DNA of 63,471 bases, the filler included, from Anaerolineae bacterium (GTDB lineage Bacteria; Chloroflexota; Anaerolineae; Epilineales; Epilineaceae): NCBI GenBank assembly GCA_029262755.1. It is 5 parts of 5 records of this genome, joined end to end, with 100 filler letters (N's around TTAATTAATTAA, not from the genome) between each part and the next. Parts side by side here need not be neighbours in the genome. Positions count along the whole stretch, not along the records: positions 13,577 to 26,273 come from JAJCYU010000193.1; 4 more parts are not named here. One strand, 5' to 3'. Each line of letters begins with the position of its first letter. Position 1 is the first letter of the stretch. The notes below the pieces were generated by a model, which saw only the letters and a program-made list of their open reading frames with translations, searched no databases and was not told the DNA's origin. Positions 1 through 63,471 of this stretch are shown here, one piece after another. The position numbers and the translations under genes are program-made.

Positions 1-2257
1 TCGCCTCCCCATCGCCCTCCAACGCGTCGATGATCTCGCCGATCTCGAGCTGGAACACGTCGTCCCGTTCTTGGATACGGCCGTCGTCCACCAGCAGATC
101 ACCAGCCTCTCGCGCCGCTTCCTTCACGAGCATGAGCATGCGGATGAGGGCGAACTTGGGGTGCTCCCGGGCGGCAAACGCGCCGCGCGCCACCCACGCC
201 ATCCGCCGGACGATCCGCGCGCGAACCGGACCGAGCAGCCCGCCGCCCGCCGCCCGCGCGAGCAGGTCCACGCTCGCCTCGCCCTCCGCGCGCATCCGGG
301 CGTGGTGCGCACGGTGGGCGCCCAACTCGCCCATGTCCTCGTGAAGGCGGCCGGCCACCATCGCGAGCAGCGACGCGGCATCCTCGCTCCAACGCGGCCG
401 GGCGATGTCGATCTCCGACGGGCCGCGCATGCCGTAGCGCGCGAGGAAGGAGGCCCACGCGGTACGAAATGCGGCGGCCTCGTCCATGTCCGCGAGGAGC
501 GCGAGCGCCGCGTCGGGGTCGCCGGCCTTGTCGAGCAGCACGTCGCGCACGGCAGGACTCCGGCCCGCAATGTCGGCGAGATCGCCGACCGCGAGGTCCA
601 TCTCCGTCGTGACGTTGCCCTCGAGCCCGCGCAGGAGGTCGTCGATCATGGAGGCCTCGACGCGACCGCGTGTGAGGCGCCGCACGAGCAGGCGGGCGAA
701 CATGCCCGACGCGATGATCGGAAAGAGGCGCATCACGAGACGGTCGAAGAGCGTGGCCATCTCGGTGCGTGCGGCGCGCAGTCGCGGCGCGCCCGGCTCC
801 GCGCCAGCCAGGCGCGTAGCGAAGGCGGATACCATCGGCTCGGTGACCGCCTCGACGTCGGACACGGCGCGTTCCGGGACGGCGCGGGCCATCCGGCCGA
901 GGGCATGCGCGGCGAGCGGGCCGACCACGCGCAGGAAGCCGACCGGCGTGACGCGCGGCCGCACGTCCGATAGGCGCGCGAGGAACTCCGGCCGCGCTAC
1001 GAGATCGCCGATGGTCGCGGCGCTGCGCGCATCGGCCACGCTCAGCATCCGCGGCAGCATGTGCCGCGCGGGTGGGAGGCGCATGGCCGGCGTGACGTCG
1101 ACGTACAGACGGCCGCCCGCTTCGACCAGAATCATGGATAGGGCATCGGGATCGGCCTTCCCGAAGGGGATCAACGTACGCCAGATCGAGCGGCTGAGCG
1201 CCGGCATGGCATCGGTCATCACCTGGGCATGGCTGAAGCTGAAGTACGCATGCAGGGCGTTGTCTTCCGGTGCCGGTGCCGGCAGCGGGTAGAGCGTGGT
1301 GATCGGCCGCGACTGGAGCACCCAGATGGCGCCCGCGTCGTCGATCGCCCACTCGATGTCCTGTGGCGAGCCGAAGTGCGCCGCGATGCGCGTCCCGAGC
1401 GCGGCCAGCGCCACCGCCTGCGCGTCTTCGAGCGCAAGCGCGGCGGCGCGGTCGGGCGCGATGGCCTCGGTCACGGTGCCGCCCTCCGGCAACGATCGGA
1501 TCGCGTGTCGCTTGTCGCCCGCGGTCGCGTCGATCACCTGCCCGGTCCGCGTATCCACGCGGATGTTGTCCGCGGTGATCGTGCCGCCGACGAGAGCCTC
1601 GCCCAGGCCCCAGCCCGCGTCGATCGCGGCGATGTGGCGGTGGCCGGTGAGCGGATCGGCGGTGAAGAGAATGCCCGACACCTCCGGCTCCACCATCCGC
1701 TGCACGACCACGGACAACCGGACGGCCCTTTGGTCGAAGCCGTTCTGGATGCGGTAGAGGATGGCGCGATCGGTGTAGAGCGAGATCCAGCAACGGCGTA
1801 CAGCGGCGAGCAAGGCGGCTTCGCCGCGCACGTTGAGGTAGGTGTCCTGCTGGCCCGCGAAGCTGGCGCCGGGGAGGTCCTCCGCCGTCGCGCTGGAGCG
1901 TACGGCGTAGGCGTGCTCGCTGCCGGCCGACCGCCACGCGTCGACGACGGCAGCGGCGACGGCGCTCGGTATCGGCCATGTGGCCAATGCAGTGCGGATC
2001 GCCGCGCCGGCCGTACGTGCCGCGCTCACGTCCGCGGCGCCGACGGCGGCGAGCGCGTCGAGGAGCCGCGCCCGCTCGTCGGCCGGGCCGCCGTCGAGGA
2101 ACGCATCGAAGCCGTGCGTGGTGACGCAGAAGCCCGGCGGCACCGCGAATTCGGCCGCCGCGAGCGCACCCAGGTTGGCGCCCTTGCCGCCGACCAACGC
2201 GCTGTCGTCGCGGCCGATCGCGGCGAAGGGCAGGACAAGGGCGTTGGCTTCATGCAT
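1..2257 (-). CDS. PEP/pyruvate-binding domain enzyme, rifamycin-inactivating phosphotransferase-like (3' end outside window)
   Basis: Not in the ORF track because it runs off the left edge. Translated by hand from ATG at 2257 (GGAG upstream): MHEANALVLPFAAIGRDDSALVGGKGANLG...VRSSATAEDLPGASFAGQQDTYLNV (ATP-grasp domain), then FSFSHAQVMTDAM, YGMRGPSEIDIARPRWSED and REHPKF, which resemble the RPH middle domain. Confidence 0.8.
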   Translation of the reverse strand, partial: MHEANALVLPFAAIGRDDSALVGGKGANLGALAAAEFAVPPGFCVTTHGFDAFLDGGPADERARLLDALAAVGAADVSAARTAGAAIRTALATWPIPSAVAAAVVDAWRSAGSEHAYAVRSSATAEDLPGASFAGQQDTYLNVRGEAALLAAVRRCWISLYTDRAILYRIQNGFDQRAVRLSVVVQRMVEPEVSGILFTADPLTGHRHIAAIDAGWGLGEALVGGTITADNIRVDTRTGQVIDATAGDKRHAIRSLPEGGTVTEAIAPDRAAALALEDAQAVALAALGTRIAAHFGSPQDIEWAIDDAGAIWVLQSRPITTLYPLPAPAPEDNALHAYFSFSHAQVMTDAMPALSRSIWRTLIPFGKADPDALSMILVEAGGRLYVDVTPAMRLPPARHMLPRMLSVADARSAATIGDLVARPEFLARLSDVRPRVTPVGFLRVVGPLAAHALGRMARAVPERAVSDVEAVTEPMVSAFATRLAGAEPGAPRLRAARTEMATLFDRLVMRLFPIIASGMFARLLVRRLTRGRVEASMIDDLLRGLEGNVTTEMDLAVGDLADIAGRSPAVRDVLLDKAGDPDAALALLADMDEAAAFRTAWASFLARYGMRGPSEIDIARPRWSEDAASLLAMVAGRLHEDMGELGAHRAHHARMRAEGEASVDLLARAAGGGLLGPVRARIVRRMAWVARGAFAAREHPKFALIRMLMLVKEAAREAGDLLVDDGRIQERDDVFQLEIGEIIDALEGDGEA

Positions 2258-2409
2258 CGTGGCGCTCCATTCACGGTCGATGCGTCGTCTCCAACAGCAT
2301 GACCATCGTATCATGCCGGTCCCCGCCCACAATTGACCGAACCTGTGCCCTCACTCACCATTCGCCCGACGATTTTCGCCGCTTCCACGACGAAACAGGA
2401 CGACTTCCC

Positions 2410-2880
2410 ATGAAAGAGACCCCCGCCACCGCGGCGACCATCCAGACCAGCAAGGGCACGATCGAGCTTGAGCTGTGGCCCGACAAGGCGCCCGGCCACG
2501 TGGCCAACTTCAAGAAGCTGGCCGACAAGGGCTTCTACGACGGGCTGATCTTCCACCGCGTGATCCCGGACTTCATGGTCCAGACCGGTTGTCCGGAGGG
2601 CACGGGCACGGCCGGCCCCGGTTGGAACGTGGACGCCGAGTTCAACGACGCGAGCTTTACGAAGGGCGTGCTCGGCATGGCGCGCTCGTCGGATCCCAAC
2701 AGCGCCGGCTCCCAGTTCTTCGTGTGCACGGCCGATTGCGACTGGCTCGACGGGCAGTACACGGCCTTCGGCAAGGTGACCGCGGGCCAGGACGTGGCCG
2801 ATGCGATCAGCGCCGTGGACCGCGATCACGGTGACCGGCCTTTCGACACGATCAAGATGGAGAAGGTCACGGTTCGCTAG
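2410..2880 (+). CDS. Cyclophilin-type peptidyl-prolyl cis-trans isomerase
   Basis: FYDGLIFHRVIPDFMVQTG, GVLGMARSSDPNSAGSQFF, WLDGQYTAFG motifs. Confidence 0.95.
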   Translation: MKETPATAATIQTSKGTIELELWPDKAPGHVANFKKLADKGFYDGLIFHRVIPDFMVQTGCPEGTGTAGPGWNVDAEFNDASFTKGVLGMARSSDPNSAGSQFFVCTADCDWLDGQYTAFGKVTAGQDVADAISAVDRDHGDRPFDTIKMEKVTVR

Positions 2881-2900
2881 GCGTGCCCCCTAGACCCGCG

Positions 2901-3836
2901 ATGAACGCAACGCGCGACCTGCGCGCGCTGGCCGACCGGCCGGCCGAGCAGGTCGCGCTTGCGTTGTCGTTGCTGCGTGAAGGGCGTGCGCTGCCCGCGG
3001 TGAAGGCGGCCGTCAAGGTCCTGCTCGCGGCCGGACCGGACCCCGCCTTCGCCCCTGTACTGCGCGAGCGCTTCGCATGGTTCCACGCCGCCGGCACGAA
3101 GCGCGATCAGGGCGGCTATATCCGCGCCGCGCTGCTGGAGCCGATGCGTCACCTCGTCGATCGCAGCGATGTGCCGTGGTTGGAGGATGCGCTCGTCACC
3201 TACGAGTTCCTGCCGGCCGGTGAGGTGGCGACCTTCGTGCGCGCCGGCGCGCTCCTCGCGCTCGCGGAGCTGGATCCGGACCGCGCCGCCTTTCATGCCG
3301 TGCGTTTGCTCGTCGAACCCAAGCCGCACACGCAGGTGATGACCGGCGAGCCGGCGGTCACCGCCGCGCGGCTACTCGCCGCGCAGGGGCGCATGCTTCC
3401 GCTATACGGCCTGGCCTCCAGCGCGGCGCCACAGATCCCCGACGTGCTCGGCGAATGCCTGCGCCTGCTGGCCGACGATCTGCCCGCGCCGCTGCTGCCC
3501 TTCTTGTTGGAGCTCCACCTTTCCGGCCAGAACGACGTCGTGCTCGTCGGCGCGATCGACCTCGTGCTCGGCCATACGGACGGAGCCTCGCAGCGTGAGG
3601 CGCTGGGCGCGTTCCTCAAATCCACTCGGCGCAAGGAGGTCCACCGCTACGCGGCCGCGGCCATCGTGGCCAGCCGCAAGCCGGATCTCGTCACGGTGCT
3701 GGAGGATGCGCTCAAGCTGGAACAGGACGGGGCCAAGCTGCAGGCCTTGGTCGACGCGCTCACCCTGCTGCCACCCGAGACCGAGCGCGAGCGCTTGCTC
3801 GACAGCGCACGCAAGCGCCTGGCCGGCCGGCGCTGA
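2901..3836 (+). CDS. Hypothetical alpha-helical (HEAT-repeat-like) protein
   Basis: Leu/Ala-rich helical ORF with good codon usage between the cyclophilin and recQ. Confidence 0.65.
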   Translation: MNATRDLRALADRPAEQVALALSLLREGRALPAVKAAVKVLLAAGPDPAFAPVLRERFAWFHAAGTKRDQGGYIRAALLEPMRHLVDRSDVPWLEDALVTYEFLPAGEVATFVRAGALLALAELDPDRAAFHAVRLLVEPKPHTQVMTGEPAVTAARLLAAQGRMLPLYGLASSAAPQIPDVLGECLRLLADDLPAPLLPFLLELHLSGQNDVVLVGAIDLVLGHTDGASQREALGAFLKSTRRKEVHRYAAAAIVASRKPDLVTVLEDALKLEQDGAKLQALVDALTLLPPETERERLLDSARKRLAGRR

Positions 3837-3887
3837 CATGACAAGATCTTGCTTGGTGGCATTCGCGCCACCCGGTACCCTACGTCC

Positions 3888-6164
<2,277 letters not shown>

Positions 6165-6269
6165 CGACGGCGGTGGGTGGTTGGTGGCGTCGAGTAGCGT
6201 GGTCGCCGGCGCGAACCGCGGTCACGTCACGGGCGCGGGTCGGTCGGCGGAACCGTCGAAGTCGTTGAG

Positions 6270-6432
6270 GCGCGGTTGACGTGTGTAAGCCCGGTCCTTG
6301 GAGCAGTCGACGTAGTTGATCTGCGCTTGACAGCACGGTCGACGTACGTGAGTCCGGTCGTCAGCGCAGTCGACGTGCGTAGGGCGCGATCGACGTATCC
6401 TACCCGCGGTCGTCGGCGCGATCGACGTGCGT
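6270..6432. repeat. Three degenerate ~45-bp direct repeats, each with two T(C/T)GACGT cores
   Basis: Cores at 6276/6307, 6339/6370 and 6390/6422 (31, 31 and 32 bp apart) in the gap between convergent genes. Confidence 0.55.
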
Positions 6433-6438
6433 GCCCCG

Positions 6439-7920
6439 TCAATCGGTCCGGATCAGCCTCGGCAGGTAGAGGAGATATCCGGCTGACAGCGAAGGTACGG
6501 TGGGCCGCACATCGGTCGGCGTTGCGCTCGAAGGGCTTCGCGTCGGGGTCAGCGTGCGGGTTGGTATCGACGTCCGCATTGGTGTCGCTGTTCGGGTAGG
6601 GGTAGACGTGGCATCGGGAGGCGCGCCGTTTGGCGTCTCGGTTGCCGCGGGGGTCGGCGACGATCCACTGCTGCGTGCAGCGGCGGTCGCCGTCGCATTC
6701 GCCGCGAACGATCCGCAGTCATCGTCCTTGCGCCCCTCCCGGTAGATGCACACCCGCTCCGCGCGGAAGCGATCGATCACCCGGTCGGCGCGGAACAGTG
6801 AGATTAACCCCGGTCCCGGCGCAGCCGCGAGAGCATGCTCGCCCGGCGTGAGATCGGCCGCGGCGCGCAATTGGTAGCGGTAGGCCAGCGTTCCTTCACG
6901 CGCGGGGCGGACGGATTCGGTCCACGCGATCCAATGCGGGCTCGCTTCGTCGGGGGCTCGGGGCAACACACCGGAGGATTCGAGGGTCCAGGCGTCGTCG
7001 TCCAAGGGATGCTCGTAGCGCAGTGACGTCGGCGCCTGTTCGCGCAACGTGGCGTCCACGATGGCGTCGATGATCTCCGCGAGATCCGCGCCGGCCGGCG
7101 AATGGCTCTCGAAGAACAATCCCGTGGTCGCGCAGCCGGCGTAGCGTCGCTCGGCCGCGGGCAGGGAGACAATGGCGAGGGCGAGCGACGCCGTGGCGCT
7201 AAAGCAGGCGCCTGTGTTCTCATCACCCCGATTCTGGAAGGGCTGCCCTGCGTCCACCAAGAGGACGATCCGCCTGGGCGCAGCCGGCATGTTGCCTACG
7301 GCGGCCTGCAGGCCCGTGAACTGGCGCGGATCCCCGTCCATCGGCTCTTCGAGGCGCCCGATCGCAGCCCGGACCGCGTCGCGATGCGCCTTCCCGCCAG
7401 CGACCTCAGCGTCGAGCCGCCACGACCTGGCATAGCGCAAGAGCCCCACACGGGCGTCGACGGCATCCGCGGCATCGAGCAGACGTGGCATCGCCAGCTT
7501 CAACGAGAACAGCGGTTGGGGTAGACCCCAGGCCTGACTGCCGCGAAGTGCCTCGCTGTCTTCGATGGCGATCATCAGATCGGTCGGCGGGAGGTTGCGG
7601 CCGTCACAGGCCCAGCGAACGTCGACGCGCACGGTCGCCACGTCTCCCGCTCGCAGAACCGGGGGCGAGACCGACCGCTGCATGACGACCCCGCATGGCA
7701 CGGTCGGCGCGATCGGCGTCGGTCCCGGGGTCGGCGGTCGCGGCCCGCCGCGCTGGGCAGGGGACGAGGAGGGCGACGAGGCGAGTACGGCCGGGATCGT
7801 GGTTGAGGTCGACGCCGATCGCATCAAGATCGGCGCGATCAGGCCGCCGCTCGCGCCGGCGACGAGGACGACGACGACGGGAACGGCGAGCCGCCTTCGA
7901 CGCTGCTTGGGCACGCGCAT
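6439..7920 (-). CDS. Secreted/membrane-anchored VWA-domain protein with degenerate MIDAS, Pro/Thr linker and C-terminal YLP motif
   Basis: N-terminal hydrophobic segment, VWA-like core (LMIAIEDSEAL...RVGLLRY...RIVLLVDAG), PT-rich tail ending YLLYLPRLIRTD. Confidence 0.75.
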   Translation of the reverse strand: MRVPKQRRRRLAVPVVVVLVAGASGGLIAPILMRSASTSTTIPAVLASSPSSSPAQRGGPRPPTPGPTPIAPTVPCGVVMQRSVSPPVLRAGDVATVRVDVRWACDGRNLPPTDLMIAIEDSEALRGSQAWGLPQPLFSLKLAMPRLLDAADAVDARVGLLRYARSWRLDAEVAGGKAHRDAVRAAIGRLEEPMDGDPRQFTGLQAAVGNMPAAPRRIVLLVDAGQPFQNRGDENTGACFSATASLALAIVSLPAAERRYAGCATTGLFFESHSPAGADLAEIIDAIVDATLREQAPTSLRYEHPLDDDAWTLESSGVLPRAPDEASPHWIAWTESVRPAREGTLAYRYQLRAAADLTPGEHALAAAPGPGLISLFRADRVIDRFRAERVCIYREGRKDDDCGSFAANATATAAARSSGSSPTPAATETPNGAPPDATSTPTRTATPMRTSIPTRTLTPTRSPSSATPTDVRPTVPSLSAGYLLYLPRLIRTD

Positions 7921-7972
7921 GGCCCCATCATACAGCCATGCCAGTGTCCATCCGGCAGTTCATTCGTGCGCG

Positions 7973-8000
7973 CGCAACCTTCCTTTCTCGACCCTTGTAT
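7973..8000 (+). promoter_or_regulatory. Putative ECF sigma-dependent autoregulatory promoter
   Basis: CGCAAC-N17-TGTAT ending 9 nt before the sigma ATG; identical boxes and spacing recur at 10001-10028. Confidence 0.65.
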
Positions 8001-8009
8001 CCTCCCCAC

Positions 8010-8576
8010 ATGTCGCATCCGCCCGACCGCGAGCTGGCCCTGGCTGCCAGACGCGGCGACCCCGACGCCTTTGGCGAGCTTGTCCGACGTCATCAGGCGT
8101 CGGTCTTTAACGTTTGCTATCGCTTGTTGGCCAACGCCGCCGAGGCGGAGGACCAGGTGCAGGAGACCTTCTTGCGTGCCTATCGGAAGCTCGCCCTCTA
8201 CGATCCATCGCGCCCGTTCGGGCCGTGGATTCGACGCGTGGCGACGAACCTGTGTTACAACCACCTGCAGAAGAACCGCCCGGTGCGCGTCGCGCTGGAG
8301 GACGAGCGCGACCGTCCGGCGGAAGGCGAGGCGATGGATCCGGCGAGTGCGGCGCAGCGCAGCGTGCGCGCCGCGGCGCTACGCCGGGCGATCGCCGTCC
8401 TACCACCGCACTACCGCGCCGTCATCGAGCTACGCCACTTTCAAGGGCTGAGCTACGGCGAGATCGCCGACACGCTCGGCCAACCGCTCTCCAACGTCAA
8501 GAGCCACTTGTTCCGCGCTCGGCGCCAACTGGAACAATCCATGCGCGAGGAAGGATGGGGTGATGTCAACGCCTGA
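8010..8576 (+). CDS. ECF RNA polymerase sigma factor (SigW-like)
   Basis: GDPDAFGELVRRHQ, AEDQVQETFLRAY, FGPWIRRVATN, region 4 LSYGEIADTLGQPLSNVKSHLFRAR. Confidence 0.95.
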   Translation: MSHPPDRELALAARRGDPDAFGELVRRHQASVFNVCYRLLANAAEAEDQVQETFLRAYRKLALYDPSRPFGPWIRRVATNLCYNHLQKNRPVRVALEDERDRPAEGEAMDPASAAQRSVRAAALRRAIAVLPPHYRAVIELRHFQGLSYGEIADTLGQPLSNVKSHLFRARRQLEQSMREEGWGDVNA

Positions 8577-9306
8577 TGATCGGGTCGATCCGACGGGCCG
8601 CGGGCACGGTAAGCAAGGCGGCCAGGGTGGGAACGGCGGACACAGTGGGCATGTCGGGCATGTGCCCGTGGACAGTCGTCACCTGGATGAGCCGACGCTG
8701 CATGCCTATCTCGACCGGGAGCTGCCGTCGACGGACCTCGCCATCGCCTCATCGCATCTGACGGAGTGTGACGACTGCGCCCGGCGCCTTGCGACGCTGC
8801 GCTCGCTCTTCACGTCGCTGGAATCGCTGCCGGATCTCGCTCCGACGCGCGATGTGTCGGCCTCCGTGGTCGCGGCGATCCGGAGCCGGCAGACCGCGCC
8901 AACTCCGGTCGTGCGCCGCCGCTTGTGGTGGCTCGTGCCGCAGGCGCTCGTCGCGCTGATGCTCCTGGGCTTTGCGCTGCCGTCCCTCGACGCCACCTGG
9001 TTGGCATGGACGACCGGCGCCGACGCATTGCCGGCGCCGGCGAGCGTTCGCGAGGTCACGCAGGCCTGGACGGCGTTGGTCGCCGGCGGCGAGGATGCCT
9101 CGCTTCGACTGCGCACCGCGCTTGGGCAAGGCTGGGAGAGTTTGGACGAGTCGACGAGCGCCGCGCTCGCGCCCTATGCCGGTTGGCCGGCGGCTAGCTG
9201 GGCCGGCTTGCTGCTTGCGCTGATCCCCCCCTGGTGGCTCGCCAACCGATGGCTGGTACGCGTGGCCCAACCCAATACCATGTCGCGCGAACATCACGCG
9301 GTCTGA
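8563..9306 (+). CDS. Zinc-finger (ZAS/zf-HC2) membrane anti-sigma factor
   Basis: HLDEPTLHAYLD...HLTECDDC (HxxxCxxC) followed by transmembrane segments; overlaps the sigma stop. Confidence 0.85.
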   Translation: MSTPDDRVDPTGRGHGKQGGQGGNGGHSGHVGHVPVDSRHLDEPTLHAYLDRELPSTDLAIASSHLTECDDCARRLATLRSLFTSLESLPDLAPTRDVSASVVAAIRSRQTAPTPVVRRRLWWLVPQALVALMLLGFALPSLDATWLAWTTGADALPAPASVREVTQAWTALVAGGEDASLRLRTALGQGWESLDESTSAALAPYAGWPAASWAGLLLALIPPWWLANRWLVRVAQPNTMSREHHAV

Positions 9307-9327
9307 TCGCGCCGGAGGAGGCGAACG

Positions 9328-9909
9328 ATGGAAGCCCTGTTGTTGATCCTGATCTTGTTGGCTGTCGGTGCCACCACGGCCGTGCTGTTGCTCGTTCTCG
9401 GTGCGTTGTTCCCGGATACGGTTGCGGACATTCGGCGCACGGCGGACGCAATGCCGGGCCGCTCTTTGGGCGTCGGCGTGGTCAACTTCCTCTTTCTCGC
9501 CGCGCTCACCGCAACCTTCGGCGCGCTCAGCGATCGCGGCGGCGGTCCGATCGCCGGGCTTCTGGCGGTGCTCTTCCTTTCCGCGCTCGCGTTGCTGGTC
9601 ACCTTCGGCCTGGCCGGCGTCTCCAGCCTGGTCGGTCGGCGCTTGTTTCCCGAGCGCGAACCGCGCGGCGCGGATGCACGAGGGGCGGGCCTGCTGAGCT
9701 TCGCCAGCCTCGCACCCTTCGTCGGCTGGTTCGGCTTGCTGCCCTACGCGGCCTTGCTCGGCCTAGGCGCGTTCCTCCTAGGCCGCCTCCTCTCGTGGCG
9801 CGCGTCCGCACCCGTCGTCGCCACACCGGGTGCGGACCGCGCCGTGCACGGAGAGCACGTCTTGCCTAGCGAGCACGACGGCCGCGACGGGGATCCATCC
9901 GCCGGTTGA
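9328..9909 (+). CDS. Multi-pass membrane protein
   Basis: GGAGG RBS, several hydrophobic helices, PFVGWF motif. Confidence 0.75.
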   Translation: MEALLLILILLAVGATTAVLLLVLGALFPDTVADIRRTADAMPGRSLGVGVVNFLFLAALTATFGALSDRGGGPIAGLLAVLFLSALALLVTFGLAGVSSLVGRRLFPEREPRGADARGAGLLSFASLAPFVGWFGLLPYAALLGLGAFLLGRLLSWRASAPVVATPGADRAVHGEHVLPSEHDGRDGDPSAG

Positions 9910-10000
9910 TTGCTCGAGGCGCCGGATTCCGCCGACGTGCCTCGCGACTCCCTTCCCGCAATCGCATCTCCGCGGCCAATCACCCTCCCCTCACCCTTCC

Positions 10001-10028
10001 CGCAACGAAATCGATCCTCCGCCTGTAT
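10001..10028 (+). promoter_or_regulatory. Putative internal ECF sigma-dependent promoter
   Basis: CGCAAC-N17-TGTAT in the ~245-bp intergenic gap, matching 7973-8000. Confidence 0.6.
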
Positions 10029-10153
10029 TCCGATCAATCGCAGCCGCACCCGCGGTGAGCTTGCGATCAGGATGAAGCGGAATCGATCGGCCCCGCATTC
10101 GGACTCGTACAGCCGAAGCGTGCGGCCTCCGGGAAGTGAGGGTGACCGTGACC

Positions 10154-10906
10154 ATGGCCGATGTACAGGCAGCGTTCGGAATCTTGTTGGCGTTGGGGAT
10201 CGCGTTCCCCGGACTGTTGGTGGCAGTCCGGCTACTCCTACCGCGTGCGGTCGCCACCTCGAGTGCGCGTATCGAAGCGCACCCGGCCCGCAGCTTCGGC
10301 CGCGGCCTCTTGCGCGCCGGACTCGCGGGGCTCGCGATCTTCGCATTTCTCGCGGCCGCGGCCGGACCGATCCAGCTCGTGGGCGCCCTCCTTGGCTTCG
10401 CGACCCTAGCTTGGGCTGCCGTCGGAGCAGCCGGGCTGGCCGACATGATGAGCGGACGGATGCTGACACCGGGATCGGCTGGGCCAGCGGCCGGCGGAAC
10501 TGCATTCAACCCAACGGCTTCCCACGGGCCTACGTCATCTCTGGGACCATGGCAGGCCTTCGCATTGTCCGCGGTCGCATTGGAGCTGGCGGCCGTGTTC
10601 CCCGCCGTCGGCTGGTTCGTGATCCTGCCATTCCTGCTGATCCTATGCCTGGGCGCCGCGCCAAGGCCGATGCGCCTTTCGTGGACCTTCGCGCGAACCG
10701 CCGGCGCGAGCGCGATGTCGCCCACGACGCCATCCGTGACGGGGCGGTCCGAGGCAGGAGGCTTCGAAGCGCCCCGATCCGAAGCGGTTCGGTTCGATTC
10801 AGCACCCGCCCCTGCAGCTCCCTTGAATTCAACGCAGCTGGATCCAGCGCCCATCGTAGACGCGCCGCCCTCCGACCTTCGGCGTAGGCGCGAGCTCAGC
10901 TCGTGA
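10154..10906 (+). CDS. Multi-pass membrane protein, paralogue of 9328-9909
   Basis: LLPRAVATSSARIEAHPARSFGRG and PAVGWFVILPFLLILCLGA align with the equivalent segments of the upstream gene. Confidence 0.7.
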   Translation: MADVQAAFGILLALGIAFPGLLVAVRLLLPRAVATSSARIEAHPARSFGRGLLRAGLAGLAIFAFLAAAAGPIQLVGALLGFATLAWAAVGAAGLADMMSGRMLTPGSAGPAAGGTAFNPTASHGPTSSLGPWQAFALSAVALELAAVFPAVGWFVILPFLLILCLGAAPRPMRLSWTFARTAGASAMSPTTPSVTGRSEAGGFEAPRSEAVRFDSAPAPAAPLNSTQLDPAPIVDAPPSDLRRRRELSS

Positions 10907-12432
10907 ACCGCAGACGTTTTCTGCGCGTGACCGCGACCGCGGTAGCCGGCGCTGCGGCCGCCGGCGCGTCAGGCTGCGCGCCGGCGGCGCGCCATCTATC
11001 CGGCGTGCCCCTCCCGCTGGGCGACGGTCCATGGTCCGTCGACGGCGAGCGCGCCTCAGAGCTGGCCGGCCTGCGCCGGCTGAGCACGGGATCGAGCCTC
11101 GCCGAGCGTCGAGTCGTGGCGCGGATCGGCTTGGCCGGCTGGTGCGAGGAGCAGCTCGCCGCCGACCCGGCGGACGATGGCGCGCTCGGCTGGCGCTTGC
11201 GCCGGCTCGACACGCCCTGGCGCGGCGCGGACGAGCTGAGCGGCCGCGAACCGGAACTCGTACGCGAGGAACTGGCCGCGGCTACGTTGTTGCGCCGCGT
11301 CTATGGCGTTCAGCCCGTGGCCGAGCAGATGGTCGAGCAGTGGACGGACCATCTCAACATCAGCGTCGACAAGGGCGAGGTGTGGCGCCTGGCTCCGACC
11401 TGGGACCGGGAGGTGCCACGCACCCATGCCCTCGGCCGCTTCGGCGATCTGCTACGCGCGAGCGTTCGTGCCCCTGCGATGCTGACCTATCTCGACAACC
11501 GCGACAGCTTGCCAGAAGCGCCCAACGAGAACCATGCGCGCGAGCTGCTCGAGCTGCACAGCCTCGGCGTGAACGGCGGCTACGCGCAAGCGGACGTGAG
11601 CGCGTTGGCGCGCGCGTTGACCGGCTGGACCGTACGAGATCGCTTCCGGCCCGACCGCTTTGTGTTCGACGCGGCGCAACACGACGGATCGGCCAAAGTC
11701 ATGCCCGGCCTGGAAGTCGCGATCGACCCGGCCCTTGCGCTCGGCGGCACGGGAGCGGCCGAGGTCGAATCCGTGCTCGCGCGTCTGGCCGATCATCCCG
11801 CCACCGCGCAGCGAGTGGCGCTACGGCTGACGCGTCGCTTCCTGGCCGACGATCCGAGCACCGAGGCTCCGGCGGCCCTCACACGGACCGAGGCCACGTT
11901 CCGCGCGACCCACGGCGATCTGCGAGCGACGCTACGGACGCTCGTCCTGGACGGCATGCTGCCCATGCTCGAACAGCACGGCGCGTTGCCGCCCAAGCTC
12001 AAACGCCCGAGCGATTTCGTCGCATCCGCCCTGCGCGTCACCGGCGCCGAAACCGATGGCGGCGGCCCCGTCCAAGACGCGCTCGCGGCCATGGGCCACG
12101 CGCCCTACCGTTGGCCGACCCCGGACGGGCCACCGGACGTGGCCACACCGTGGTTGGGCGGCTTGCGCGGACGATGGTCCTTCGCCGCCGATCTTGCGTC
12201 AGGCGCACTGCATGGCAGCTCGATCGACGCCGCCGGCCTCGCACGTTCCGCCGAAGCAGGCGACCCGACATCACTCGTCGACCGTTTGGGCGTGCTCATC
12301 CTCGGCGCTCCCCCGTCACCAAGCGAGCGCGCTGCGATCGTCGCCGCGTGGCCCGCGGACGCGGACGACGCGGAGGCGGCGGCCATCACCGTCGCGGCGC
12401 TCCTCTCGATGCCGGCATTCCAATGGCGCTGA
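10903..12432 (+). CDS. DUF1800 family protein with Tat signal
   Basis: NRRRFL twin-arginine motif; PAMLTYLDN, PNENHARELLELHSLG, ALARALTGW, PKLKRP motifs. Confidence 0.9.
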   Translation: MNRRRFLRVTATAVAGAAAAGASGCAPAARHLSGVPLPLGDGPWSVDGERASELAGLRRLSTGSSLAERRVVARIGLAGWCEEQLAADPADDGALGWRLRRLDTPWRGADELSGREPELVREELAAATLLRRVYGVQPVAEQMVEQWTDHLNISVDKGEVWRLAPTWDREVPRTHALGRFGDLLRASVRAPAMLTYLDNRDSLPEAPNENHARELLELHSLGVNGGYAQADVSALARALTGWTVRDRFRPDRFVFDAAQHDGSAKVMPGLEVAIDPALALGGTGAAEVESVLARLADHPATAQRVALRLTRRFLADDPSTEAPAALTRTEATFRATHGDLRATLRTLVLDGMLPMLEQHGALPPKLKRPSDFVASALRVTGAETDGGGPVQDALAAMGHAPYRWPTPDGPPDVATPWLGGLRGRWSFAADLASGALHGSSIDAAGLARSAEAGDPTSLVDRLGVLILGAPPSPSERAAIVAAWPADADDAEAAAITVAALLSMPAFQWR

Positions 12433-13476
12433 ACGAAGCCGCAAGGCGACGGCATCGGGTGTCACCTCCGAGCCCGAAGCGGAGCCGGCGAGCAAGCGGG
12501 GGCGCTCGTCCGACCCGCAAGCCGCGCCGCCGGCGTGGCGCCCGAGCCCTCACACGGCGCGAGCTGCTCTCGCTCGCCAGGCGCGCGCCGGCTGCCACGG
12601 CCAGGGTCGGCGCCGCGTGGCCGGCCGCGCTGCCGCGCATGGCCTTTGCGCCGGCCCACCGCGCGCCCCGTGGCGACGTACTCGTGGTCGTCTTCCTGCG
12701 CGGTGCGGCCGATGCGCTCAACCTCGTCGTGCCCTACGGCGATGACGATTACCACCGGCTGCGCCCCACCCTCGCGATCGCGCGCCCGGACGATCCGCGC
12801 GCGGACCGGGCCCATCGTGCACGGGATCTCGACGGCTTCTTCGGACTTCACCCGGCCCTCGAGCCCTTGCTGCCCGCATGGCAGGACGGCAATCTCGGGC
12901 TCGTCCATGCCTGCGGCGCACCGGACGAATCACGGAGTCACTTTCAGGCGATGGCGCTCATGGAACGCGGCGTGGACGACGAGAGCGGGCCGGCTTCGGG
13001 CTGGATCGGGCGCCACCTCGGCAGCCTCGACACGGGCAACACGTCGCCGCTGCGCGCGATCGGGCTGGGATCGGGCGTGCCGCATAGCTTGCGCGGTCCC
13101 GTGCCCGCCGCGGCGCTGCGCTCGATCGCGGACGCGCATCTGGGGCCGGGCCGCATCGCGACGGCGCTGCGCCGTTCGCTCGACGGCCTCTACGAAGGCA
13201 CGACCGCGTTGGATCGCGCGGGACGCGACACGCTCGATGTGATCGACCGCGTTGCGCGTCTCGATCCCGCGCTCCGGTCGCGTCCCACGACCGGAAGACC
13301 GGCCTACCCGGAGGGCGATTTCGGCAGCGCGCTCGAACAAGTGGCGTTGTTGGTGCAGGCGGACGTCGGGCTGGAGGTGGCCGCGGTGGATCTCGGCGGC
13401 TGGGATACGCACTTCGGCCAGGGCGCAGCGACGGGCCTGATGGCCGCTCGCCTGACGGATCTCGGCCGCGGGCTCG
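12423..13476 (+). CDS. DUF1501 family protein (truncated by contig end)
   Basis: LTRRELL Tat-like motif; VLVVVFLRGAADALN, FGLHPAL, SRSHFQAM, GGWDTH; typical partner of DUF1800. Confidence 0.9.
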
Positions 13477-13576
13477 NNNNNNNNNNNNNNNNNNNNNNNN
13501 NNNNNNNNNNNNNNNNNNNNTTAATTAATTAANNNNNNNNNNNNNNNNNNNNNNNNNNNNNNNNNNNNNNNNNNNN
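13477..13576. other. Artificial contig-join linker
   Basis: N44-TTAATTAATTAA-N44, stops in all six frames. Confidence 0.98.
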
Positions 13577-13779
13577 TCGGCGTGCACGTGTGCGCTGTCC
13601 GATTCACCCACGTCCGCCTCGACGCGAGCGCCGGCCAATTCCGCGCCCAACGCCACCAGGATCGCGGCCTGCGAAGGTGCAGCCGCGGAACGAAGGGTGG
13701 TGAAGGCTTGTTTCAACGGCAGCACGTCCGTCGACGCCGGGGAAGCTTCGGGCGAAGGGTTCGGTTGCTCGGCTGCCAT
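13577..13779 (-). CDS. Hypothetical protein, N-terminal fragment only
   Basis: GGGAG then ATG at 13779 (MAAEQPNPSPE...), open into the gap. Confidence 0.5.
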
Positions 13780-14024
13780 GAGCGGCTCCCTGGATGGGCG
13801 CGAACCGAGGGGGACGGCCGCGTGTGAAGAGCCCGCACGTATGTGCTCGGGACCGGTCGCGAAGGTAGTGCCTCGACCCTTCCGGCGCAAGGGCAGCGGT
13901 GGCAAATCGGACCGGATTGGATCCCACCGTTGGCCACATATCCGCTAGGATCATGGGCCGCACGTGACCGTCCGACGATCATCCACGCGCGCGAGGCTCC
14001 CATAGCCGACGCGTAGGAGCCATC

Positions 14025-14546
14025 GTGAGCTATCCGCAAACGGCTGCATCCCAGCCGACAAGCGCCACCGGCCCTGCCCGCGCGGCCGTCGGCGACGTGG
14101 TCGAGCGCCTGGACACCGTGGATGCGATCGTGACGCGCTACGCCGTGATGAGCAGCCCGCTACGCCGGCGCCTGTACATCGGGCTCGGCGGCTTGTTTGT
14201 GCTCTTCGCCTTGATCGGCGTTTGGGTGCCCGGCTGGCCGACCGTCTCCTGGGCCGTGCCCGCCGCGTTCCTGTTTTCGATGTCGAGCGAGCGCCTGTTT
14301 CGGTGGTGCCTGACCAACCGCTTCTTCGGCGCCGCGCTCTTCGACTACTACGCGACGGGGCGTAGCCTCCCCCGGCACGTGAAGGGCATCATCCAGGCGA
14401 TCATCGCGCTCAGCTCCGGCCTATCGGCCTGGTTCGTGTTCCGCGTGTCATACCCCACCGACCCCGGATTCGGCCCCGCCACCATCGTGCTCGTCGGGCT
14501 GGTCGGCATCGCCTACGTCGGCACGCGCGTGCGCACGCGCGGCTAG
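14025..14546 (+). CDS. YbaN/DUF454 family membrane protein
   Basis: LIGVWVPGWPTVSWAVPAAFLFSMSSERL...NRFFG resembles the DUF454 GxxxPxxPT motif; AGGAG RBS. Confidence 0.8.
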   Translation: MSYPQTAASQPTSATGPARAAVGDVVERLDTVDAIVTRYAVMSSPLRRRLYIGLGGLFVLFALIGVWVPGWPTVSWAVPAAFLFSMSSERLFRWCLTNRFFGAALFDYYATGRSLPRHVKGIIQAIIALSSGLSAWFVFRVSYPTDPGFGPATIVLVGLVGIAYVGTRVRTRG

Positions 14547-14613
14547 CGCTAGCGGGTAGGCCCGGCCGGCCCGCGTTCGCGGTCGTGAGCTACGTTCAAC
14601 AGGCTGTCCACCC

Positions 14614-15030
14614 CTAAGGGTTCGTGGCCCTCATGTGCTCTACGGACGCCGTGACGAGCTCGCGCAACACATCACGATCGATGTCGTCGAGCCGCTTGAT
14701 GTACAGGCAGGACTTCCCGGTCTTGAATTTGCCCAGGCGCGCCATCAAGTCCTCGTAGCCGTCGAATCCGGCCATGATGTAGAGCGTCAGCTCCCGCTTG
14801 CGCGGCGCGAAGCCCGCCAACATCCAGTCTCCTTCGCGTCCGCTTTCGTAGCGGTAGTGGTAGGAGCCGAAACCGAGGATGCTCGGCCCCCAGAGTACGG
14901 CCGGCTCTCCGGTTACGTCCTCCATCAGAGACGAGATCTCGCGACAATCCGCCTGCTTGCGTTCGTCCTCAATGGCCGCAAGGAAGGCCTCCACATCGGC
15001 GCCGGTCGGTTTGGTTTTCAGGTCGGACAT
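14614..15030 (-). CDS. DUF1801 domain-containing protein
   Basis: WGPSILGFGSYHYRYESGREGDW, LGKFKTGKSCLYIKRL. Confidence 0.9.
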   Translation of the reverse strand: MSDLKTKPTGADVEAFLAAIEDERKQADCREISSLMEDVTGEPAVLWGPSILGFGSYHYRYESGREGDWMLAGFAPRKRELTLYIMAGFDGYEDLMARLGKFKTGKSCLYIKRLDDIDRDVLRELVTASVEHMRATNP

Positions 15031-15073
15031 GTCGGCGTTCTCCTGTGGATGATCGCAGGGCGAGACCCCGTCG

Positions 15074-16918
15074 CTACGTGGGTTGCGGGTCGGCGCGTCG
15101 TGACTCCGGCGGCTGGTAATCCGGAGACTGGTGGCGGAAGTACGTGTCGTAGAGTTCGGCATAATGGCCGCCACCGGCCATCAGCTGCTCGTGATCGCCC
15201 GTCTCGATGATGCGGCCGTCCGACACGACCAGGATCCGATCGGCGGCGCGCACGGTCGACAAGCGGTGGGCGATCACCACCGAGGTGCTCTCGCCCAAGA
15301 TCAGCTCGAGCGCCTCTTGGATCTGCGCTTCCGTGAACGGGTCGATCGACGCGGTCGCTTCGTCCAGGATAAAGATCGCGGGCTTTTGGACCAGCACGCG
15401 CATCAACGCCACGAGCTGTCGTTGGCCCATCGACAGGTCTCGGCCGCGTTCCCCGACGTCCGTGGCTATGCCGTCCGGCAGGGCGGCCAGCCATTCGCCG
15501 TCGCCGATGCGCCGCGCAACGGCGTAGATTTCCTCATCCGTTGCTTCGGGACGCGCATAGCGGATGTTCTCGGCGACCGTGCCGCTGAAGAGAAAAGGCG
15601 CTTGCGGCACAATGCCGAGCTTGCGCCGATAGTCACCGAGATCGAAGGTTCGAATGTCGTGCCCGTCCACCAGAATTCGGCCGGCTTGAAACTCGTAGAA
15701 GCGTGTCAGCAGGCGGGCGATGGATGACTTGCCCGCCCCCGTGTGCCCCACGAGCGCCACGCTCGTGCCGGCCGGCACATCCATGTTGAAGTCAGGCAAG
15801 ATCGGCTGATCGGCATCGTAGCCGAAGCGGAGCCCTTCGATCTCGATGTGGCCACGCAGCGGCGGCACGGGGTCGGTCGCACGCTGCACGACCGTCGGCT
15901 CTGCGTCGATCAGGGCGTAGATGCGCTCGATCGCCGCGAAGCCGACCTGGACCTGGCTCCAGAAGGCGGTGAGGTTCATCAAGGGGAACCAGAAGCGGTC
16001 GATGCCCTGCGTGAACAAGAACCAGGACGCCACGGTGATGGCGCCCGCGGCCACGGACTGCGCGCCCTGGTAGACGATGAGGCCTGTGCCGAGGCCGATC
16101 ACGATGTTCAGCACAGGGAACACCATCGAAAGCGTGAGGCCGCGCAGCAGGTTGATCCGATACGAGGCTCGGTTTACGGCCGCGAATTCCTCGTAGATCA
16201 CCGCCTCCTGCCGGTAGTTCTTGGCCACGGAGATCCCGGCAACGGTCTCTTGGATCTTGGCGTTCACATCCGCGCTGACGCGCGCCGCCTGGCGCGTGAC
16301 CTTGCGCGCGAGAATGCGGAACGCGAAGGCAAACACCAGGATCAAGGGCGCCATGGCCAGCACGAGCAAGGTCAGGCGGCCGGAGATGCCGACGAGCACG
16401 GCGGTGATGATCGCGACCTCGACGACCTGGGCCACGAGATCGGCCACCAACGTTATCGACTGGCCAAAGTCGTTCGTATCCGTCGTGATGCGGCTGATGA
16501 CGCGGCCGCGCGCGATACGGTCGTAGAAGGCCATATCGTGGCCGACGGCCGACTTGAAGGCATCTCGCCGCAGCGCGTAGATCACGTCCCCGATGAGGCG
16601 CGAGGTCGCCCTACGGCGAAGGAAGTTGCCGATCCAAACCAGGATCCATGCGGTGAAGAGGCCCGCGAGAAGCAACCACGGAAGCCGTGGAAGCCCGCCC
16701 GTGACCGGGGGCGCCAGGCGCAGCGCCTCGAGACGCCCAATTCCTGCCGCGAGCATGAGGGGAACGCCGGCCAGGAGAGCAGACACCGTCGCAACGCTGC
16801 CCACGATGAGCGCGACCCGGCCGCGGTACGGCGCGACGTAGCGTCCGACGCGGCGCAACAGGTCACGGTCCCGGTACTGCCGGTCGTAGGACTCGACGTC
16901 CAGGTTGTTGAAAATCAT
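15074..16918 (-). CDS. ABC exporter, fused permease/ATPase (heterodimer subunit)
   Basis: Transmembrane domain plus GHTGAGKS, degenerate signature LSMGQ, consensus LDEAT; ATGA overlap with the upstream gene. Confidence 0.95.
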
Positions 16919-18753
16919 GCGGCACCATCGCCGGAAGCGCCTCCCCAGTGGGCGAAGAGCCGACGGTAGGCCTTGCATGTTGCCAGCAACTCGTCGTGTG
17001 TACCGCTTGCCTCGACGGTGCCGCCCCGAAGGACGACAACGAGGTCGGCCCAGCGGATCTGCGAGAGCCGGTGGGTGATGAGGATCGTCGTGCGTCCCGC
17101 CGCCGCGCGTCCGATCGCGCGCTGGATGCGGTCTTCCGTGGCGCTGTCGATCGCGCTCGTGGAGTCGTCCAAGATCAAGATCCGTGGCTCCGATAACAGC
17201 GCACGCGCGATCGCGAGGCGCTGCCGCTGGCCGCCGGAGAGCGTCACGCCGCGCTCTCCGATTACGGTCTCATAGCCCTCCGGCAGCGCGGCGATAAACT
17301 CATGCGCCTGCGCCTCGCGCGCCGCGGTCTCGATCTCGGCCGGGGTCGCGTCGCTGCGCCCGAAGGCGATGTTGTCCGCAATGGAGCGCGAGAAGAGGAA
17401 GGGGTCCTGCTCGATCACCGCGATCTGCCGGCGAAGGCTGGCGAGATCCCACGCGCGCACATCCACACCGTCCACCAGCACGGCGCCATCGTCAACGTCA
17501 TAGGTTCGGTTGATCAGCCGCGTGAGCGTGGTCTTGCCGCTGCCGGTCTGCCCGACGATCGCCACCGTCTGCCCGGCCGCCACCGAGACGCTCACGTCAC
17601 GCAGGATCGGCTGATCGGGCCGATAGCCGAAGCGCAGGTTCTCGAAGCGAAGCTCCCCGTTCATGGGAGCCGCATATCCGCCCCGATTCTCATCGAGGGC
17701 CGTCTCGCGGTTCACCAGCTCCAAGATCCTGCGGGCGCTGGCCATGCCGAGCGAGACCTGCGCGTAGGAGAAGAGCGAAACGAAGGTCGGGAATCCGAAG
17801 AGCCCGAGCAGGCCCATGTACGCGACGACATCGCCGACCTCCAACGCGCTTCCCGGCGCGGCATAGAGCCAGCTCGCATGGGCGAATCCTGCGCTCGAGG
17901 CGAGCCCGAGGAGCAGCAATGGCAGGAAGCGCGCCTCGCGCTCGCCTTGCTCCTTGTAGGCATCGCGGTACGCCGCGGCACGGACGGCGAAGCGCTCCGT
18001 CTCGCGATCCTCCTGGGCGGCGCTCTTGACCACCTCGACGCCTTCGATCGCCTCGGCGAGGTGCGCGTTGAGTTCGCCGAAGGAGCCACGCACCGCGCGC
18101 GTCACGGGCGCGAGGCTCTGCAGGTAGTGCCGCAGCGCGAAGCCGTAGGCGACGATGAAACTGAGCGGCACGACGACCAGACGCGGATCGATGCGCCAGG
18201 AGAAGAAAACCGGGGCGACGAGAAAAAAGGCCGAACCGATGACGAGGTTGAGGCCGGGGTTGAACATCAAGTTCAGCTCGCGCACGTCGTTGGTGGCGCG
18301 CGCCATCGTGTCTCCCACCGGCTGGCGACCGTGAAAGGTCATCGATTTTCCGAGCAGGCTGCCGTAGAGCTCGTCGCGTACGTCGCGCTCCATACGCTGG
18401 CCGAAGACCTCGCTGCCGGCGTTGCGGGCCAACTGCAGTCCAGCGCGCACCAACTGCGACCAAAAGATCAGCCACGCGATGTCCGCCACGGCGCCCAAAT
18501 CCACGATTCCGTTCGCGGCGACGCCCTCTCCTACGGTATCGAAGGCCCGCCCGACCAACACGGGCACCATCCCTGCCAACGCCGCATTGCCCGCGGCACC
18601 GAGCAGGACAACGGGGATCAGCCAGCCTTGGCGCAGCACATGAGACAGGACCCAGCGACCGGCGCTTGCGCGGTTGGTACGGTAGGGCCGGTCGAGGACG
18701 AATTCAGCGTGGGTCAAGGCCAATATCCAATGGGGGGAGCGCGAGAACGGCAA
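16915..18753 (-). CDS. ABC exporter, fused permease/ATPase (heterodimer subunit)
   Basis: [13 protein letters not shown], Walker B LDDS (Asp in place of the catalytic Glu); start codon uncertain. Confidence 0.95.
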
Positions 18754-18833
18754 CCCTACATGCCTCCCTCAGGAGCGCCAATCCTACGTGAGGTGCCGGG
18801 GAACGCTTCGGGCGAAGGACCCCGTTGCACAAA

Positions 18834-18871
18834 CGCACGAAGGGGCCGCGGGTTCACGGCCCCTTCGTGCG
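18834..18871 (-). terminator. Intrinsic terminator downstream of tRNA-Sec
   Basis: Perfect 15-bp inverted repeat CGCACGAAGGGGCCG/CGGCCCCTTCGTGCG followed by TTTGT on the minus strand. Confidence 0.75.
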
Positions 18872-18878
18872 ATCTAGG

Positions 18879-18973
18879 CGGGGATGCATGGGAGTCGAAC
18901 CCACCAGCGCCGGCTAACGCCACCGCTCACCGATTTTGAAGACCGGGGAGGCCACCGGGCCCCATCCATCCCC
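18879..18973 (-). tRNA. selC: tRNA-Sec (anticodon UCA)
   Basis: 95 nt. GGGGATG/CATCCCC acceptor stem, 6-bp D stem with 4-nt loop, anticodon loop CTTCAAA, long variable arm, GTGGG-TTCGACT-CCCAT T arm, G discriminator. CCA not fully encoded. Confidence 0.95.
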
Positions 18974-19024
18974 TCGCGATTCTTCGATTCAGCCGCAACA
19001 GTAGCAGGGCCACGCAGTCATCAA

Positions 19025-19078
19025 TCACCGATTTTGAAGACCGGGGAGGCCACCGGGCCCCATCCATCCCCTCGCGAT
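19025..19078 (-). repeat. Exact 54-bp copy of the selC leader and 5' half (tRNA fragment)
   Basis: Identical to 18927-18980. Confidence 0.9.
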
Positions 19079-19130
19079 GTACTTTCCGGCTCCCTCGAAT
19101 ACTTCAAAGCGACCGGGTGCGTTTCATCAA

Positions 19131-20024
19131 CTACCGAGCCGCCGCCGCATCGGCCAACAGCCGATCGACCGTGCTATCCAACTCCGAGGCTTCACGATAG
19201 GCGCCGCGCTTGATGGAGGCCACTCGCCCGTCCGCCCCGATAAAGTATGTCGTGGGGAATGTCTTGATTCGGTAGATGTCGGCCGTGTCTCCCATCTCGT
19301 CGAGCAATACCGGCATCGTCATCCCCATTTCGACGACCCACGGCAGCACTTCGTCGTAGGATTCTTGCACGTCCACGGCCAACACGACGAGCCCGTCGGC
19401 CGCGTGCCGGTCGGCGATCGCCTGCAGAAAGGGCATCTCAACGCGACAGGGCACACACCAGGTTGCCCAGAAATTCACCACGACCGGCTGGCCGAGGAAG
19501 TCGGAGAGCGCAACCGGCTGCTCGTCGTCCAGTGAGCGCAACCGGAAGTCGGGTGCAGGCTCGCCGAGGCTCGCCGCGTCTCGTCGCACCAAGCCCGTCG
19601 AGAGCCCGCCGCTGTCGGTTCGCGTCCCGTTGGCCGCGCCGGCCGTCGCGCGCGCCACGACCGCGGCGGCCGTCGCGGCTTTGGCGTCCTCCGGTGCTGC
19701 CGCGTTCGTAGAATCGTTCTTCACGCCTTCCGATTGCGACGAGCCCAACCGGTCGAGACCCGCCGCCGAACCGTCGGCGCCGCGGCCGAGCAGGTATCCG
19801 CCGCCCAAGGCCAGCGCGACCACGAGGATCGCGGAGGCGAGCGCCGCGCGCAGCGTGGGACCACGCTGCGGGCTTGGGGCGGAGGAGGACGCATCGGCCG
19901 GAGCCGCCTCGGTGTCGGACACAGGTCCGACGTCGGCTGTGTCGGCCGGCTCGGCCACGTGCCGCCTGCCGTCGGCCACGCCCTCGTCGGCCACGCCCTC
20001 GTCGGGCTGCGCGACGTCGCTCAC
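19131..20024 (-). CDS. TlpA/ResA family membrane-anchored thiol-disulfide reductase
   Basis: Transmembrane anchor, APDFRL, VVVNFWATWCVPCRVEMP, FPTTYFIG; GTG start overlaps the upstream stop (GTGA). Confidence 0.9.
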   Translation of the reverse strand: MSDVAQPDEGVADEGVADGRRHVAEPADTADVGPVSDTEAAPADASSSAPSPQRGPTLRAALASAILVVALALGGGYLLGRGADGSAAGLDRLGSSQSEGVKNDSTNAAAPEDAKAATAAAVVARATAGAANGTRTDSGGLSTGLVRRDAASLGEPAPDFRLRSLDDEQPVALSDFLGQPVVVNFWATWCVPCRVEMPFLQAIADRHAADGLVVLAVDVQESYDEVLPWVVEMGMTMPVLLDEMGDTADIYRIKTFPTTYFIGADGRVASIKRGAYREASELDSTVDRLLADAAAAR

Positions 20025-20884
20025 GGAGCTGCGCCCGGTAGCGAATCCGGGTCGTAGAATTGGATGCGGATCGAGCTCGTCGCCCATTGGTTGTCGATCC
20101 ACTCGCGCACCACCTGGTCACGCTCCTCCTGCGGCCGACCATCCATGAGCTCCGACTGCACGAAGAAATCGAGCAGCTGGGTGCGCCGCAGGAAGTCCAT
20201 CAGGTGCGCGATCCCAACTCCGTTGGCGGCGAGCATATCGTCGAGCTGACGGCGATCAGCGCCGACCTTTCCCAAGAAATCGGCGAGCAACTCTTCGTTT
20301 GGGATCACGGGCATCTCAGCGGCCGTGCCGGCCGCTTCCGCAGCCTGCTCCATCAACATGACGTCGACTTGGCGCCGGAGAAGGTTGACTTGGAACAGGG
20401 CCATGCCGGGCCCGTCGTCATACGACGGAACAGGGTCACCCGCGAGCAGGCCCATCGCGCGCGATAGCCGCGCCGCTTCCTCGAGTTGGGCCATCGAGAA
20501 CGCGCGCACGCCCACCGAAGCGATCGTGGCGTCTCGGGGGAAGTCCGGATTGATCGGTGGCAGCTGGGCGGCGGTCAGATAGGCGTCGGCCGGCGGCGCG
20601 TTGCCGGCCAGCTCGGCTACGTTGCCGACATCGACCACCGCCGGAACCGATGGAGCGTTGGGATCCGCTGCGGACGGCACCGGTGCGCCGTAGCGGCTGA
20701 CCAACCATGAGGCCAAGCCCGCCAAGATCAGCAGCGCGCTGAAGGCTCCGGCAATTATCGCTAGCAGTCCGCTGTCGCGGCGTGATTCGGCGCTACGTCG
20801 CGGTGCCGGGCGCGACGAACGCGCGGCCGGCGTATCGACGGCGTCCAACTGTTTTTCCCGCACCTCGACCTTGAACAGCGGCAT
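20021..20884 (-). CDS. Membrane-anchored protein with SurA N-terminal-like helical domain
   Basis: Single transmembrane helix then IASVGVRAFS...LLRRQVDVMLMEQAAEAAG; resemblance only. Confidence 0.6.
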   Translation of the reverse strand: MPLFKVEVREKQLDAVDTPAARSSRPAPRRSAESRRDSGLLAIIAGAFSALLILAGLASWLVSRYGAPVPSAADPNAPSVPAVVDVGNVAELAGNAPPADAYLTAAQLPPINPDFPRDATIASVGVRAFSMAQLEEAARLSRAMGLLAGDPVPSYDDGPGMALFQVNLLRRQVDVMLMEQAAEAAGTAAEMPVIPNEELLADFLGKVGADRRQLDDMLAANGVGIAHLMDFLRRTQLLDFFVQSELMDGRPQEERDQVVREWIDNQWATSSIRIQFYDPDSLPGAAP

Positions 20885-21012
20885 GGCTTTGACTCCGCGT
20901 ACGTGTACGGATGGGCTGCTCGGCAGATTAATCCCGAGGCCGGCTGGACTGCCCATTGCGGCGCCCGTGCGCCGGAAGGCAAGGATAGTCGGGCCCGTTG
21001 GCCCTACAAAGG

Positions 21013-21047
21013 CAGGGGACCGGAGGCGCATGGCCTCCGGTCCCCTG
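21013..21047 (-). terminator. Intrinsic terminator of the double-VWA gene
   Basis: Perfect 15-bp inverted repeat CAGGGGACCGGAGGC/GCCTCCGGTCCCCTG followed by CCTTTGT on the minus strand. Confidence 0.75.
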
Positions 21048-21117
21048 TTCGTCCCTGGTGCTACTCAGCCCCCGCGCGCGTCAACCATCCGGCGTGGGGC
21101 TCACACCATGGCTCTGG

Positions 21118-23055
21118 CTACGGCGCGGTACGTCCGCGCACCGGGGGCCAGTCGCTGCCCCAATCGTGGCGTCCCTTCGGACACTGGAACACGTCCGCGA
21201 TCTCACCGTAGATGTCGGCCAGCTCGTCCGCCCGCGGCGTGATGAACGTACCGCCGTCGGCCGTCGCGCACTCCGCCAACAGCCACGGGTAGACCCAGTC
21301 GATGATGTCGTCGGACTGATCCTGCGTCTTGCCGAAGCCCACCGTGAAGATCCGGATGTCGGTCGCCGCCGCGGCCTTTGCCGCATCGATGACCGTCTCT
21401 TCCGGTCGGTTGGTGTCCGGATGGAACGGAACGCGGTTGGGCAGGCCGTCGGTCAGCATGATCATCACCGCCGTGTTGCCTACCTTGCGCACCGCCGGAT
21501 CCAGCGCCGTCGCACCCATCTGGAAGGCCTTGTCGAGGCGCGTGCCCTCCTGCTGGTACTGCGTGATGGTGTCGAGCGCGCCGATCACGTCGTCCTTCGC
21601 GTTGGTCAGCGACTGCGCGATGCCCGCGTCGTCGTTGAACCACACCACGCCGGCCTGGTCGTGCTGACCCTTGAAGTTCGGCGTGAAGTCCAGGCGATCC
21701 ACAAAGGCCTTCGCCGCGTCCACCACCGCCACCTTCTTGGCGATTCCGTCGTCTGACACACGGTCCATCGAGGTCGACATGTCGATCACGAAGACCACGT
21801 CCACCAGCTTCTCATCGATCGAGCATGCTTCCTTGACCGTGATCGGCAGGTAGATCGGGCCCGGCGTCGGCGTCGGGGTGTTGGTCGGGGTGTTCGTCGG
21901 GGTCACCGTCGGGCCGACCGTCGGTGTGTTGGTCGGGGTCGGCGGAGGCGGCGGCACCGTCGAGGTCGAGAGCGGCCGCGGGTTCAGCACGAGGATGTAG
22001 GGATCGCGGAAGTCGAACGTGCCCTTCCGGCTCTTGTTGTCGGTGAACTCGCCCCACGCACCGTTATTCGTCGGCCAGTGCCCGACCTCCTGCGGCTTCA
22101 CCTTGAAGCTGAAGGTCACGCCCTCGCGCGGCACGAACGAGGTCCGCCACTCAAGCTGGTCGTTGTTCGGACCCGTCGAGTTGGGTGCGGGCTCCGCACT
22201 GCCTTCCACGAGCACCATATTCGGCGGGAGGTTGTCGACCACCTTCAGGCTCTTGAGCAAGATGCTCTGAATCTGGCGGCGGATCTGCTCGAAGACGTTG
22301 GCCAGCTGGCTGGCCGAACGCGCCTCGAAGAAGTAGCGCGGGCTCGTCGCGACCTGGCGCATGCACTGCGCGTCGCAACTGGTGCCTACACAGACGGTGA
22401 TCAGCAGGATGCCCTGCGCCTTGACCTTGCCTGCAGCGGCCTGCACATTGCCGCAGCCCTGGTTGTCCTCACCGTCGGACAACACCACCATGACCTCGCG
22501 GATCGCGTCCGGATCGCCGATTCCCTGGCGGCCCTTCTGCAATACGCGCAGCCCAGCGTTGATGCCCTCGCCGATATTCGTTCCACCCGCCGCGCCGACG
22601 CGTCCGACACAGCCGCTGGCCGTACCGGAGCGGTTGGTCAGCTGGCAGAGGATCTTCGCGGCCGAGTTGAACATGACGACGCCGACCTGCGTGGCCGGGT
22701 TGTCCTTCATGTTCAGGCGCTGTACGAGCTGACGCGCCGCTTTCTTCATTTCGCGGTTCGGCTCACCGGCCATCGAGCCGGATCCGTCGAGCACGAGCAC
22801 GATGTGCAGCGGGAACTGCTCGCCCGCGCACAGCGCCGTAACGGTAAGGGTGATATCGACCGTCTCGCCCAACAGGATGACCTTGGGCGAGGCGTCCTTG
22901 CGGTTGACCGCAACACAGGACGACTCACCGCGACCCTGTGCGGCGGGCGCTTCGGCCGGCGCGGCTGAGACATTCGCCACACCAAGCACAACCAACGAAA
23001 TGCCAAGCACGGCAACGGCCATGGTGGCAGCAATCAAAGATCGGAATCGGCGCAT
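21118..23055 (-). CDS. Secreted protein with two VWA domains and an internal PT linker plus YLP motif
   Basis: GGAGG RBS, signal peptide, MIDAS motifs LDGSGSM and IDMSTSM, PTPTPGPIYLPITVK between the domains. Confidence 0.9.
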   Translation of the reverse strand: MRRFRSLIAATMAVAVLGISLVVLGVANVSAAPAEAPAAQGRGESSCVAVNRKDASPKVILLGETVDITLTVTALCAGEQFPLHIVLVLDGSGSMAGEPNREMKKAARQLVQRLNMKDNPATQVGVVMFNSAAKILCQLTNRSGTASGCVGRVGAAGGTNIGEGINAGLRVLQKGRQGIGDPDAIREVMVVLSDGEDNQGCGNVQAAAGKVKAQGILLITVCVGTSCDAQCMRQVATSPRYFFEARSASQLANVFEQIRRQIQSILLKSLKVVDNLPPNMVLVEGSAEPAPNSTGPNNDQLEWRTSFVPREGVTFSFKVKPQEVGHWPTNNGAWGEFTDNKSRKGTFDFRDPYILVLNPRPLSTSTVPPPPPTPTNTPTVGPTVTPTNTPTNTPTPTPGPIYLPITVKEACSIDEKLVDVVFVIDMSTSMDRVSDDGIAKKVAVVDAAKAFVDRLDFTPNFKGQHDQAGVVWFNDDAGIAQSLTNAKDDVIGALDTITQYQQEGTRLDKAFQMGATALDPAVRKVGNTAVMIMLTDGLPNRVPFHPDTNRPEETVIDAAKAAAATDIRIFTVGFGKTQDQSDDIIDWVYPWLLAECATADGGTFITPRADELADIYGEIADVFQCPKGRHDWGSDWPPVRGRTAP

Positions 23056-23267
23056 CGGTTTCGTTCCTCCGTGTCGGGCCCAGCCTGCGTGTGCTCTTGG
23101 GGAGCGTCGGCGAGGCCCGGCGAATTGTGGACTCATGCACCGATTCGGCGCATGCGGCCCGTGCGGTGCGACCGCCTCAAGCACCCCTATCAACACCCCA
23201 ACCTGTCTTCGCTGACACCCTGACGCGGACTTGGGTTTCACGCGCTCGATCTCCTGGATCGAGCGCT

Positions 23268-23321
23268 TTGACGTTCGCCTGACGTTCGGCTCGCGAGCCC
23301 TTGACGGGCACTCCGTACTCT
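23268..23321 (+). promoter_or_regulatory. SARP/BTAD-type activator direct repeats plus -10 box
   Basis: TTGACGT (23268), CTGACGT (23279), TTGACGG (23301), periods 11 and 22 bp; the last repeat lies 8 nt upstream of TACTCT (23316). Confidence 0.6.
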
Positions 23322-23453
23322 CCGCCCCAGTGGCGCATTCGCCGGTCGATCCGCGACTGCAGCGCCAGGAGCGAGACTCATGTTCGAGGGCAACTAGCAC
23401 GTCGTTTTCCATTCCTTTTCGATTTCGTACCCGGTCCTTTCAGGGAGGCAGTC

Positions 23454-23660
23454 ATGTCCACAAAGCGCAGCTGGCACGAGAGCTTCATGATCCGCATGTG
23501 GGCCGAGCCCGACGGCGGCGACCGCGTCCTTCGCGGCGCGATCCAAAACGTCCAGACGGGCCGCACGACGTATTTCGACTCCACCAACCTCCCGACAGCG
23601 CTCATCGAGCGCTCCGCGTCACGAATCGAAATCGCCCGCGAACGCGCAGGCGCCGCCTAG
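23454..23660 (+). CDS. Small hypothetical protein (SFxxRxW...RGxIxxVQTG type)
   Basis: GGAGG RBS; 68 aa MSTKRSWHESFMIRMWAEPDGGDRVLRGAIQNVQTGRTTYFDS... Confidence 0.7.
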   Translation: MSTKRSWHESFMIRMWAEPDGGDRVLRGAIQNVQTGRTTYFDSTNLPTALIERSASRIEIARERAGAA

Positions 23661-23757
23661 CGCCGCTCGCTCCTCTCATACCCCACGTCCAGATCGGGCC
23701 CGAGCGCCCATTCACCGGTTTCAACCCCGCAGTACCCTTCAAGGAGGTCGGCACCTC

Positions 23758-26273
23758 ATGAACGGCTTGTTCACCAACACGCTGTCCACCAGCACCCTGT
23801 CCACCCAAGTCCACCCGCTGCGACGTTTCGTCGCGATGCCCGCACGCATGGCCCTCTCGGCCTTGCTGCTCGCCGTCGCACTCGTTGCCCACGTCTCCGT
23901 CGCCTACGCGCAGTCGCCGGTTCCCGCACCGTCCTCGCCGGCCAAGCCGGCCATCGCGAGTCCCGAGGGCGCCAGCGCACAGGCCTTCATCCCGGTTCTC
24001 AACTACCTCGGTCAGGACGAGATCTGTGACTCCTGGGTCGAGGCGCAGAACATCGGCGCCGACTTCTCGGCCATGAGCCTCGTCGCCTTCGGCGCGCCTG
24101 GCTTCTGCGCTCCGCAGGCCGCCGGCCCGCTCAAGATCGAGTGCTCCGGTATCCTCAAGCCCGGCTCCGCCTGGAACTTCCTCGGCGCCCAGATCCCCAC
24201 CGGCGCCAAGTCCGCCCAGATCTTCAACTTCACCACCAAGACCCTCTCCGACATCGGCCTCGAGGACGTCCTCGGCTTCGACGACATCGTCTCCGAGTAC
24301 TTCTGTGAGAACGCCTTCTTCGGCCTCGTCGGTGACGCCGACGACTTCCGTCGCTTCAAGCTCGCCTACGACACCGCCGGCACCTTCGCGGGCATCCCGC
24401 TCGACCTCGCCTACGGCGGTCCCATCGCCGTCGAGGTCCTACGACGCTGCGCTTCGCCCGATTCGCCCGGCGTCATCACCTCCAAGTACAACGCGATCTC
24501 CGGCCGCCGTCTCGGTGTCTACGATCCCCTCTTCGGCGGCTTCACCCACTTCGTGCCCCTGCTCTACGCCTCGGCCGCCGGCTTCGAATCCGTCATGTAC
24601 ATCCAGAACGTCGGCCTCGAGTGCTCCACCGTCGAGATCTGGTTCCAGCAGCAGGACACCTGCCTGCGCGCCTCCATCTGCGAGGTCTTCACCCTCGCCA
24701 TGGGTGAGACCTACCAGTGGTCCGCCAGCGAGTGTGTCGGGCCCGGTTGGGTCGGCTCCGCATGGCTGCGCACCTCCCAGCCCATGGCCGTCACCATCGA
24801 CCACGTCGCACCCGGCCTGTTGATGACCTACACCGGCGCCTACGGCTTCCTGCGCTACGCTTTCGACGGCGAGTACACCTACAACCCCGGTTCCCAGGTG
24901 GCCTTCGGTCCCCTCGTCTACTCCGAGTACCAGGGCTGGGACTCCGGTGTCGTCGTACAGAACCTCTCCTCCACCGTCAACGCCAAGGTCAAGGTCTACT
25001 TCCTCGACCGCTCCGGCGACATCATCACCACCCTGGTCGACTGGGTCTGCCCCCGCGGCTCGCAGTCCTTCTACCTGCCCGCCATCGCGGATCTGCCCGG
25101 CAACTGGGTCGGCAGCCTCCGTGTCGAGAGCCAGGAATGGACCACCCCCGGTAGCCCCCTCGTCGAGGCGCCTCCCATCTCCGGCGTCGTCCAGCTCGTG
25201 AAGTACCCCGACATCCAGCGTCTCTCCACCAACGAGGCCATCGCCTACAACCTCCTCCAGGAATACGACGCCTACGACTGGCAGATCGGCAACGACGGCG
25301 GCGGTACCGTCTCCGGCACTTCCGTCCTGGCCATCCCCAGCCTCAACAAGGACCTCAACGCCACCGGCATCACCTCCGAGGTCGCCATCACCAACTTCAT
25401 CCCGGTCCCGGGCTTCACCGACTTCGCCATCTACATCTACGACGCGAACGGCCTGCTCGACTACGTCTGCCAGAAGCTCAACGAAAAGCAGGTTGAGTAC
25501 ATCGACCTCCAGACCTGGGGCTACATCAACAACGGCTTCAAGGGCTCGGCCATCGTCTCCGCCACCTACTGGCACCACCCCGTCTTCGACGCGGACGGCG
25601 ACTTCCTCCGCCACGTCGTCGGCCTCGGCGGTGTCACCATCGAGCGCAACGGCGCCGCGCTCCTCGCCGAGGACCTCCCCGGCGACGAAGCCTCCGGCTC
25701 CCTGGCCTTCCCGGTACACGAGTCCTTCATGTTCATGGGCCTCGAAGCCCCCAACTGCCCCGGCCTCACCCCGGCCGACCGGCCCAACGACTGCCCGCGC
25801 ATCATCGAGTTCCCCTCGGGTGACCTGAGACTGCCCATCATCGACAACACCACCACCGAGCACACCATCAACCTCACCCAGGGCCTCGGCCGACTCAACG
25901 AGACCTGCCAGATCACGGACGTCGACGTCCAACTCGCGGTGGTCCACACCGACATCGGCGACCTCACGGTCGAGTTGCGCCACGCCTTCGAGACCAACGC
26001 AGGCGGCCCCGCCCAGACCGACTCCCAGCTCCTGTCAGGCATCTGCGCCGGCTCCGGCACCCTGGTCACCGAACTCGACGACGACGCCACACGCCCCATC
26101 GGCTCGGTGTGCCCGCCCATCGGCGACATGTTCACCACCTTCGGCGGCCTCAACGTCTTCGACGGCGAGTACCCCGGCGACGACTGGACCCTCCGCATCA
26201 CCGACAACCTCCCCGGCGACAACGGCGAGCTCCGCAACTGGACCATCCAGGTAAGCACCGAGCCCATCCCGTA
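23758..26273 (+). CDS. Large secreted beta-repeat protein with C-terminal proprotein-convertase P domain; candidate S-layer/major surface protein
   Basis: AAGGAGG RBS, signal peptide (AYA-Q), four repeats of hydrophobic-P...S-x-x-x-x-[QT]N, P domain (ITDVDVQLAVVHTDIGDL...WTLRITD), extreme C-ending codon bias; ends at a probable TA(N) stop at the contig edge. Confidence 0.8.
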
Positions 26274-26373
26274 NNNNNNNNNNNNNNNNNNNNNNNNNNN
26301 NNNNNNNNNNNNNNNNNTTAATTAATTAANNNNNNNNNNNNNNNNNNNNNNNNNNNNNNNNNNNNNNNNNNNN
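26274..26373. other. Artificial contig-join linker
   Basis: N44-TTAATTAATTAA-N44. Confidence 0.98.
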
Positions 26374-26786
26374 GCGCGCTGGACGCCGGCGGGATCGTCA
26401 CCGCCGAGCACGTCGAAGAGCGTCTGGGGCACGATCTGCCACGAAAGGCCGAAGCGATCCTTGAGCCAGCCGCACATGCTCGCCTCGCCCCCGTCCGCCG
26501 TCAGGTGCGCCCACAGCCGATCGACCTCGGCCTGGTCGTCGCAGTTCACCTGGAGCGAGATGGCCTCGGTGAAGGGAAACTGCGGGCCGCCGTTGAGGGC
26601 GACGTACTCCTGGCCGGCCAGGCGAAAGGCGATCGTCATGACGGAGCCGGGCGTGGCCGGGCCGGCATCCCCGTAGCGGGCGACGTGGAGCACCTCGCTG
26701 TCCTCGAAGGCCGCGACGTAGTGCGCCACGGCTTCTTCGGCGTTGTTGTCGAACCAGAGGAAGGTCTTGATCTTCTGCGCAGTCAT
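26374..26786 (-). CDS. VOC family protein, PhnB/3-demethylubiquinone-9 3-methyltransferase-like (3' truncated)
   Basis: KIKTFLWFDNNAEEA, ALNGGPQFPFTEAISL, CGWLKDRFGLSWQIVP. Confidence 0.92.
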
Positions 26787-27469
26787 CGAATGGCTCCTAG
26801 TAATCGTCGGAGACCGAACGCGATCACGAGCACGACCATCGCGCCGTACAACACGACGAGCACGGGATGGCGGGTCTCCGAACCGATCGAGAACGCGTGC
26901 AGCCACAGACCGAAGAAGGCCGCGTAGTTGAGAAGGTGGACGCGGCGCCAGACGCGGGGCAGCAGCCGCGGGCCGTAGATGGCCGCCGCGATGGCCGCCA
27001 TGAGCAGATAGAGGCACACCGCGCCGAGCAGGAGCCGGTTGTGGTAGTAGTCGCCCGGCGGTGGGAGGATCACCTTCAGCGGCTCGAACAGGCCGGAGCG
27101 CAGGGTGCGCGCCCAGAGGAAGAGGATCGGGTGGAGCAGGGCCACCGCCAGCGTAGTGCCGCCGAGCGCGCGGTGGAGGCGCAGGAGGGAGGGGCGGCCG
27201 ACCCAGCGTGCGATGGCACGGACGTTCGAGCCCAGCACGAGCTGAAGGAAGAGCAAGACGAACGCGAGGTGACCCGCCGCGCGCATCATGATGTAGGCGC
27301 CTTGGCCGGGCGGATACTGCGCGCTGAAGTAGTGCGACAGGCCGCCGACCTCCGCCCAGAACACGCCGAGCGGCAGGGCGACGAGGAAGAGCGCGCCCGC
27401 CAGCGCGAGCCGCCGGCGAAGAGCGTACGGCACGCCGGGCGGATCGAGCGGGCGCGCGGGGGCCGTCAT
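26783..27469 (-). CDS. Ferric-reductase-like transmembrane protein (MsrQ-like heme-b module)
   Basis: Six transmembrane helices with paired His: LHRALG...LLHP and WRRVHLLNY...WLH. Confidence 0.8.
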   Translation of the reverse strand: MTAPARPLDPPGVPYALRRRLALAGALFLVALPLGVFWAEVGGLSHYFSAQYPPGQGAYIMMRAAGHLAFVLLFLQLVLGSNVRAIARWVGRPSLLRLHRALGGTTLAVALLHPILFLWARTLRSGLFEPLKVILPPPGDYYHNRLLLGAVCLYLLMAAIAAAIYGPRLLPRVWRRVHLLNYAAFFGLWLHAFSIGSETRHPVLVVLYGAMVVLVIAFGLRRLLGAIR

Positions 27470-27703
27470 CGCGTCACGACGGTACGAGGCGCTTGGGGCG
27501 TATGGGGCGAGGGCGGCATCACCGCGTCGGCCCACCGGGGGCGACCATCGATCCTCGTCTCAGCGCTCGGGAGGTCACGGAGCGAGTGCCGAGGCTATGC
27601 GAACCGACGGCGGGACGCCGAACCCAGCGCCGCTCAGGTCGGTCGCCGAATGGTTTTGTCGCTCGCCAACAGGAATCCAAGGCCCGACGGCTCGTAGCCT
27701 CGA

Positions 27704-28222
27704 TCACGGCTCGACCACCGGTTGCGCCTCCCCGGCCACCGCGGCGGCATCCAGCACGCGGGCGAGCGCTTCGAGCGCCTCGGCGTCCGTCATGTCCGGG
27801 TGGACGCCCGCAACGGGCAGCTCCGCGCGCTTCCAGCTGTTGATGCCGAAGCCTTCCGCCAGGCCGACGTTGGGCACGCCGAGGGCCTTGAGCTTGCGCG
27901 CGCCCTCGTAACCGCGGAAGTCCTTGAGGCAGTACGGGATGACCAGATCGGCGTCCGCGAAATCGGCCGCGTCCAGGTCGTTCACGTTGCGCAGCGGGAC
28001 GGACATCGCGCCCGGCACGTGGAACTCCGCGTACTCCTGCGGTTCGCGCACGTCGACCCACAGGACGCGCTCGCCGTCGGCCATCCGGCGGCCGATCTCC
28101 TCGGGCGCCAGCACGTGCAGCTCGTCGCGCCACGCATCGCGCTCGGCGCTCGTGCGGCGCGCGGTGTCCGCGACGGCCGGCGCGACGAGCAAGAGCAACG
28201 CGACGAGCGTGAGGCGCTTCAC
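27704..28222 (-). CDS. Secreted rhodanese-like domain protein
   Basis: Signal peptide, VDVREPQEYAEFHVPGA, active-site loop YCLKDFRG, GFGINSW. Confidence 0.85.
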   Translation of the reverse strand: MKRLTLVALLLLVAPAVADTARRTSAERDAWRDELHVLAPEEIGRRMADGERVLWVDVREPQEYAEFHVPGAMSVPLRNVNDLDAADFADADLVIPYCLKDFRGYEGARKLKALGVPNVGLAEGFGINSWKRAELPVAGVHPDMTDAEALEALARVLDAAAVAGEAQPVVEP

Positions 28223-28884
28223 GAAATTGGGGCGCCCGCGCCGGATTTCTGGGCGCTGCCCGTTCCGGTCTCGAGGTAGCTACGCAGGGAGCCCATCGCC
28301 CATTTCCATCCGCCACGCAGGTCGTCGCGCGATGCCGCGTCCGGCAGCTTGCTGTGCGTGACGCGCACCACGACCCGCCCATCGTCCTTGGGCGCAATGC
28401 CGAACTCCACGACGGAGCCGGACGGATGCTTCGCGTGCTCCCACGTCATCCGGACGCGGCGGGGCGCATCGAGCGCGAGGAAGGTGCCCGCGTCGCCGTC
28501 CGCCGTCTTGTACCGGCCATCGACACGTGCATCGACATCCGCATCGGACGTGAACCATCCGTTCCACCCATCGGCCGTGGTGAGGGCGGCGAAGGCCGCC
28601 TCCGGCGTTGCGTCGATCGTACGGCTGACCGAGAACTCGTAGCCGTCTTTCATCTGGCCGATGTCACGCAGGCCGCGCTCCTGCTCGTAGCGCACCGTAA
28701 GCGTCTGCGACCACCATGCGCCGACACCGTGCGCGTCACGCAGGTGTTTGGCCGCGGCCGTATGACCGTGCTCGGCGACGTCGAACGTATCGAGCACCCC
28801 CAGCCACTCGGGCCACGGGCGTCCGGTCTTTTCAAGGATCGTCTCCTCTTTTACGGCTTGTTCCATGGATCGTGGAGCGGACAT
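28219..28884 (-). CDS. DUF4287-like N-terminus fused to SRPBCC (AHSA1-like) domain
   Basis: EKTGRPWPEW...HLRDAHGV, then SRTIDATPEAAFAALT...GGWKWAMGSLRSYLE. Confidence 0.8.
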   Translation of the reverse strand: MSAPRSMEQAVKEETILEKTGRPWPEWLGVLDTFDVAEHGHTAAAKHLRDAHGVGAWWSQTLTVRYEQERGLRDIGQMKDGYEFSVSRTIDATPEAAFAALTTADGWNGWFTSDADVDARVDGRYKTADGDAGTFLALDAPRRVRMTWEHAKHPSGSVVEFGIAPKDDGRVVVRVTHSKLPDAASRDDLRGGWKWAMGSLRSYLETGTGSAQKSGAGAPIS

Positions 28885-28952
28885 CGTTCAGCCTCCCGCG
28901 GGTAGTGCGTCGAGGGGATAGAGCGTGCGAACCTGCGCCAAGAACACCGTTC

Positions 28953-29804
28953 CTAGAATAGCCGCGCCTGGCGCATGCCTGCACCCGGTTCCAGCTCGAT
29001 GGTGGGAGGGATGCCCGCGGGGACATCGAAAAGCATCAGCGTGCCGGGCTTATGCCGCTCGGCCGCGACGACGCGCACGCCGGCGTGGCGCCGCAGGAGC
29101 GCAAGGCGCACGGCGGCCTCGGCGCGCTCGGGGCTGTTGTTGGCCTCGCTGAGGTGGCACAGGACGACGTGCTCGAGGCGCGGACCGGCAACCGCCGCAA
29201 TGAGTGTTGCCGCCTGGCGGTTGGAGAGATGCCCGTGGCGGGATGCCACTCTCCGCTTCAGGAAACCGGGATAGGGGCCGCGGGCGAGCAGGTCCTCGTC
29301 GTGGTTGGCTTCCAGCACCAGGGCGCTGCAATCGGCCAGGGCGCGGCGCACGACCGGCGTGTCGTCGCCGAGGTCCGTTGCGATGCCCACCGCGAAAGCT
29401 CCCGCTCCGATCCGATAGCCGACGGGCTCACGGGCGTCGTGCTCGACGCGGAAGGCCAATACGTGAGCCATGCCGATCTGGATTGCCTCGCCGTGGACGA
29501 TGGGCGGCGCGTCCACGATCGGCCCGAATAGACGCGTGATGCCCGCGGTGGTGCCCACCGATGCGTGGATGGGAACATCGGGGGCCGCCGCCCGCAGGTC
29601 GGCCAAACCCTTGATGTGATCGGAGTGCTCGTGGGTCAACAGGACGCCGTCGAGCGCACGCGGCGTGCAGTCGAGCGCGGCCAACGCGGCGGTCAGGCGC
29701 TTGATCGGCAGCCCGGCATCGACCAATAGGCGCGTATCGCCCACCTGCACGAAGCAGGCGTTGGCGGACGAGCCGCTGGCCAGGACACGGACGATGGCAC
29801 GCAT
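28953..29804 (-). CDS. MBL-fold metallo-hydrolase (YycJ/WalJ-like)
   Basis: [41 protein letters not shown]. Confidence 0.92.
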
Positions 29805-29873
29805 GGGAGCAGCGATTGTAGGGCACAATGGACGGCTGAGCCTGCCCGACGCGCCGACCAAGGGAGCGCCGCC

Positions 29874-30503
29874 ATGTTCCACTCGATTCCCGAGCCCATC
29901 CAGGCCCGCATGCACGTGCTGGAAGCCACGGACAGCCGCGACCGCGGCGACGGTACGCCGCGCATGGAGCGCCTGCGGCAGGTGCCGCCGGAGACCGGCC
30001 GTTTCCTCGCGCTGCTCGCCGCCTCCGCGCCGCCCGGACGCGTGGTCGAGATCGGGACGAGCGCGGGCTATTCCGCGCTCTGGCTATCGCTGGCCTGCCG
30101 CGCGACGCGGCGGCGGCTGACCACCTACGAGCTGCTGCCGGACAAGATCGCGCTGGCGCGCGAGACCTTCGCGGCCGCCGAAGTCAGCGACGTCGTCACG
30201 CTCGTCGCGGGCGATGCACTGCTGCACGAGGGTGTCGGAGGCGGGCTCGATCCGATCGGCTTCTGCTTCCTCGATGCGGAAAAGGAAGTCTACGCGGAAG
30301 CCTACGATCTCATCGTGCCCCAGCTCGCGCCGGGCGGCCTGCTCGTGGCCGACAACGCGTTGAGCCATGCCGACGACCTCGGGCCGATGATCGACCGCGC
30401 GCTGCGCGACCCACGGGTCGACACGCTCGTGGTTCCGATCGGGCGTGGCGAGTTGGTCTGCAGACGCACGGACGCCCGGCCGGAGGATGGGCCGGGCGCC
30501 TGA
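29874..30503 (+). CDS. SAM-dependent O-methyltransferase
   Basis: [31 protein letters not shown]. Confidence 0.9.
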
Positions 30504-30573
30504 CTCGTGAATCGTGGGTAGGCGGGCGACCGACGCTCGCGCGGCGGCCGCCCGCATCACCCACCCCTAGACA

Positions 30574-31029
30574 CTAGGCTGCTTCGAGGATGTCCTCGAT
30601 ATCGCGTATCACGGCTTCATCGAGGAACGGTATCGTCTCGTCGGCGTCGGCGGCGGCATCGGCCCCCGCTTCGCCTTCGGCCGACGCTTCCGCGGTCGCG
30701 AGGTCGACTTCGACCTCGCCGCCCGCCGCGTTCTCGCCGGCCTCATCGTCATCGTCGGCCGCTACTTCAGCCTCGATGCCGAATACTTCCCTAAGCTGCG
30801 TCGCGGTGGCCTCGATGTCGTCGACGGGCTCGACCGTGGCGACGAAAAACACGTCGAACCACTCTTCCTCGCCATCGTCGCCGTCCTCGAGACCGATGGT
30901 CCGCGAGAGAACTCGAAGCCGCAGTCCGGCTGCTTCGAAGGTCTCCCCGACCTCCGGCTCGAATCCCAGGGCCTTCGCCGCGCGCTTCCGCCCGACGTGG
31001 CCGCCCACGCGCTCACGCTTCTCGGCCAT
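30574..31029 (-). CDS. Hypothetical acidic protein
   Basis: Basic N-terminus and Asp/Glu/Ala-rich C-terminus; coding-like composition. Confidence 0.6.
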   Translation of the reverse strand: MAEKRERVGGHVGRKRAAKALGFEPEVGETFEAAGLRLRVLSRTIGLEDGDDGEEEWFDVFFVATVEPVDDIEATATQLREVFGIEAEVAADDDDEAGENAAGGEVEVDLATAEASAEGEAGADAAADADETIPFLDEAVIRDIEDILEAA

Positions 31030-31471
31030 GCTGCACCCCCCAACAAGGTCCAATCCCGCCGCCGCCGCGCGTTGCCAGCGCCGACGACGAAACCAAATAT
31101 CGCGCGCGCCCAACGGCGCGCCCGTCCAAACTCAAACCGTCCGTACTCCCAACCAAAAACCGTCCAAACTCCAAGCTGCTCAAGAAAACCAAGGTAGGTT
31201 GATCTTAAGTCGTTTCGTGAAGCCCGAGCATTACACGTGCCACAAGCCGGATGTGACATTGATTACGTTGCTGCGCTCCCTCTCGTGACCAGTATCAGCC
31301 ACGTTCCTTGGGAGATCCAACGAACAACGTGATCAATAGGAAAGACGCAGCAGGGCGCGGGGAGGGGACGTCGGACGTCGGCGCATCGCCGAGGATGCCG
31401 TTCTCCGCCGCGTTCGCAGGTTGCCGGTGTCGTTGGACGGCATCGAGAACGTGATCGCTGCCGGCCGAGCC

Positions 31472-32842
31472 TCAGGGCATGAGCACGAGGTCCATCGTCG
31501 CGTCGGCGCTGCCTTCTGCGGGATAGTGGTGCGTGACCAGCTCTTGATAATCCGGCGCGGTGACCCGCACATGGATGTGCGGCGGACGGCCCGTGTACGG
31601 TGTGGGCGGGATGCTCGCGAAGTGATACAAGCCGGACTCGTCGCTGAAGAGCGTTGCCCGCCACGCATCGCCGTATTCCCCGTCGGGCCCCGCCATCCAC
31701 ATCTCGATCTTGGCGCTCGAGATGGGCGCACAAGAACCAGTCTCGCGTACGACGCCGGTCAACGTGTAGCCCGCGCCGACCTCATCGCGCTCTGGAGCGT
31801 CCGGAACGTAGAAAGGCCCCATGCCGTCCGGCGCGGTCGCCGGGCAGCCGGTACTTGCGGCCAGCGCCGCGGTGGTCGCGGCTGCGTCGGCTTCTGCGAG
31901 CACCGCGGAGCGTTCGTCGGCACGCCCACCGACCGCGCTTGTCTTCTCGCCGTCGTCCAGGCTACCACCGCCGTCGCCCGCGACCGCACCGCCCGCACCC
32001 GTGCTCGGCGCAGCGCCTTGCGTGCTCTCCGCAACCGGCGCCACGATGCGAATGCGCAGGCTCACCTCGTCGGCCACATCGAACATGTTGGCAAAGGAGG
32101 GCGGTTGGATGCCGAAATCGCTCATGCGCACGGTGGCTTCGGCATTGGCTTCGATACCGTTGCCGTCGTAGACGGCCTCCGCGTCGAAGGTCACAGACCG
32201 TGTCACATCGCGCACCGTGAGATCACCGACCAGTTGGAATGCTGCGGTCTCGCCGCCCTGGTAGCCGGTGGGAAAGCCCTCCATCGCCCGGATCTCGAAG
32301 ACCGCTTCGGGAAATTGCTCCGTCTGCAGGGAGCGTTCCGCAACCCGATTGTCGCGCCGCTCTTGATCGCTCGACAGCAGGCCGACGCCGACGACGACAC
32401 GCCCGGAGACAAGCCGCGGGGGATCCTCGGGCAGGATGACCAGTTCGCCCTGGACATCGCCCGTCGTGCCGACCGTCTCCACGACGCCGGGTTGGATGCC
32501 CAACTGGCCGAGCGCTCCTGCGAAGAACTCCTCACGAACCGCGTACGAGGCCTCGGAGGCGTCGGCGTCCACCAGGAAGGTCAACGCGCCTTCGCCGGCG
32601 TCGCTGTCCTCCGCGCTGTCTTCGCCGGAAACGTCGTCGCCCGAGTCGTCCGCCGTCTCGCCGCCTTCGTCCACGGAGCCGGCGTCTTCGGCGAGCGCAT
32701 CCCCGTCGCCCGTCCCATCCTCGGCGACCGAGTCGGGCGCTGTGGGCTCCGACGGTGGTGCATCTGTTGATCGACAGGCGCCGGCCAGCATCGCGATGAC
32801 GATGAGGACGGCGAGAGCAGGAGCACGTAGAAGTTTGGACAT
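31472..32842 (-). CDS. Lipoprotein: YceI domain fused to intradiol ring-cleavage dioxygenase-like domain
   Basis: GGAGG RBS, lipobox LAGAC, YceI motifs (LSSDQERRD, FPEAVF, GDLTVRDVTR, MSDFGI), then GPFY...WMAGPDGEY...PYTGRPPHIHV. Confidence 0.85.
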   Translation of the reverse strand: MSKLLRAPALAVLIVIAMLAGACRSTDAPPSEPTAPDSVAEDGTGDGDALAEDAGSVDEGGETADDSGDDVSGEDSAEDSDAGEGALTFLVDADASEASYAVREEFFAGALGQLGIQPGVVETVGTTGDVQGELVILPEDPPRLVSGRVVVGVGLLSSDQERRDNRVAERSLQTEQFPEAVFEIRAMEGFPTGYQGGETAAFQLVGDLTVRDVTRSVTFDAEAVYDGNGIEANAEATVRMSDFGIQPPSFANMFDVADEVSLRIRIVAPVAESTQGAAPSTGAGGAVAGDGGGSLDDGEKTSAVGGRADERSAVLAEADAAATTAALAASTGCPATAPDGMGPFYVPDAPERDEVGAGYTLTGVVRETGSCAPISSAKIEMWMAGPDGEYGDAWRATLFSDESGLYHFASIPPTPYTGRPPHIHVRVTAPDYQELVTHHYPAEGSADATMDLVLMP

Positions 32843-33179
32843 GAGGTGACCTCCGTGGGGATTCGCATACGTTGAAGCGCGAGGAGGGGCGTGGCCCTTA
32901 TTGTACGGATGGGCCGCGTTGTCTTGCGCTGAGCTGCGCCATCGACGTTCACGTGCTCTGCCGCGACGCTACGCCGCCCGACGATCTGCGCCGTTCATCC
33001 GGGCGATGTCGTGTGGCCGCTCGTCCCGGCGTTCGTCTACACTGCTGGCGTCGTTCTCACGCGCGCGTCACGGGTGTCGCGCCGGCCGCCGTCACATCGC
33101 GCGAAGTTCACGCGTAGCCGCCCTCCTCCAAAGCCCGGTAGTGGTACAAGGAGCGGCCCGCCGCAGCCAGGAGCCCCTG

Positions 33180-34532
33180 ATGTCGTCTAATCCCCGCCCC
33201 TTCCTGCTTCCCGTGGCATCCGGCCGGCACAAAGCGTCGCGCTTCGCGCTCGTCGCCGCCTCCGTGCTCGCCGCCTCTGCGGCCGTCGCGACGCGCCCCG
33301 TCCCCGCGCAAGAGACGGGTACGGGCGCGGTGCGCGTCGCGGCCGTCGAGTCGCTCGGCGTCGTCACGTTTGCGACCGGCACGAGCTTCGAGGGCACGAC
33401 GGTCGGTGGCTGGTCGGGCATCACGTGGGCGGGCGTGGCGGAAGGCGGCGATGAACACACCTACTACGCGGTATGCGACGACCGGAGTCAGATCAACCCT
33501 GCCCGCTTCTACACGCTGGAGATCGACGTCTCGGACGGCGCTCTGGAACCCGGCGACGTGACGATCCGCGCCGTAACAACGCTCCTCGACGAAGAGGGCC
33601 AGGCCTACGCAGGCGGTGCCATCGATCCCGAGGGCATCGCAATTCGATCGGACGGCACGCTGCTGATCAGCTCCGAGGGCGACGCGCGCGCGGGCCTGGC
33701 GCCCTCGATCACCGAACACGGGCTCGACGGCCGCGCGACCGGTTCTCTGCCTGTGCGCGAGCACTTCCAACCGGCCACGGACGGCAGCCGGGGCGTACGC
33801 AACAACCTGGCCTTCGAGTCCCTGACGATCGCACCGGGTGGCGGCACCCTCTACACCGCGAGCGAGGCGGCCCTCGTGCAGGACGGGCCCGTGCCCACCG
33901 TCGAAGACGGCAGCCCCGCGCGTATCGCGCAGTACGATCTGGACACGCGCCTGCCCGGTCCGGAGTGGATCTACCCTGTCGCTCCCATCCCCGTCGCCCC
34001 CAACCCGCCGGAGGGCTTCGGCGACAACGGCCTGCCCGAGCTCATCGCGCTGGATGATCAGGGCACCCTGCTCGCCCTCGAGCGCTCCTTTGCCGTGGGC
34101 GTCGGCAACACGATCCGCCTGTTTGAGACCAGCACCGCCGGAGCACGCGACGTTTCCCTTCTCGACGCGCTCCCGCCGGGTGAGGGGGGCGATCCGACGG
34201 CGCTCGAGGGAGCGCTCGTCAAGCGCCTCGTCGCCGATCTTGGGGAGCTCGGCATCCGGCCGGACAACGTGGAGGGCATGACCTTCGGCCCGGAGCTGGC
34301 GGACGGACGTCGCCTCCTGATCCTGGTCAGCGACAACAACTTCAACGCCGTCCAGGTCACCCAGGTCATCGCGCTGGCCGTGACGCTGGAGACCGTGGGC
34401 GGTCCGGACCCGGAGCCGACGCCGAGCCCTTCGTCCGCAACGGCCACCGCGACGGCGACCGTGCAGCCCACCGCAATGCCGACGGCGACGCCCCGCTCGC
34501 TGTACCTGCCACGCCTGCTGCACGACGGTTAG
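33180..34532 (+). CDS. Secreted phytase-like esterase (beta-propeller) with PT linker and C-terminal YLP motif
   Basis: GGWSGI, DPEGI, ISSEG, NLAFESL, LERSF, DNVEGM, VSDNNF; ends SLYLPRLLHDG. Confidence 0.9.
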   Translation: MSSNPRPFLLPVASGRHKASRFALVAASVLAASAAVATRPVPAQETGTGAVRVAAVESLGVVTFATGTSFEGTTVGGWSGITWAGVAEGGDEHTYYAVCDDRSQINPARFYTLEIDVSDGALEPGDVTIRAVTTLLDEEGQAYAGGAIDPEGIAIRSDGTLLISSEGDARAGLAPSITEHGLDGRATGSLPVREHFQPATDGSRGVRNNLAFESLTIAPGGGTLYTASEAALVQDGPVPTVEDGSPARIAQYDLDTRLPGPEWIYPVAPIPVAPNPPEGFGDNGLPELIALDDQGTLLALERSFAVGVGNTIRLFETSTAGARDVSLLDALPPGEGGDPTALEGALVKRLVADLGELGIRPDNVEGMTFGPELADGRRLLILVSDNNFNAVQVTQVIALAVTLETVGGPDPEPTPSPSSATATATATVQPTAMPTATPRSLYLPRLLHDG

Positions 34533-34645
34533 GGCTCCGGTCTACCCGCAGCGGATTCTACAATCCGCGGCCGCCCTTACGATCGACGATCGGCTCAGCG
34601 ACCGGTCGCTTGCCAGACAACAAGCCCACTAGCCCCACCCGCCCG

Positions 34646-35089
34646 CTACGCCTCGCCCGCCTCCATCATGCGCTTGAGGTTCGCGTAGTCCGCGCGCACG
34701 GTGCGCGCCACCATCACGTCCAACAGGGGTGCGAACAGCCGCATGAGGCCGGTGGGTTGGCCTTCGATCACGGCGCGCACGAGGCTGCCGCCCTCCCCGT
34801 TCGGCCGAACCGCCCGCGTCACCTGGATCGGGAAGGTCGATGCGGTCGTCTCGATGGAAATCGACCGTCCGGGCTGGAAGCCGGTGACCACGAAGGCCGA
34901 GATGACGTCCTTGCCCATGAACGTGGCGATCTGCTCGTAGGTCGAGCCCACCGCGAGCGGCCCGTCCGAGGTCACGACCGCGGACTGCATTCCGTCCTGC
35001 CAGCTCGGGTTGTTCTCGGGATCCGCCAGGTAGGCAAAGACCTCGTCCGAGGGGCGGTCGATGTCGATCTCGATCTCGACGCGGGTCAT
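34646..35089 (-). CDS. SRPBCC family (polyketide cyclase-like) protein
   Basis: IDIDRPSDEVFAYLADPENNPSW...ANLKRMME. Confidence 0.88.
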   Translation of the reverse strand: MTRVEIEIDIDRPSDEVFAYLADPENNPSWQDGMQSAVVTSDGPLAVGSTYEQIATFMGKDVISAFVVTGFQPGRSISIETTASTFPIQVTRAVRPNGEGGSLVRAVIEGQPTGLMRLFAPLLDVMVARTVRADYANLKRMMEAGEA

Positions 35090-35213
35090 GGGCGTGCTCC
35101 CCTTGCGGCGCAGGCGTGATGCCGCCTACGATAGCAGGCGCATGGCAACGGGGCGCGGCCCATCGAAGTTGCCTTCACGACGTGGGACCTGCGTCCAGGA
35201 GACCGAAGAGATC

Positions 35214-35777
35214 ATGGGAAAAACACCGGAAGAGATGGCCGCCTCGATGCTGGCCAACGTGCCGGAGAAAACCGGGCACACGATGGATGAGTGGCGTGCC
35301 ATCGTCGGCGCTAGCAACGCGGAGAAGCACGGACAGATCGTCAAGCTGCTCAAGACGAAGCACGGCGTGACCCACGGTTTCGCCAACCTCATCGCCCATG
35401 AGGTGCGCGGCTCGGCCGCCATGCATGTCGATGACAGCGCATCGCTCGTGGACGATCAATATGCAGGGCCCAAGGCGGAGCTACGGCCCATCTATGACGC
35501 CCTCGCCGCGGCCGTCAGCGACTTCGGCGCAGACGTCGAGCTCTCGCCCAAGCGGACCTACGTCAGCTTGCGTCGCGCCAAGCAGTTCGGCCTCATTAAG
35601 GCCGCTACGAAGACGCGTGTCGACGTCGGCATCAACTGCAAGGACGAGGCGGCCACCCCGCGTCTACAGCCGGCCGGCAGCCTGGGCATGGTGTCGCACA
35701 AGGTCGCCGTTTCCTCCGCGGACGAGGTCGACGAAGAGCTCGTCGGCTGGCTACGCCAGGCCTACGAGCAAGCGTGA
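35214..35777 (+). CDS. DUF4287/DUF5655 domain protein
   Basis: EKTGHTMDEW...LKTKHGVTHGFANLI; PKRTYVSLRRAKQF; EVDEELVGWLRQAY. Confidence 0.85.
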   Translation: MGKTPEEMAASMLANVPEKTGHTMDEWRAIVGASNAEKHGQIVKLLKTKHGVTHGFANLIAHEVRGSAAMHVDDSASLVDDQYAGPKAELRPIYDALAAAVSDFGADVELSPKRTYVSLRRAKQFGLIKAATKTRVDVGINCKDEAATPRLQPAGSLGMVSHKVAVSSADEVDEELVGWLRQAYEQA

Positions 35778-35815
35778 TCGCGATCGCGTGAGAACGTTGA
35801 TCCTCCCCTCGAGGA

Positions 35816-36973
35816 TCAGGGGCCTGTCGTTTCTTTGGCCGCGGTCCGGTTGTTCTGGATCTGGCCAATGTGGTCGCCGACATGCATCTCGGTGAAGGCC
35901 ACGCTCTCTCCGAAGGCGCGCCGCAGCGACGGGGGCGCGTCCGCGTCAAAGGCGGCGCGCGCGAAGTCCGCACTCGTGCGTAGGTCTTCTTCGAGGGTGG
36001 ACCAGAGCCGCTTCCAGGACCGGCGCGCGAGGACCGGCTGGAGCGGGGTCTCGGCGCCGCCCCCCGGCCAACCAGGCGCTTCCTGGTCCGTGACGCGATA
36101 CTGCATCACGGCGTGTGCATAGCGCTCGCTGGCCACAAGATGGGCCAGCACCTCGCGAATCGACCATTCGCCCTCGGCGGGGCGGAAGTCGGCCTCCGCG
36201 TCGTCCAGCCCGTCCATCGCCATCGCGAGGCCATCGATCATCGCCTCGGTGCGCTGCTCGATCGCGTCGGCGTCGAGCGGCACGTCCGGTTGGGCGCGGC
36301 TGTCGAGCGTCAGAGATAGCGTCCGGTTCTGGCCGTCGCGCGTGATGCCGACCTCGATCGTGTCGCCCGCCGCATGCCGGTCGAGCGCGCCGCCAAGGTC
36401 TCGCCACGTCGCCACGCTCCCTGCGCCCATACCCACGATACGATCCCCCTTGCGCAGGCCCGCCTTCTCCGCGCCCCCGCCTTCGACCAACCCACCGACG
36501 AGCGCCCCGCGCCCGTCCTCCTCGTGTTCCTGGTCGCCCCAGATACCCAGCATGGGGCGCCGAGCAGACCGCGCGTGCACGCCTTCCTCGGCATAGACGC
36601 CCAGGTCGGCCAATCGCTGCCGCCACACGATCGCGGCGTCTTCGAGATCGCCCATGTGCTCGGGGACCCGGATCGAGCCCGTGAGCGCCGTGCCGCCCAC
36701 GCCGGGCGTCATGCGCAGATCGGCCTCGAGGACGCCGCCTTCATCGTCGACCACGCGGAAGGCCAGATGGTACGGCGGATCGTAGTCCGTCCAGCGCCCC
36801 GCGGCCTGCCGCCCGTCGCTCCAGCGCAGCACGATGCGCCCACCCGGAAACGATTCCACGCGCGCGTCGTCGCAGCACCATGCGCTCAGGCCGTAGGGGC
36901 TGGCCGCGGCGCGGAACACGGCCTCCGGATCCACGGAAAGATGCTGGGTGAGGACAACGGTGCGATCGGTCAC
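35816..36973 (-). CDS. SRPBCC-PDZ-DinB three-domain fusion protein
   Basis: GGAGG then GTG; SRPBCC N-terminus, PDZ (PMLGI...GAEKAGLRKGDRI), DinB (PAEGEWSIREVLAHL...HVGDHIGQI). Confidence 0.8.
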   Translation of the reverse strand: MTDRTVVLTQHLSVDPEAVFRAAASPYGLSAWCCDDARVESFPGGRIVLRWSDGRQAAGRWTDYDPPYHLAFRVVDDEGGVLEADLRMTPGVGGTALTGSIRVPEHMGDLEDAAIVWRQRLADLGVYAEEGVHARSARRPMLGIWGDQEHEEDGRGALVGGLVEGGGAEKAGLRKGDRIVGMGAGSVATWRDLGGALDRHAAGDTIEVGITRDGQNRTLSLTLDSRAQPDVPLDADAIEQRTEAMIDGLAMAMDGLDDAEADFRPAEGEWSIREVLAHLVASERYAHAVMQYRVTDQEAPGWPGGGAETPLQPVLARRSWKRLWSTLEEDLRTSADFARAAFDADAPPSLRRAFGESVAFTEMHVGDHIGQIQNNRTAAKETTGP

Positions 36974-37094
36974 GAGGATACCTCCACAGTGGGCCGGGGC
37001 ATGATGCGGCCGGCTGTTGCCGAACGAAGAGCGACGGTCTCCGCGAAACATCAACGGGCTTCGCGAGGCCTACCGCGGATGACCGTTGAACATG

Positions 37095-37128
37095 GTACCC
37101 CGTGGCCGGGACTACGGCCACGGGGTAC
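37095..37128. terminator. Strong intergenic hairpin (terminator or operator)
   Basis: Perfect 14-bp inverted repeat GTACCCCGTGGCCG/CGGCCACGGGGTAC; no clear U tract. Confidence 0.45.
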
Positions 37129-37223
37129 GTGAATTGCGATCGACTCATCGAGCACTGCGAAGGGCGAGGAGGTCGACGGCCTGAGCGATTCAGCCGTCGC
37201 CACCGCGATCACCCGCCGCGCGC

Positions 37224-38531
37224 CTACGGTGTTGTCGGTGCGGTCTCCTGGCCCGATCCGCCTTCTCCAGCCATCTCTTCGAGGGCCGCGTCCATCGCCT
37301 CCTGCATGAGCTTCTCGAGCTCCTCTTCGTCCATGCCGAGCGCGTCGAGGTCGAGACCATCGATCTCCAGACCCTCCAGCCCGAGACCCTCGAGATCCTC
37401 GAGGCCGAGCTCACTCAGGTCGCCCAAATCGCCAAGGCCATCGAGGTCGCCAAGGTCATTCTCCGTCGCGCCGAAGCCGCCCATGGGCGACAAGCCGCCG
37501 AGGCCGCCAAGGTTGTCCAAGTCCATCTCCGTCGACCCGGGAGGCGGTGTGAACACGAAGCGCTCGGGATCGATGTTTGCGTCGAAGGTGATGTCTGTGA
37601 CCTCACTGTGAATCGTGAAGAGCATGTCGGGCATGTCGGGCATCTCGGACGTCTCCGGGAATGCAGACAACGCATCGTCCAGAGCCGGATTGGCCCCCGT
37701 CTGCGCCTTGATTGCAGCCTCCCAGTCGGGTCGCACCGTCACGTCGCTGCGCAGCACGTAGTAGTGCTCCATGTCCACCGCGAGCTCGGCGGCCTCCAGA
37801 CGCACAACGTCGAATAACAGCGCCGGCTCGGCGTCCGCCCGAGGCGCGGCGGACACGACAAAGGCCTCACGACCCGCGATCGTCTCCTGGCCGACGTAGG
37901 TCAGGTCATAGTTGTCGACCAGCGTGCGTACCGTGGTGCCCATGATGTCGGCCATCTGGTCGACATCGAATCCGGGCGACTCGAGCTCGCCGACGTTCTG
38001 GTGACTCCACGTATCCATCATGTCGAACCAGCTCCAGATCTCGTCGCCATCGCGCACGACGAGCATCTCCATCCGGTCGAGGCCCATCATGTCCATCATC
38101 CCGACCATCATCTCGGCCTCGCCCCCGTCCGGAGCCTCGAGATTGAGCGCCATGGTCGATTCGGATCGGACCCGCGTGGGGCCGTCCTGCCACTGCTGGG
38201 CATCCATCGCGACGGATACACGCAGGGCGCCCATCGGGCTGTCGGTTTCGAAGGTGGCTGACGTGGTCGAAACCACGTGCAGGGATCCCGGATCGCGGTA
38301 GGTCTCCGCCATGCGGTCCGCGATCTCCTCCGCACTGGGCAGACCGGCCTCGCAGCCGGAGACGAATCCCGCGCTCAGTGCGAGGGCAGCGAATAGCGCG
38401 ACGGTTCGCGCGACCGGGGACAGGATCGTGCGGCCCGGGATGGAGGATTTGGCGGATGATGCGGCTCGGTGGTCGATTAGGGCGGGATCGCCGTTGGGGA
38501 TCCGGGAGGAGGATGAAGGGTGGGACGACAT
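37224..38531 (-). CDS. LolA-like fold lipoprotein with acidic low-complexity tail
   Basis: Lipobox FVSGC, VVRDGDEIW, VGQETIAGREAFVV, FDANIDPERFVFTPPPG. Confidence 0.75.
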   Translation of the reverse strand: MSSHPSSSSRIPNGDPALIDHRAASSAKSSIPGRTILSPVARTVALFAALALSAGFVSGCEAGLPSAEEIADRMAETYRDPGSLHVVSTTSATFETDSPMGALRVSVAMDAQQWQDGPTRVRSESTMALNLEAPDGGEAEMMVGMMDMMGLDRMEMLVVRDGDEIWSWFDMMDTWSHQNVGELESPGFDVDQMADIMGTTVRTLVDNYDLTYVGQETIAGREAFVVSAAPRADAEPALLFDVVRLEAAELAVDMEHYYVLRSDVTVRPDWEAAIKAQTGANPALDDALSAFPETSEMPDMPDMLFTIHSEVTDITFDANIDPERFVFTPPPGSTEMDLDNLGGLGGLSPMGGFGATENDLGDLDGLGDLGDLSELGLEDLEGLGLEGLEIDGLDLDALGMDEEELEKLMQEAMDAALEEMAGEGGSGQETAPTTP

Positions 38532-38801
38532 GGCGTTGGCTCCTCGTGGTTTGATGGCGGTACTCGCACCGAGAATTGGCACGATCGATACCGTTGTACG
38601 CAGTCGGTTGCCGCGCGTCGCGCGGATTGGGCGCATCGAGAGCATCGCGTCGATTGGTGACGCCGCGTCGGATTGCACGCCCATCGATAGCATAGTCGGG
38701 CTGCGTTGCACGTCCATCGCAATTGCGAAGCCCTTAGGCAATGTGGCGAATGGACGTAGGCGCTCTTGGAGGCCACCCCTTCGCGCTGCCATCCTTCGCC
38801 C

Positions 38802-39920
38802 ATGCCTTCCTACTGTGCGCCCGGCACCCCGATCCCGCCTCGCGGCCTCGCCCTGCCCTGGCGCTTCGTCGATATTATCGGTGACGTGCACGGTTGTTTG
38901 CCGGAGCTGATCACGCTGCTCACGCACCTCGGCTACGCGGCGGACGATGACGGCGCGTGGCGCCACCCCCGCGGCCGCCGGCTCGTCTTCGTGGGCGACC
39001 TGTGCAACCGCGGCCCGGACACGATCGGCGTCCTCGAGCTCGCGGCGGCCACGGTGGCGGCGGGACAGGCGGTCGTCGTGCGCGGCAACCACGACCAGCA
39101 CGTGCTGCGCTGGCTGCGTGGCCGCATCGAAGCGCGCGACGGCGACCTCGCCGCGACCGCCGCGCAATACGCCGAACGGAAGAAGCCCGAGCGCAAGGCC
39201 TTGAAGCGCCGGCACCGCAAGCTGCTCAAGCATACGCCGCTGTGGGTGCTGCTCGACCCGAGCGATCGACGAGGAGCAGGCGTAGGTCGGCGGCCGGCGG
39301 ATGGCCTCGCCGTCCGTTCGTCGACGGGACACGCACTGCTCAGAGCACCGCGCGGCTTGGCCGATCCCGAGCTCGCACCGGATGGCGATCGCGAGGACGC
39401 ACGAGTGCGCGAAGATGTACGTGATCGCGACGACGCACGCACTCGAGCGCGCGATCGCGAGCGAGCCTCGGATCCCCCGGCCGCTTTCGGCGCCGACGAC
39501 GCGCGGCTCGTGGTCGCACATGCCGCCTGGCATCCGCGAATCCCGCGCACGAGCAAGCGCCTGGCCCGCCGATGGTGCCTGTACGGCCCGACGCTGGCGC
39601 GCGACGAGACGGGACGCCATCCGCGCCTGGACTGGCGGCGGCACTATCCGCAGGACGCCCCGTACTGCGTGTTCGGCCACACCGCTTTCGACGGCCCCGT
39701 GAACGCGCGCGGGGCCACGCTATGCGTCGACACCGCCTGCGCCTACGGCGGCGCCCTGACCGCGCTGCGCTGGCCGACGCGGACCGTCGTGCGCGTGCCG
39801 GCCCAACGCACGTACTACGAGCACGTTGATCTGCGCGAGGCGCCGAAGCTACTCGACCCCGACGCGCTTGACCTCGGGCCGGCTGCCGCAGCGCTGGCAC
39901 GCGGCGCCCACCTCGCGTGA
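38802..39920 (+). CDS. Calcineurin-like metallophosphoesterase (PrpE/Pnkp phosphatase-like) with insertion
   Basis: IIGDVHGC, FVGDLCNRGP, RGNHD, VAHA, VFGHT, VDTACAYGGALTALRWP. Confidence 0.88.
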   Translation: MPSYCAPGTPIPPRGLALPWRFVDIIGDVHGCLPELITLLTHLGYAADDDGAWRHPRGRRLVFVGDLCNRGPDTIGVLELAAATVAAGQAVVVRGNHDQHVLRWLRGRIEARDGDLAATAAQYAERKKPERKALKRRHRKLLKHTPLWVLLDPSDRRGAGVGRRPADGLAVRSSTGHALLRAPRGLADPELAPDGDREDARVREDVRDRDDARTRARDRERASDPPAAFGADDARLVVAHAAWHPRIPRTSKRLARRWCLYGPTLARDETGRHPRLDWRRHYPQDAPYCVFGHTAFDGPVNARGATLCVDTACAYGGALTALRWPTRTVVRVPAQRTYYEHVDLREAPKLLDPDALDLGPAAAALARGAHLA

Positions 39921-40296
39921 TTCGACGCGCAGCGGCACCAGCCCTCCTGCTCGCCATCCTCGTCCTGCTCGCCGGATTGGGCGCCTGGCGCTGGCGCTCG
40001 ATACGAACGACGCCGGACGATGCCGCGAATCGCGGCGCGCACGAGGGTCGCGGGGCGAACGCGACGGCGGGCGCCGACGCGCTGGGAACGGCCGATGGTG
40101 CGGCGAGCGGACGCGCCGGCCTTGCGACGTCGCGTTCGGACGGGAGAGACGCCGGCGCCGGCGACGGCGACGGCGACGGGGCGCAACCGACCGGCATGAT
40201 CGGCGACGCGTTCACCTTGGATCTTTCGACGGCGACGCCCGTGCCGCTGTTGGACCGGACGGCATTGTTGCCGCTCACGATCTTGAGCGATTCAGA
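39917..40296 (+). CDS. Hypothetical membrane-anchored protein (truncated)
   Basis: GTGA overlap with the upstream stop, N-terminal hydrophobic helix, open into the gap. Confidence 0.55.
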
Positions 40297-40396
40297 NNNN
40301 NNNNNNNNNNNNNNNNNNNNNNNNNNNNNNNNNNNNNNNNTTAATTAATTAANNNNNNNNNNNNNNNNNNNNNNNNNNNNNNNNNNNNNNNNNNNN
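40297..40396. other. Artificial contig-join linker
   Basis: N44-TTAATTAATTAA-N44. Confidence 0.98.
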
Positions 40397-40710
40397 TCAT
40401 GCCCACGATGGTACAGGTGCTAGGAGCCTTGACGCCGCTTTGGATCCCACCCAGCGACTTTCTACTCCATCCGGTGTTAGCCGCAGTGCGCCGCCGGCCC
40501 GACTTCCGCCCGCAACCGAGCGAGGTCGCGCGGTTGATCGAGGTGCCCGTACGTAGCCTGCTTGACCCATCTCTGCGCCGCACCGCCACCCGTAAAGTGA
40601 GCGGGACCGATCGCGCCGTTCCTTACTTCGACGTCGCCGGACATGTAGTTTGGGGTGCAACTGCCATGATCCTGGCCGAGCTCGCGCACGTGTGGCAAGA
40701 CGTCGCGTGA
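40397..40710 (+). CDS. CoA pyrophosphatase (Nudix), C-terminal fragment
   Basis: LGALTPLWIPPSDF, PSEVARLIEVP, VVWGATAMIL. Confidence 0.85.
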
Positions 40711-41366
40711 ACACCCCTTTTGAGCGCCCGCGTGCAGGTGGCGGTCGCCTCTTCGTCGCCGTCCAACCCGATGATGCTATGCGTGATGCCTACGTGGCCT
40801 TTCTGGCCGGAGTGTTCGAGGATCTGCCGGGCACGCGAGTGCGAGCGGTGCCGCCCATCAACTGGCATTGGACCCTACGGTTCCTCGGCCATTTGGACGA
40901 CGAGCAAGCGGGAAACGCCGTTCGGGCGCTCGATCGCGCTGTGGACGGGCTCGGCCCGCCCTTCGAGCTGGACAACGCGGAGCTTGGGGCGTTCCCAAAT
41001 GGAGCCCGTGCCCGCGCTGTCTGGTTGGCCCCGCGACGTGGCGAAGGGCGCGATGCGCTACTCGCATTGCACCGACGGGTGTCGGTCCCCTTCGCGAACC
41101 TGGAAGCACAGGGCCTTCTGCCTCGAACAGATCCGGGTTCTCCCCCTCGCCCATTCCGACCACATCTCACGCTCGCACGCTTGCGACCACCGATCGACCT
41201 GCGAGCACGCCTGCACTCGTGGCAGCCAAACGCTTCGCTACCCAATGCGAGGATCCGAGAGCTGGTGCTCGTCCGGAGCCACCTCGGCCATAGCACCCCG
41301 CGCTACGAAACGCTCGCCTCGTGGCCATTGCGCCGCACGGATGACGAGAATCGAACAAGCGGTTAG
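40707..41366 (+). CDS. thpR: RNA 2',3'-cyclic phosphodiesterase (2H family)
   Basis: RLFVAV, two HxT motifs (HWTLRFLG, FRPHLTLAR). Confidence 0.9.
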   Translation: MNTPFERPRAGGGRLFVAVQPDDAMRDAYVAFLAGVFEDLPGTRVRAVPPINWHWTLRFLGHLDDEQAGNAVRALDRAVDGLGPPFELDNAELGAFPNGARARAVWLAPRRGEGRDALLALHRRVSVPFANLEAQGLLPRTDPGSPPRPFRPHLTLARLRPPIDLRARLHSWQPNASLPNARIRELVLVRSHLGHSTPRYETLASWPLRRTDDENRTSG

Positions 41367-41465
41367 AATCCGACACTCGGTCGCGACACGGACGCGATCG
41401 GATGGGGACTATCGGAAATTGGGTGATGCATTCGAAGGACCAACGGCGAGAGAGGATTCGGTGCA

Positions 41466-42182
41466 ATGGGTGTATTGAACAACGGAGCTCGACTGACGTG
41501 GCTCGGTCACGCGACGTGGCTATTGGAGTCCCCATTGGGCTCGCGAGCGTTGATCGATCCCTGGACCGACGGCAATCCGAGTTGTCCGCCCGCGTTCCAC
41601 GGCGCGGGCATCGGCGCCCTCGATGCGATCCTGGTCACGCACGCCCACGGCGATCACATCGGCGATCTGGCAGCCATCGAGGCCCGCACCGGGGCGGTTG
41701 TTGGCGGTATTTTCGATCTGACGACCTGGTTGGAGCAGCAAGGCGTGACGCACACCGTGGGCGCCAACAAGGGCGGAACGTTCGCGATCGCAGATCTGCG
41801 TGTCACGCTCGTGCACGCCGTCCACTCGTCGACGTTCGATGTGGACGGTACGCGCCTGGACCTTGGGGATGCCTGCGGGCTCGTCATCGAACTGTCCGAC
41901 GGCACGCGGATCTACAACGCGGGTGACACGGCCGTGTTCGGCGATATGGCGTTGATCGCGGAGTTGTATGCGCCGGACCTTTGTATCCTACCGGTCGGAG
42001 ATCACTTCACCATGGGACCGCGCGAGGCCGCGAAGGCGGTCGAGTTACTCGGCGCAACGCAGGTGCTCTGCCAGCACTACGGGACGTTCCCGCTGCTAAC
42101 CGGTACGCCGGCGGCTCTACGCGCTTTGGTGCCCGACCATGTGACGATCCACGAACTGCAACCAGGCGAATCGCTCGACTAG
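41466..42182 (+). CDS. Metal-dependent hydrolase, MBL fold (UPF0173/YtkL-like)
   Basis: TWLGHA, THAHGDHIGD, AVHSS, AGDT, LPVGDHFTMGP, HYGTFP. Confidence 0.92.
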   Translation: MGVLNNGARLTWLGHATWLLESPLGSRALIDPWTDGNPSCPPAFHGAGIGALDAILVTHAHGDHIGDLAAIEARTGAVVGGIFDLTTWLEQQGVTHTVGANKGGTFAIADLRVTLVHAVHSSTFDVDGTRLDLGDACGLVIELSDGTRIYNAGDTAVFGDMALIAELYAPDLCILPVGDHFTMGPREAAKAVELLGATQVLCQHYGTFPLLTGTPAALRALVPDHVTIHELQPGESLD

Positions 42183-42216
42183 ATGGGGCTCAGGCCGAAT
42201 TCGCAAAAAGGTCGGC

Positions 42217-44112
42217 CTACCGAACCGCGAGCGGCAAGAACACGCGCGGGATCTCATCGAGGATGACCAGCTCGTAGGTCAGGCAGTAGCAACCGCTCGG
42301 GGAGTACGGCTCGCAGTCACGCTCGTTGTCGCGGTTGATGTTGAGATTGTTGACCGGACAAGCACGCAGCACCGTTCGGTGCTGATCACCGGCGGCCAAA
42401 CTTCCCGGCAACGCCTCGAAATTGATCGCAAGCTGCAGTTCCGAAGGCTGACCCGGCTGCTGCGCCAGCTGTTGATCGCTGATCCACGGCACGTCCTGAC
42501 GAATCTCCCACGTGCGATCGTTTAGCTTGTGGTTGGCGATGCGCATCGTGGCGGCCTTGTCATCACGCTTCACGTAGTGACGCAAGGTGCTCACTGGGAG
42601 ATCGATACGCCACGCCATGGTCTCGACGGCTCGCTCGAGGTTCGCGACCCCGCATCCGAGAAGGTCGTTTCGCTGGGGGGCGCCGATGAACGGACCTCCG
42701 CGCGAGCGGGACGCTGTGTTGCACAGCTGAGACTCGACCTGGAGGGGGCTCATCGAAGGGTTCGCCGACCAGAGTAAGGCCGCAGCGCCGGCGATATGGG
42801 CCGCCGCGAAATCACTGGGTTGGGGATGCAATGGCCCCACCGACTGCATATCGGAGTAATTCTCCGAGTTGACCGTCGTCCAAAGGGTCTCGCCCGGGGC
42901 GGCGATATCGACCCAACTGCCGGTACTCGCATCCACTCGCGATGCGTACTCCGGACTGATGGAGGCCACCGCCACGACGCGATCGAGCGCGCCCGGTAGC
43001 AACGCCGGGTTGGCGCCGTAATCCTCTTCCGAGGGACACACGCCGCGGTTGCGATCGTGCAACTGTCCACACTCGCCGGTCGGGGCGACGACAAACACGC
43101 CCTGTTGGGCTGCGTGTTGGACGGCCGCTCGCAGGCTGCCGATGGAACCGAACCACTGCTCTTCGAAATTTGGGTCGCGCAGGATCAGACCACCCATCAG
43201 GATGATCCGCGCCCCGTTGTTCGTCGCGTAGCAGATCGATTCGACCAAGTTGCGGGTATAGCTCGCAGGCACTACGCGTTCGTTGCCCTCTGCGTCCGAC
43301 AACGTATAGGGGAACATCGCCTGAAGAGGCATGATACGCGCGCCCCACGAGACACCCGCAATGCCGTACTTGTTATTCGTCTCAGCCGCGGCGATGCCGG
43401 CCATCATGGTGCCGCGGTTGCCGGTGCTCACGGTACGCCGTGGCCCCATGGAGATCGGCGATGGGTCGTTGTCGAAGCTGCCGAAGTCCCAGCCGTAGAT
43501 GTCGTCGACGTAGCCGTTTCGGTCGTCGTCGATGCCGTTGGCCGGAATCTCGTTGAGATTGCGCCAAATCTTGCTGGCCAGATCACGATGTTGCAGGTCC
43601 ACGCCATCGCTGATGACCGCGATCGTGACGTCCGAAGAGCCGAACGTAATCTGCCATGCTTCATGTGCGCTGAGGATGGCGCGCAGGTTTTCGGTCTGTC
43701 CGGTCCGAAAGAACGTGTCGTTCGGACGGGTTGCAAGCTGGTTCAGTTCATCCACGCCCGCGAGTTCCGCACCGTCAACCGTCGCGGAGCCACGCTCGAC
43801 CGCGCTCGCCATCTGCGCGCTGAACGCCGCTGCTCCATACTCGTCGTGAATATCTGGCACGCCGAACACCCGCGGGACCGCGGCCGGGAAGCGCATCGCG
43901 GCATCCACCGAGGAAGAGGAGCCATTGTCGAAGGTGGGAACGCGCAGTGCGGGCTGTAACCGGCCGAGCCATTCCGCGCCGCATACGCCGTTGCGACCGC
44001 CTGCTTGCGCGTGCACGGATGCGGGTTCGGTCATGGGGGGCTGCAAGCCGATCCCCGTAAGGATCAGCGCGGCAACGAGCCAGCGGGTGGATGTGATTCC
44101 GGGGTTGGGCAT
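42217..44112 (-). CDS. Secreted S8 subtilase homologue with substituted catalytic residues; C-terminal FLP motif
   Basis: Signal peptide, NGIDDDRNGYVDDIYGWDF, GIAGVSWGARIMPL, VDIAAPG; ends RVFLPLAVR. Confidence 0.85.
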   Translation of the reverse strand: MPNPGITSTRWLVAALILTGIGLQPPMTEPASVHAQAGGRNGVCGAEWLGRLQPALRVPTFDNGSSSSVDAAMRFPAAVPRVFGVPDIHDEYGAAAFSAQMASAVERGSATVDGAELAGVDELNQLATRPNDTFFRTGQTENLRAILSAHEAWQITFGSSDVTIAVISDGVDLQHRDLASKIWRNLNEIPANGIDDDRNGYVDDIYGWDFGSFDNDPSPISMGPRRTVSTGNRGTMMAGIAAAETNNKYGIAGVSWGARIMPLQAMFPYTLSDAEGNERVVPASYTRNLVESICYATNNGARIILMGGLILRDPNFEEQWFGSIGSLRAAVQHAAQQGVFVVAPTGECGQLHDRNRGVCPSEEDYGANPALLPGALDRVVAVASISPEYASRVDASTGSWVDIAAPGETLWTTVNSENYSDMQSVGPLHPQPSDFAAAHIAGAAALLWSANPSMSPLQVESQLCNTASRSRGGPFIGAPQRNDLLGCGVANLERAVETMAWRIDLPVSTLRHYVKRDDKAATMRIANHKLNDRTWEIRQDVPWISDQQLAQQPGQPSELQLAINFEALPGSLAAGDQHRTVLRACPVNNLNINRDNERDCEPYSPSGCYCLTYELVILDEIPRVFLPLAVR

Positions 44113-44267
44113 TGCCGTCCATCCTCCATCAGTCGCGAAATCGGCAAGATCCGACCGCCGACCGACATGTCGCAATGGGCACCCCCCGGCACCCATCGCT
44201 CGTGCATCCCTCTCCCCCGTTCTGAGACGTCCTTCAGCGGCTTAGGATACGGGCAAACACGCCCGAG

Positions 44268-45416
44268 TCAATGGCGCGAAACCGCCGCGACCGGAGGATA
44301 GTGGGCGTCCACGACGGAACGCCAGGCCTCAGCCGACCGAACGCGGGACAGCCCGTGCCTGACCGACGCGCAGTCCGGGTGGTGGACCGCGAAGCGCACG
44401 CCGAACTTGCGCATGGTCAGGCTGGCCTTCTGCTCGCCGTGCACGCCTTGGGCGAGCTCGAAGTGGCGGAGCAGAACCTCGCGCTGTTCCGCGATCGTCG
44501 GCCGGGCGATCGGTCGACCGGCCAAGAGAGTTCGTGCTTGGTGAAAAAACCACGGAATCCCGATGCAGCCGCGCGCGACGCTGACCGCCGCGACACGTGT
44601 TTCGGCGAGCATGCGAAATCCGTCGTGTACGCTCCATACATCCCCGGAACCCAGGATCAAGTGATTCGGATACGCGGTGCTGAGATCCGCCAAGAACGAC
44701 CACCGGCTCGGACCGACGTAGCCCTGATCGACCGTGCGGGCATGCACCGTGGCCCATGCGTAGCCCAGCCCATAGGCGGCATCGAATACCTGCTCGAAGC
44801 GATCGCGAGCCGCGGTGGAATCGTCGGTGCCACGACGCAGCTTCACGGTCGTGGCGATTTGCGGTGGGACCACCTCGCGCACCGCGGCCAGAATCTCGAT
44901 GGCGCCGACCGGGTCGGCAAGCCAATGACCGCCTCGGCGTTTTCCCTTGACCTTCTTCACCGGACACGCGAAGTTCACGTCCAGCGCTTGCATCGCGCCC
45001 GGCGCCGGCCCATCCGGCGCCGTGAGCACCACGAGTCGCTCCGCCGCGGCGGCCATCGTCTCCGGCGCCGCGCCGATCAACTGTACGGCCAGCGGTCGAT
45101 CCGCAGGCATGCCGGGTTGACCGTAGGCGGGAAAGAGGCCCTCCACATGGCAGTCGTAGCTACCCTCCGCTACGTAGCGATCCAGCAGCGCCTCGGTAAC
45201 CGCGAACGGACAGCCCAGTTCTCGGGCGACGCTGCGCATCGCGGCATCAGAGAAGCCCGCGAGACCCGCCTGCTGAAACGGGGCGTCGAATCCGGGAACA
45301 TGGGCAGCCAGGCGTGGATCGACCACATACGACGCCGCGAAGGCCGCGACGTCCAACTCTTTCAGGTCGGTGCTAGCGGCAGCCGCTTCATGGTGTCGTT
45401 CGAGGGGTACGCTCAT
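44268..45416 (-). CDS. tRNA-dihydrouridine synthase family protein
   Basis: AGLAGFSD, VQLIG, DVNFACPVKKV, TVKLRRG, TVHART, GSGDV, VARGCIGIPW. Confidence 0.9.
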   Translation of the reverse strand: MSVPLERHHEAAAASTDLKELDVAAFAASYVVDPRLAAHVPGFDAPFQQAGLAGFSDAAMRSVARELGCPFAVTEALLDRYVAEGSYDCHVEGLFPAYGQPGMPADRPLAVQLIGAAPETMAAAAERLVVLTAPDGPAPGAMQALDVNFACPVKKVKGKRRGGHWLADPVGAIEILAAVREVVPPQIATTVKLRRGTDDSTAARDRFEQVFDAAYGLGYAWATVHARTVDQGYVGPSRWSFLADLSTAYPNHLILGSGDVWSVHDGFRMLAETRVAAVSVARGCIGIPWFFHQARTLLAGRPIARPTIAEQREVLLRHFELAQGVHGEQKASLTMRKFGVRFAVHHPDCASVRHGLSRVRSAEAWRSVVDAHYPPVAAVSRH

Positions 45417-45631
45417 GCCCGGTATGATACGCGCGCGACCGCCGGCGCCCATACCGAATATCGACAAGTCGATAGGCCGCCGCCTGCTCATACCAACGGA
45501 CTTGGACCGCGCACATGTGCTCAACAATGCCCGAACCACCCGGCGCATCCCCCGTGCGCGCCGTGCGCGCTGCCACGCACGGCAACCCTTCGGTGGGCGA
45601 GCCGGTGATCACGCGGAAACCAGAGGACCCC

Positions 45632-46768
45632 GTGATCCCTCGCACGCACGAAACCGGTAGCGCCCCCAACCAAGCCGACAGTGTCGAAGTCATCATCGTC
45701 GGCGCGGGCCCGCTGGGCATCGAGCTGAGCGTCGCGCTGACCCAAGCGGGGGTCTCGCACGTTCTGTTCGACGCAGGCCAGCTGGGCAACTCCATCACCA
45801 CCTGGCCGCGCGAGACGCCGTTTTTCAGCACGTCGGAGCGCGTCGCGATCAGCGGCGTGCCGATCCAGAACACCCACCAGGGGCGGATCACGGGCGAAGA
45901 CTATCTGGCCTATCTCCGGGCCGTGGTCGAACAATTCGACCTAGCGCCGCGGTTGCACGAACCTGTGGTGCAGATCGATCGCGATGAAGTGGGCTTTGCG
46001 ATCACCACGCATCCCGTGACGGGTGGTTCGCTGCGGACGACTTGTCGCTCGTTGGTGCTGGCCTGCGGCAACATGGACAGACCGCATCGCGTGGACGTTC
46101 CCGGCGAGGACTTACCGCACGTCAGCCACTACTTCACCGATCCGCATCGCTACTTCCAACAGCGGGTGTTGATCGTGGGCGGGAAGAATTCAGCGGTGGA
46201 GGCGGCGCTGCGCTGCTGGCGCGCCGGCGCACGCGTCACGTTGAGCTATCGCAGAGACACCTTTCACCAGCGGCGGGTCAAGGCCCATCTGCTGCCCGAC
46301 CTGGAGACGCAGGTGAAGCTCGGTACGATCGGCTACCTGCCGCGCACGGTACCCGTGTCCATCGAAGCGGGACAGGTGACGCTCGTGGGCACGGAGGAGG
46401 ACGGGATGCCGTCCGTAGCCGCCGGTGACCCGAGCGAGCATCGGCTCGTACACCCCACCGACTTCGTGCTGTTGTGCACGGGCTTTGAAGCGGACATGGG
46501 ACTATTCGAGCAAGCCGGCGTCACGCTAGAAGGCCCGAATCGCGTGCCCGTCTTCGATCCGGAGACCATGGAGACCGATGCGCCGGGGGTCTTCGTCTGC
46601 GGCACGGCTGCGGCCGGCACACAGAGCCGCTATACCCTCTTCATCGAGAATACGCACGTTCACGTCGGGCGTATCGTCCGCCACCTGACCGGCGCGTGGC
46701 CCGAGCGCCTCGGCACGATCGCCGCGCGCGACTACGAGCCGCCGTTCTCGCACATCGAAGCGAATTAG
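45632..46768 (+). CDS. FAD/NAD(P)-dependent oxidoreductase, YpdA (bacillithiol disulfide reductase)-like
   Basis: [47 protein letters not shown]. Confidence 0.85.
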
Positions 46769-46977
46769 GTCGGGTTGAGGTCGGGTTCCGAGGCATTGCG
46801 ACGCAGGGAGATCCGCATCTTCGATCGAGCAACCGTGCCGGAGTACCCGATGGCTGCGTTGGCCAAGCAGCGCCGCTCGTCCGAGGTGCGCCGATTCCTT
46901 GTCTCGTCGCAACGCGACCTTCGCCGCCGCGCTTCCCTGGTGGGCCATCGCCCGTCCTGCTATGCTCGCGCCGGGGA

Positions 46978-49900
46978 ATGACGATGCTCGAACTGCGACT
47001 ATTCGGCCCACTGCGTGTGGCCTGGCACGGCACACCGCTCGAACCGCCCACGCGGCGGCGCACCGCCATGCTCTTGGCCTTTCTGGCCATCCGCGACGGC
47101 GAGGTGGGACGCGAGCATGCAGCCTTCACGCTTTGGCCCGATATGGCCGAGTCCGAGGCACGGGCCGAACTGCGCCGCCATCTGTACTTTCTCGCTCGTT
47201 GGCTCGAGCAGGCAACGGGTCGCGGGGGCTGGCTGGCCCGCGGTCGTGCGCGTATCGCGTGGAATGCGGATCCCGAGTCGTGGGTCGATGTGCGCGCCTT
47301 TCGCGACGTGCACCTGTCGCTGGTCGCGGGTCGGCCAGGGGACGCGCCGCGCGACGCCGCGCAGCGCGAGGCGCTCACTCGCGCCGCCGCACTCTACGAG
47401 GACGACCTGCTGCCGTCCGCCTATGATCGCTGGCTCCATCCGGTACGCGAGCGGCTTCGTCGGCAGCTGCTGGAAACGCTCGATACGCTCGCCACAGCGG
47501 AGGCCGCCGCCGGCGATCATGAGTCCGCGGCGCGCACGGCGCGGCGTCTGGTCGAACGCGATCCGCTGCGCGAAGAGAGCCATCGTCAACTGATCCGCTA
47601 TCTGGCCGCGTCGGGCGATCGAGCCTCGGCGCTCGCCCAATATGAGCGCTGCCGCCGCACCCTGCACGCCGAGTTGGACGTCCAGCCCGCGCCCGAGACC
47701 GAGGCCCTGGCGCGCGGCTTGAAGACGGCAGCGAACGAGGGCGCGGGCGCGGGCGCAGGCGTTTCGGCGGACGGGTCTCCGGCGCCCCATGGGCGTGTTG
47801 CGGAACCCAGTTCGCCGCAGGGTTCGCCGCAGGGGTCGTCGTCGCATGCACCGCGACAGCCTTGTCCTGCGGTGCCGGATCGCGTACCGCGTTGGACCAC
47901 GCGCTTCTTCGGACGCGAACAAGAACTCGCCGCGCTGCACGATCACCTCAGGAGCGAACGCCTCGTGTGCATCACGGGGCCCGGGGGCGTGGGCAAGACC
48001 CGCTTCGCCGCCGAGTTCGCACGTGCCGAGGCCGAAGTTCGGTCAGGCGGCGTCGCGTGGGTCGATCTGCTCGGAGCGCCTGGCTCGACGCCCATCTCGG
48101 ACGTGGTGTTGGGCAGCCTACGTGCGGAATCGGCCGGCATGCCGACCGGTTCTGCGGCCCTGAGCGCTGCGTTGGCGCAACGCGCGATGCTCATCGTGCT
48201 CGACAACGCAGAGCAGCAGATTTTCGATGTCGCCGCCTTCGCGGAGACGCTGCTCGAGACGGTGCCGGACGTTCGCTTGTTGGTTACGAGCCGCGAACCG
48301 CTCCGCTGTGCCTCGGAATCCGTGTGGGCTCTCGACCCGCTGACCGGCCCCACGGTTGGCACGGAGGACCGTCACGAGCCGAGTCCGGACAGCGCCGCCG
48401 TCGCGCTCTTCGTCGATCGCGCGGGACGCAGGGCGCGCGATTGGGATCGCCAGGGCGTGGATCGCCGGCTCGTTGCAACGGTATGCGCACGCCTCGATGG
48501 GTTGCCGCTCGCGATCGAGATGGCCGCGGCGCGCGTGGATAGCCTTAGCGTCGCAACGATGGCCGCCCGGCTCGGAGACGACCTAGAGCTGTTTGGGCAG
48601 GGCTTGCGCACGGCGCCCTCGCGCCAACGCACGTTGCGCGCGACCTATCGTTGGAGTGAGGGCTTGCTGACCCCGGCTGCATCCGCTCTCCTGCAGCGTT
48701 TGGCGCCGTTCGTCGGGTCCTTCGACCTGGCGGCCGCGGAGGCCGTGGGCGCTGGCCTTGACGAGGATAGTGACGGAGACCGCGCGGTTGCGGGCAACGC
48801 GATCATCGTGGAAGCGCTCACGCAGTTGGTCGACGCCTCGCTTGTGCAGCCGGCACGCGACACAGACGCTCCCCGCTACCGAATCCTGGAGACCATCCGC
48901 CCCTTCGCACGCGAACAGGCGATCGCCGCCGGCACGTGGCCGGCCGCGGCGGACGCGCACGCCCGCTACGTCCTGCACACCGTTGAGACTTCCGCACCCC
49001 TCCTCGACGGCCCGGACTACCGGTCGGCCGTACGATGCGTGGATCGCCTCTCCGCGGACCTACGGCGCGCCGCAGACCACCTGCTAGCGAGCGGGCAGCA
49101 CGAGCAGGCCCTGCGCCTGGCGGCCGGATCGTGGCGCTTCTGGAATCTTCGCATGGCCTTCGGCGACGAGCGCGACTGGCTGGAGCGGCTCGTTGCCGCA
49201 ACCCCGGATGCCGATCCCGCGCTTCGTGCGCCGGCCCTGCTGGGAGCGGGCGTACTGGCATACGGCGCCGGTCAGCTTGCGGAGGCTGACGACCTCATCG
49301 TGGACGCTCTCGAGCAATTCGAGCAGCTTCCGGATCCCGAACCGGCCACGACGGCACGCGCCCACCTGGCCCTCGTGCGTCATCGCCGCGGGGACGATGT
49401 TTCTGCGGCGGCCCTGTGCGAACTGAGCCTCTCCCGCCATGACGAACGGGGCGCTCGCGGGGAAGCAGCGGAGGTTCTGACCATTCTGGGCGGAATCGCG
49501 CTCCGTGCCGGGGACCTACCGAGCGCTCGCACCTACTTTGAACGCAGCCTGGCAAGCCAGCGGCATCTGCGCTGGCAGCACCACGGTCTACGCAACGCGC
49601 TGCGCGGACTCGGCGCTGTCGCACTGGGCGAGGGTCGGCCGGAGGAAGCGGGTCGTTGCTTTGAGGAGGGCCTAGAGCTCAGCCGAGAGCTAGGCGACCG
49701 CGGCGGCGAAGCAGTCTGGCTCAACGAATTGGGCTGTATTCACATGGATCGAGGCCGGCTCGACGAGGCGCAGAGCCGCTTCCGGGACGCGCTCGGCATC
49801 TATCAGGCGCAGGGCGATGGACTGCGCCAAGCCATCATCCTCCACAATCTCGGTGAGGTATCCCTGCTGCGCGGGGCCCACGGGATCGCACGACTCGCCT

Positions 49901-50481
49901 TCGAGCGCAGCCTCCAAAGCGCCGGACGAAAACCGGATGATCCGCGTCGGGTCGAGAGCCTAATCTACCTGGTCGTCGCATGCGCCATGCAGGGCGATCT
50001 CCGACGCGCGGAGGAGCTGCAGGCGGAGGCGATCGAGCTGGCGCGTCGCACGGACGATGCCGGGCTGCGGGCGTTCGCGGCGCGCGCGGCCGCGCTCAGC
50101 GCACACCGAGCGGAGGCGTCCGGGCCCAGCGCCGAGATCGCGGATCGACGGACCGCAGTGGCTTGCGAGGCGGCGCGGGCAGCCGGTGGCGATTCCGTCG
50201 GACCGGCGTTGGAACTCGCGCTGTGGCGCAGCGTGGAGCGCGGTGACCATACGACGGCCTCGCAGGTGGCCGCCGCCTGGCGCGCGTTGAACAGCGATGC
50301 TCCACGCTACCCCGAGGATGTCGCGCAAACCGAGGACGGACTGCGTTGGGCCGAAGGTGGCTCGGAAGGCCCGTTGCCGCCGTTTGACAGCGATCCGACG
50401 GCGGCGCTTACCCGTGCCGCCCTTTCGCTGCGATCGAAGGATGAACCCATGGCGAACGACGACCGCGGCGAAGACGGATGA
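46978..50481 (+). CDS. SARP/BTAD transcriptional regulator with NB-ARC-like ATPase and TPR repeats (AfsR-like)
   Basis: LRLFGPL wHTH, DPLREESHRQL BTAD, GPGGVGKT, LDNAE, TSREPL, LDGLPLAIEMAA, C-terminal TPRs. Confidence 0.93.
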   Translation: MTMLELRLFGPLRVAWHGTPLEPPTRRRTAMLLAFLAIRDGEVGREHAAFTLWPDMAESEARAELRRHLYFLARWLEQATGRGGWLARGRARIAWNADPESWVDVRAFRDVHLSLVAGRPGDAPRDAAQREALTRAAALYEDDLLPSAYDRWLHPVRERLRRQLLETLDTLATAEAAAGDHESAARTARRLVERDPLREESHRQLIRYLAASGDRASALAQYERCRRTLHAELDVQPAPETEALARGLKTAANEGAGAGAGVSADGSPAPHGRVAEPSSPQGSPQGSSSHAPRQPCPAVPDRVPRWTTRFFGREQELAALHDHLRSERLVCITGPGGVGKTRFAAEFARAEAEVRSGGVAWVDLLGAPGSTPISDVVLGSLRAESAGMPTGSAALSAALAQRAMLIVLDNAEQQIFDVAAFAETLLETVPDVRLLVTSREPLRCASESVWALDPLTGPTVGTEDRHEPSPDSAAVALFVDRAGRRARDWDRQGVDRRLVATVCARLDGLPLAIEMAAARVDSLSVATMAARLGDDLELFGQGLRTAPSRQRTLRATYRWSEGLLTPAASALLQRLAPFVGSFDLAAAEAVGAGLDEDSDGDRAVAGNAIIVEALTQLVDASLVQPARDTDAPRYRILETIRPFAREQAIAAGTWPAAADAHARYVLHTVETSAPLLDGPDYRSAVRCVDRLSADLRRAADHLLASGQHEQALRLAAGSWRFWNLRMAFGDERDWLERLVAATPDADPALRAPALLGAGVLAYGAGQLAEADDLIVDALEQFEQLPDPEPATTARAHLALVRHRRGDDVSAAALCELSLSRHDERGARGEAAEVLTILGGIALRAGDLPSARTYFERSLASQRHLRWQHHGLRNALRGLGAVALGEGRPEEAGRCFEEGLELSRELGDRGGEAVWLNELGCIHMDRGRLDEAQSRFRDALGIYQAQGDGLRQAIILHNLGEVSLLRGAHGIARLAFERSLQSAGRKPDDPRRVESLIYLVVACAMQGDLRRAEELQAEAIELARRTDDAGLRAFAARAAALSAHRAEASGPSAEIADRRTAVACEAARAAGGDSVGPALELALWRSVERGDHTTASQVAAAWRALNSDAPRYPEDVAQTEDGLRWAEGGSEGPLPPFDSDPTAALTRAALSLRSKDEPMANDDRGEDG

Positions 50482-51914
50482 CCGGCTGCCACCCCGAGCG
50501 CGTCCTGGCGCTCAACGACGTACCCGTCGAGTCCGGCCCGGTGCTCCTCTGGCTGGGGCGCGACATTCGGATCGACGACAATCCCGCGCTCGCCCACGCG
50601 CTCGCGATGGCTTCGGAGCGCGGCGAGCCCCTCGCCGTGTGCTTCACCCTCGTCGACGGCTACCAGAACGCCACGCTGCGCGCCTACGACGCGGTGCTGC
50701 GCGGCCTCGAGGCGCTGGAACGCGATCTGGCCGCGCTGCGGGTGCCCTTGCTCGTGTTGCATCATCCGGATCCCCCGATCGCGGTGGCCGCCATGGCACG
50801 GGAGGCGGGCGTTGGGCTCGTCGTCACGGACTTCAGCCCGTTGCGCATGCAGCAACAATGGCGACGCGTGCTTGCCGAGCAAGGCGGCATCGCCGTCCAC
50901 ACGGTGGACGCCCACAACATCGTCCCGTGCTGGGTGGCGTCCGACAAGCACGATTTCGCGGCACGCACGTTTCGCCCGAAGGTGCTGCGCCGGCTCGAAT
51001 CGTTTCTCACCCCGCTGCCACCGCCGAAGGCGCTCGACGCGCCGCCGTGGCCAGAGCCGATACCGTCCGTCGACTGGCGCGCGCTGGCACGGGACCTTGT
51101 CTGCGATCGCGACGTGACTCCGGTCCCGGACTTCAGGCCCGGCACGGCGGCCGGTCGCGCGGCGTCGGAGCACTTTGCGGGCGACGGGTTGCACCGCTAC
51201 GACGCCCGTCGCAACGACCCGCTTGCAGACGGTCAATCCGGGTTGTCGCCCTGGCTGCACTACGGTCACGTCTCCGCGCGGCGCGTCGCGTTCGACGTGC
51301 GCGCATCCGATGCGCCGACACAAGACAAGGACGCTTTTCTCGAGCAGCTCATCGTGCGCAAAGAGCTATCGGACAACTTCTGCTACTACAATCCGGACTA
51401 TGATCGCTTCGCCGGCTTTCACCGGTGGGCCCGCACCACCTTGGACGAACATCGCGCCGATCCTCGCAGTCCGTGTTACGATCGCGCGGTCCTGGATGCG
51501 GGCACAACCCACGACCCGCTCTGGAACGCCGCGCAGTGGAAGATGCGTTCCTCGGGTCTCATGCACGGCTACCTGCGCATGTACTGGGCCAAGAAGATCC
51601 TGCAGTGGACCGCTTCGCCCGAGGAGGCACTGGCCATCGGCATCGCGCTGAATGACCGATACAGCTTGGACGGTCGTGATCCGAACGGCTACGTAGGCGT
51701 CGCTTGGAGCGTCGGCGGTGTCCACGACCGCGCATGGCAGGAGCGCCCGATCTTCGGCAAGGTCCGCTATATGAGCTACGCAGGCTGTCGCCGCAAATTC
51801 GATGTCGACGCCTACGTGGCGCGCTGGACTCCGTCCGACGATTCCGGCGCTGTTCCCGGTGACCACGCGCCCGGCCCGGTCGAGGTCTCCAACGCGGACG
51901 CGGGCGCGACGTGA
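50478..51914 (+). CDS. phr: Class II CPD deoxyribodipyrimidine photolyase
   Basis: SGLSPWLHYGHVS, EQLIVRKELSDNF, MHGYLRMYWAKKILQW, DGRDPNGY, GKVRYM. Confidence 0.95.
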   Translation: MTGCHPERVLALNDVPVESGPVLLWLGRDIRIDDNPALAHALAMASERGEPLAVCFTLVDGYQNATLRAYDAVLRGLEALERDLAALRVPLLVLHHPDPPIAVAAMAREAGVGLVVTDFSPLRMQQQWRRVLAEQGGIAVHTVDAHNIVPCWVASDKHDFAARTFRPKVLRRLESFLTPLPPPKALDAPPWPEPIPSVDWRALARDLVCDRDVTPVPDFRPGTAAGRAASEHFAGDGLHRYDARRNDPLADGQSGLSPWLHYGHVSARRVAFDVRASDAPTQDKDAFLEQLIVRKELSDNFCYYNPDYDRFAGFHRWARTTLDEHRADPRSPCYDRAVLDAGTTHDPLWNAAQWKMRSSGLMHGYLRMYWAKKILQWTASPEEALAIGIALNDRYSLDGRDPNGYVGVAWSVGGVHDRAWQERPIFGKVRYMSYAGCRRKFDVDAYVARWTPSDDSGAVPGDHAPGPVEVSNADAGAT

Positions 51915-52840
51915 TTGCCAGCCTGCTCCGCCTTCCCCGACGCGTGTGGCGGACCGGCAAGGTCTTCCATCGTCGTCACGGAACCTCCTTCGCCGCCGCG
52001 TTGGCGTACCGCGCGTTGTTCTCCTTCGCGCCGCTGATCGTGATCGTGGTCGCGATCGCCGGCGTCGCCCTCGGCCAGGCGGCGGCGGAAGCGAGCGTGT
52101 TGGCCTACGTCGCGGATGCCTGGGGACCCGACGTCGCCGCGCTCGCGGGCGAGTTCGTTGCCGCACTGCGCCGCCCGGGCTATGGGGCGGCGGCTACGAC
52201 GGTGGCCGGTGTCATCGTGCTGTACGGCGCGTCGCGGCTCTTGGCCGAGTTTCGAAGGGCGCTCAACGGCCTGTGGTCCGTCGACGTCCCCGATCACCGG
52301 CGCGGTTTCGTGGGCTGGCTGGTCAACAACGGTCTTGCGATCGCCTTCGTCCTCGGTGGCGGTCTGCTGATGGGCGCATCGCTTGCCCTGAGCGCGCTGA
52401 TCGGTGCCTTGGCGCAAATGGTGCTGCCCTCCATGTTCGTCGACACCACCCATCAGCTCGCAACCGAAGCCGTCTTCTTTGCCGCGGCGCTCTTCTACTT
52501 CGCAATCATCTACCGACTGCTTCCCGCCCAGGCGCCGGCATGGCGCGACCTTTGGCAAGGGGCCGCTGTAACCGCCGTGCTCTTTACCGTCGGCAAGCTT
52601 GCCGTCGCGCTATATGTGCGAGCGGCGGGTATCGCGTCGGCCTACGGCGCGGCCGGCACCGTGGCGGCGCTCCTCGCATGGGTGCACTTCACTGCCGTTG
52701 CCGTGCTCTTCGGCGCCACACTGACCCACGTGCTCTCGGAGGAACGCAGCGCGGAGGCGGCAACGCGAAGGGGTGAGAATCCAGCCGACGATCGAGGTGC
52801 CGGTGGCAACCCGGATGCGTCCGCTACGGTGCGCTTGTGA
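51911..52840 (+). CDS. YihY/virulence factor BrkB family membrane protein
   Basis: AAALAYRALFSFAP, ALNGLW, SAYGAAGTVAALLAWV. Confidence 0.9.
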   Translation: MIASLLRLPRRVWRTGKVFHRRHGTSFAAALAYRALFSFAPLIVIVVAIAGVALGQAAAEASVLAYVADAWGPDVAALAGEFVAALRRPGYGAAATTVAGVIVLYGASRLLAEFRRALNGLWSVDVPDHRRGFVGWLVNNGLAIAFVLGGGLLMGASLALSALIGALAQMVLPSMFVDTTHQLATEAVFFAAALFYFAIIYRLLPAQAPAWRDLWQGAAVTAVLFTVGKLAVALYVRAAGIASAYGAAGTVAALLAWVHFTAVAVLFGATLTHVLSEERSAEAATRRGENPADDRGAGGNPDASATVRL

Positions 52841-53976
52841 GTCCTTCGCCAGTGAGTTCAAGTGCTTCGGATGATCGTTCCGGCGCCACCGCGACGACTC
52901 GCGCTCCCCTGCGCGACGCGCTCGAGCGGGGTCTCGAACGGCGCGGCGATCTTCTCGCGGTGCTCCATGCGGAGCAGACTGATTGCTACCGCCTACTCCA
53001 TGGAGTCGCCGAAGGCGCGCCGGGCCTGACTCTCGACCGCTACGGTCCCTTGCTGCTGATCCAAACCTGGCGAACGCCGCTCTCGGACAACGATCGCGCC
53101 ACGATTGAAGACGTCCTGGCTGCTCCGCTCGGCCTGGTCAGCGTGTGGAATCACCGTGGTGTGGGCGCGCGACCGCGCGACAGGGCGCGCGACTCGGGCG
53201 TAGCAGGAGGCTCGCAGGGCCCTAGCGACGCGCCGCCCCCGATGATCAGCCCCTACGGTCCGTGGCCGGTCTCCGGCCTGCCGGCCGATGTGGAGGGTCG
53301 CGAACTCGGGCTCCGTCTGGACGTGCGACCCCGCTGGCGCGGCATCGATCCCCTCTTGTTCCTCGATCTGCGCGCGGGGCGGCGCCATGTCATGGCCGCG
53401 GCCAAGGGCAAGAGCGTGCTCAACCTCTTCGCCTACACGTGCACCGCCGGCGTGACCGCTGCGGCGGGTGGGGCGAGCGAGGTCTGGAACGTGGACTTTG
53501 CATCGTCGGCGCTGGCGATCGGCTCCGAGAACGCGGCGCGCAACGGCATCGGTGCAGCCTCGTTCGTCACGCAATGCGAGGACGTGTTTCCCGTCGTTCG
53601 CCAGTTGGCCGGGTTGAAGGTGGGCGACTGGCGCGGCGGTCGGCAGCGGCCCTTCAAGCGCGTCGCGGCGCGCGCGTTCGATATCGTGGTCCTCGACCCG
53701 CCCGCGCGCGCCAAGAGCGCCTTCGGCACCGTGGATGTCGTGCGCGACTATCCGTCGTTGTTCAAGCCGGCGGTGCTCGCAACCGCGCCGGGCGGGCACA
53801 TATTGGCCACCAACCACGCGGCGAGCGTCGACCGGGACGAGTGGCTCGAGGTGCTGCGCCGCTGCGCTGCTAAGGCCGGACGACCGCTGCGCAGCATCGA
53901 CGTGATCGTCCCCGAATCCGACGTGCCGAGCTTCGACGGGCGCCCGCCGCTGAAGCTGGCTTGGTGCGCGTTGTAG
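52837..53976 (+). CDS. Class I SAM-dependent RNA methyltransferase (RlmI/RlmK-like)
   Basis: YRLLHGVAEG, LFLDLR, VLNLFAYT, FDIVVLDPP. Confidence 0.88.
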   Translation: MSPSPVSSSASDDRSGATATTRAPLRDALERGLERRGDLLAVLHAEQTDCYRLLHGVAEGAPGLTLDRYGPLLLIQTWRTPLSDNDRATIEDVLAAPLGLVSVWNHRGVGARPRDRARDSGVAGGSQGPSDAPPPMISPYGPWPVSGLPADVEGRELGLRLDVRPRWRGIDPLLFLDLRAGRRHVMAAAKGKSVLNLFAYTCTAGVTAAAGGASEVWNVDFASSALAIGSENAARNGIGAASFVTQCEDVFPVVRQLAGLKVGDWRGGRQRPFKRVAARAFDIVVLDPPARAKSAFGTVDVVRDYPSLFKPAVLATAPGGHILATNHAASVDRDEWLEVLRRCAAKAGRPLRSIDVIVPESDVPSFDGRPPLKLAWCAL

Positions 53977-54032
53977 GTCCGGTTGCGCGGTAGTGGGGAG
54001 CATTGCGTCCCCCACCGGTGGACCTGCGGCTC

Positions 54033-55622
54033 CTAGGGTCCGACCGCCACCTCGGCGCCTGCGCGCAGCGCTGCCGCCCAGACCGTGCTCGTGGCCTCGA
54101 TCGGATCGAGGAACGTTGCCGGGTAGATACCGATCCACAGTACCAGAACGACGAGCGGGAGCAGCACGGCGATCTCGCGCGCGGTGAGGTCCGTCATCGA
54201 TGCGGAGAGCTCGCTCTGGGGGCCGAAGAACACCCGTTGGAACATGGAGAGCATATAGAGCGCTCCGAGGATGACCCCGAAGGCGCCGAGGATTCCCCAG
54301 ACCGGATGGGCCTGGTAGGCGCCAAGCAGCGACAGCCATTCACCGACGAAGCCGTTGGTGCCCGGCAGACCGACGCTTGCAAAGAGGATGATCAGGAACA
54401 ATACGCTGAAGCGCGGCATCGCGCTCCAAAGACCGCCGAAGGCCGCGATCTCCCGGGTGTGGGCGCGCTCGTACAGCATGCCTACCAGGAGGAACAGGGC
54501 GCCGGTCGTCAGGCCGTGGTTGACCATCTGCAACACGCCACCGGCCATGCCGATTGCGTTCAGCGCGAAGATGCCGAGCATGATGATGCCCATGTGGCTC
54601 ACCGAGGAATACGCTACGAGGCTCTTCATGTCCTCCTGCGCGAACGCCACCCAGGCCCCGTACCAGATCCCGATCACGGCCAGAGTTAAGAACCAAGGCG
54701 CCGCCGCATGTGCTACTTCGGGGAAGAGGGGCAGCGCGAAGCGCACGAAGCCGTAGGTTCCCATCTTGAGCAACACGCCGGCCAGGATGACGGACCCCGC
54801 GGTCGGCGCCTCGACGTGCGCGTCGGGTAACCAGGTATGGAACGGGAAGAGCGGCACCTTGACCGCGAAGGCCAAGGCGAAGGCCGCGAAGAGCGCCACG
54901 CGCAGGTCCATCGCGAACGTGGTGCCCGGAATGCCGAAGCGCTGATCGAGCGCGGGGCGGACCATGCCGCCGATCACATCGAAGTAGTGGAATGAGCCGT
55001 TGCCCGCCCATTGCGCGAGCCCAATGATCGCGACCAACATCAGCGCTGAGCCGGCCATCGTGTAGAGCAGGAATTTGTAGGAAGCATAGATACGCCGCGA
55101 ACCGCCCCAGATACCGATGAGCAGGATCATCGGGATCAGGGCCGCTTCCCAGAATACGTAGAAGAGGAAGAGGTCCAGCGCGCAAAACACGCCGAGAATC
55201 CCTGTTTCTAGGATGAGCATCAGCGCGATGTATTCGCGAACGCGTACCCGCACCGCCGTGGCGCTGAACAGGAGGGCGAGCAAGCTGAGCAGGGTGGTCA
55301 GCCAAACGAGCACGATGCTGATTCCGTCGACGCCGATCTGGAACGTGATGCCGCCGGGCAACCAGCGCGCCGGTGTCGCCGGGTCGGCGAACTGGAACGC
55401 GGCGCGCGGCGAGTTGACCATCCAGTCGCTGTCGTAGCCGGCGAGCATGCCGGTTGACAATGCGAATGCGGCGCCCGCGGTCATGATCGCGATCGCGAAA
55501 TCGAGCAGCGGATGGCGCTTGGGCATCAACGCGATCAGCACCGCGCCGGCAAGCGGCAGGAAGACCGTAAGGCTCAACAGGGGGAAACCCTGGGCGTTGG
55601 CCGTCTCGAGCATCGGTAGCAT
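54033..55622 (-). CDS. nuoM: NADH-quinone oxidoreductase subunit M
   Basis: FYVFWE, KVPLFPFHTWLPDAHVEAPTAGS, LLKMGTYG, AYSSVSHMG, GLPGTNGFVGE. Confidence 0.97.
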   Translation of the reverse strand: MLPMLETANAQGFPLLSLTVFLPLAGAVLIALMPKRHPLLDFAIAIMTAGAAFALSTGMLAGYDSDWMVNSPRAAFQFADPATPARWLPGGITFQIGVDGISIVLVWLTTLLSLLALLFSATAVRVRVREYIALMLILETGILGVFCALDLFLFYVFWEAALIPMILLIGIWGGSRRIYASYKFLLYTMAGSALMLVAIIGLAQWAGNGSFHYFDVIGGMVRPALDQRFGIPGTTFAMDLRVALFAAFALAFAVKVPLFPFHTWLPDAHVEAPTAGSVILAGVLLKMGTYGFVRFALPLFPEVAHAAAPWFLTLAVIGIWYGAWVAFAQEDMKSLVAYSSVSHMGIIMLGIFALNAIGMAGGVLQMVNHGLTTGALFLLVGMLYERAHTREIAAFGGLWSAMPRFSVLFLIILFASVGLPGTNGFVGEWLSLLGAYQAHPVWGILGAFGVILGALYMLSMFQRVFFGPQSELSASMTDLTAREIAVLLPLVVLVLWIGIYPATFLDPIEATSTVWAAALRAGAEVAVGP

Positions 55623-55647
55623 TCCTACGGGGAGGAGCGAGCCCGGA

Positions 55648-57945
<2,298 letters not shown>

Positions 57946-58016
57946 GGGTTGGCCCTCGGGGCGGTGGGCGGCGGAGCGATTGGCGCGCTGTGTAGGGGGC
58001 GAATACCGGGCGGTGC

Positions 58017-58325
58017 CTAGCCGTGCATGACGCTTACATCATCAACGTCTGTGCGGCCTAGGCTGCGCCAGATAGCCACCACGAGCGCAAGACCGACGGC
58101 CACCTCTGCGGCAGCCACCGTGAGGCTGAAGAACACGAAGAGTTGGCCTTCGATTTGCCCATGGGCGCGCGCGGCAGCAACAAGCGCGATGTTGACCGCA
58201 TTGAGCATGAGCTCCACGCTCATCAGCACGATCATCACGTTGCGCCGCAGGAGCACGCCTGCCGCGCCGACGCCGAAGAGCGCGGTGGTCAGCAAGAGCC
58301 AATGTCCGAGGGGTACGGCGTTCAT
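58017..58325 (-). CDS. nuoK: NADH-quinone oxidoreductase subunit K
   Basis: RRN...MSVELMLN, VAAAEVAVGLAL. Confidence 0.97.
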   Translation of the reverse strand: MNAVPLGHWLLLTTALFGVGAAGVLLRRNVMIVLMSVELMLNAVNIALVAAARAHGQIEGQLFVFFSLTVAAAEVAVGLALVVAIWRSLGRTDVDDVSVMHG

Positions 58326-58855
58326 CCGCTCGTCTCCTCGGGGTCTTCGGACTGCGATCCGAATCGGGCGATCATGACCGCGCCGATCAAGGCCACCAAG
58401 AGCATCAGGCTGACCCACTCGAAGGGCAGCACCCAGTCGGTGAACAAGGCCTGACCGATCGCTTCGGGCGAACCGAAATCACCGGTGAGCGGCGGGGGCA
58501 TGCGCCCGGCGGCCGGTGCGCGGGCTACCGCCACGCTCAGCAAGGCGACCAACGCAACGAGCCCGAAAACGGCCGTCGCACGATGCCCGGCGATGGGCTC
58601 ACTGCGGGTCATCGGTTGTGCGCCGAGCAGCATGACCACGAAGAGGAAGAGAACCATGATGGCGCCGGCGTATACGATCACCTGTACGGCGGCGATGAAC
58701 GGCGCTTGCAGCACGAGATAGAGCACCGCGGTCAGCAGAAAGTTGCCGACCATCCACAACGCGGCGTGCACCGGATCGTTGCTTCGGATCATCGCTCCGG
58801 CGCTGAGCAAGAGCAACGCGCCCACCACGTAGAAAAGCAAGACCTCGGCGCTCAC
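58322..58855 (-). CDS. nuoJ: NADH-quinone oxidoreductase subunit J
   Basis: QVIVYAGAIMVLFLFVVMLL, LPFE. Confidence 0.96.
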   Translation of the reverse strand: MSAEVLLFYVVGALLLLSAGAMIRSNDPVHAALWMVGNFLLTAVLYLVLQAPFIAAVQVIVYAGAIMVLFLFVVMLLGAQPMTRSEPIAGHRATAVFGLVALVALLSVAVARAPAAGRMPPPLTGDFGSPEAIGQALFTDWVLPFEWVSLMLLVALIGAVMIARFGSQSEDPEETSG

Positions 58856-59454
58856 AACGAAGGTGCCTGTGCTTCGGGGGCGGTATCTGGCTCGCTGGGG
58901 GCGGCCGGCACGGGCGCGGTGCCCGGAGCCGCGCCGATACGCGCCACGATCGGCACCGAGAAGTAGTCCATGCCGCCCATGCGGAACGGCACGTCGCGCC
59001 CGCGGGTGTCTTGCGGCGTGTCGTCGCCCGAGGCGCCGGGCGGCACCAGGAGCATGTCCTTGGTGTAGATCGTCTCTCTGCGGTCGTAGGCCGCCAACTC
59101 GTACTCGTGTTCAAGCACGATCGCGTCGGTGGGGCACGCTTCCTCGCAGAAGCCGCAGAAGATACAGCGCATCATGTTGATCTCGTAGACTTCGGCGAAT
59201 CGTTCCCCCGGGGAAAATCGCTGCTCATCGCTGTTCTCCGCCGGCACGACGAGGATGGCGTCCGCGGGGCAGGCGGCTGAACACAACGAACAGCCGATGC
59301 AACGCTCTAATCCGTTCTCGTAGCGCTTCAGCTCGTGCCGACCTCGAAAGCGCTCCGCGACGGGCCGTTTGTGCTCCGGATATTGGACGGTCAACGGCTT
59401 GCGGAACATGGTCCGCAAGGTGACGCCCATACCCTGAATGAGGGCTCCGATCAT
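58852..59454 (-). CDS. nuoI: NADH-quinone oxidoreductase subunit I
   Basis: TVQYPE, RFRGRH, two [4Fe-4S] motifs CIGCSLCSAACP and CIFCGFCEEACP. Confidence 0.97.
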   Translation of the reverse strand: MIGALIQGMGVTLRTMFRKPLTVQYPEHKRPVAERFRGRHELKRYENGLERCIGCSLCSAACPADAILVVPAENSDEQRFSPGERFAEVYEINMMRCIFCGFCEEACPTDAIVLEHEYELAAYDRRETIYTKDMLLVPPGASGDDTPQDTRGRDVPFRMGGMDYFSVPIVARIGAAPGTAPVPAAPSEPDTAPEAQAPSL

Positions 59455-59482
59455 CGTGATCCCACCTTCTTCGGATGCATCG

Positions 59483-60393
59483 TCAGGAAGCTCCCGGACC
59501 GGCCAGCTGCCACCAAGCTAGGACGGCCGCCGTCACAGCGACGTTGGCGATGGAGAGCGGCAATAGCCATTTCCAGCCGAGCGACATGAGTTGATCGTAG
59601 CGCAGCCTCGGTACCGTCGCGCGCAGCCAGATGAAGAAGAACAGCGACAGGATGATCTTGCCGGTGAACACGGCGATATCGACGAACCAGGGAAGGTCGA
59701 TGCCCAGCGCGCTCTCGATAAAGGGCAAGTGGTAGCCACCGAGGAACAAAGACACGGCGACGGCGCTGACCGTGATCATGTTGATGTACTCGGCCATGAA
59801 GAACATCGCGAAGCGCATTCCGGTGTACTCGGTGTGGTAGCCGGCCACCAGCTCTTGCTCCGCCTCCGGAAAGTCGAAGGGCGCACGGTTGGTTTCCGCC
59901 AAGGCCGTCAGCACGTAGATGCCAAAAGCCACCGGCTGCAGCAGGATCAGCGGTATGCCCCAAGCGCGCTGCGCGTCGATGATCTCGTTGATCGACAGCG
60001 TCTGCGTGATCAACACGATCCCGATCAGGCTCAAGCCCATCGCCAGCTCATAGCTGACCATCTGCGCGGAGGAACGCAGGCCGCCGATCAACGAGTACTT
60101 GTTGTTCGACGCCCATCCGGCCAGCACCAGCCCGTACACGGCCAGCGACGTGACGCCGAGCAGATAGAGCAGGGCGACGTTGAAATCGGCGATCTGGAAG
60201 CGGATTTCGCGCAGTTGTCCGCCCAGTTCCACGGTTACGGGATCCGCGGCCGGTATGACCGCGAAGGCCAGGATCGCGACCACGAGGCTCACGATCGGTG
60301 CCATGTAGTACACGAAGGAGTCCACGCCTACGGGTGTGATGTTCTCCTTGAACAGCAGCTTCAGCCCATCGGCCGCCGGCTGCATCAATCCGA
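59483..60393 (-). CDS. nuoH: NADH-quinone oxidoreductase subunit H (5' truncated)
   Basis: QPAADGLKLLFKE, AETNRAPFDFPEAEQEL, PRLRYDQLM. Confidence 0.96.
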
Positions 60394-60493
60394 NNNNNNN
60401 NNNNNNNNNNNNNNNNNNNNNNNNNNNNNNNNNNNNNTTAATTAATTAANNNNNNNNNNNNNNNNNNNNNNNNNNNNNNNNNNNNNNNNNNNN
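60394..60493. other. Artificial contig-join linker
   Basis: N44-TTAATTAATTAA-N44. Confidence 0.98.
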
Positions 60494-60522
60494 AAAAAAG
60501 CGCCGCGGCTCTCGCCGCGACG
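60494..60522 (-). terminator. Intrinsic terminator
   Basis: CGTCGCGGC-GAGA-GCCGCGGCG stem-loop followed by CTTTTTT at the contig edge. Confidence 0.7.
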
Positions 60523-60626
60523 GAAACACGCACCGGTCTTCGATCCACTTCGAATCGCCTCGGGTTACGCGCTCCCCTTTCTCGGTTGTCCTGCGGGCCG
60601 TGCCCTCACCGGGACACGAGCGAGGC
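60494..60626 (-). ncRNA. Candidate ~130-nt small RNA or attenuator leader, family unrecognised
   Basis: Lies between a near-consensus sigma70 promoter and a terminator; contains stem-loops and no ATG. Confidence 0.4.
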
Positions 60627-60628
60627 GT

Positions 60629-60656
60629 AGTCTAGCAAGGCTCGAAGAATTGTCAA
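60629..60656 (-). promoter_or_regulatory. Near-consensus sigma70 promoter
   Basis: TTGACA-N16-TAGACT with extended -10 TG. Confidence 0.75.
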
Positions 60657-60939
60657 GCGTTTTCTGGATTCCCGTTTCAACGGGGCCGCTGGAGCGACTT
60701 GCGGAGCGTGTCCGCGCCCCCTTTAATGACCTCGATCGCGGTCCCGCAGTCTCCACCCCGTTGCCGTGGAAACCCGGGTACTCAGGCCTATCCGTCCCAG
60801 ATTCCTCATGAGCAAGCGGAGATGCCGGTCCATGTCCGACTCGACGTCCCAAACATCGTGGACGAATCTTGCCCGAACTTCGCGACGCGCCCGAATTTTC
60901 GGATTCTTTGGCGCATGTGGCGTCCTGGCAGGCTGTCGG

Positions 60940-61110
60940 ATGCTCGGCGACGGTGTCCGCAGCCGAGCGCGGAGGAACAGGATTTGGATGGGTGGAGCTT
61001 CGTTACTGGCAGGGATGCTCTTGCTCGCGGCTGCGGCTCGTGAGCAGACGTCCGTGCGCTCCCTTCGCGCCTCCATCGCACCGCAGCTCGCCCCGCCGCC
61101 CAACCTGTGA
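60940..61110 (+). CDS. Possible small single-pass membrane protein
   Basis: 56 aa with basic N-terminus and a hydrophobic helix; stop overlaps the Nudix GTG (GTGA). Confidence 0.35.
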   Translation: MLGDGVRSRARRNRIWMGGASLLAGMLLLAAAAREQTSVRSLRASIAPQLAPPPNL

Positions 61111-61757
61111 GCACGGATTCCCGACCGGCATCCGACCGTCCACTCGGCGCGTCGCTCGGCTGGCGACAGATCAATCGCCGCTACCTCTTCCAAAGCCCAT
61201 GGTACTCGCTGCGACAGGATGAATTGGTCTTGCCGAACGGCAGCACCGCCCAGTTCACCTTCGTCGAGCATCCCGGATTCGTTTCGATCGTACCGGTTCT
61301 GCAAGACGGTCGCGTGGTGCTGATCCGCAGCTATCGCTACCCGGTGGACGAATGGGTGCTCGAGGTGCCGGCTGGTGGGCTGGGCTCTGCGTCGAAGCAC
61401 CCAGCACTGACCGTCGATCGGGCTCACGCGGAGCTCTTGGAAGAGACCGGCTATGTCGCGGACTCCATGGACCGGGTCGGCGCATATTGGTCGGCGATCG
61501 GGAATAGCCGCTGCCGAGCCCACGTTTTCCTCGCTTCCGGCCTCCGCTCCGCTGCCGCGCAGTCGTTGGAGCCGACGGAACACATCGACATCGTGCCGAC
61601 CCCGATGGCAGACGCCGTAGCGATGGCCCGCGACGGTCGAATCCAGGACGGCCATAGCGCGCTCGCCCTATTGATGTGCGAGCCCCATATGCGTCGTGGG
61701 CCGGCACTTCGATCCACGGGCCCAGGCGCATCATCCATCCCAGGCACGGAATCCTGA
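61107..61757 (+). CDS. NUDIX hydrolase (ADP-ribose pyrophosphatase-like)
   Basis: VEHPGFVSIVP, YRYPV, LEVPAGG, ELLEETGY, GRIQDG. Confidence 0.88.
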   Translation: MSTDSRPASDRPLGASLGWRQINRRYLFQSPWYSLRQDELVLPNGSTAQFTFVEHPGFVSIVPVLQDGRVVLIRSYRYPVDEWVLEVPAGGLGSASKHPALTVDRAHAELLEETGYVADSMDRVGAYWSAIGNSRCRAHVFLASGLRSAAAQSLEPTEHIDIVPTPMADAVAMARDGRIQDGHSALALLMCEPHMRRGPALRSTGPGASSIPGTES

Positions 61758-63471
61758 TGTCGCGTGCGCGCGTGCCAAAGGATTGCGAGCCGCAAGACCC
61801 CGATGCTCGCACAGATGTAAGGTGCCGGGGCCCCTCATCGGCGCGACCGTCTCGACCGACTACCGTTCGAGTTGCCACCTCGGTCTTCCCGCGGCTTCTT
61901 CGCAGCGCGGGCGTTGTGCTGCTGTTGGTCACTTTCATCGCGCTCACTGAAGGCCCCGAGCGGCGATCGCTCGGCCAGACGAGACCTGCACCTTCGATTT
62001 ACTTGCCGCGGGTTGCTGCGGGAAGTGCGCGCTGGCCCAGCCCGGAGCGCACCGCCCGGTTTTGGGCCGCCGTCGACGCCTTCGTCGCGCACCAGCCCCC
62101 CGAGCAGTTGTTTGGGCACTACGACCGCGATCCGAGCCGTCTCGCGGCCATCGAGAATGTCTTGGCAGGTTGTCATGACTTCCCTGATCTGCCGGATCAC
62201 TTTGGCTCCGGAGCACACCGCCGCGCCTGCGACTTTTGGGTTGCGACGCCCCTTGCGCTGCACCACCTCTCGGCAGCACGGCGCGCAGCTTCCAATCAAG
62301 AATCGATTCATGGCATGCCGGCCTGGGAGCACGAGGCCTGGGCCCGCCAATACATCGGTGTCGCCAACGAGGTGATGGCGGACTTCACCTTTGGACCGGA
62401 CGGTGATTCTCCCCGCGTTCGTGGCCGCTTCCGTGATACGCGGGCAGCCGTTTGGCAGAACACCCTCCGGGCCGCCGACCTCGCGCTCGTCCTCGATCTT
62501 GCCCGCGACGCGGACATCGTGCCGGTCGAAGCGGACGGTCTACGAGCGTCGTACGTGTTGGAGGAAGTGGCCGCTGCTTGGTACGGCCACTTTGGTCCCG
62601 CGAGGGTCTTGCCTGCGGCAACCAACGTGTTGACGACCACAGCGCTCCACAGAGATCCCGGTGACGGTCACAGAGCCGATGTCTTGTCCCATGTACCGCA
62701 TACGTTCCGCTGGGACCCAGACCACGGCAATTCGGCCATCGAAGAGATGGCATGGATGGCCGCAGGTGCACGGTTGGCAATGCGCCTAGAGGAAGGCGAA
62801 TCGCAGGACAGCCGGTCGACCAAGTCCTTGGCGGACGCCTACCTGGATTCTGTGTTCAGCGCCGGTCGAATCGACCCCATGTCTGGGCGGCGGGCCTTCA
62901 CGCTTGGGACCGAGACCACCGGCGGCGCCTATGGCCAAAACAGATTGTGGGTGGAAAATCACCAGCCCGACATGCCCTCCACGCCGTATCTGTTCAGCAC
63001 GTGGCACTACCTCAGCCTCGCCATGATGGGTCACGATGGCAATCCCGCAACTCCGTGGCCATCCTTGGCGGATGAGGCGCAGTGGCGCCTCACGCTCGAC
63101 GCGGCCGAGGCGACGTTGCACGCGCCGGATGGGGGCTTCCTGCTCAATCTTGAACCCGGCGGGCATGTCGGCTTCCAGATGGCGAACTATCCGAAATGGA
63201 CGATGCCGTGCGGTCGGTGGCGATCGGGGGCGCAGTACGTCGAGGCGGTCGCGGGTGATGGAACGGCCATCTACGTATCTGAGGTGGGCCACCCGGCCGG
63301 CACCGGGCTGCTCGCCGCGGCGGCACCGTTGTGGCGTCTGGCCGCGGAACGGGGCGATACAGCAGCAGCTGTCCTCTGGGCTTCGCGCGCGGATGCGGCG
63401 CTTCGTGAGGTCATCGCTCGGCCGCCCGACGGGGCCACGCTGGCGTGCAACGTCGCGCCATGGGTGTCGGC
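61757..63471 (+). CDS. Large secreted/membrane-anchored hypothetical protein with N-terminal YLP motif (3' end outside window)
   Basis: Not in the ORF track because it has no stop. Hand translation is open for 571 codons from the TGATG overlap; hydrophobic segment GVVLLLVTFIAL then PAPSIYLPRVAAG. Confidence 0.75.
   Translation, partial: MSRARVPKDCEPQDPDARTDVRCRGPSSARPSRPTTVRVATSVFPRLLRSAGVVLLLVTFIALTEGPERRSLGQTRPAPSIYLPRVAAGSARWPSPERTARFWAAVDAFVAHQPPEQLFGHYDRDPSRLAAIENVLAGCHDFPDLPDHFGSGAHRRACDFWVATPLALHHLSAARRAASNQESIHGMPAWEHEAWARQYIGVANEVMADFTFGPDGDSPRVRGRFRDTRAAVWQNTLRAADLALVLDLARDADIVPVEADGLRASYVLEEVAAAWYGHFGPARVLPAATNVLTTTALHRDPGDGHRADVLSHVPHTFRWDPDHGNSAIEEMAWMAAGARLAMRLEEGESQDSRSTKSLADAYLDSVFSAGRIDPMSGRRAFTLGTETTGGAYGQNRLWVENHQPDMPSTPYLFSTWHYLSLAMMGHDGNPATPWPSLADEAQWRLTLDAAEATLHAPDGGFLLNLEPGGHVGFQMANYPKWTMPCGRWRSGAQYVEAVAGDGTAIYVSEVGHPAGTGLLAAAAPLWRLAAERGDTAAAVLWASRADAALREVIARPPDGATLACNVAPWVS

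Follow-up and report, generated by a model that had tools for sequence, protein, structure and literature searches.

What is the purpose of a short strand carried by five otherwise unrelated exported proteins? The window analysed here, 63,471 nucleotides with filler included, consists of five whole contigs (C192, C193, C195, C196, and C202) of the Anaerolineae bacterium genome GCA_029262755.1 (G000), with spacers between them. A first-pass annotation had pointed to one such motif per contig, and each of the five is indeed present, in frame, and where it had been placed.

The first tag, YLLYLPRLIR (6448..6477, minus strand; score 19.2 with the matrix described below), is C-terminal, two residues ahead of the stop, in an exported, weakly VWA-like protein with a Pro/Thr linker (6439..7920, minus strand). 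For its earlier label of VWA, Pfam finds no family, and the sole support is a weak match (E 0.002) to the double-VWA protein of the second contig. For that exported protein (21118..23055, minus strand; the start is inferred, and the open frame extends to 23412) the label is sound, as Pfam finds VWA within 21118-23412. Its tag, PIYLPITVK (21832..21858, minus strand; residues 519-527; score 13.0), is internal; a Pro/Thr linker precedes it, and the second VWA domain follows (from residue 539 in the Pfam match). The exported phytase-like esterase (33180..34532, plus strand), also correctly named according to its Pfam match to Phytase-like, carries the C-terminal tag SLYLPRLLH (34497..34523, plus strand), which was chosen for co-folding as the peptide encoded by 34428-34529. 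RVFLPLAVR (42220..42246, minus strand; score 21.7) lies at the extreme C-terminus, with the stop immediately after it, of an exported protein of the S8 subtilase fold (42217..44112, minus strand; Pfam Peptidase_S8). Because RGT stands in place of the His motif, we take this protein to be probably inactive. Finally, SIYLPRVAA (61994..62020, plus strand; score 17.4) is N-terminal, right behind a signal-like stretch, in an exported protein with no Pfam family (61676..63469, plus strand), whose start is uncertain and whose gene is cut by the contig end.

The tag extends well beyond these five proteins. Within the 3473 ORFs that our own gene caller finds in this genome, a strict regular expression has 199 matches, compared with 71±10 in 30 shuffles, and 68 matches no more than 16 residues from the C-terminus, compared with 1.6±1.3. 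A matrix trained on those 68 C-terminal tags yields 127 C-terminal matches versus 1.4 in 5 shuffles, a count that is circular for the 68 seeds. The consensus is h-[YF]-L-P-x-h-h-R, and 4-5% of the genes in this genome bear the tag. C-tagged proteins of at least 100 residues (n=126) fall into 79 single-linkage families. The enrichment in signal-peptide proteins that had been proposed as a check is found: among C-tagged proteins whose gene is complete at the 5' end, 79 of 101 have a signal-like N-terminus with no further transmembrane (TM) helix, versus 644 of 2471 untagged ones (odds ratio 10, by our own heuristic). Proteins called cytoplasmic score as well in 25 of 1309 cases, many of them paralogues with an evident linker and a signal that went undetected. 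As had been claimed, the tag is portable on exported proteins, being C-terminal in 70, internal in 32, and N-terminal in 10 of 112 signal-bearing proteins; a linker rich in Pro, Thr, Ser, and Ala precedes it in 44/70 C-terminal and 23/32 internal cases. Relatives are titled Ardenticatenales and Anaerolineae, in keeping with a tag on exported proteins of Chloroflexota.

These positions bear on whether a sortase-like enzyme, such as a C25/PorU-like protease, reads the tag as a signal for cleavage or transpeptidation. The majority of copies are C-terminal, and a PorU-like C25 protein, below the cut-off, is present in the genome. However, the 68 strict C-terminal matches lie no more than 16 residues from the end of their chains, leaving no TM helix or basic tail after the tag; the 42 internal or N-terminal copies lie where cutting would lose the enzyme portion; and the C25 protein bears the tag itself. 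A cleavage signal is thus highly improbable, even though NCBIfam uses the name "putative sorting motif" for a very similar sequence.

Judged by sequence, the tag is a diverged form of this NCBIfam "YLP-box putative sorting motif", which is represented by NF050076 (sort_motif_YLP, 11 positions) and NF053834 (ultrashort_CTERM, 10 positions). Consequently, the motif itself is already catalogued and is not new, contrary to what the first-pass annotation had supposed, although the models come without a mechanism. They resemble our tag set in consensus and host group; their names imply a C-terminal signal, unlike the distribution over positions seen here. NF050076 matches 14 places in the genome (2 over the cut-off) and NF053834 matches 11 (all 11 over the cut-off); the majority of these places belong to the tag set, and a protein of contig C237 with a sibling tag reaches 12.3 bits against the YLP-box cut-off of 10. 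None of the five window tags was listed by either model in searches with whole proteins, excised tails, or the whole genome, in which HMMER filters drop weak matches. The available portion of the model description names no receptor or mechanism. Literature searches, with subscription journals outside their scope, returned no paper on the tag, a receptor, the YLP-box, or either accession; the S-layer table of 10.1101/2024.05.28.596244 may list the acceptor family described next.

By their coordinates, two of the 14 NF050076 matches (C212:2227 and C358:112) are β1 strands of ASRAH repeats. The ASRAH superfamily (ASRT 2II7, TM1070 1NC7; Pfam ASRT PF07100 and DUF5719 PF18986) is described as an eight-stranded sandwich with a Trp at the start of β1 and a predicted ability to bind wall sugars, arranged as dyads or tetrads, and includes amidase-fused tetrads (De Souza, Iyer and Aravind 2009, PMC2739507). 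The candidate acceptor is encoded outside the window, on contigs C190 and C212, as a paralogous stand-alone four-repeat protein. It belongs to a conserved family of secreted proteins of 450-500 residues with four ASRAH repeats, found in many Chloroflexota; the accessible parts of PMC2739507 make no mention of a stand-alone tetrad without β1 or of a peptide tag. The family resembles other ASRAH proteins in its sandwich fold, the Asn at the end of β2 (N52, N159, and N277 are invariant and N398 is nearly so in 78 sequences), the sets of four repeats, and the existence of secreted Chloroflexi members. It differs in that β1 of repeats 2-4 starts with V, L, or I instead of the ASRAH Trp, and in that repeat 1 has only seven strands.

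The β1 strands of repeats 2, 3, and 4, in rows picked with the tag matrix, read V-V-L-P-L-V-V-R, L-Y-A-P-L-I-R, and V-A-L-P-L-V-R-R. An h-x-h-P-x-h strand lies ahead of these three repeats in 257/280, 264/297, and 265/294 homologues, respectively, and in 116/116, 115/116, and 110/116 of a second set. For the N-terminal repeat 1, a β1 motif past the signal peptide is seen in just 11/196 and 0/111 homologues of the two sets. With signal peptides included, a plain regular expression matches repeat 1 in 32/196 and 55/111; the latter 55 were discarded, as all lie within signal peptides. Five of the 11 β1-bearing first repeats (P0179, P0188, P0245, P0259, and P0282) are natural fusions, holding a tag-like strand in cis.

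Structure prediction agrees with this strand count. In a compact AF2 model of the family member P0123 (pLDDT 90.9, pTM 0.88), repeat 1 consists of seven strands and every other repeat of eight. The acceptor model aligns with TM1070 (1nc7) with a Z of 13.4 and an rmsd of 2.8 over 110 residues, the best unrelated fold reaching 7.2, and the alignment begins at the LP strand (model residue 371 versus TM1070 residue 3). Searched against PDB sequences, the acceptor profile yielded a single chance match (E 0.67). The codon score of the acceptor half-gene is unremarkable (rank 859 of 2463).

The first-pass annotation had proposed another receptor, the exported protein encoded at 23758..26273 (plus strand), which runs off the contig end and contains a complete four-ASRAH module (~23968-25752) and a C-terminal P-domain. 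This choice was in the right superfamily, since hhalign aligns the module with the acceptor at a probability of 99.5, and docking there, with the tag displacing or joining the module's own strand, would be in keeping with about 25 paralogues in the genome and a strong codon bias (rank 67 of 2463). The predicted module is a compact body of four repeats (pTM 0.89) that aligns with 1nc7 (Z 13.2, rmsd 2.6, 105 aligned; best unrelated fold 6.3). A Foldseek search with the whole module gave mostly low-TM complement matches, from which 1nc7 alone stood out, and both module types align with ASRT at a Z of 9.9-10.6. However, the first repeat holds its own β1, AFIPVLNY (23983..24006, plus strand), as do 65 of 66 family members; in the model this is strand E5-8, and it fills the place left vacant in the acceptor. 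Thus, there is no empty slot in this protein, and it is probably not the acceptor; of all the readings, docking into this type of module earns the least credence from us. The 23758 protein is a self-completed relative of the acceptor family. Some self-completed modules carry a tag too (C404, C375, and C157).

Tag insertion into the strand-less protein is predicted by co-folding. P0123, a stand-in 91-94% identical to the genome's own protein, was used because the latter's gene is split over two contigs. Residues 36-489 of P0123 with the phytase tail give an ipSAE of 0.87 (0.87, 0.86, and 0.88), compared with 0.02 for the best of three controls; the mark for this score is reached by 116/157 solved pairs and 2/215 mismatched pairs, rough figures obtained with our own alignments. 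At least 89% of contacts are common to the runs, with a partner pLDDT of at least 51. The contacts involve only peptide residues 22-34, which are the tag, and on the acceptor side mainly residues 98-117 and 43-50 of repeat 1 and 154-160 of repeat 2. These runs cover one of the five window tags, in its natural sequence, and one acceptor. The predictor may place any β1-like strand in the gap, because the same chain offers three examples. Within repeats 1-2, conservation is higher in the 46 interface columns than in the remaining 158 (0.74 versus 0.55), a gap that may reflect buried core strands. The earlier idea of a non-covalent β-strand tag survives at the level of prediction, where co-folding with controls predicts docking; the receptor first proposed for it is not supported.

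The distribution of the two partners was compared in 150 genomes of the phylum, kin included and hence not independent. Of the 32 genomes with a strong four-repeat match, 14 have at least six NF053834 matches, compared with 0/13 genomes with a weak one and 0/105 without; all 14 tag-rich genomes thus carry the acceptor family. In module-negative genomes (n=5), 0/24 NF053834 matches end a long ORF. The remaining 18/32 module-bearing genomes have fewer than six matches, as counted with an insensitive NCBI model (7 matches in G000 at E<=2), and three of the five re-examined have none detected. Modules in these three genomes would fit a tag that derived from β1 and is now read by some other receptor, an export chaperone, or a wall polymer, as would the small lipoprotein or membrane-anchored protein that adjoins the module gene at 14/25 loci (such a neighbour was not clearly found in G000). 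However, another reader leaves unexplained the phylum-wide absence of β1 from repeat 1, the presence of the module in every tag-rich genome, and the co-fold, and a strand of 10 residues is presumably too short to serve as a stand-alone binding domain. We regard another reader as unlikely, although it is the alternative that we weigh most heavily.

The same docking could also serve a released protein, a scaffold or sheath part that brings enzymes together in extracellular complexes. A membrane anchor is absent from the module, and in 36 cases a strand-less module and a tag occur on one protein, which could self-close or chain head to tail. Conversely, glycan genes lie within ~1.5 kb of the acceptor gene at 16/25 loci, most genomes listed have the stand-alone form once or twice, and with a single slot per module, a coat would be a more natural role than a multi-enzyme scaffold. 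A released scaffold is accordingly an outcome that we consider quite improbable.

The reading that we favour, and hold to be probable with real room for doubt, is that the tag is a free-standing copy of β1, which slots in trans into the strand-less repeat 1 of the secreted four-ASRAH protein and so displays its cargo. The likeness of tag to β1, the missing β1, the enrichment, and the co-occurrence, all features of the sequences, are consistent with this. The four repeats would pack as a pseudo-tetramer in which repeats 2-4 hold all eight strands. Repeat 1, starting at β2 right behind the signal peptide, would leave an open slot at its interface with repeat 2. After export, the tag would enter this slot by donor-strand complementation in trans, leaving the cargo hanging by its Pro/Thr linker. 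Because insertion needs no cleavage, the tag could function at the N-terminus, at the C-terminus, or inside the chain. The four-repeat protein would sit on the wall, probably by binding a surface glycan or as an outer protein layer, and modules with their own β1, such as the 23758 protein and giant paralogues, may be self-completed anchors. Since the tag appears to be the acceptor's one missing strand, tagged proteins would probably attach to the cell surface by clipping in this strand.

A bolder version, which we advance tentatively and rate at somewhat under an even chance, is that the strand-less protein forms the protein coat of the filament with one slot per subunit, into which 100-200 unrelated secreted proteins per genome plug: an enzyme-free tag-and-catcher system without a described equivalent. 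Its predicted lattice formation may be compared with Litorilinea, for which the accessible part of one report describes a lattice-like layer and an outer protein layer with no assigned protein (PMC13319060, section 2.2). Among 1,272 Litorilinea proteins, the second by intensity in the data available, A0A540VDF2 ("CARDB domain-containing", 49.0 kDa), is of a size that fits the acceptor, a likeness of size alone. The acceptor homologue search and cluster look-up contained no Litorilinea record.

In donor-strand complementation, known from chaperone-usher, type V, and archaeal bundling pili, another chain provides the one strand that a β-sandwich is missing. The acceptor sandwich likewise lacks a strand, which would be supplied in trans according to prediction. 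However, the fold is ASRAH rather than Ig, and the donor is a portable tag on ~80 unrelated cargo families rather than the next subunit. Sortase LPxTG, PEP-CTERM, T9SS CTD, SLH, and cohesin-dockerin systems also mark unrelated exported proteins for the surface with a short common module. The tag differs in that it has no TM helix, fixed position, or evidence of cleavage, and in that it consists of ten residues instead of a folded domain.

What is likely new here, then, is a receptor and a mechanism for a catalogued tag: a receptor, a slot, and contact residues can now be named for the YLP-box, a motif for which the searches returned no mechanism. If correct, this would explain a tag borne by so many of this genome's genes, would widen the role of donor-strand complementation beyond the assembly of pili to the display of cargo in general, and would offer a short, position-independent tag for protein engineering. 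For the Chloroflexota, it bears on how these bacteria build a multilayered envelope and retain enzymes there.

The window, five entire contigs of an Anaerolineae genome (5.06 Mb, 66.8% GC, 84% complete) joined together, carries five [YF]LP motifs, here called tags. All five are in frame where the first-pass annotation had placed them, and their carriers are unrelated, as it had claimed, except for a weak VWA-like match between two of the five; the five-motif observation is confirmed. Among the 3473 ORFs of the genome (our own gene caller), 68 have the strict motif within 16 residues of the C-terminus, compared with 1.6 in shuffles, and a matrix built from these 68 tags finds 127, with 1.4 expected; 126 of the 127 C-tagged proteins fall into 79 families. 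By a home-made signal-peptide heuristic, the tag shows the enrichment in signal-peptide proteins that the annotation had suggested looking for (79 of 101 C-tagged proteins are called export-like vs 644 of 2471 others); by the same heuristic, matrix-scoring tags also occur in 25 of 1309 proteins called cytoplasmic. Where the carrier bears a signal peptide, the tag lies at the C-terminus in 70 cases, internally in 32, and at the N-terminus in 10, and with tags at all three positions a cleavage signal is a very unlikely reading of the motif.

The motif itself is not novel. NCBIfam already models it in NF050076 and NF053834, the latter described as 'YLP-box putative sorting motif-containing protein', and these match the genome at 14 and 11 places, respectively. 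Neither model picks up any of the five tags in the window, and so they are diverged siblings of the YLP-box. Neither the YLP-box name nor the two accessions occur in the literature searched, which also yielded no receptor or mechanism for the tag in print; the likely receptor and mechanism proposed below are what is new here.

Several genes of the window and genome have features of their own. The layout at 21118-23055, in which an internal Pro/Thr linker and tag are followed about 4 residues on by a Cys, recurs in more than 10 other proteins of the genome; the Cys possibly forms a disulfide closing the following domain. The subtilase-fold protein at 42217-44112 has RGT as its His motif and a Ser motif that is also altered, and from its sequence is likely a pseudo-protease. 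A C25/PorU-like protein on contig C304 (12887-16063, locus L014), below the NCBIfam cut-off, ends in a tag, and the 2151-aa protein upstream is also tagged. A run of membrane-protein genes at 54033-60388 looks, by eye, like a segment of an NADH dehydrogenase (nuo) operon.

The first-pass annotation had proposed the exported repeat protein at 23758..26273 (+) as a possible docking receptor. Its 600-residue module has about 25 paralogues in the genome and is often terminal in giant proteins, the longest being 11,555 aa; relatives of the 23758 protein come from Ardenticatenales and Anaerolineae. Giant exported proteins (about 2,200-11,555 aa) on contigs C209, C44, C108, C384, and C205 end in a complete four-ASRAH module of this type, with conserved Cys. 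An AF2 model of the 23758 module has four packed sandwiches (pLDDT 86, pTM 0.89) and matches TM1070 (Z 13.2) and ASRT (Z 10.6); the modelled fold assigns it to the ASRAH superfamily (De Souza, Iyer and Aravind, PMC2739507). These authors already noted secreted ASRAH tetrads in Chloroflexi and proposed sugar binding for them. A tag-like strand opens every repeat of the module, and since repeat 1 retains its own first strand, β1, in 65 of 66 family members, this family has no free slot. Docking of the tag to the 23758 module is very unlikely.

The genome also encodes another family built from this type of repeat (hhalign probability to the 23758 family 99.5). Its stand-alone member, the likely acceptor, is split over contigs C190 and C212; P0123, a close homologue, shares 94% and 91% identity with the respective halves. 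The mature chain begins at β2, immediately after the signal peptide, in proteins of this genome and in diverse homologues from others. An h-x-h-P-x-h strand precedes repeats 2, 3, and 4 in 257/280, 264/297, and 265/294 cases in a first set and in 116/116, 115/116, and 110/116 in a second. At N-terminal repeat 1, the raw counts are 32/196 and 55/111, or 11/196 and 0/111 when signal-peptide matches are excluded; five of the 11 exceptions have a tag-like strand fused in cis. Where repeat 1 follows a cargo domain, β1 is present in 11/54, and so is mostly missing. In an AF2 model of P0123 (pLDDT 90.9, pTM 0.88; match to TM1070, Z 13.4), repeat 1 has seven strands and each of the other repeats has eight. 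Searching the PDB by sequence turned up no solved structure related to the acceptor. By coordinates, 2 of the 14 NF050076 matches in the genome are β1 strands of acceptor-type repeats.

On contig C212 (1-4068, locus L017) and at locus L006, two diverged paralogues come after the stand-alone gene, with no β1 in repeat 1 and a tag-like strand at the end; a third, 14 kb off, ends in a truncated tag-like strand. These tag-ended paralogues may be self-closing or chaining. Many proteins of 1000-1700 aa (P0216-P0246 and others) combine two or three strand-less modules with a single C-terminal tag, which leaves more slots than tags in those proteins.

The tag probably docks as a donor β1 into this strand-less four-repeat acceptor at the wall. 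P0123 residues 36-489 (78-row alignment) were co-folded with the 34-residue tail of the window phytase-like protein (33180-34532; tag-side alignment of 41 rows, tags of this genome), giving an ipSAE of 0.87; the best of three controls gave 0.02. For comparison, 116 of 157 solved complexes reach the mark, as do 2 of 215 mismatched pairs; for our own alignments, these counts are only rough. At least 89% of contacts recur between runs, with a partner pLDDT of at least 51. Contacts come from peptide residues 22-34 only, i.e., the tag, whose Tyr-Leu-Pro touches repeat 1 at residues 104-107 and 117 and repeat 2 at residues 156-158. Because ASRAH strands 1, 3, 4, and 6 share one sheet, according to PMC2739507, the position beside β6 would be the β1 place, which the docked tag would occupy. 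The acceptor chain itself offers the predictor three β1 examples, and for this reason the co-fold shows fit and descent, not binding in the cell.

A survey covered 150 other genomes of the phylum; related genomes among them do not count as independent, and the NCBI model has low sensitivity. At least six NF053834 matches were present in 14 of the 32 genomes that had a strong four-repeat hit, in none of the 13 that had weak hits, and in none of the 105 that had no hit. In five module-negative genomes, 0 of 24 matches end a long ORF; of five module-positive low-count genomes, two have one genuine-looking tag each and three have none. Thus no tags were seen where the module is absent, while the module can be present in genomes in which no tags are detected, which would be expected if it had its own role in the envelope. 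That the tag is read by another receptor is unlikely. In family f2 (10 genomes, of the same class as the window genome), 10/10 have no four-repeat hit and, at E≤2, each has at most three NF053834 matches; the entire system may have been lost in this lineage.

Genes for glycosyltransferase, flippase-like, Wzt, nucleotidyltransferase, or PMT proteins lie beside the four-repeat gene at 16 of 25 loci, a count covering 51 of 81 neighbouring ORFs scanned. A small lipoprotein-like gene adjoins the stand-alone gene at 14 of the 25 (L018, L019, L026, L028-L030, L032, L034-L036, L038, L042-L044). Its product, of 150-280 aa and at least three sequence types, is lipobox- or TM-anchored with a Pro-rich linker and is a candidate membrane tether; no clear match is found in the window genome. 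The idea that the four-repeat protein is a released scaffold is quite unlikely. In genome G043, an Ig-repeat protein with a clear terminal tag is encoded upstream of the four-repeat gene (L021:3021-4361). PMC13319060 describes a lattice-like outer protein layer in Litorilinea. In its Table 2, on the surface-filament fraction, A0A540VDF2, a 49.0-kDa 'CARDB domain' protein, ranks second by intensity, and several secreted proteases also rank high; in size, A0A540VDF2 would fit the acceptor.

Under donor-strand docking, cargo and acceptor would be exported separately, and the acceptor would be held on the wall through glycan binding or lattice contacts. The tag is predicted to fill repeat 1 as β1, and the linker would allow the cargo to extend outward. 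This mechanism would explain why the tag is independent of position, why it has no membrane anchor, and why it has its consensus.

Follow-up and report, generated by a model that had tools for sequence, protein, structure and literature searches.

A short predicted surface protein of an Anaerolineae bacterium and its lineage-specific module of ASRAH-type beta-sandwiches

We identified an 838-aa protein of a Chloroflexi bacterium that is predicted to be a Sec-exported, repeat-built beta-sandwich envelope protein. The core of its model (residues ~72-670) is best described as a tetrad of ASRAH domains, with the fold matched on the second domain (D2) and the third and fourth (D3, D4) homologous to D2 by sequence. 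Judged from sequence searches, this four-sandwich module is a large lineage-specific family of one Chloroflexi order. Starting from what was observed, namely the fold, the repeats, the size and distribution of the family, the C-terminal position of the module and the extreme codon usage of this gene, we tentatively propose a glycan-binding envelope-attachment module at the C-terminus of many secreted proteins, of which the 838-aa protein would be a short member. We favor this interpretation while giving it somewhat less than an even chance.

The gene, its domains and their predicted fold

The window, that is, the whole stretch of 63,471 nucleotides that was analyzed, consists of MAG contigs chained via N/ttaattaattaa spacers. 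The gene lies at the 3' end of one of them, C193 (13577-26273), with the following features.

23741..23747, + strand: Shine-Dalgarno AAGGAGG, 10 nt 5' of the ATG (sequence reading)
23758..26272, + strand: complete CDS, 838 aa (P0001), stop codon truncated where the contig ends (26273)
23758..23910, + strand: long signal peptide, residues 1-51 (translation read by eye)
23971..24501, + strand: domain 1 (D1), residues 72-248, beta-sandwich with a helical insert at ~169-205 (DSSP of the model)
24502..24855, + strand: domain 2, residues 249-366, ASRAH/ASRT-fold sandwich (structural match to 1nc7)
24883..25272, + strand: domain 3, residues 376-505, repeat homologous to domain 2
25309..25737, + strand: domain 4, residues 518-660, the same sandwich as a more remote repeat
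25798..26265, + strand: P domain, residues 681-836, jelly-roll without a catalytic domain (Pfam and structure match)

The initial annotation placed the gene at 23758..26273 behind an AAGGAGG ribosome-binding site. The site and the start are as described, but 26273 is the contig end, which falls inside the stop codon ('TA' then N), and the coding call ends at 26272. The final 141 nt of C193 recur at the start of contigs C46 and C32, where TAA or TAG comes directly after ...EPIP; because both continuations give a stop right after the last codon, the protein is complete. The putative signal peptide comprises an n-region containing RR, the hydrophobic core ALSALLLAVALVA and the cleavage motif AYA followed by Q. 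In the AF2 model, this region forms a helix (27-44) with low pLDDT on both flanks.

Downstream of the signal peptide, the AF2 model contains four all-beta blocks, each the size of a sandwich, in keeping with the beta-sandwich repeats of an envelope protein that had been proposed. The full-length model has a pLDDT of 84.8 and a pTM of 0.75, and the core module modeled alone reaches 85.0 and 0.88, a pTM that points to a fixed arrangement of the four domains. All nine motifs quoted in the initial annotation were recovered (residues 76-83, 91-98, 264-270, 275-284, 382-388, 393-402, 524-531, 539-546 and 438-443), and the four lead strands are modeled as strands in place, with block pLDDT of 85-96. 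In D1, the lead strand AFIPVLNY is followed by a strand 2 ending in QN98, with P79 kept in 71 and N98 in 56 of 75 homologs. Conservation is complete (75/75) for P267 and N284 of D2 and for P527 and N546 of D4; in D3, which also holds the internal strand FYLPAI (438-443), N402 is found in 75/75 and P385 in 72/75. Profile comparison with hhalign aligned D2 with D3 over 102 columns (probability 94.7%, E 5.9e-8), and both D3 and D2 with D4 (E 6.4e-4 over 69 columns and E 3.1e-3 over 74 columns, respectively), with the register kept on the P...N hairpin in these last two alignments. D1, on the other hand, showed no significant similarity to D3 by profile (E 0.11).

D2 of the model matches Thermotoga TM1070 (1nc7), a self-contained single-domain protein, with Z 13.6-13.7 and rmsd 2.5 A over 105 of 116 residues (Foldseek probability 1.0, TMt 0.73), and matches ASRT (2ii7) with Z 9.6; the highest-scoring unrelated row after these is at Z 6-7. 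Outside D2 and the P domain, the structure search returned generic sandwich rows only, at about Z 5-7, and as a search of whole models it does not bear on D1, D3 and D4 taken singly. Asn closes the modeled strand 2 in every repeat (E88-98, E276-284, E394-402 and E538-546). According to De Souza, Iyer and Aravind 2009 (PMC2739507), the hallmark of ASRAH/ASRT domains is a strand 1 followed by a strand 2 that ends in a near-invariant Asn. The pattern of a lead strand leading to QN is how an ASRAH/ASRT-type sandwich normally opens, with its first hairpin. The same paper predicts that the superfamily binds sugars or peptidoglycan, and describes extracellular versions as dyads or tetrads, those of Chloroflexi being tetrads on N-acetylmuramoyl-L-alanine amidases (PMC2739507). 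The four tandem domains of the 838-aa protein, packed as one unit in the model, likewise make up a tetrad.

At the start of strand 1, where the superfamily has a conserved Trp preceded by a polar residue, the position here is an aromatic residue or His, with a conserved Pro next to it. Among 75 homologs, column 77 is H in 40, A in 23 and F in 6, column 265 is Y in 59 and F in 12, and column 383 is Y in 39 and F in 35; the corresponding position in D4 is Ala. The H and C of SHEshChhN, which belong to the ligand pocket in the ASRT family, are missing, as PMC2739507 also notes for the other extracellular families. Sequence models for known relatives did not detect the protein: neither PF07100 (ASRT) nor PF18986 (DUF5719) matched it at E<=1, no NCBIfam model did, and PDB profile searches gave no chain with the whole protein (E<=1) or D2 (E<=10). 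Scanned across the genome, PF07100 had 0 matches and PF18986 had five, none of them this gene. A language-model search with D2-D3 as the query found DUF5719 on 7 of 30 named clusters (score 0.96), as well as one cluster carrying both DUF5719 and ASRT (0.95), and hhalign against a DUF5719 protein of the same genome kept the hairpin in register (E 0.0076, probability 5%). We infer that DUF5719 (PF18986) corresponds to the lipoprotein of the actinobacterial cell surface, with two ASRAH domains, described in PMC2739507. Nothing on DUF5719 was found in the literature searched.

A terminal P domain with no protease had been recognized from the sequence, and our searches bear this out. PF01483 matches residues 798-831 (E 3.7e-5; 24.2 bits against a cut-off of 21), a partial match over profile positions 52-85 of 86, and residues 681-836 align with furin (4omc_A) at Z 14.4 and rmsd 2.6 A over 122 residues and with an Aeromonas protease (3wqb_A) at Z 11.3. 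At E<=1, Peptidase_S8 and every other Pfam family besides PF01483 were absent from the 838-aa protein.

Codon usage and the module family

The gene is among the most strongly biased in the genome. Measured against 3000 heuristic ORFs (>=150 aa, GC3>GC1>GC2) chosen from 10,928, its share of C at four-fold sites (C4) is 0.762, rank 2 of 3000 (genome mean 0.445, sd 0.066), and its Nc is 27.2, rank 4 of 3000, compared with 36.5 expected from GC3 alone. A single codon serves each of Phe (41/41), Tyr (30/30), His (11/11), Asn (34/34), Ile (48/48) and Lys (14/14). The initial annotation held that almost all codons end in C and that the gene is more skewed than its neighbors. The skew is real, with C3 of 0.718 (GC3 0.926) compared with 0.40-0.57 in the seven other ORFs on C193, but "almost all" overstates a share of 72%. 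The suggested comparison with ribosomal protein genes gave a CAI that is not average: 0.823 against a ribosomal/EF reference, at the 97.4th percentile.

What this bias reflects is less simple. It is not that of ribosomal genes, an explanation we rejected: C4 is ordinary or low (0.28-0.46) in 12 ribosomal ORFs on the S10/spc operon contig, EF-G and two EF-Tu fragments. Of these, rplB and EF-Tu/EF-G were identified by models, and the other ribosomal ORFs were named by operon order and recognizable sequence. We also rejected the idea that the genes highest in C4 form a highly expressed set, as the top 20 include a Tn3 transposase, an IstB-like ATPase and seven proteins without a family, along with a flavodoxin and an HU-like protein. 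ORFs that we take, from characteristic motifs, to encode GroEL, DnaK and ATP synthase lean the same way as the 838-aa gene, as does L7/L12 (C4 0.53-0.62, GC3 0.87-0.93). The lowest Nc of the whole genome belongs to a paralog fragment on contig C187 that prefers G-ending codons, which does not fit tRNA-driven selection. Codon usage is ordinary in most other paralogs of the genome, and the closest relatives of the protein (72-73% identity) lack the bias. In other genomes, the best family member exceeded all of its neighbors by >=0.05 in GC3 at 6 of 25 loci and by >=0.1 in C4 at 6 of 25. The mRNA has weak predicted folding (z +3.4 against 120 GC-matched genes). Among the sequencing runs matched to the gene, none was an RNA run; the best DNA match was a biofilm metagenome, which may be the source sample. 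High abundance of the protein is plausible from these codon indices.

The module itself belongs to a family of at least 320 homologs (E<=1e-3), all labeled hypothetical and none functionally named, and no Pfam or NCBIfam models match it, appended domains aside. All 35 genomes of the order carry it, with 3-30 matches each, and its identity across genera is 50-73%. Within a sample of the phylum, 10 of 401 genomes had matches, three of them from the same family as our genome and seven with partial matches. The closest named relatives of the order are MAGs labeled Ardenticatenales/Anaerolineae; a literature search on the S-layer of Ardenticatena found nothing relevant by title or abstract.

In our genome, 26 other ORFs of the 3000 match the module, and 15 span nearly all of it. 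In nine of these 15 (lengths 669 to 11,549 aa), no more than 20 residues follow the module; three have a P domain after it and three have other tails. Among homologs, the C-terminal additions vary between P domain, LTD and DUF11. Some proteins consist of the module only, including one of 669 aa on contig C284 and many homologs of 620-660 aa, and other carriers are giant DUF11-repeat adhesin-like proteins. Complete giants begin with a cleavable signal peptide and have no lipobox, leaving the shared C-terminal module as the only common candidate anchor. SLH (PF00395) had 0 matches in this 84%-complete genome, and the 838-aa protein, whose only Pfam match is the P domain, showed no recognized domain for S-layer anchoring or lattice formation.

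Envelope attachment and competing readings

If the module is an attachment device, the 838-aa protein would be exported by Sec to the envelope, where the ASRAH tetrad may bind a glycan of the cell wall or sheath. Bound in this way, the module could hold the giants and the other carriers on the cell surface. It would then fill the role that SLH or CWB2 modules have elsewhere and parallel the ASRAH-tetrad wall amidases of Chloroflexi, with the 838-aa protein as a short representative, probably well expressed, that displays just a P domain. Module-only proteins would be anchors without cargo, which suggests that the module serves some function in its own right, for instance as a lattice or a lectin.

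The first of these functions would make the protein an S-layer or sheath protomer, a four-sandwich tile that self-assembles, with the short forms as the bulk lattice and the giants inserted through the same module. Strand swapping aside, this is the central proposal of the initial annotation. In its favor are the codon usage (rank 2 for four-fold C, Nc 27.2, CAI at the 97.4th percentile), the matching shift in the putative GroEL, DnaK and ATP synthase genes and L7/L12, and the weak predicted folding of the mRNA. It is also consistent with how common the short forms are (module alone or module plus P domain), with the compactness of the core (pTM 0.88), with the lack of SLH matches in the genome and with TM1070, a tetramer (PMC2739507), whose fold is thus able to oligomerize edge-on. 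Nevertheless, we think it rather unlikely: the C bias is not shared by ribosomal genes, the C187 paralog has an equally low Nc with G-ending codons, the nearest relatives are unbiased, and family members in other genomes rise above all of their neighbors in only 6 of 25 loci for either index. Less likely still is an outward-facing lectin or adhesin head, in which the tetrad binds external polysaccharides (those of a substrate, a biofilm matrix or neighboring filaments) at the distal tip of the giants and some other anchor attaches the cell. The C-terminal module of a giant adhesin could indeed be a ligand-binding tip instead of an anchor. Sugar binding is predicted for the fold (PMC2739507), the P domain, LTD and DUF11 additions look like binding modules, and the biofilm metagenome match would suit this reading, although that match is weak, as the run may be the source sample. 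However, complete giants have cleavable signal peptides and neither a lipobox nor another shared anchor, and identities of 50-73% across genera are far above those of typical ligand-binding tips.

The initial annotation also noted free YLP-like tags on other proteins, and these are present on about 42 secreted proteins, which end in a tag of the form IYLPLAxR. A loose motif search within 25 residues of the C-terminus gave 48 matches compared with 8.7 expected; six were judged false and dropped, leaving 42 with the consensus [IVL][YFH]LP[LIMA][ALV]xR and a median of 4 residues after the 6-mer. The tags are usually preceded by a Pro/Thr-rich linker and have no transmembrane segment. Of 20 tagged proteins scanned, 15 carry extracytoplasmic-type Pfam domains (two S8, M14, C25, three FG-GAP, PhoD and others). 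The tag resembles the first strand of the module, Q-V-H-L-P-I-L, which is conserved in paralogs, and it recurs in two other genomes of the order. In a comparison of two genomes, 2-3 tags were found among 274 ORFs of a module-bearing one versus 0 among 540 ORFs of a module-free one. The motif is also found internally, ahead of VWA domains, and is therefore not specific to the module. Tagged genes end in TAG in 26 of 41 cases, which we do not regard as a notable enrichment given that TAG already makes up 47% of stops genome-wide. Read-through or frameshift behind the tags was likewise discounted, there being no consistent open frame downstream. No description of the tag was found in the literature searched, in which tag pentapeptides matched chemical names only, and no NCBIfam model for it was found.

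It had been suggested, from the likeness of the lead strands to these tags, that donor-strand complementation could explain both lattice assembly and cargo display. This is not supported: the lead strand and QN form the normal hairpin of the superfamily (PMC2739507). D2 uses its own lead strand and none is missing, because 105 of 116 residues align from the first residues of TM1070, and all four lead strands are modeled in place with pLDDT of 85-96. In the mechanism so proposed, the module or its lattice would accept the tags of ~42 secreted enzymes as an added beta-strand for cargo display. The tags are real by their excess over expectation, look like the first strand of the module, sit on proteins with extracytoplasmic-type domains in 15 of the 20 scanned and occur in two other genomes of the order; against this stand the completeness of D2, the modeled lead strands, the internal occurrence ahead of VWA domains and the thin co-occurrence with the module, and we consider an acceptor of this kind extremely doubtful. 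A broader version, order-specific surface display, is very unlikely as well. Here, the eight-residue tag (~42 secreted enzymes and binding proteins per genome) would mimic the first strand of the module, and its carriers would be captured on an envelope layer built from or anchored by the module-bearing family, either through an added beta-strand or following enzymatic processing, with the 838-aa protein as the abundant base unit.

Significance and relation to known systems

Attachment by a glycan-binding module remains the reading that we prefer. The analysis assigns a fold, and a role that can be tested, to a large unnamed family that dominates the predicted surface proteome of one filamentous Chloroflexi order; little is understood of the envelope in this group. 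The ASRAH superfamily, so far placed on wall amidases and actinobacterial lipoproteins, is thereby extended to giant adhesin-like proteins, at their C-terminal end. As a lead, the candidate tag at the C-terminus of secreted proteases, phosphatases and repeat proteins holds the most interest.

The closest comparison is with the ASRAH superfamily itself (ASRT 2II7; TM1070 1NC7; PF07100), which shares the D2 fold, the Asn ending strand 2 and the four tandem copies. The present protein differs in having no PF07100 sequence match, a helical insert in D1 and Y, F or H followed by Pro where the first strand of the superfamily has Trp, and its family is much expanded, with 3-30 matches per genome. The Chloroflexi ASRAH-tetrad amidases share its phylum and are likewise secreted, but there is no amidase here, and the module stands C-terminally on giants, alone or with a P domain. 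DUF5719 proteins resemble D2-D3 in language-model features, but they combine a dyad with a lipobox, whereas the 838-aa protein combines a tetrad with a cleavable signal peptide. The P domains of proprotein convertases and subtilases (PF01483; furin, Kex2, Aeromonas ASP) have the same jelly-roll as its C-terminal 155 residues; those enzymes carry an S8 catalytic domain, and the 838-aa protein, lacking one, has a stand-alone appended P domain. Likeness to chaperone-usher pilins is limited to weak whole-chain Foldseek rows for CfaB fusions (3f85/3f83; TM 0.07-0.14, rmsd ~36 A), and the protein shows neither an incomplete Ig fold nor an usher or chaperone context.

SLH domains and the CWB2 triplets of Clostridioides difficile cell-wall proteins are shared wall-anchoring modules of Gram-positive surface proteomes. 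In both, one conserved module recurs across many surface paralogs with variable functional parts, the most abundant one included, much as in the family described here. The module differs in its unrelated fold and far larger size (~600 aa, four sandwiches), and its binding to a wall polymer is predicted. If it is a wall anchor, it would add a new functional analog to the SLH and CWB2 modules.

Locus and codon usage

The 63,471 bases of the window are five contigs (C192, C193, C195, C196 and C202) of the MAG G000 (428 contigs, 5.06 Mb, 84% complete), not one genomic stretch. The joins, N runs around ttaattaattaa at window positions 13477-13576, 26274-26373, 40297-40396 and 60394-60493, are artificial, so genes flanking a spacer are not neighbours. 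Contig C193 (window 13577-26273) carries the gene under study at its 3' end, another contig starts after 26373, and the true neighbours of the gene are therefore the upstream genes only.

23758-26272, + strand: ORF of the 838-aa protein
21118-23412, - strand: divergent upstream neighbour (764 aa, two VWA domains)
C193, upstream: a thioredoxin-fold protein
C193, upstream: two ABC exporters
C193, upstream: DUF1801 and DUF454 proteins

C193 ends within the stop codon of the gene. Two other contigs, C46 and C32, each open with its last 141 nt and carry a stop (TAA/TAG) immediately 3' of ...EPIP, so the protein is complete. These contigs (C46:1-562 and C32:1-554, outside the window) are 91.7% identical over ~560 nt and divergent beyond, a pattern suggestive of strain variation or of duplication at the 3' end of the gene, and one that makes its downstream context ambiguous. 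Shortly past the stop codon comes a GC-rich inverted repeat, GCCGGCCCGGG ... CCCGGGCCGGC, possibly a terminator or stabilising hairpin. The AAGGAGG ribosome-binding site described earlier stands 10 nt upstream of the ATG. In the 764-aa neighbour, a PTNTPT linker with GPIYLPITVKEAC after it stands between the two VWA domains; the succession of linker, IYLP..xE.C and VWA domain recurs in about 12 further G000 proteins.

The codon skew noted in the initial annotation proved to be extreme, with a C3 (third-position C) of 0.718 and a GC3 of 0.926, and it does exceed that of the seven other C193 ORFs (C3 0.40-0.57). Against 3000 heuristic ORFs of G000, the C share at four-fold sites (C4) is 0.762 vs 0.445 ± 0.066 (rank 2 of 3000), and Nc is 27.2 (rank 4), where GC3 alone predicts 36.5. 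A single codon is used for each of six amino acids, and GGG, GGA and CGG are nearly missing. On the high abundance predicted from this usage, the evidence is mixed. The suggested CAI comparison, with 21 ribosomal/EF ORFs as reference, places the gene at 0.823, the 97.4th percentile; L7/L12 and the putative GroEL, DnaK and ATP synthase ORFs, assigned by their motifs, are shifted the same way (C4 0.53-0.62), and weak folding is predicted for the C-rich mRNA (z +3.4). However, G000 ribosomal genes have a C4 of 0.29-0.46 and a CAI mostly of 0.66-0.72, and paralogs of the gene in G000 are mostly ordinary in codon usage. In other genomes a family gene stands out from its neighbours at only 6 of 25 loci, and the direction of skew differs, with C4 0.81 in one and G4 (the G share) 0.71 in another. 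Moreover, among the four G000 ORFs with the lowest Nc, three belong to the family that shares the four-domain module of this protein.

C193: the 838-aa gene, C-biased
C142: 1334 aa, C-biased
C187: 445-aa paralog fragment, the genome's lowest Nc, with G-ending codons (C4 0.27, G4 0.66)

Neither tRNA adaptation nor any single tRNA-driven preference explains why members of the same family in G000 lean towards different third bases.

Fold and C-terminal tags

The protein begins with a putative long signal peptide, judged by eye to end at AYA/Q, and contains every motif quoted in the initial annotation. AlphaFold2 modelled the full chain, with 75 homologs, at pLDDT 84.8 and pTM 0.75. The core (residues 61-680) folded alone gave pLDDT 85.0 and pTM 0.88, which indicates, at the level of the model, one compact unit, not beads on a string. 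This core is all-beta, with four sandwich-sized blocks (D1-D4; residues 72-248, 249-366, 376-505 and 518-660) and a helical insert in the first. Of the four proposed repeats, D2, D3 and D4 are homologous by profile comparison (D2-D3, probability 94.7%, E 5.9e-8; D3-D4, E 6.4e-4; D2-D4, E 3.1e-3), but the similarity of D1 is not significant. The terminal P domain was borne out: modelled residues 681-836 match the furin P domain (Z 14.4, rmsd 2.6 A, 122 residues) and Aeromonas ASP (Z 11.3), and PF01483 scores above the family cut-off. In line with the initial annotation, the same Pfam search returned no protease; nor did it return any other family.

It had also been suggested that a domain lacking its first strand might accept YLP-like tags from other proteins by donor-strand complementation. 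The model lends this no support: D2 appears complete with its own lead strand, and in each of D1-D4 the lead strand is modelled in position. The tags themselves are real, with 48 motif matches at most 25 residues from a C-terminus across G000 vs 8.7 expected, and 42 left after dropping 6 membrane-like or unrelated-looking matches. Their consensus, [IVL][YFH]LP[LIMA][ALV]xR, lies 1-16 residues before the end, usually after a Pro/Thr-rich linker and with no transmembrane segment downstream. The window holds an example.

42220-44196 (C196:1824-3800), - strand: tagged S8 subtilase, 659 aa, ending ...VFLPLAVR

Extracytoplasmic-type domains occur in 15 of 20 tagged proteins scanned (two subtilases, M14, C25, three FG-GAP, PhoD, a beta-lactamase fold and others), and the ~42 tagged proteins are predicted to be secreted. 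NCBIfam sorting-signal models matched none of 12 tagged proteins scanned, and we found no paper describing the tag. The motif also occurs internally, preceding VWA domains, as in the 764-aa neighbour, and a further two genomes from the order also have tags. We regard the tag as the lead most worth pursuing.

Range and architecture of the module family

The 838-aa protein has at least 320 homologs, none functionally named; source-named homologs, among the matches listed, come from Chloroflexi MAGs (Ardenticatenales, Anaerolineae and Caldilineae) and one labelled Acidobacteria. Attached to the ~600-aa core, homologs variously have a P domain, a lamin-tail domain or DUF11. The module is present in all 35 genomes of the order (3-30 matches per genome), and in a sample of the phylum in only 10 of 401 genomes, three from its own family and seven with partial matches.

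G000 itself has 26 further ORFs matching the module, 15 of them near-fully. The module ends at most 20 residues from the C-terminus in nine of the 15 (proteins of 669 to 11,549 aa; DUF11-type repeats in the one scanned with Pfam), and is followed by a P domain in three and by other tails in three. In the giant secreted proteins, the last ~600 residues are the module.

C209: ORF of 11,549 aa, spanning ~34.6 kb of the 38.3-kb contig and probably truncated at its 5' end
C108: 4860 aa
C44: 4808 aa
C384: 3090 aa

Complete giant members start with cleavable signal peptides, without a lipobox. The 84%-complete genome encodes two or three sortases, and no SLH domain was found in it.

The ASRAH superfamily and a proposed role

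The ASRAH superfamily was defined from ASRT and TM1070 by De Souza, Iyer and Aravind (2009; PMC2739507). As set out in that paper, the fold is a sandwich of eight strands in which a conserved aromatic residue starts strand 1 and a near-invariant Asn closes strand 2 and fixes the turn. The modelled D2 matches Thermotoga TM1070 (1nc7; Z 13.6, rmsd 2.5 A, 105/116 residues; Z 13.7 on repeat, next row 6.2; Foldseek probability 1.0, TMt 0.73) and the Anabaena sensory rhodopsin transducer (2ii7; Z 9.6). The "hydrophobic-Pro strand ... QN" of the initial annotation is the first hairpin of this fold: the strand-2 Asn is N284, N402 and N546 in 75/75 homologs and N98 in 56/75, and the strand-1 Pro is kept in 71-75 of 75 across D1-D4. 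We found no HMM link of the protein to PF07100 or PF18986 and no PDB sequence link, so its assignment as an ASRAH-type tetrad is based on the modelled fold of D2, the hallmark Asn and the tetrad architecture. With D2-D3 as query, a language-model search brought up clusters of DUF5719 (0.96) and one that combines DUF5719 with ASRT (0.95), which we treat as a lead only. Separately, a 768-aa G000 protein (C71:11993-14296) has both a Pfam DUF5719 match and the C-terminal tag IYLPLARHDAP; between the DUF5719 region of this protein and D2, hhalign gives a weak, in-register alignment (E 0.0076).

The observation of a codon-biased, repeat-domain protein was upheld, and its interpretation is supported in part. 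The tetrad may be a glycan-binding attachment module that would keep secreted proteins bound to the wall or sheath, a tentative reading to which we give slightly less than even chances. It draws on a single conserved C-terminal unit common to many variable surface proteins, and on the contextual tie of the ASRAH fold to peptidoglycan-acting enzymes of the same phylum. The common short forms (module only, or module plus P domain) and the extreme codon usage of the 838-aa gene favour the main rival, a tile that would self-assemble into an S-layer or sheath; we think this rival rather unlikely, and both readings can hold at once. That the module is an outward-facing lectin tip seems improbable, as no other anchor is visible.

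The extracellular ASRAH domains described in the same paper form tetrads fused to N-acetylmuramoyl-L-alanine amidase in Chloroflexi and dyads within a lipoprotein in actinobacteria, with sugar or peptidoglycan binding predicted (PMC2739507). The 838-aa protein is a new architectural variant, with a large unnamed family, inside this known fold superfamily.
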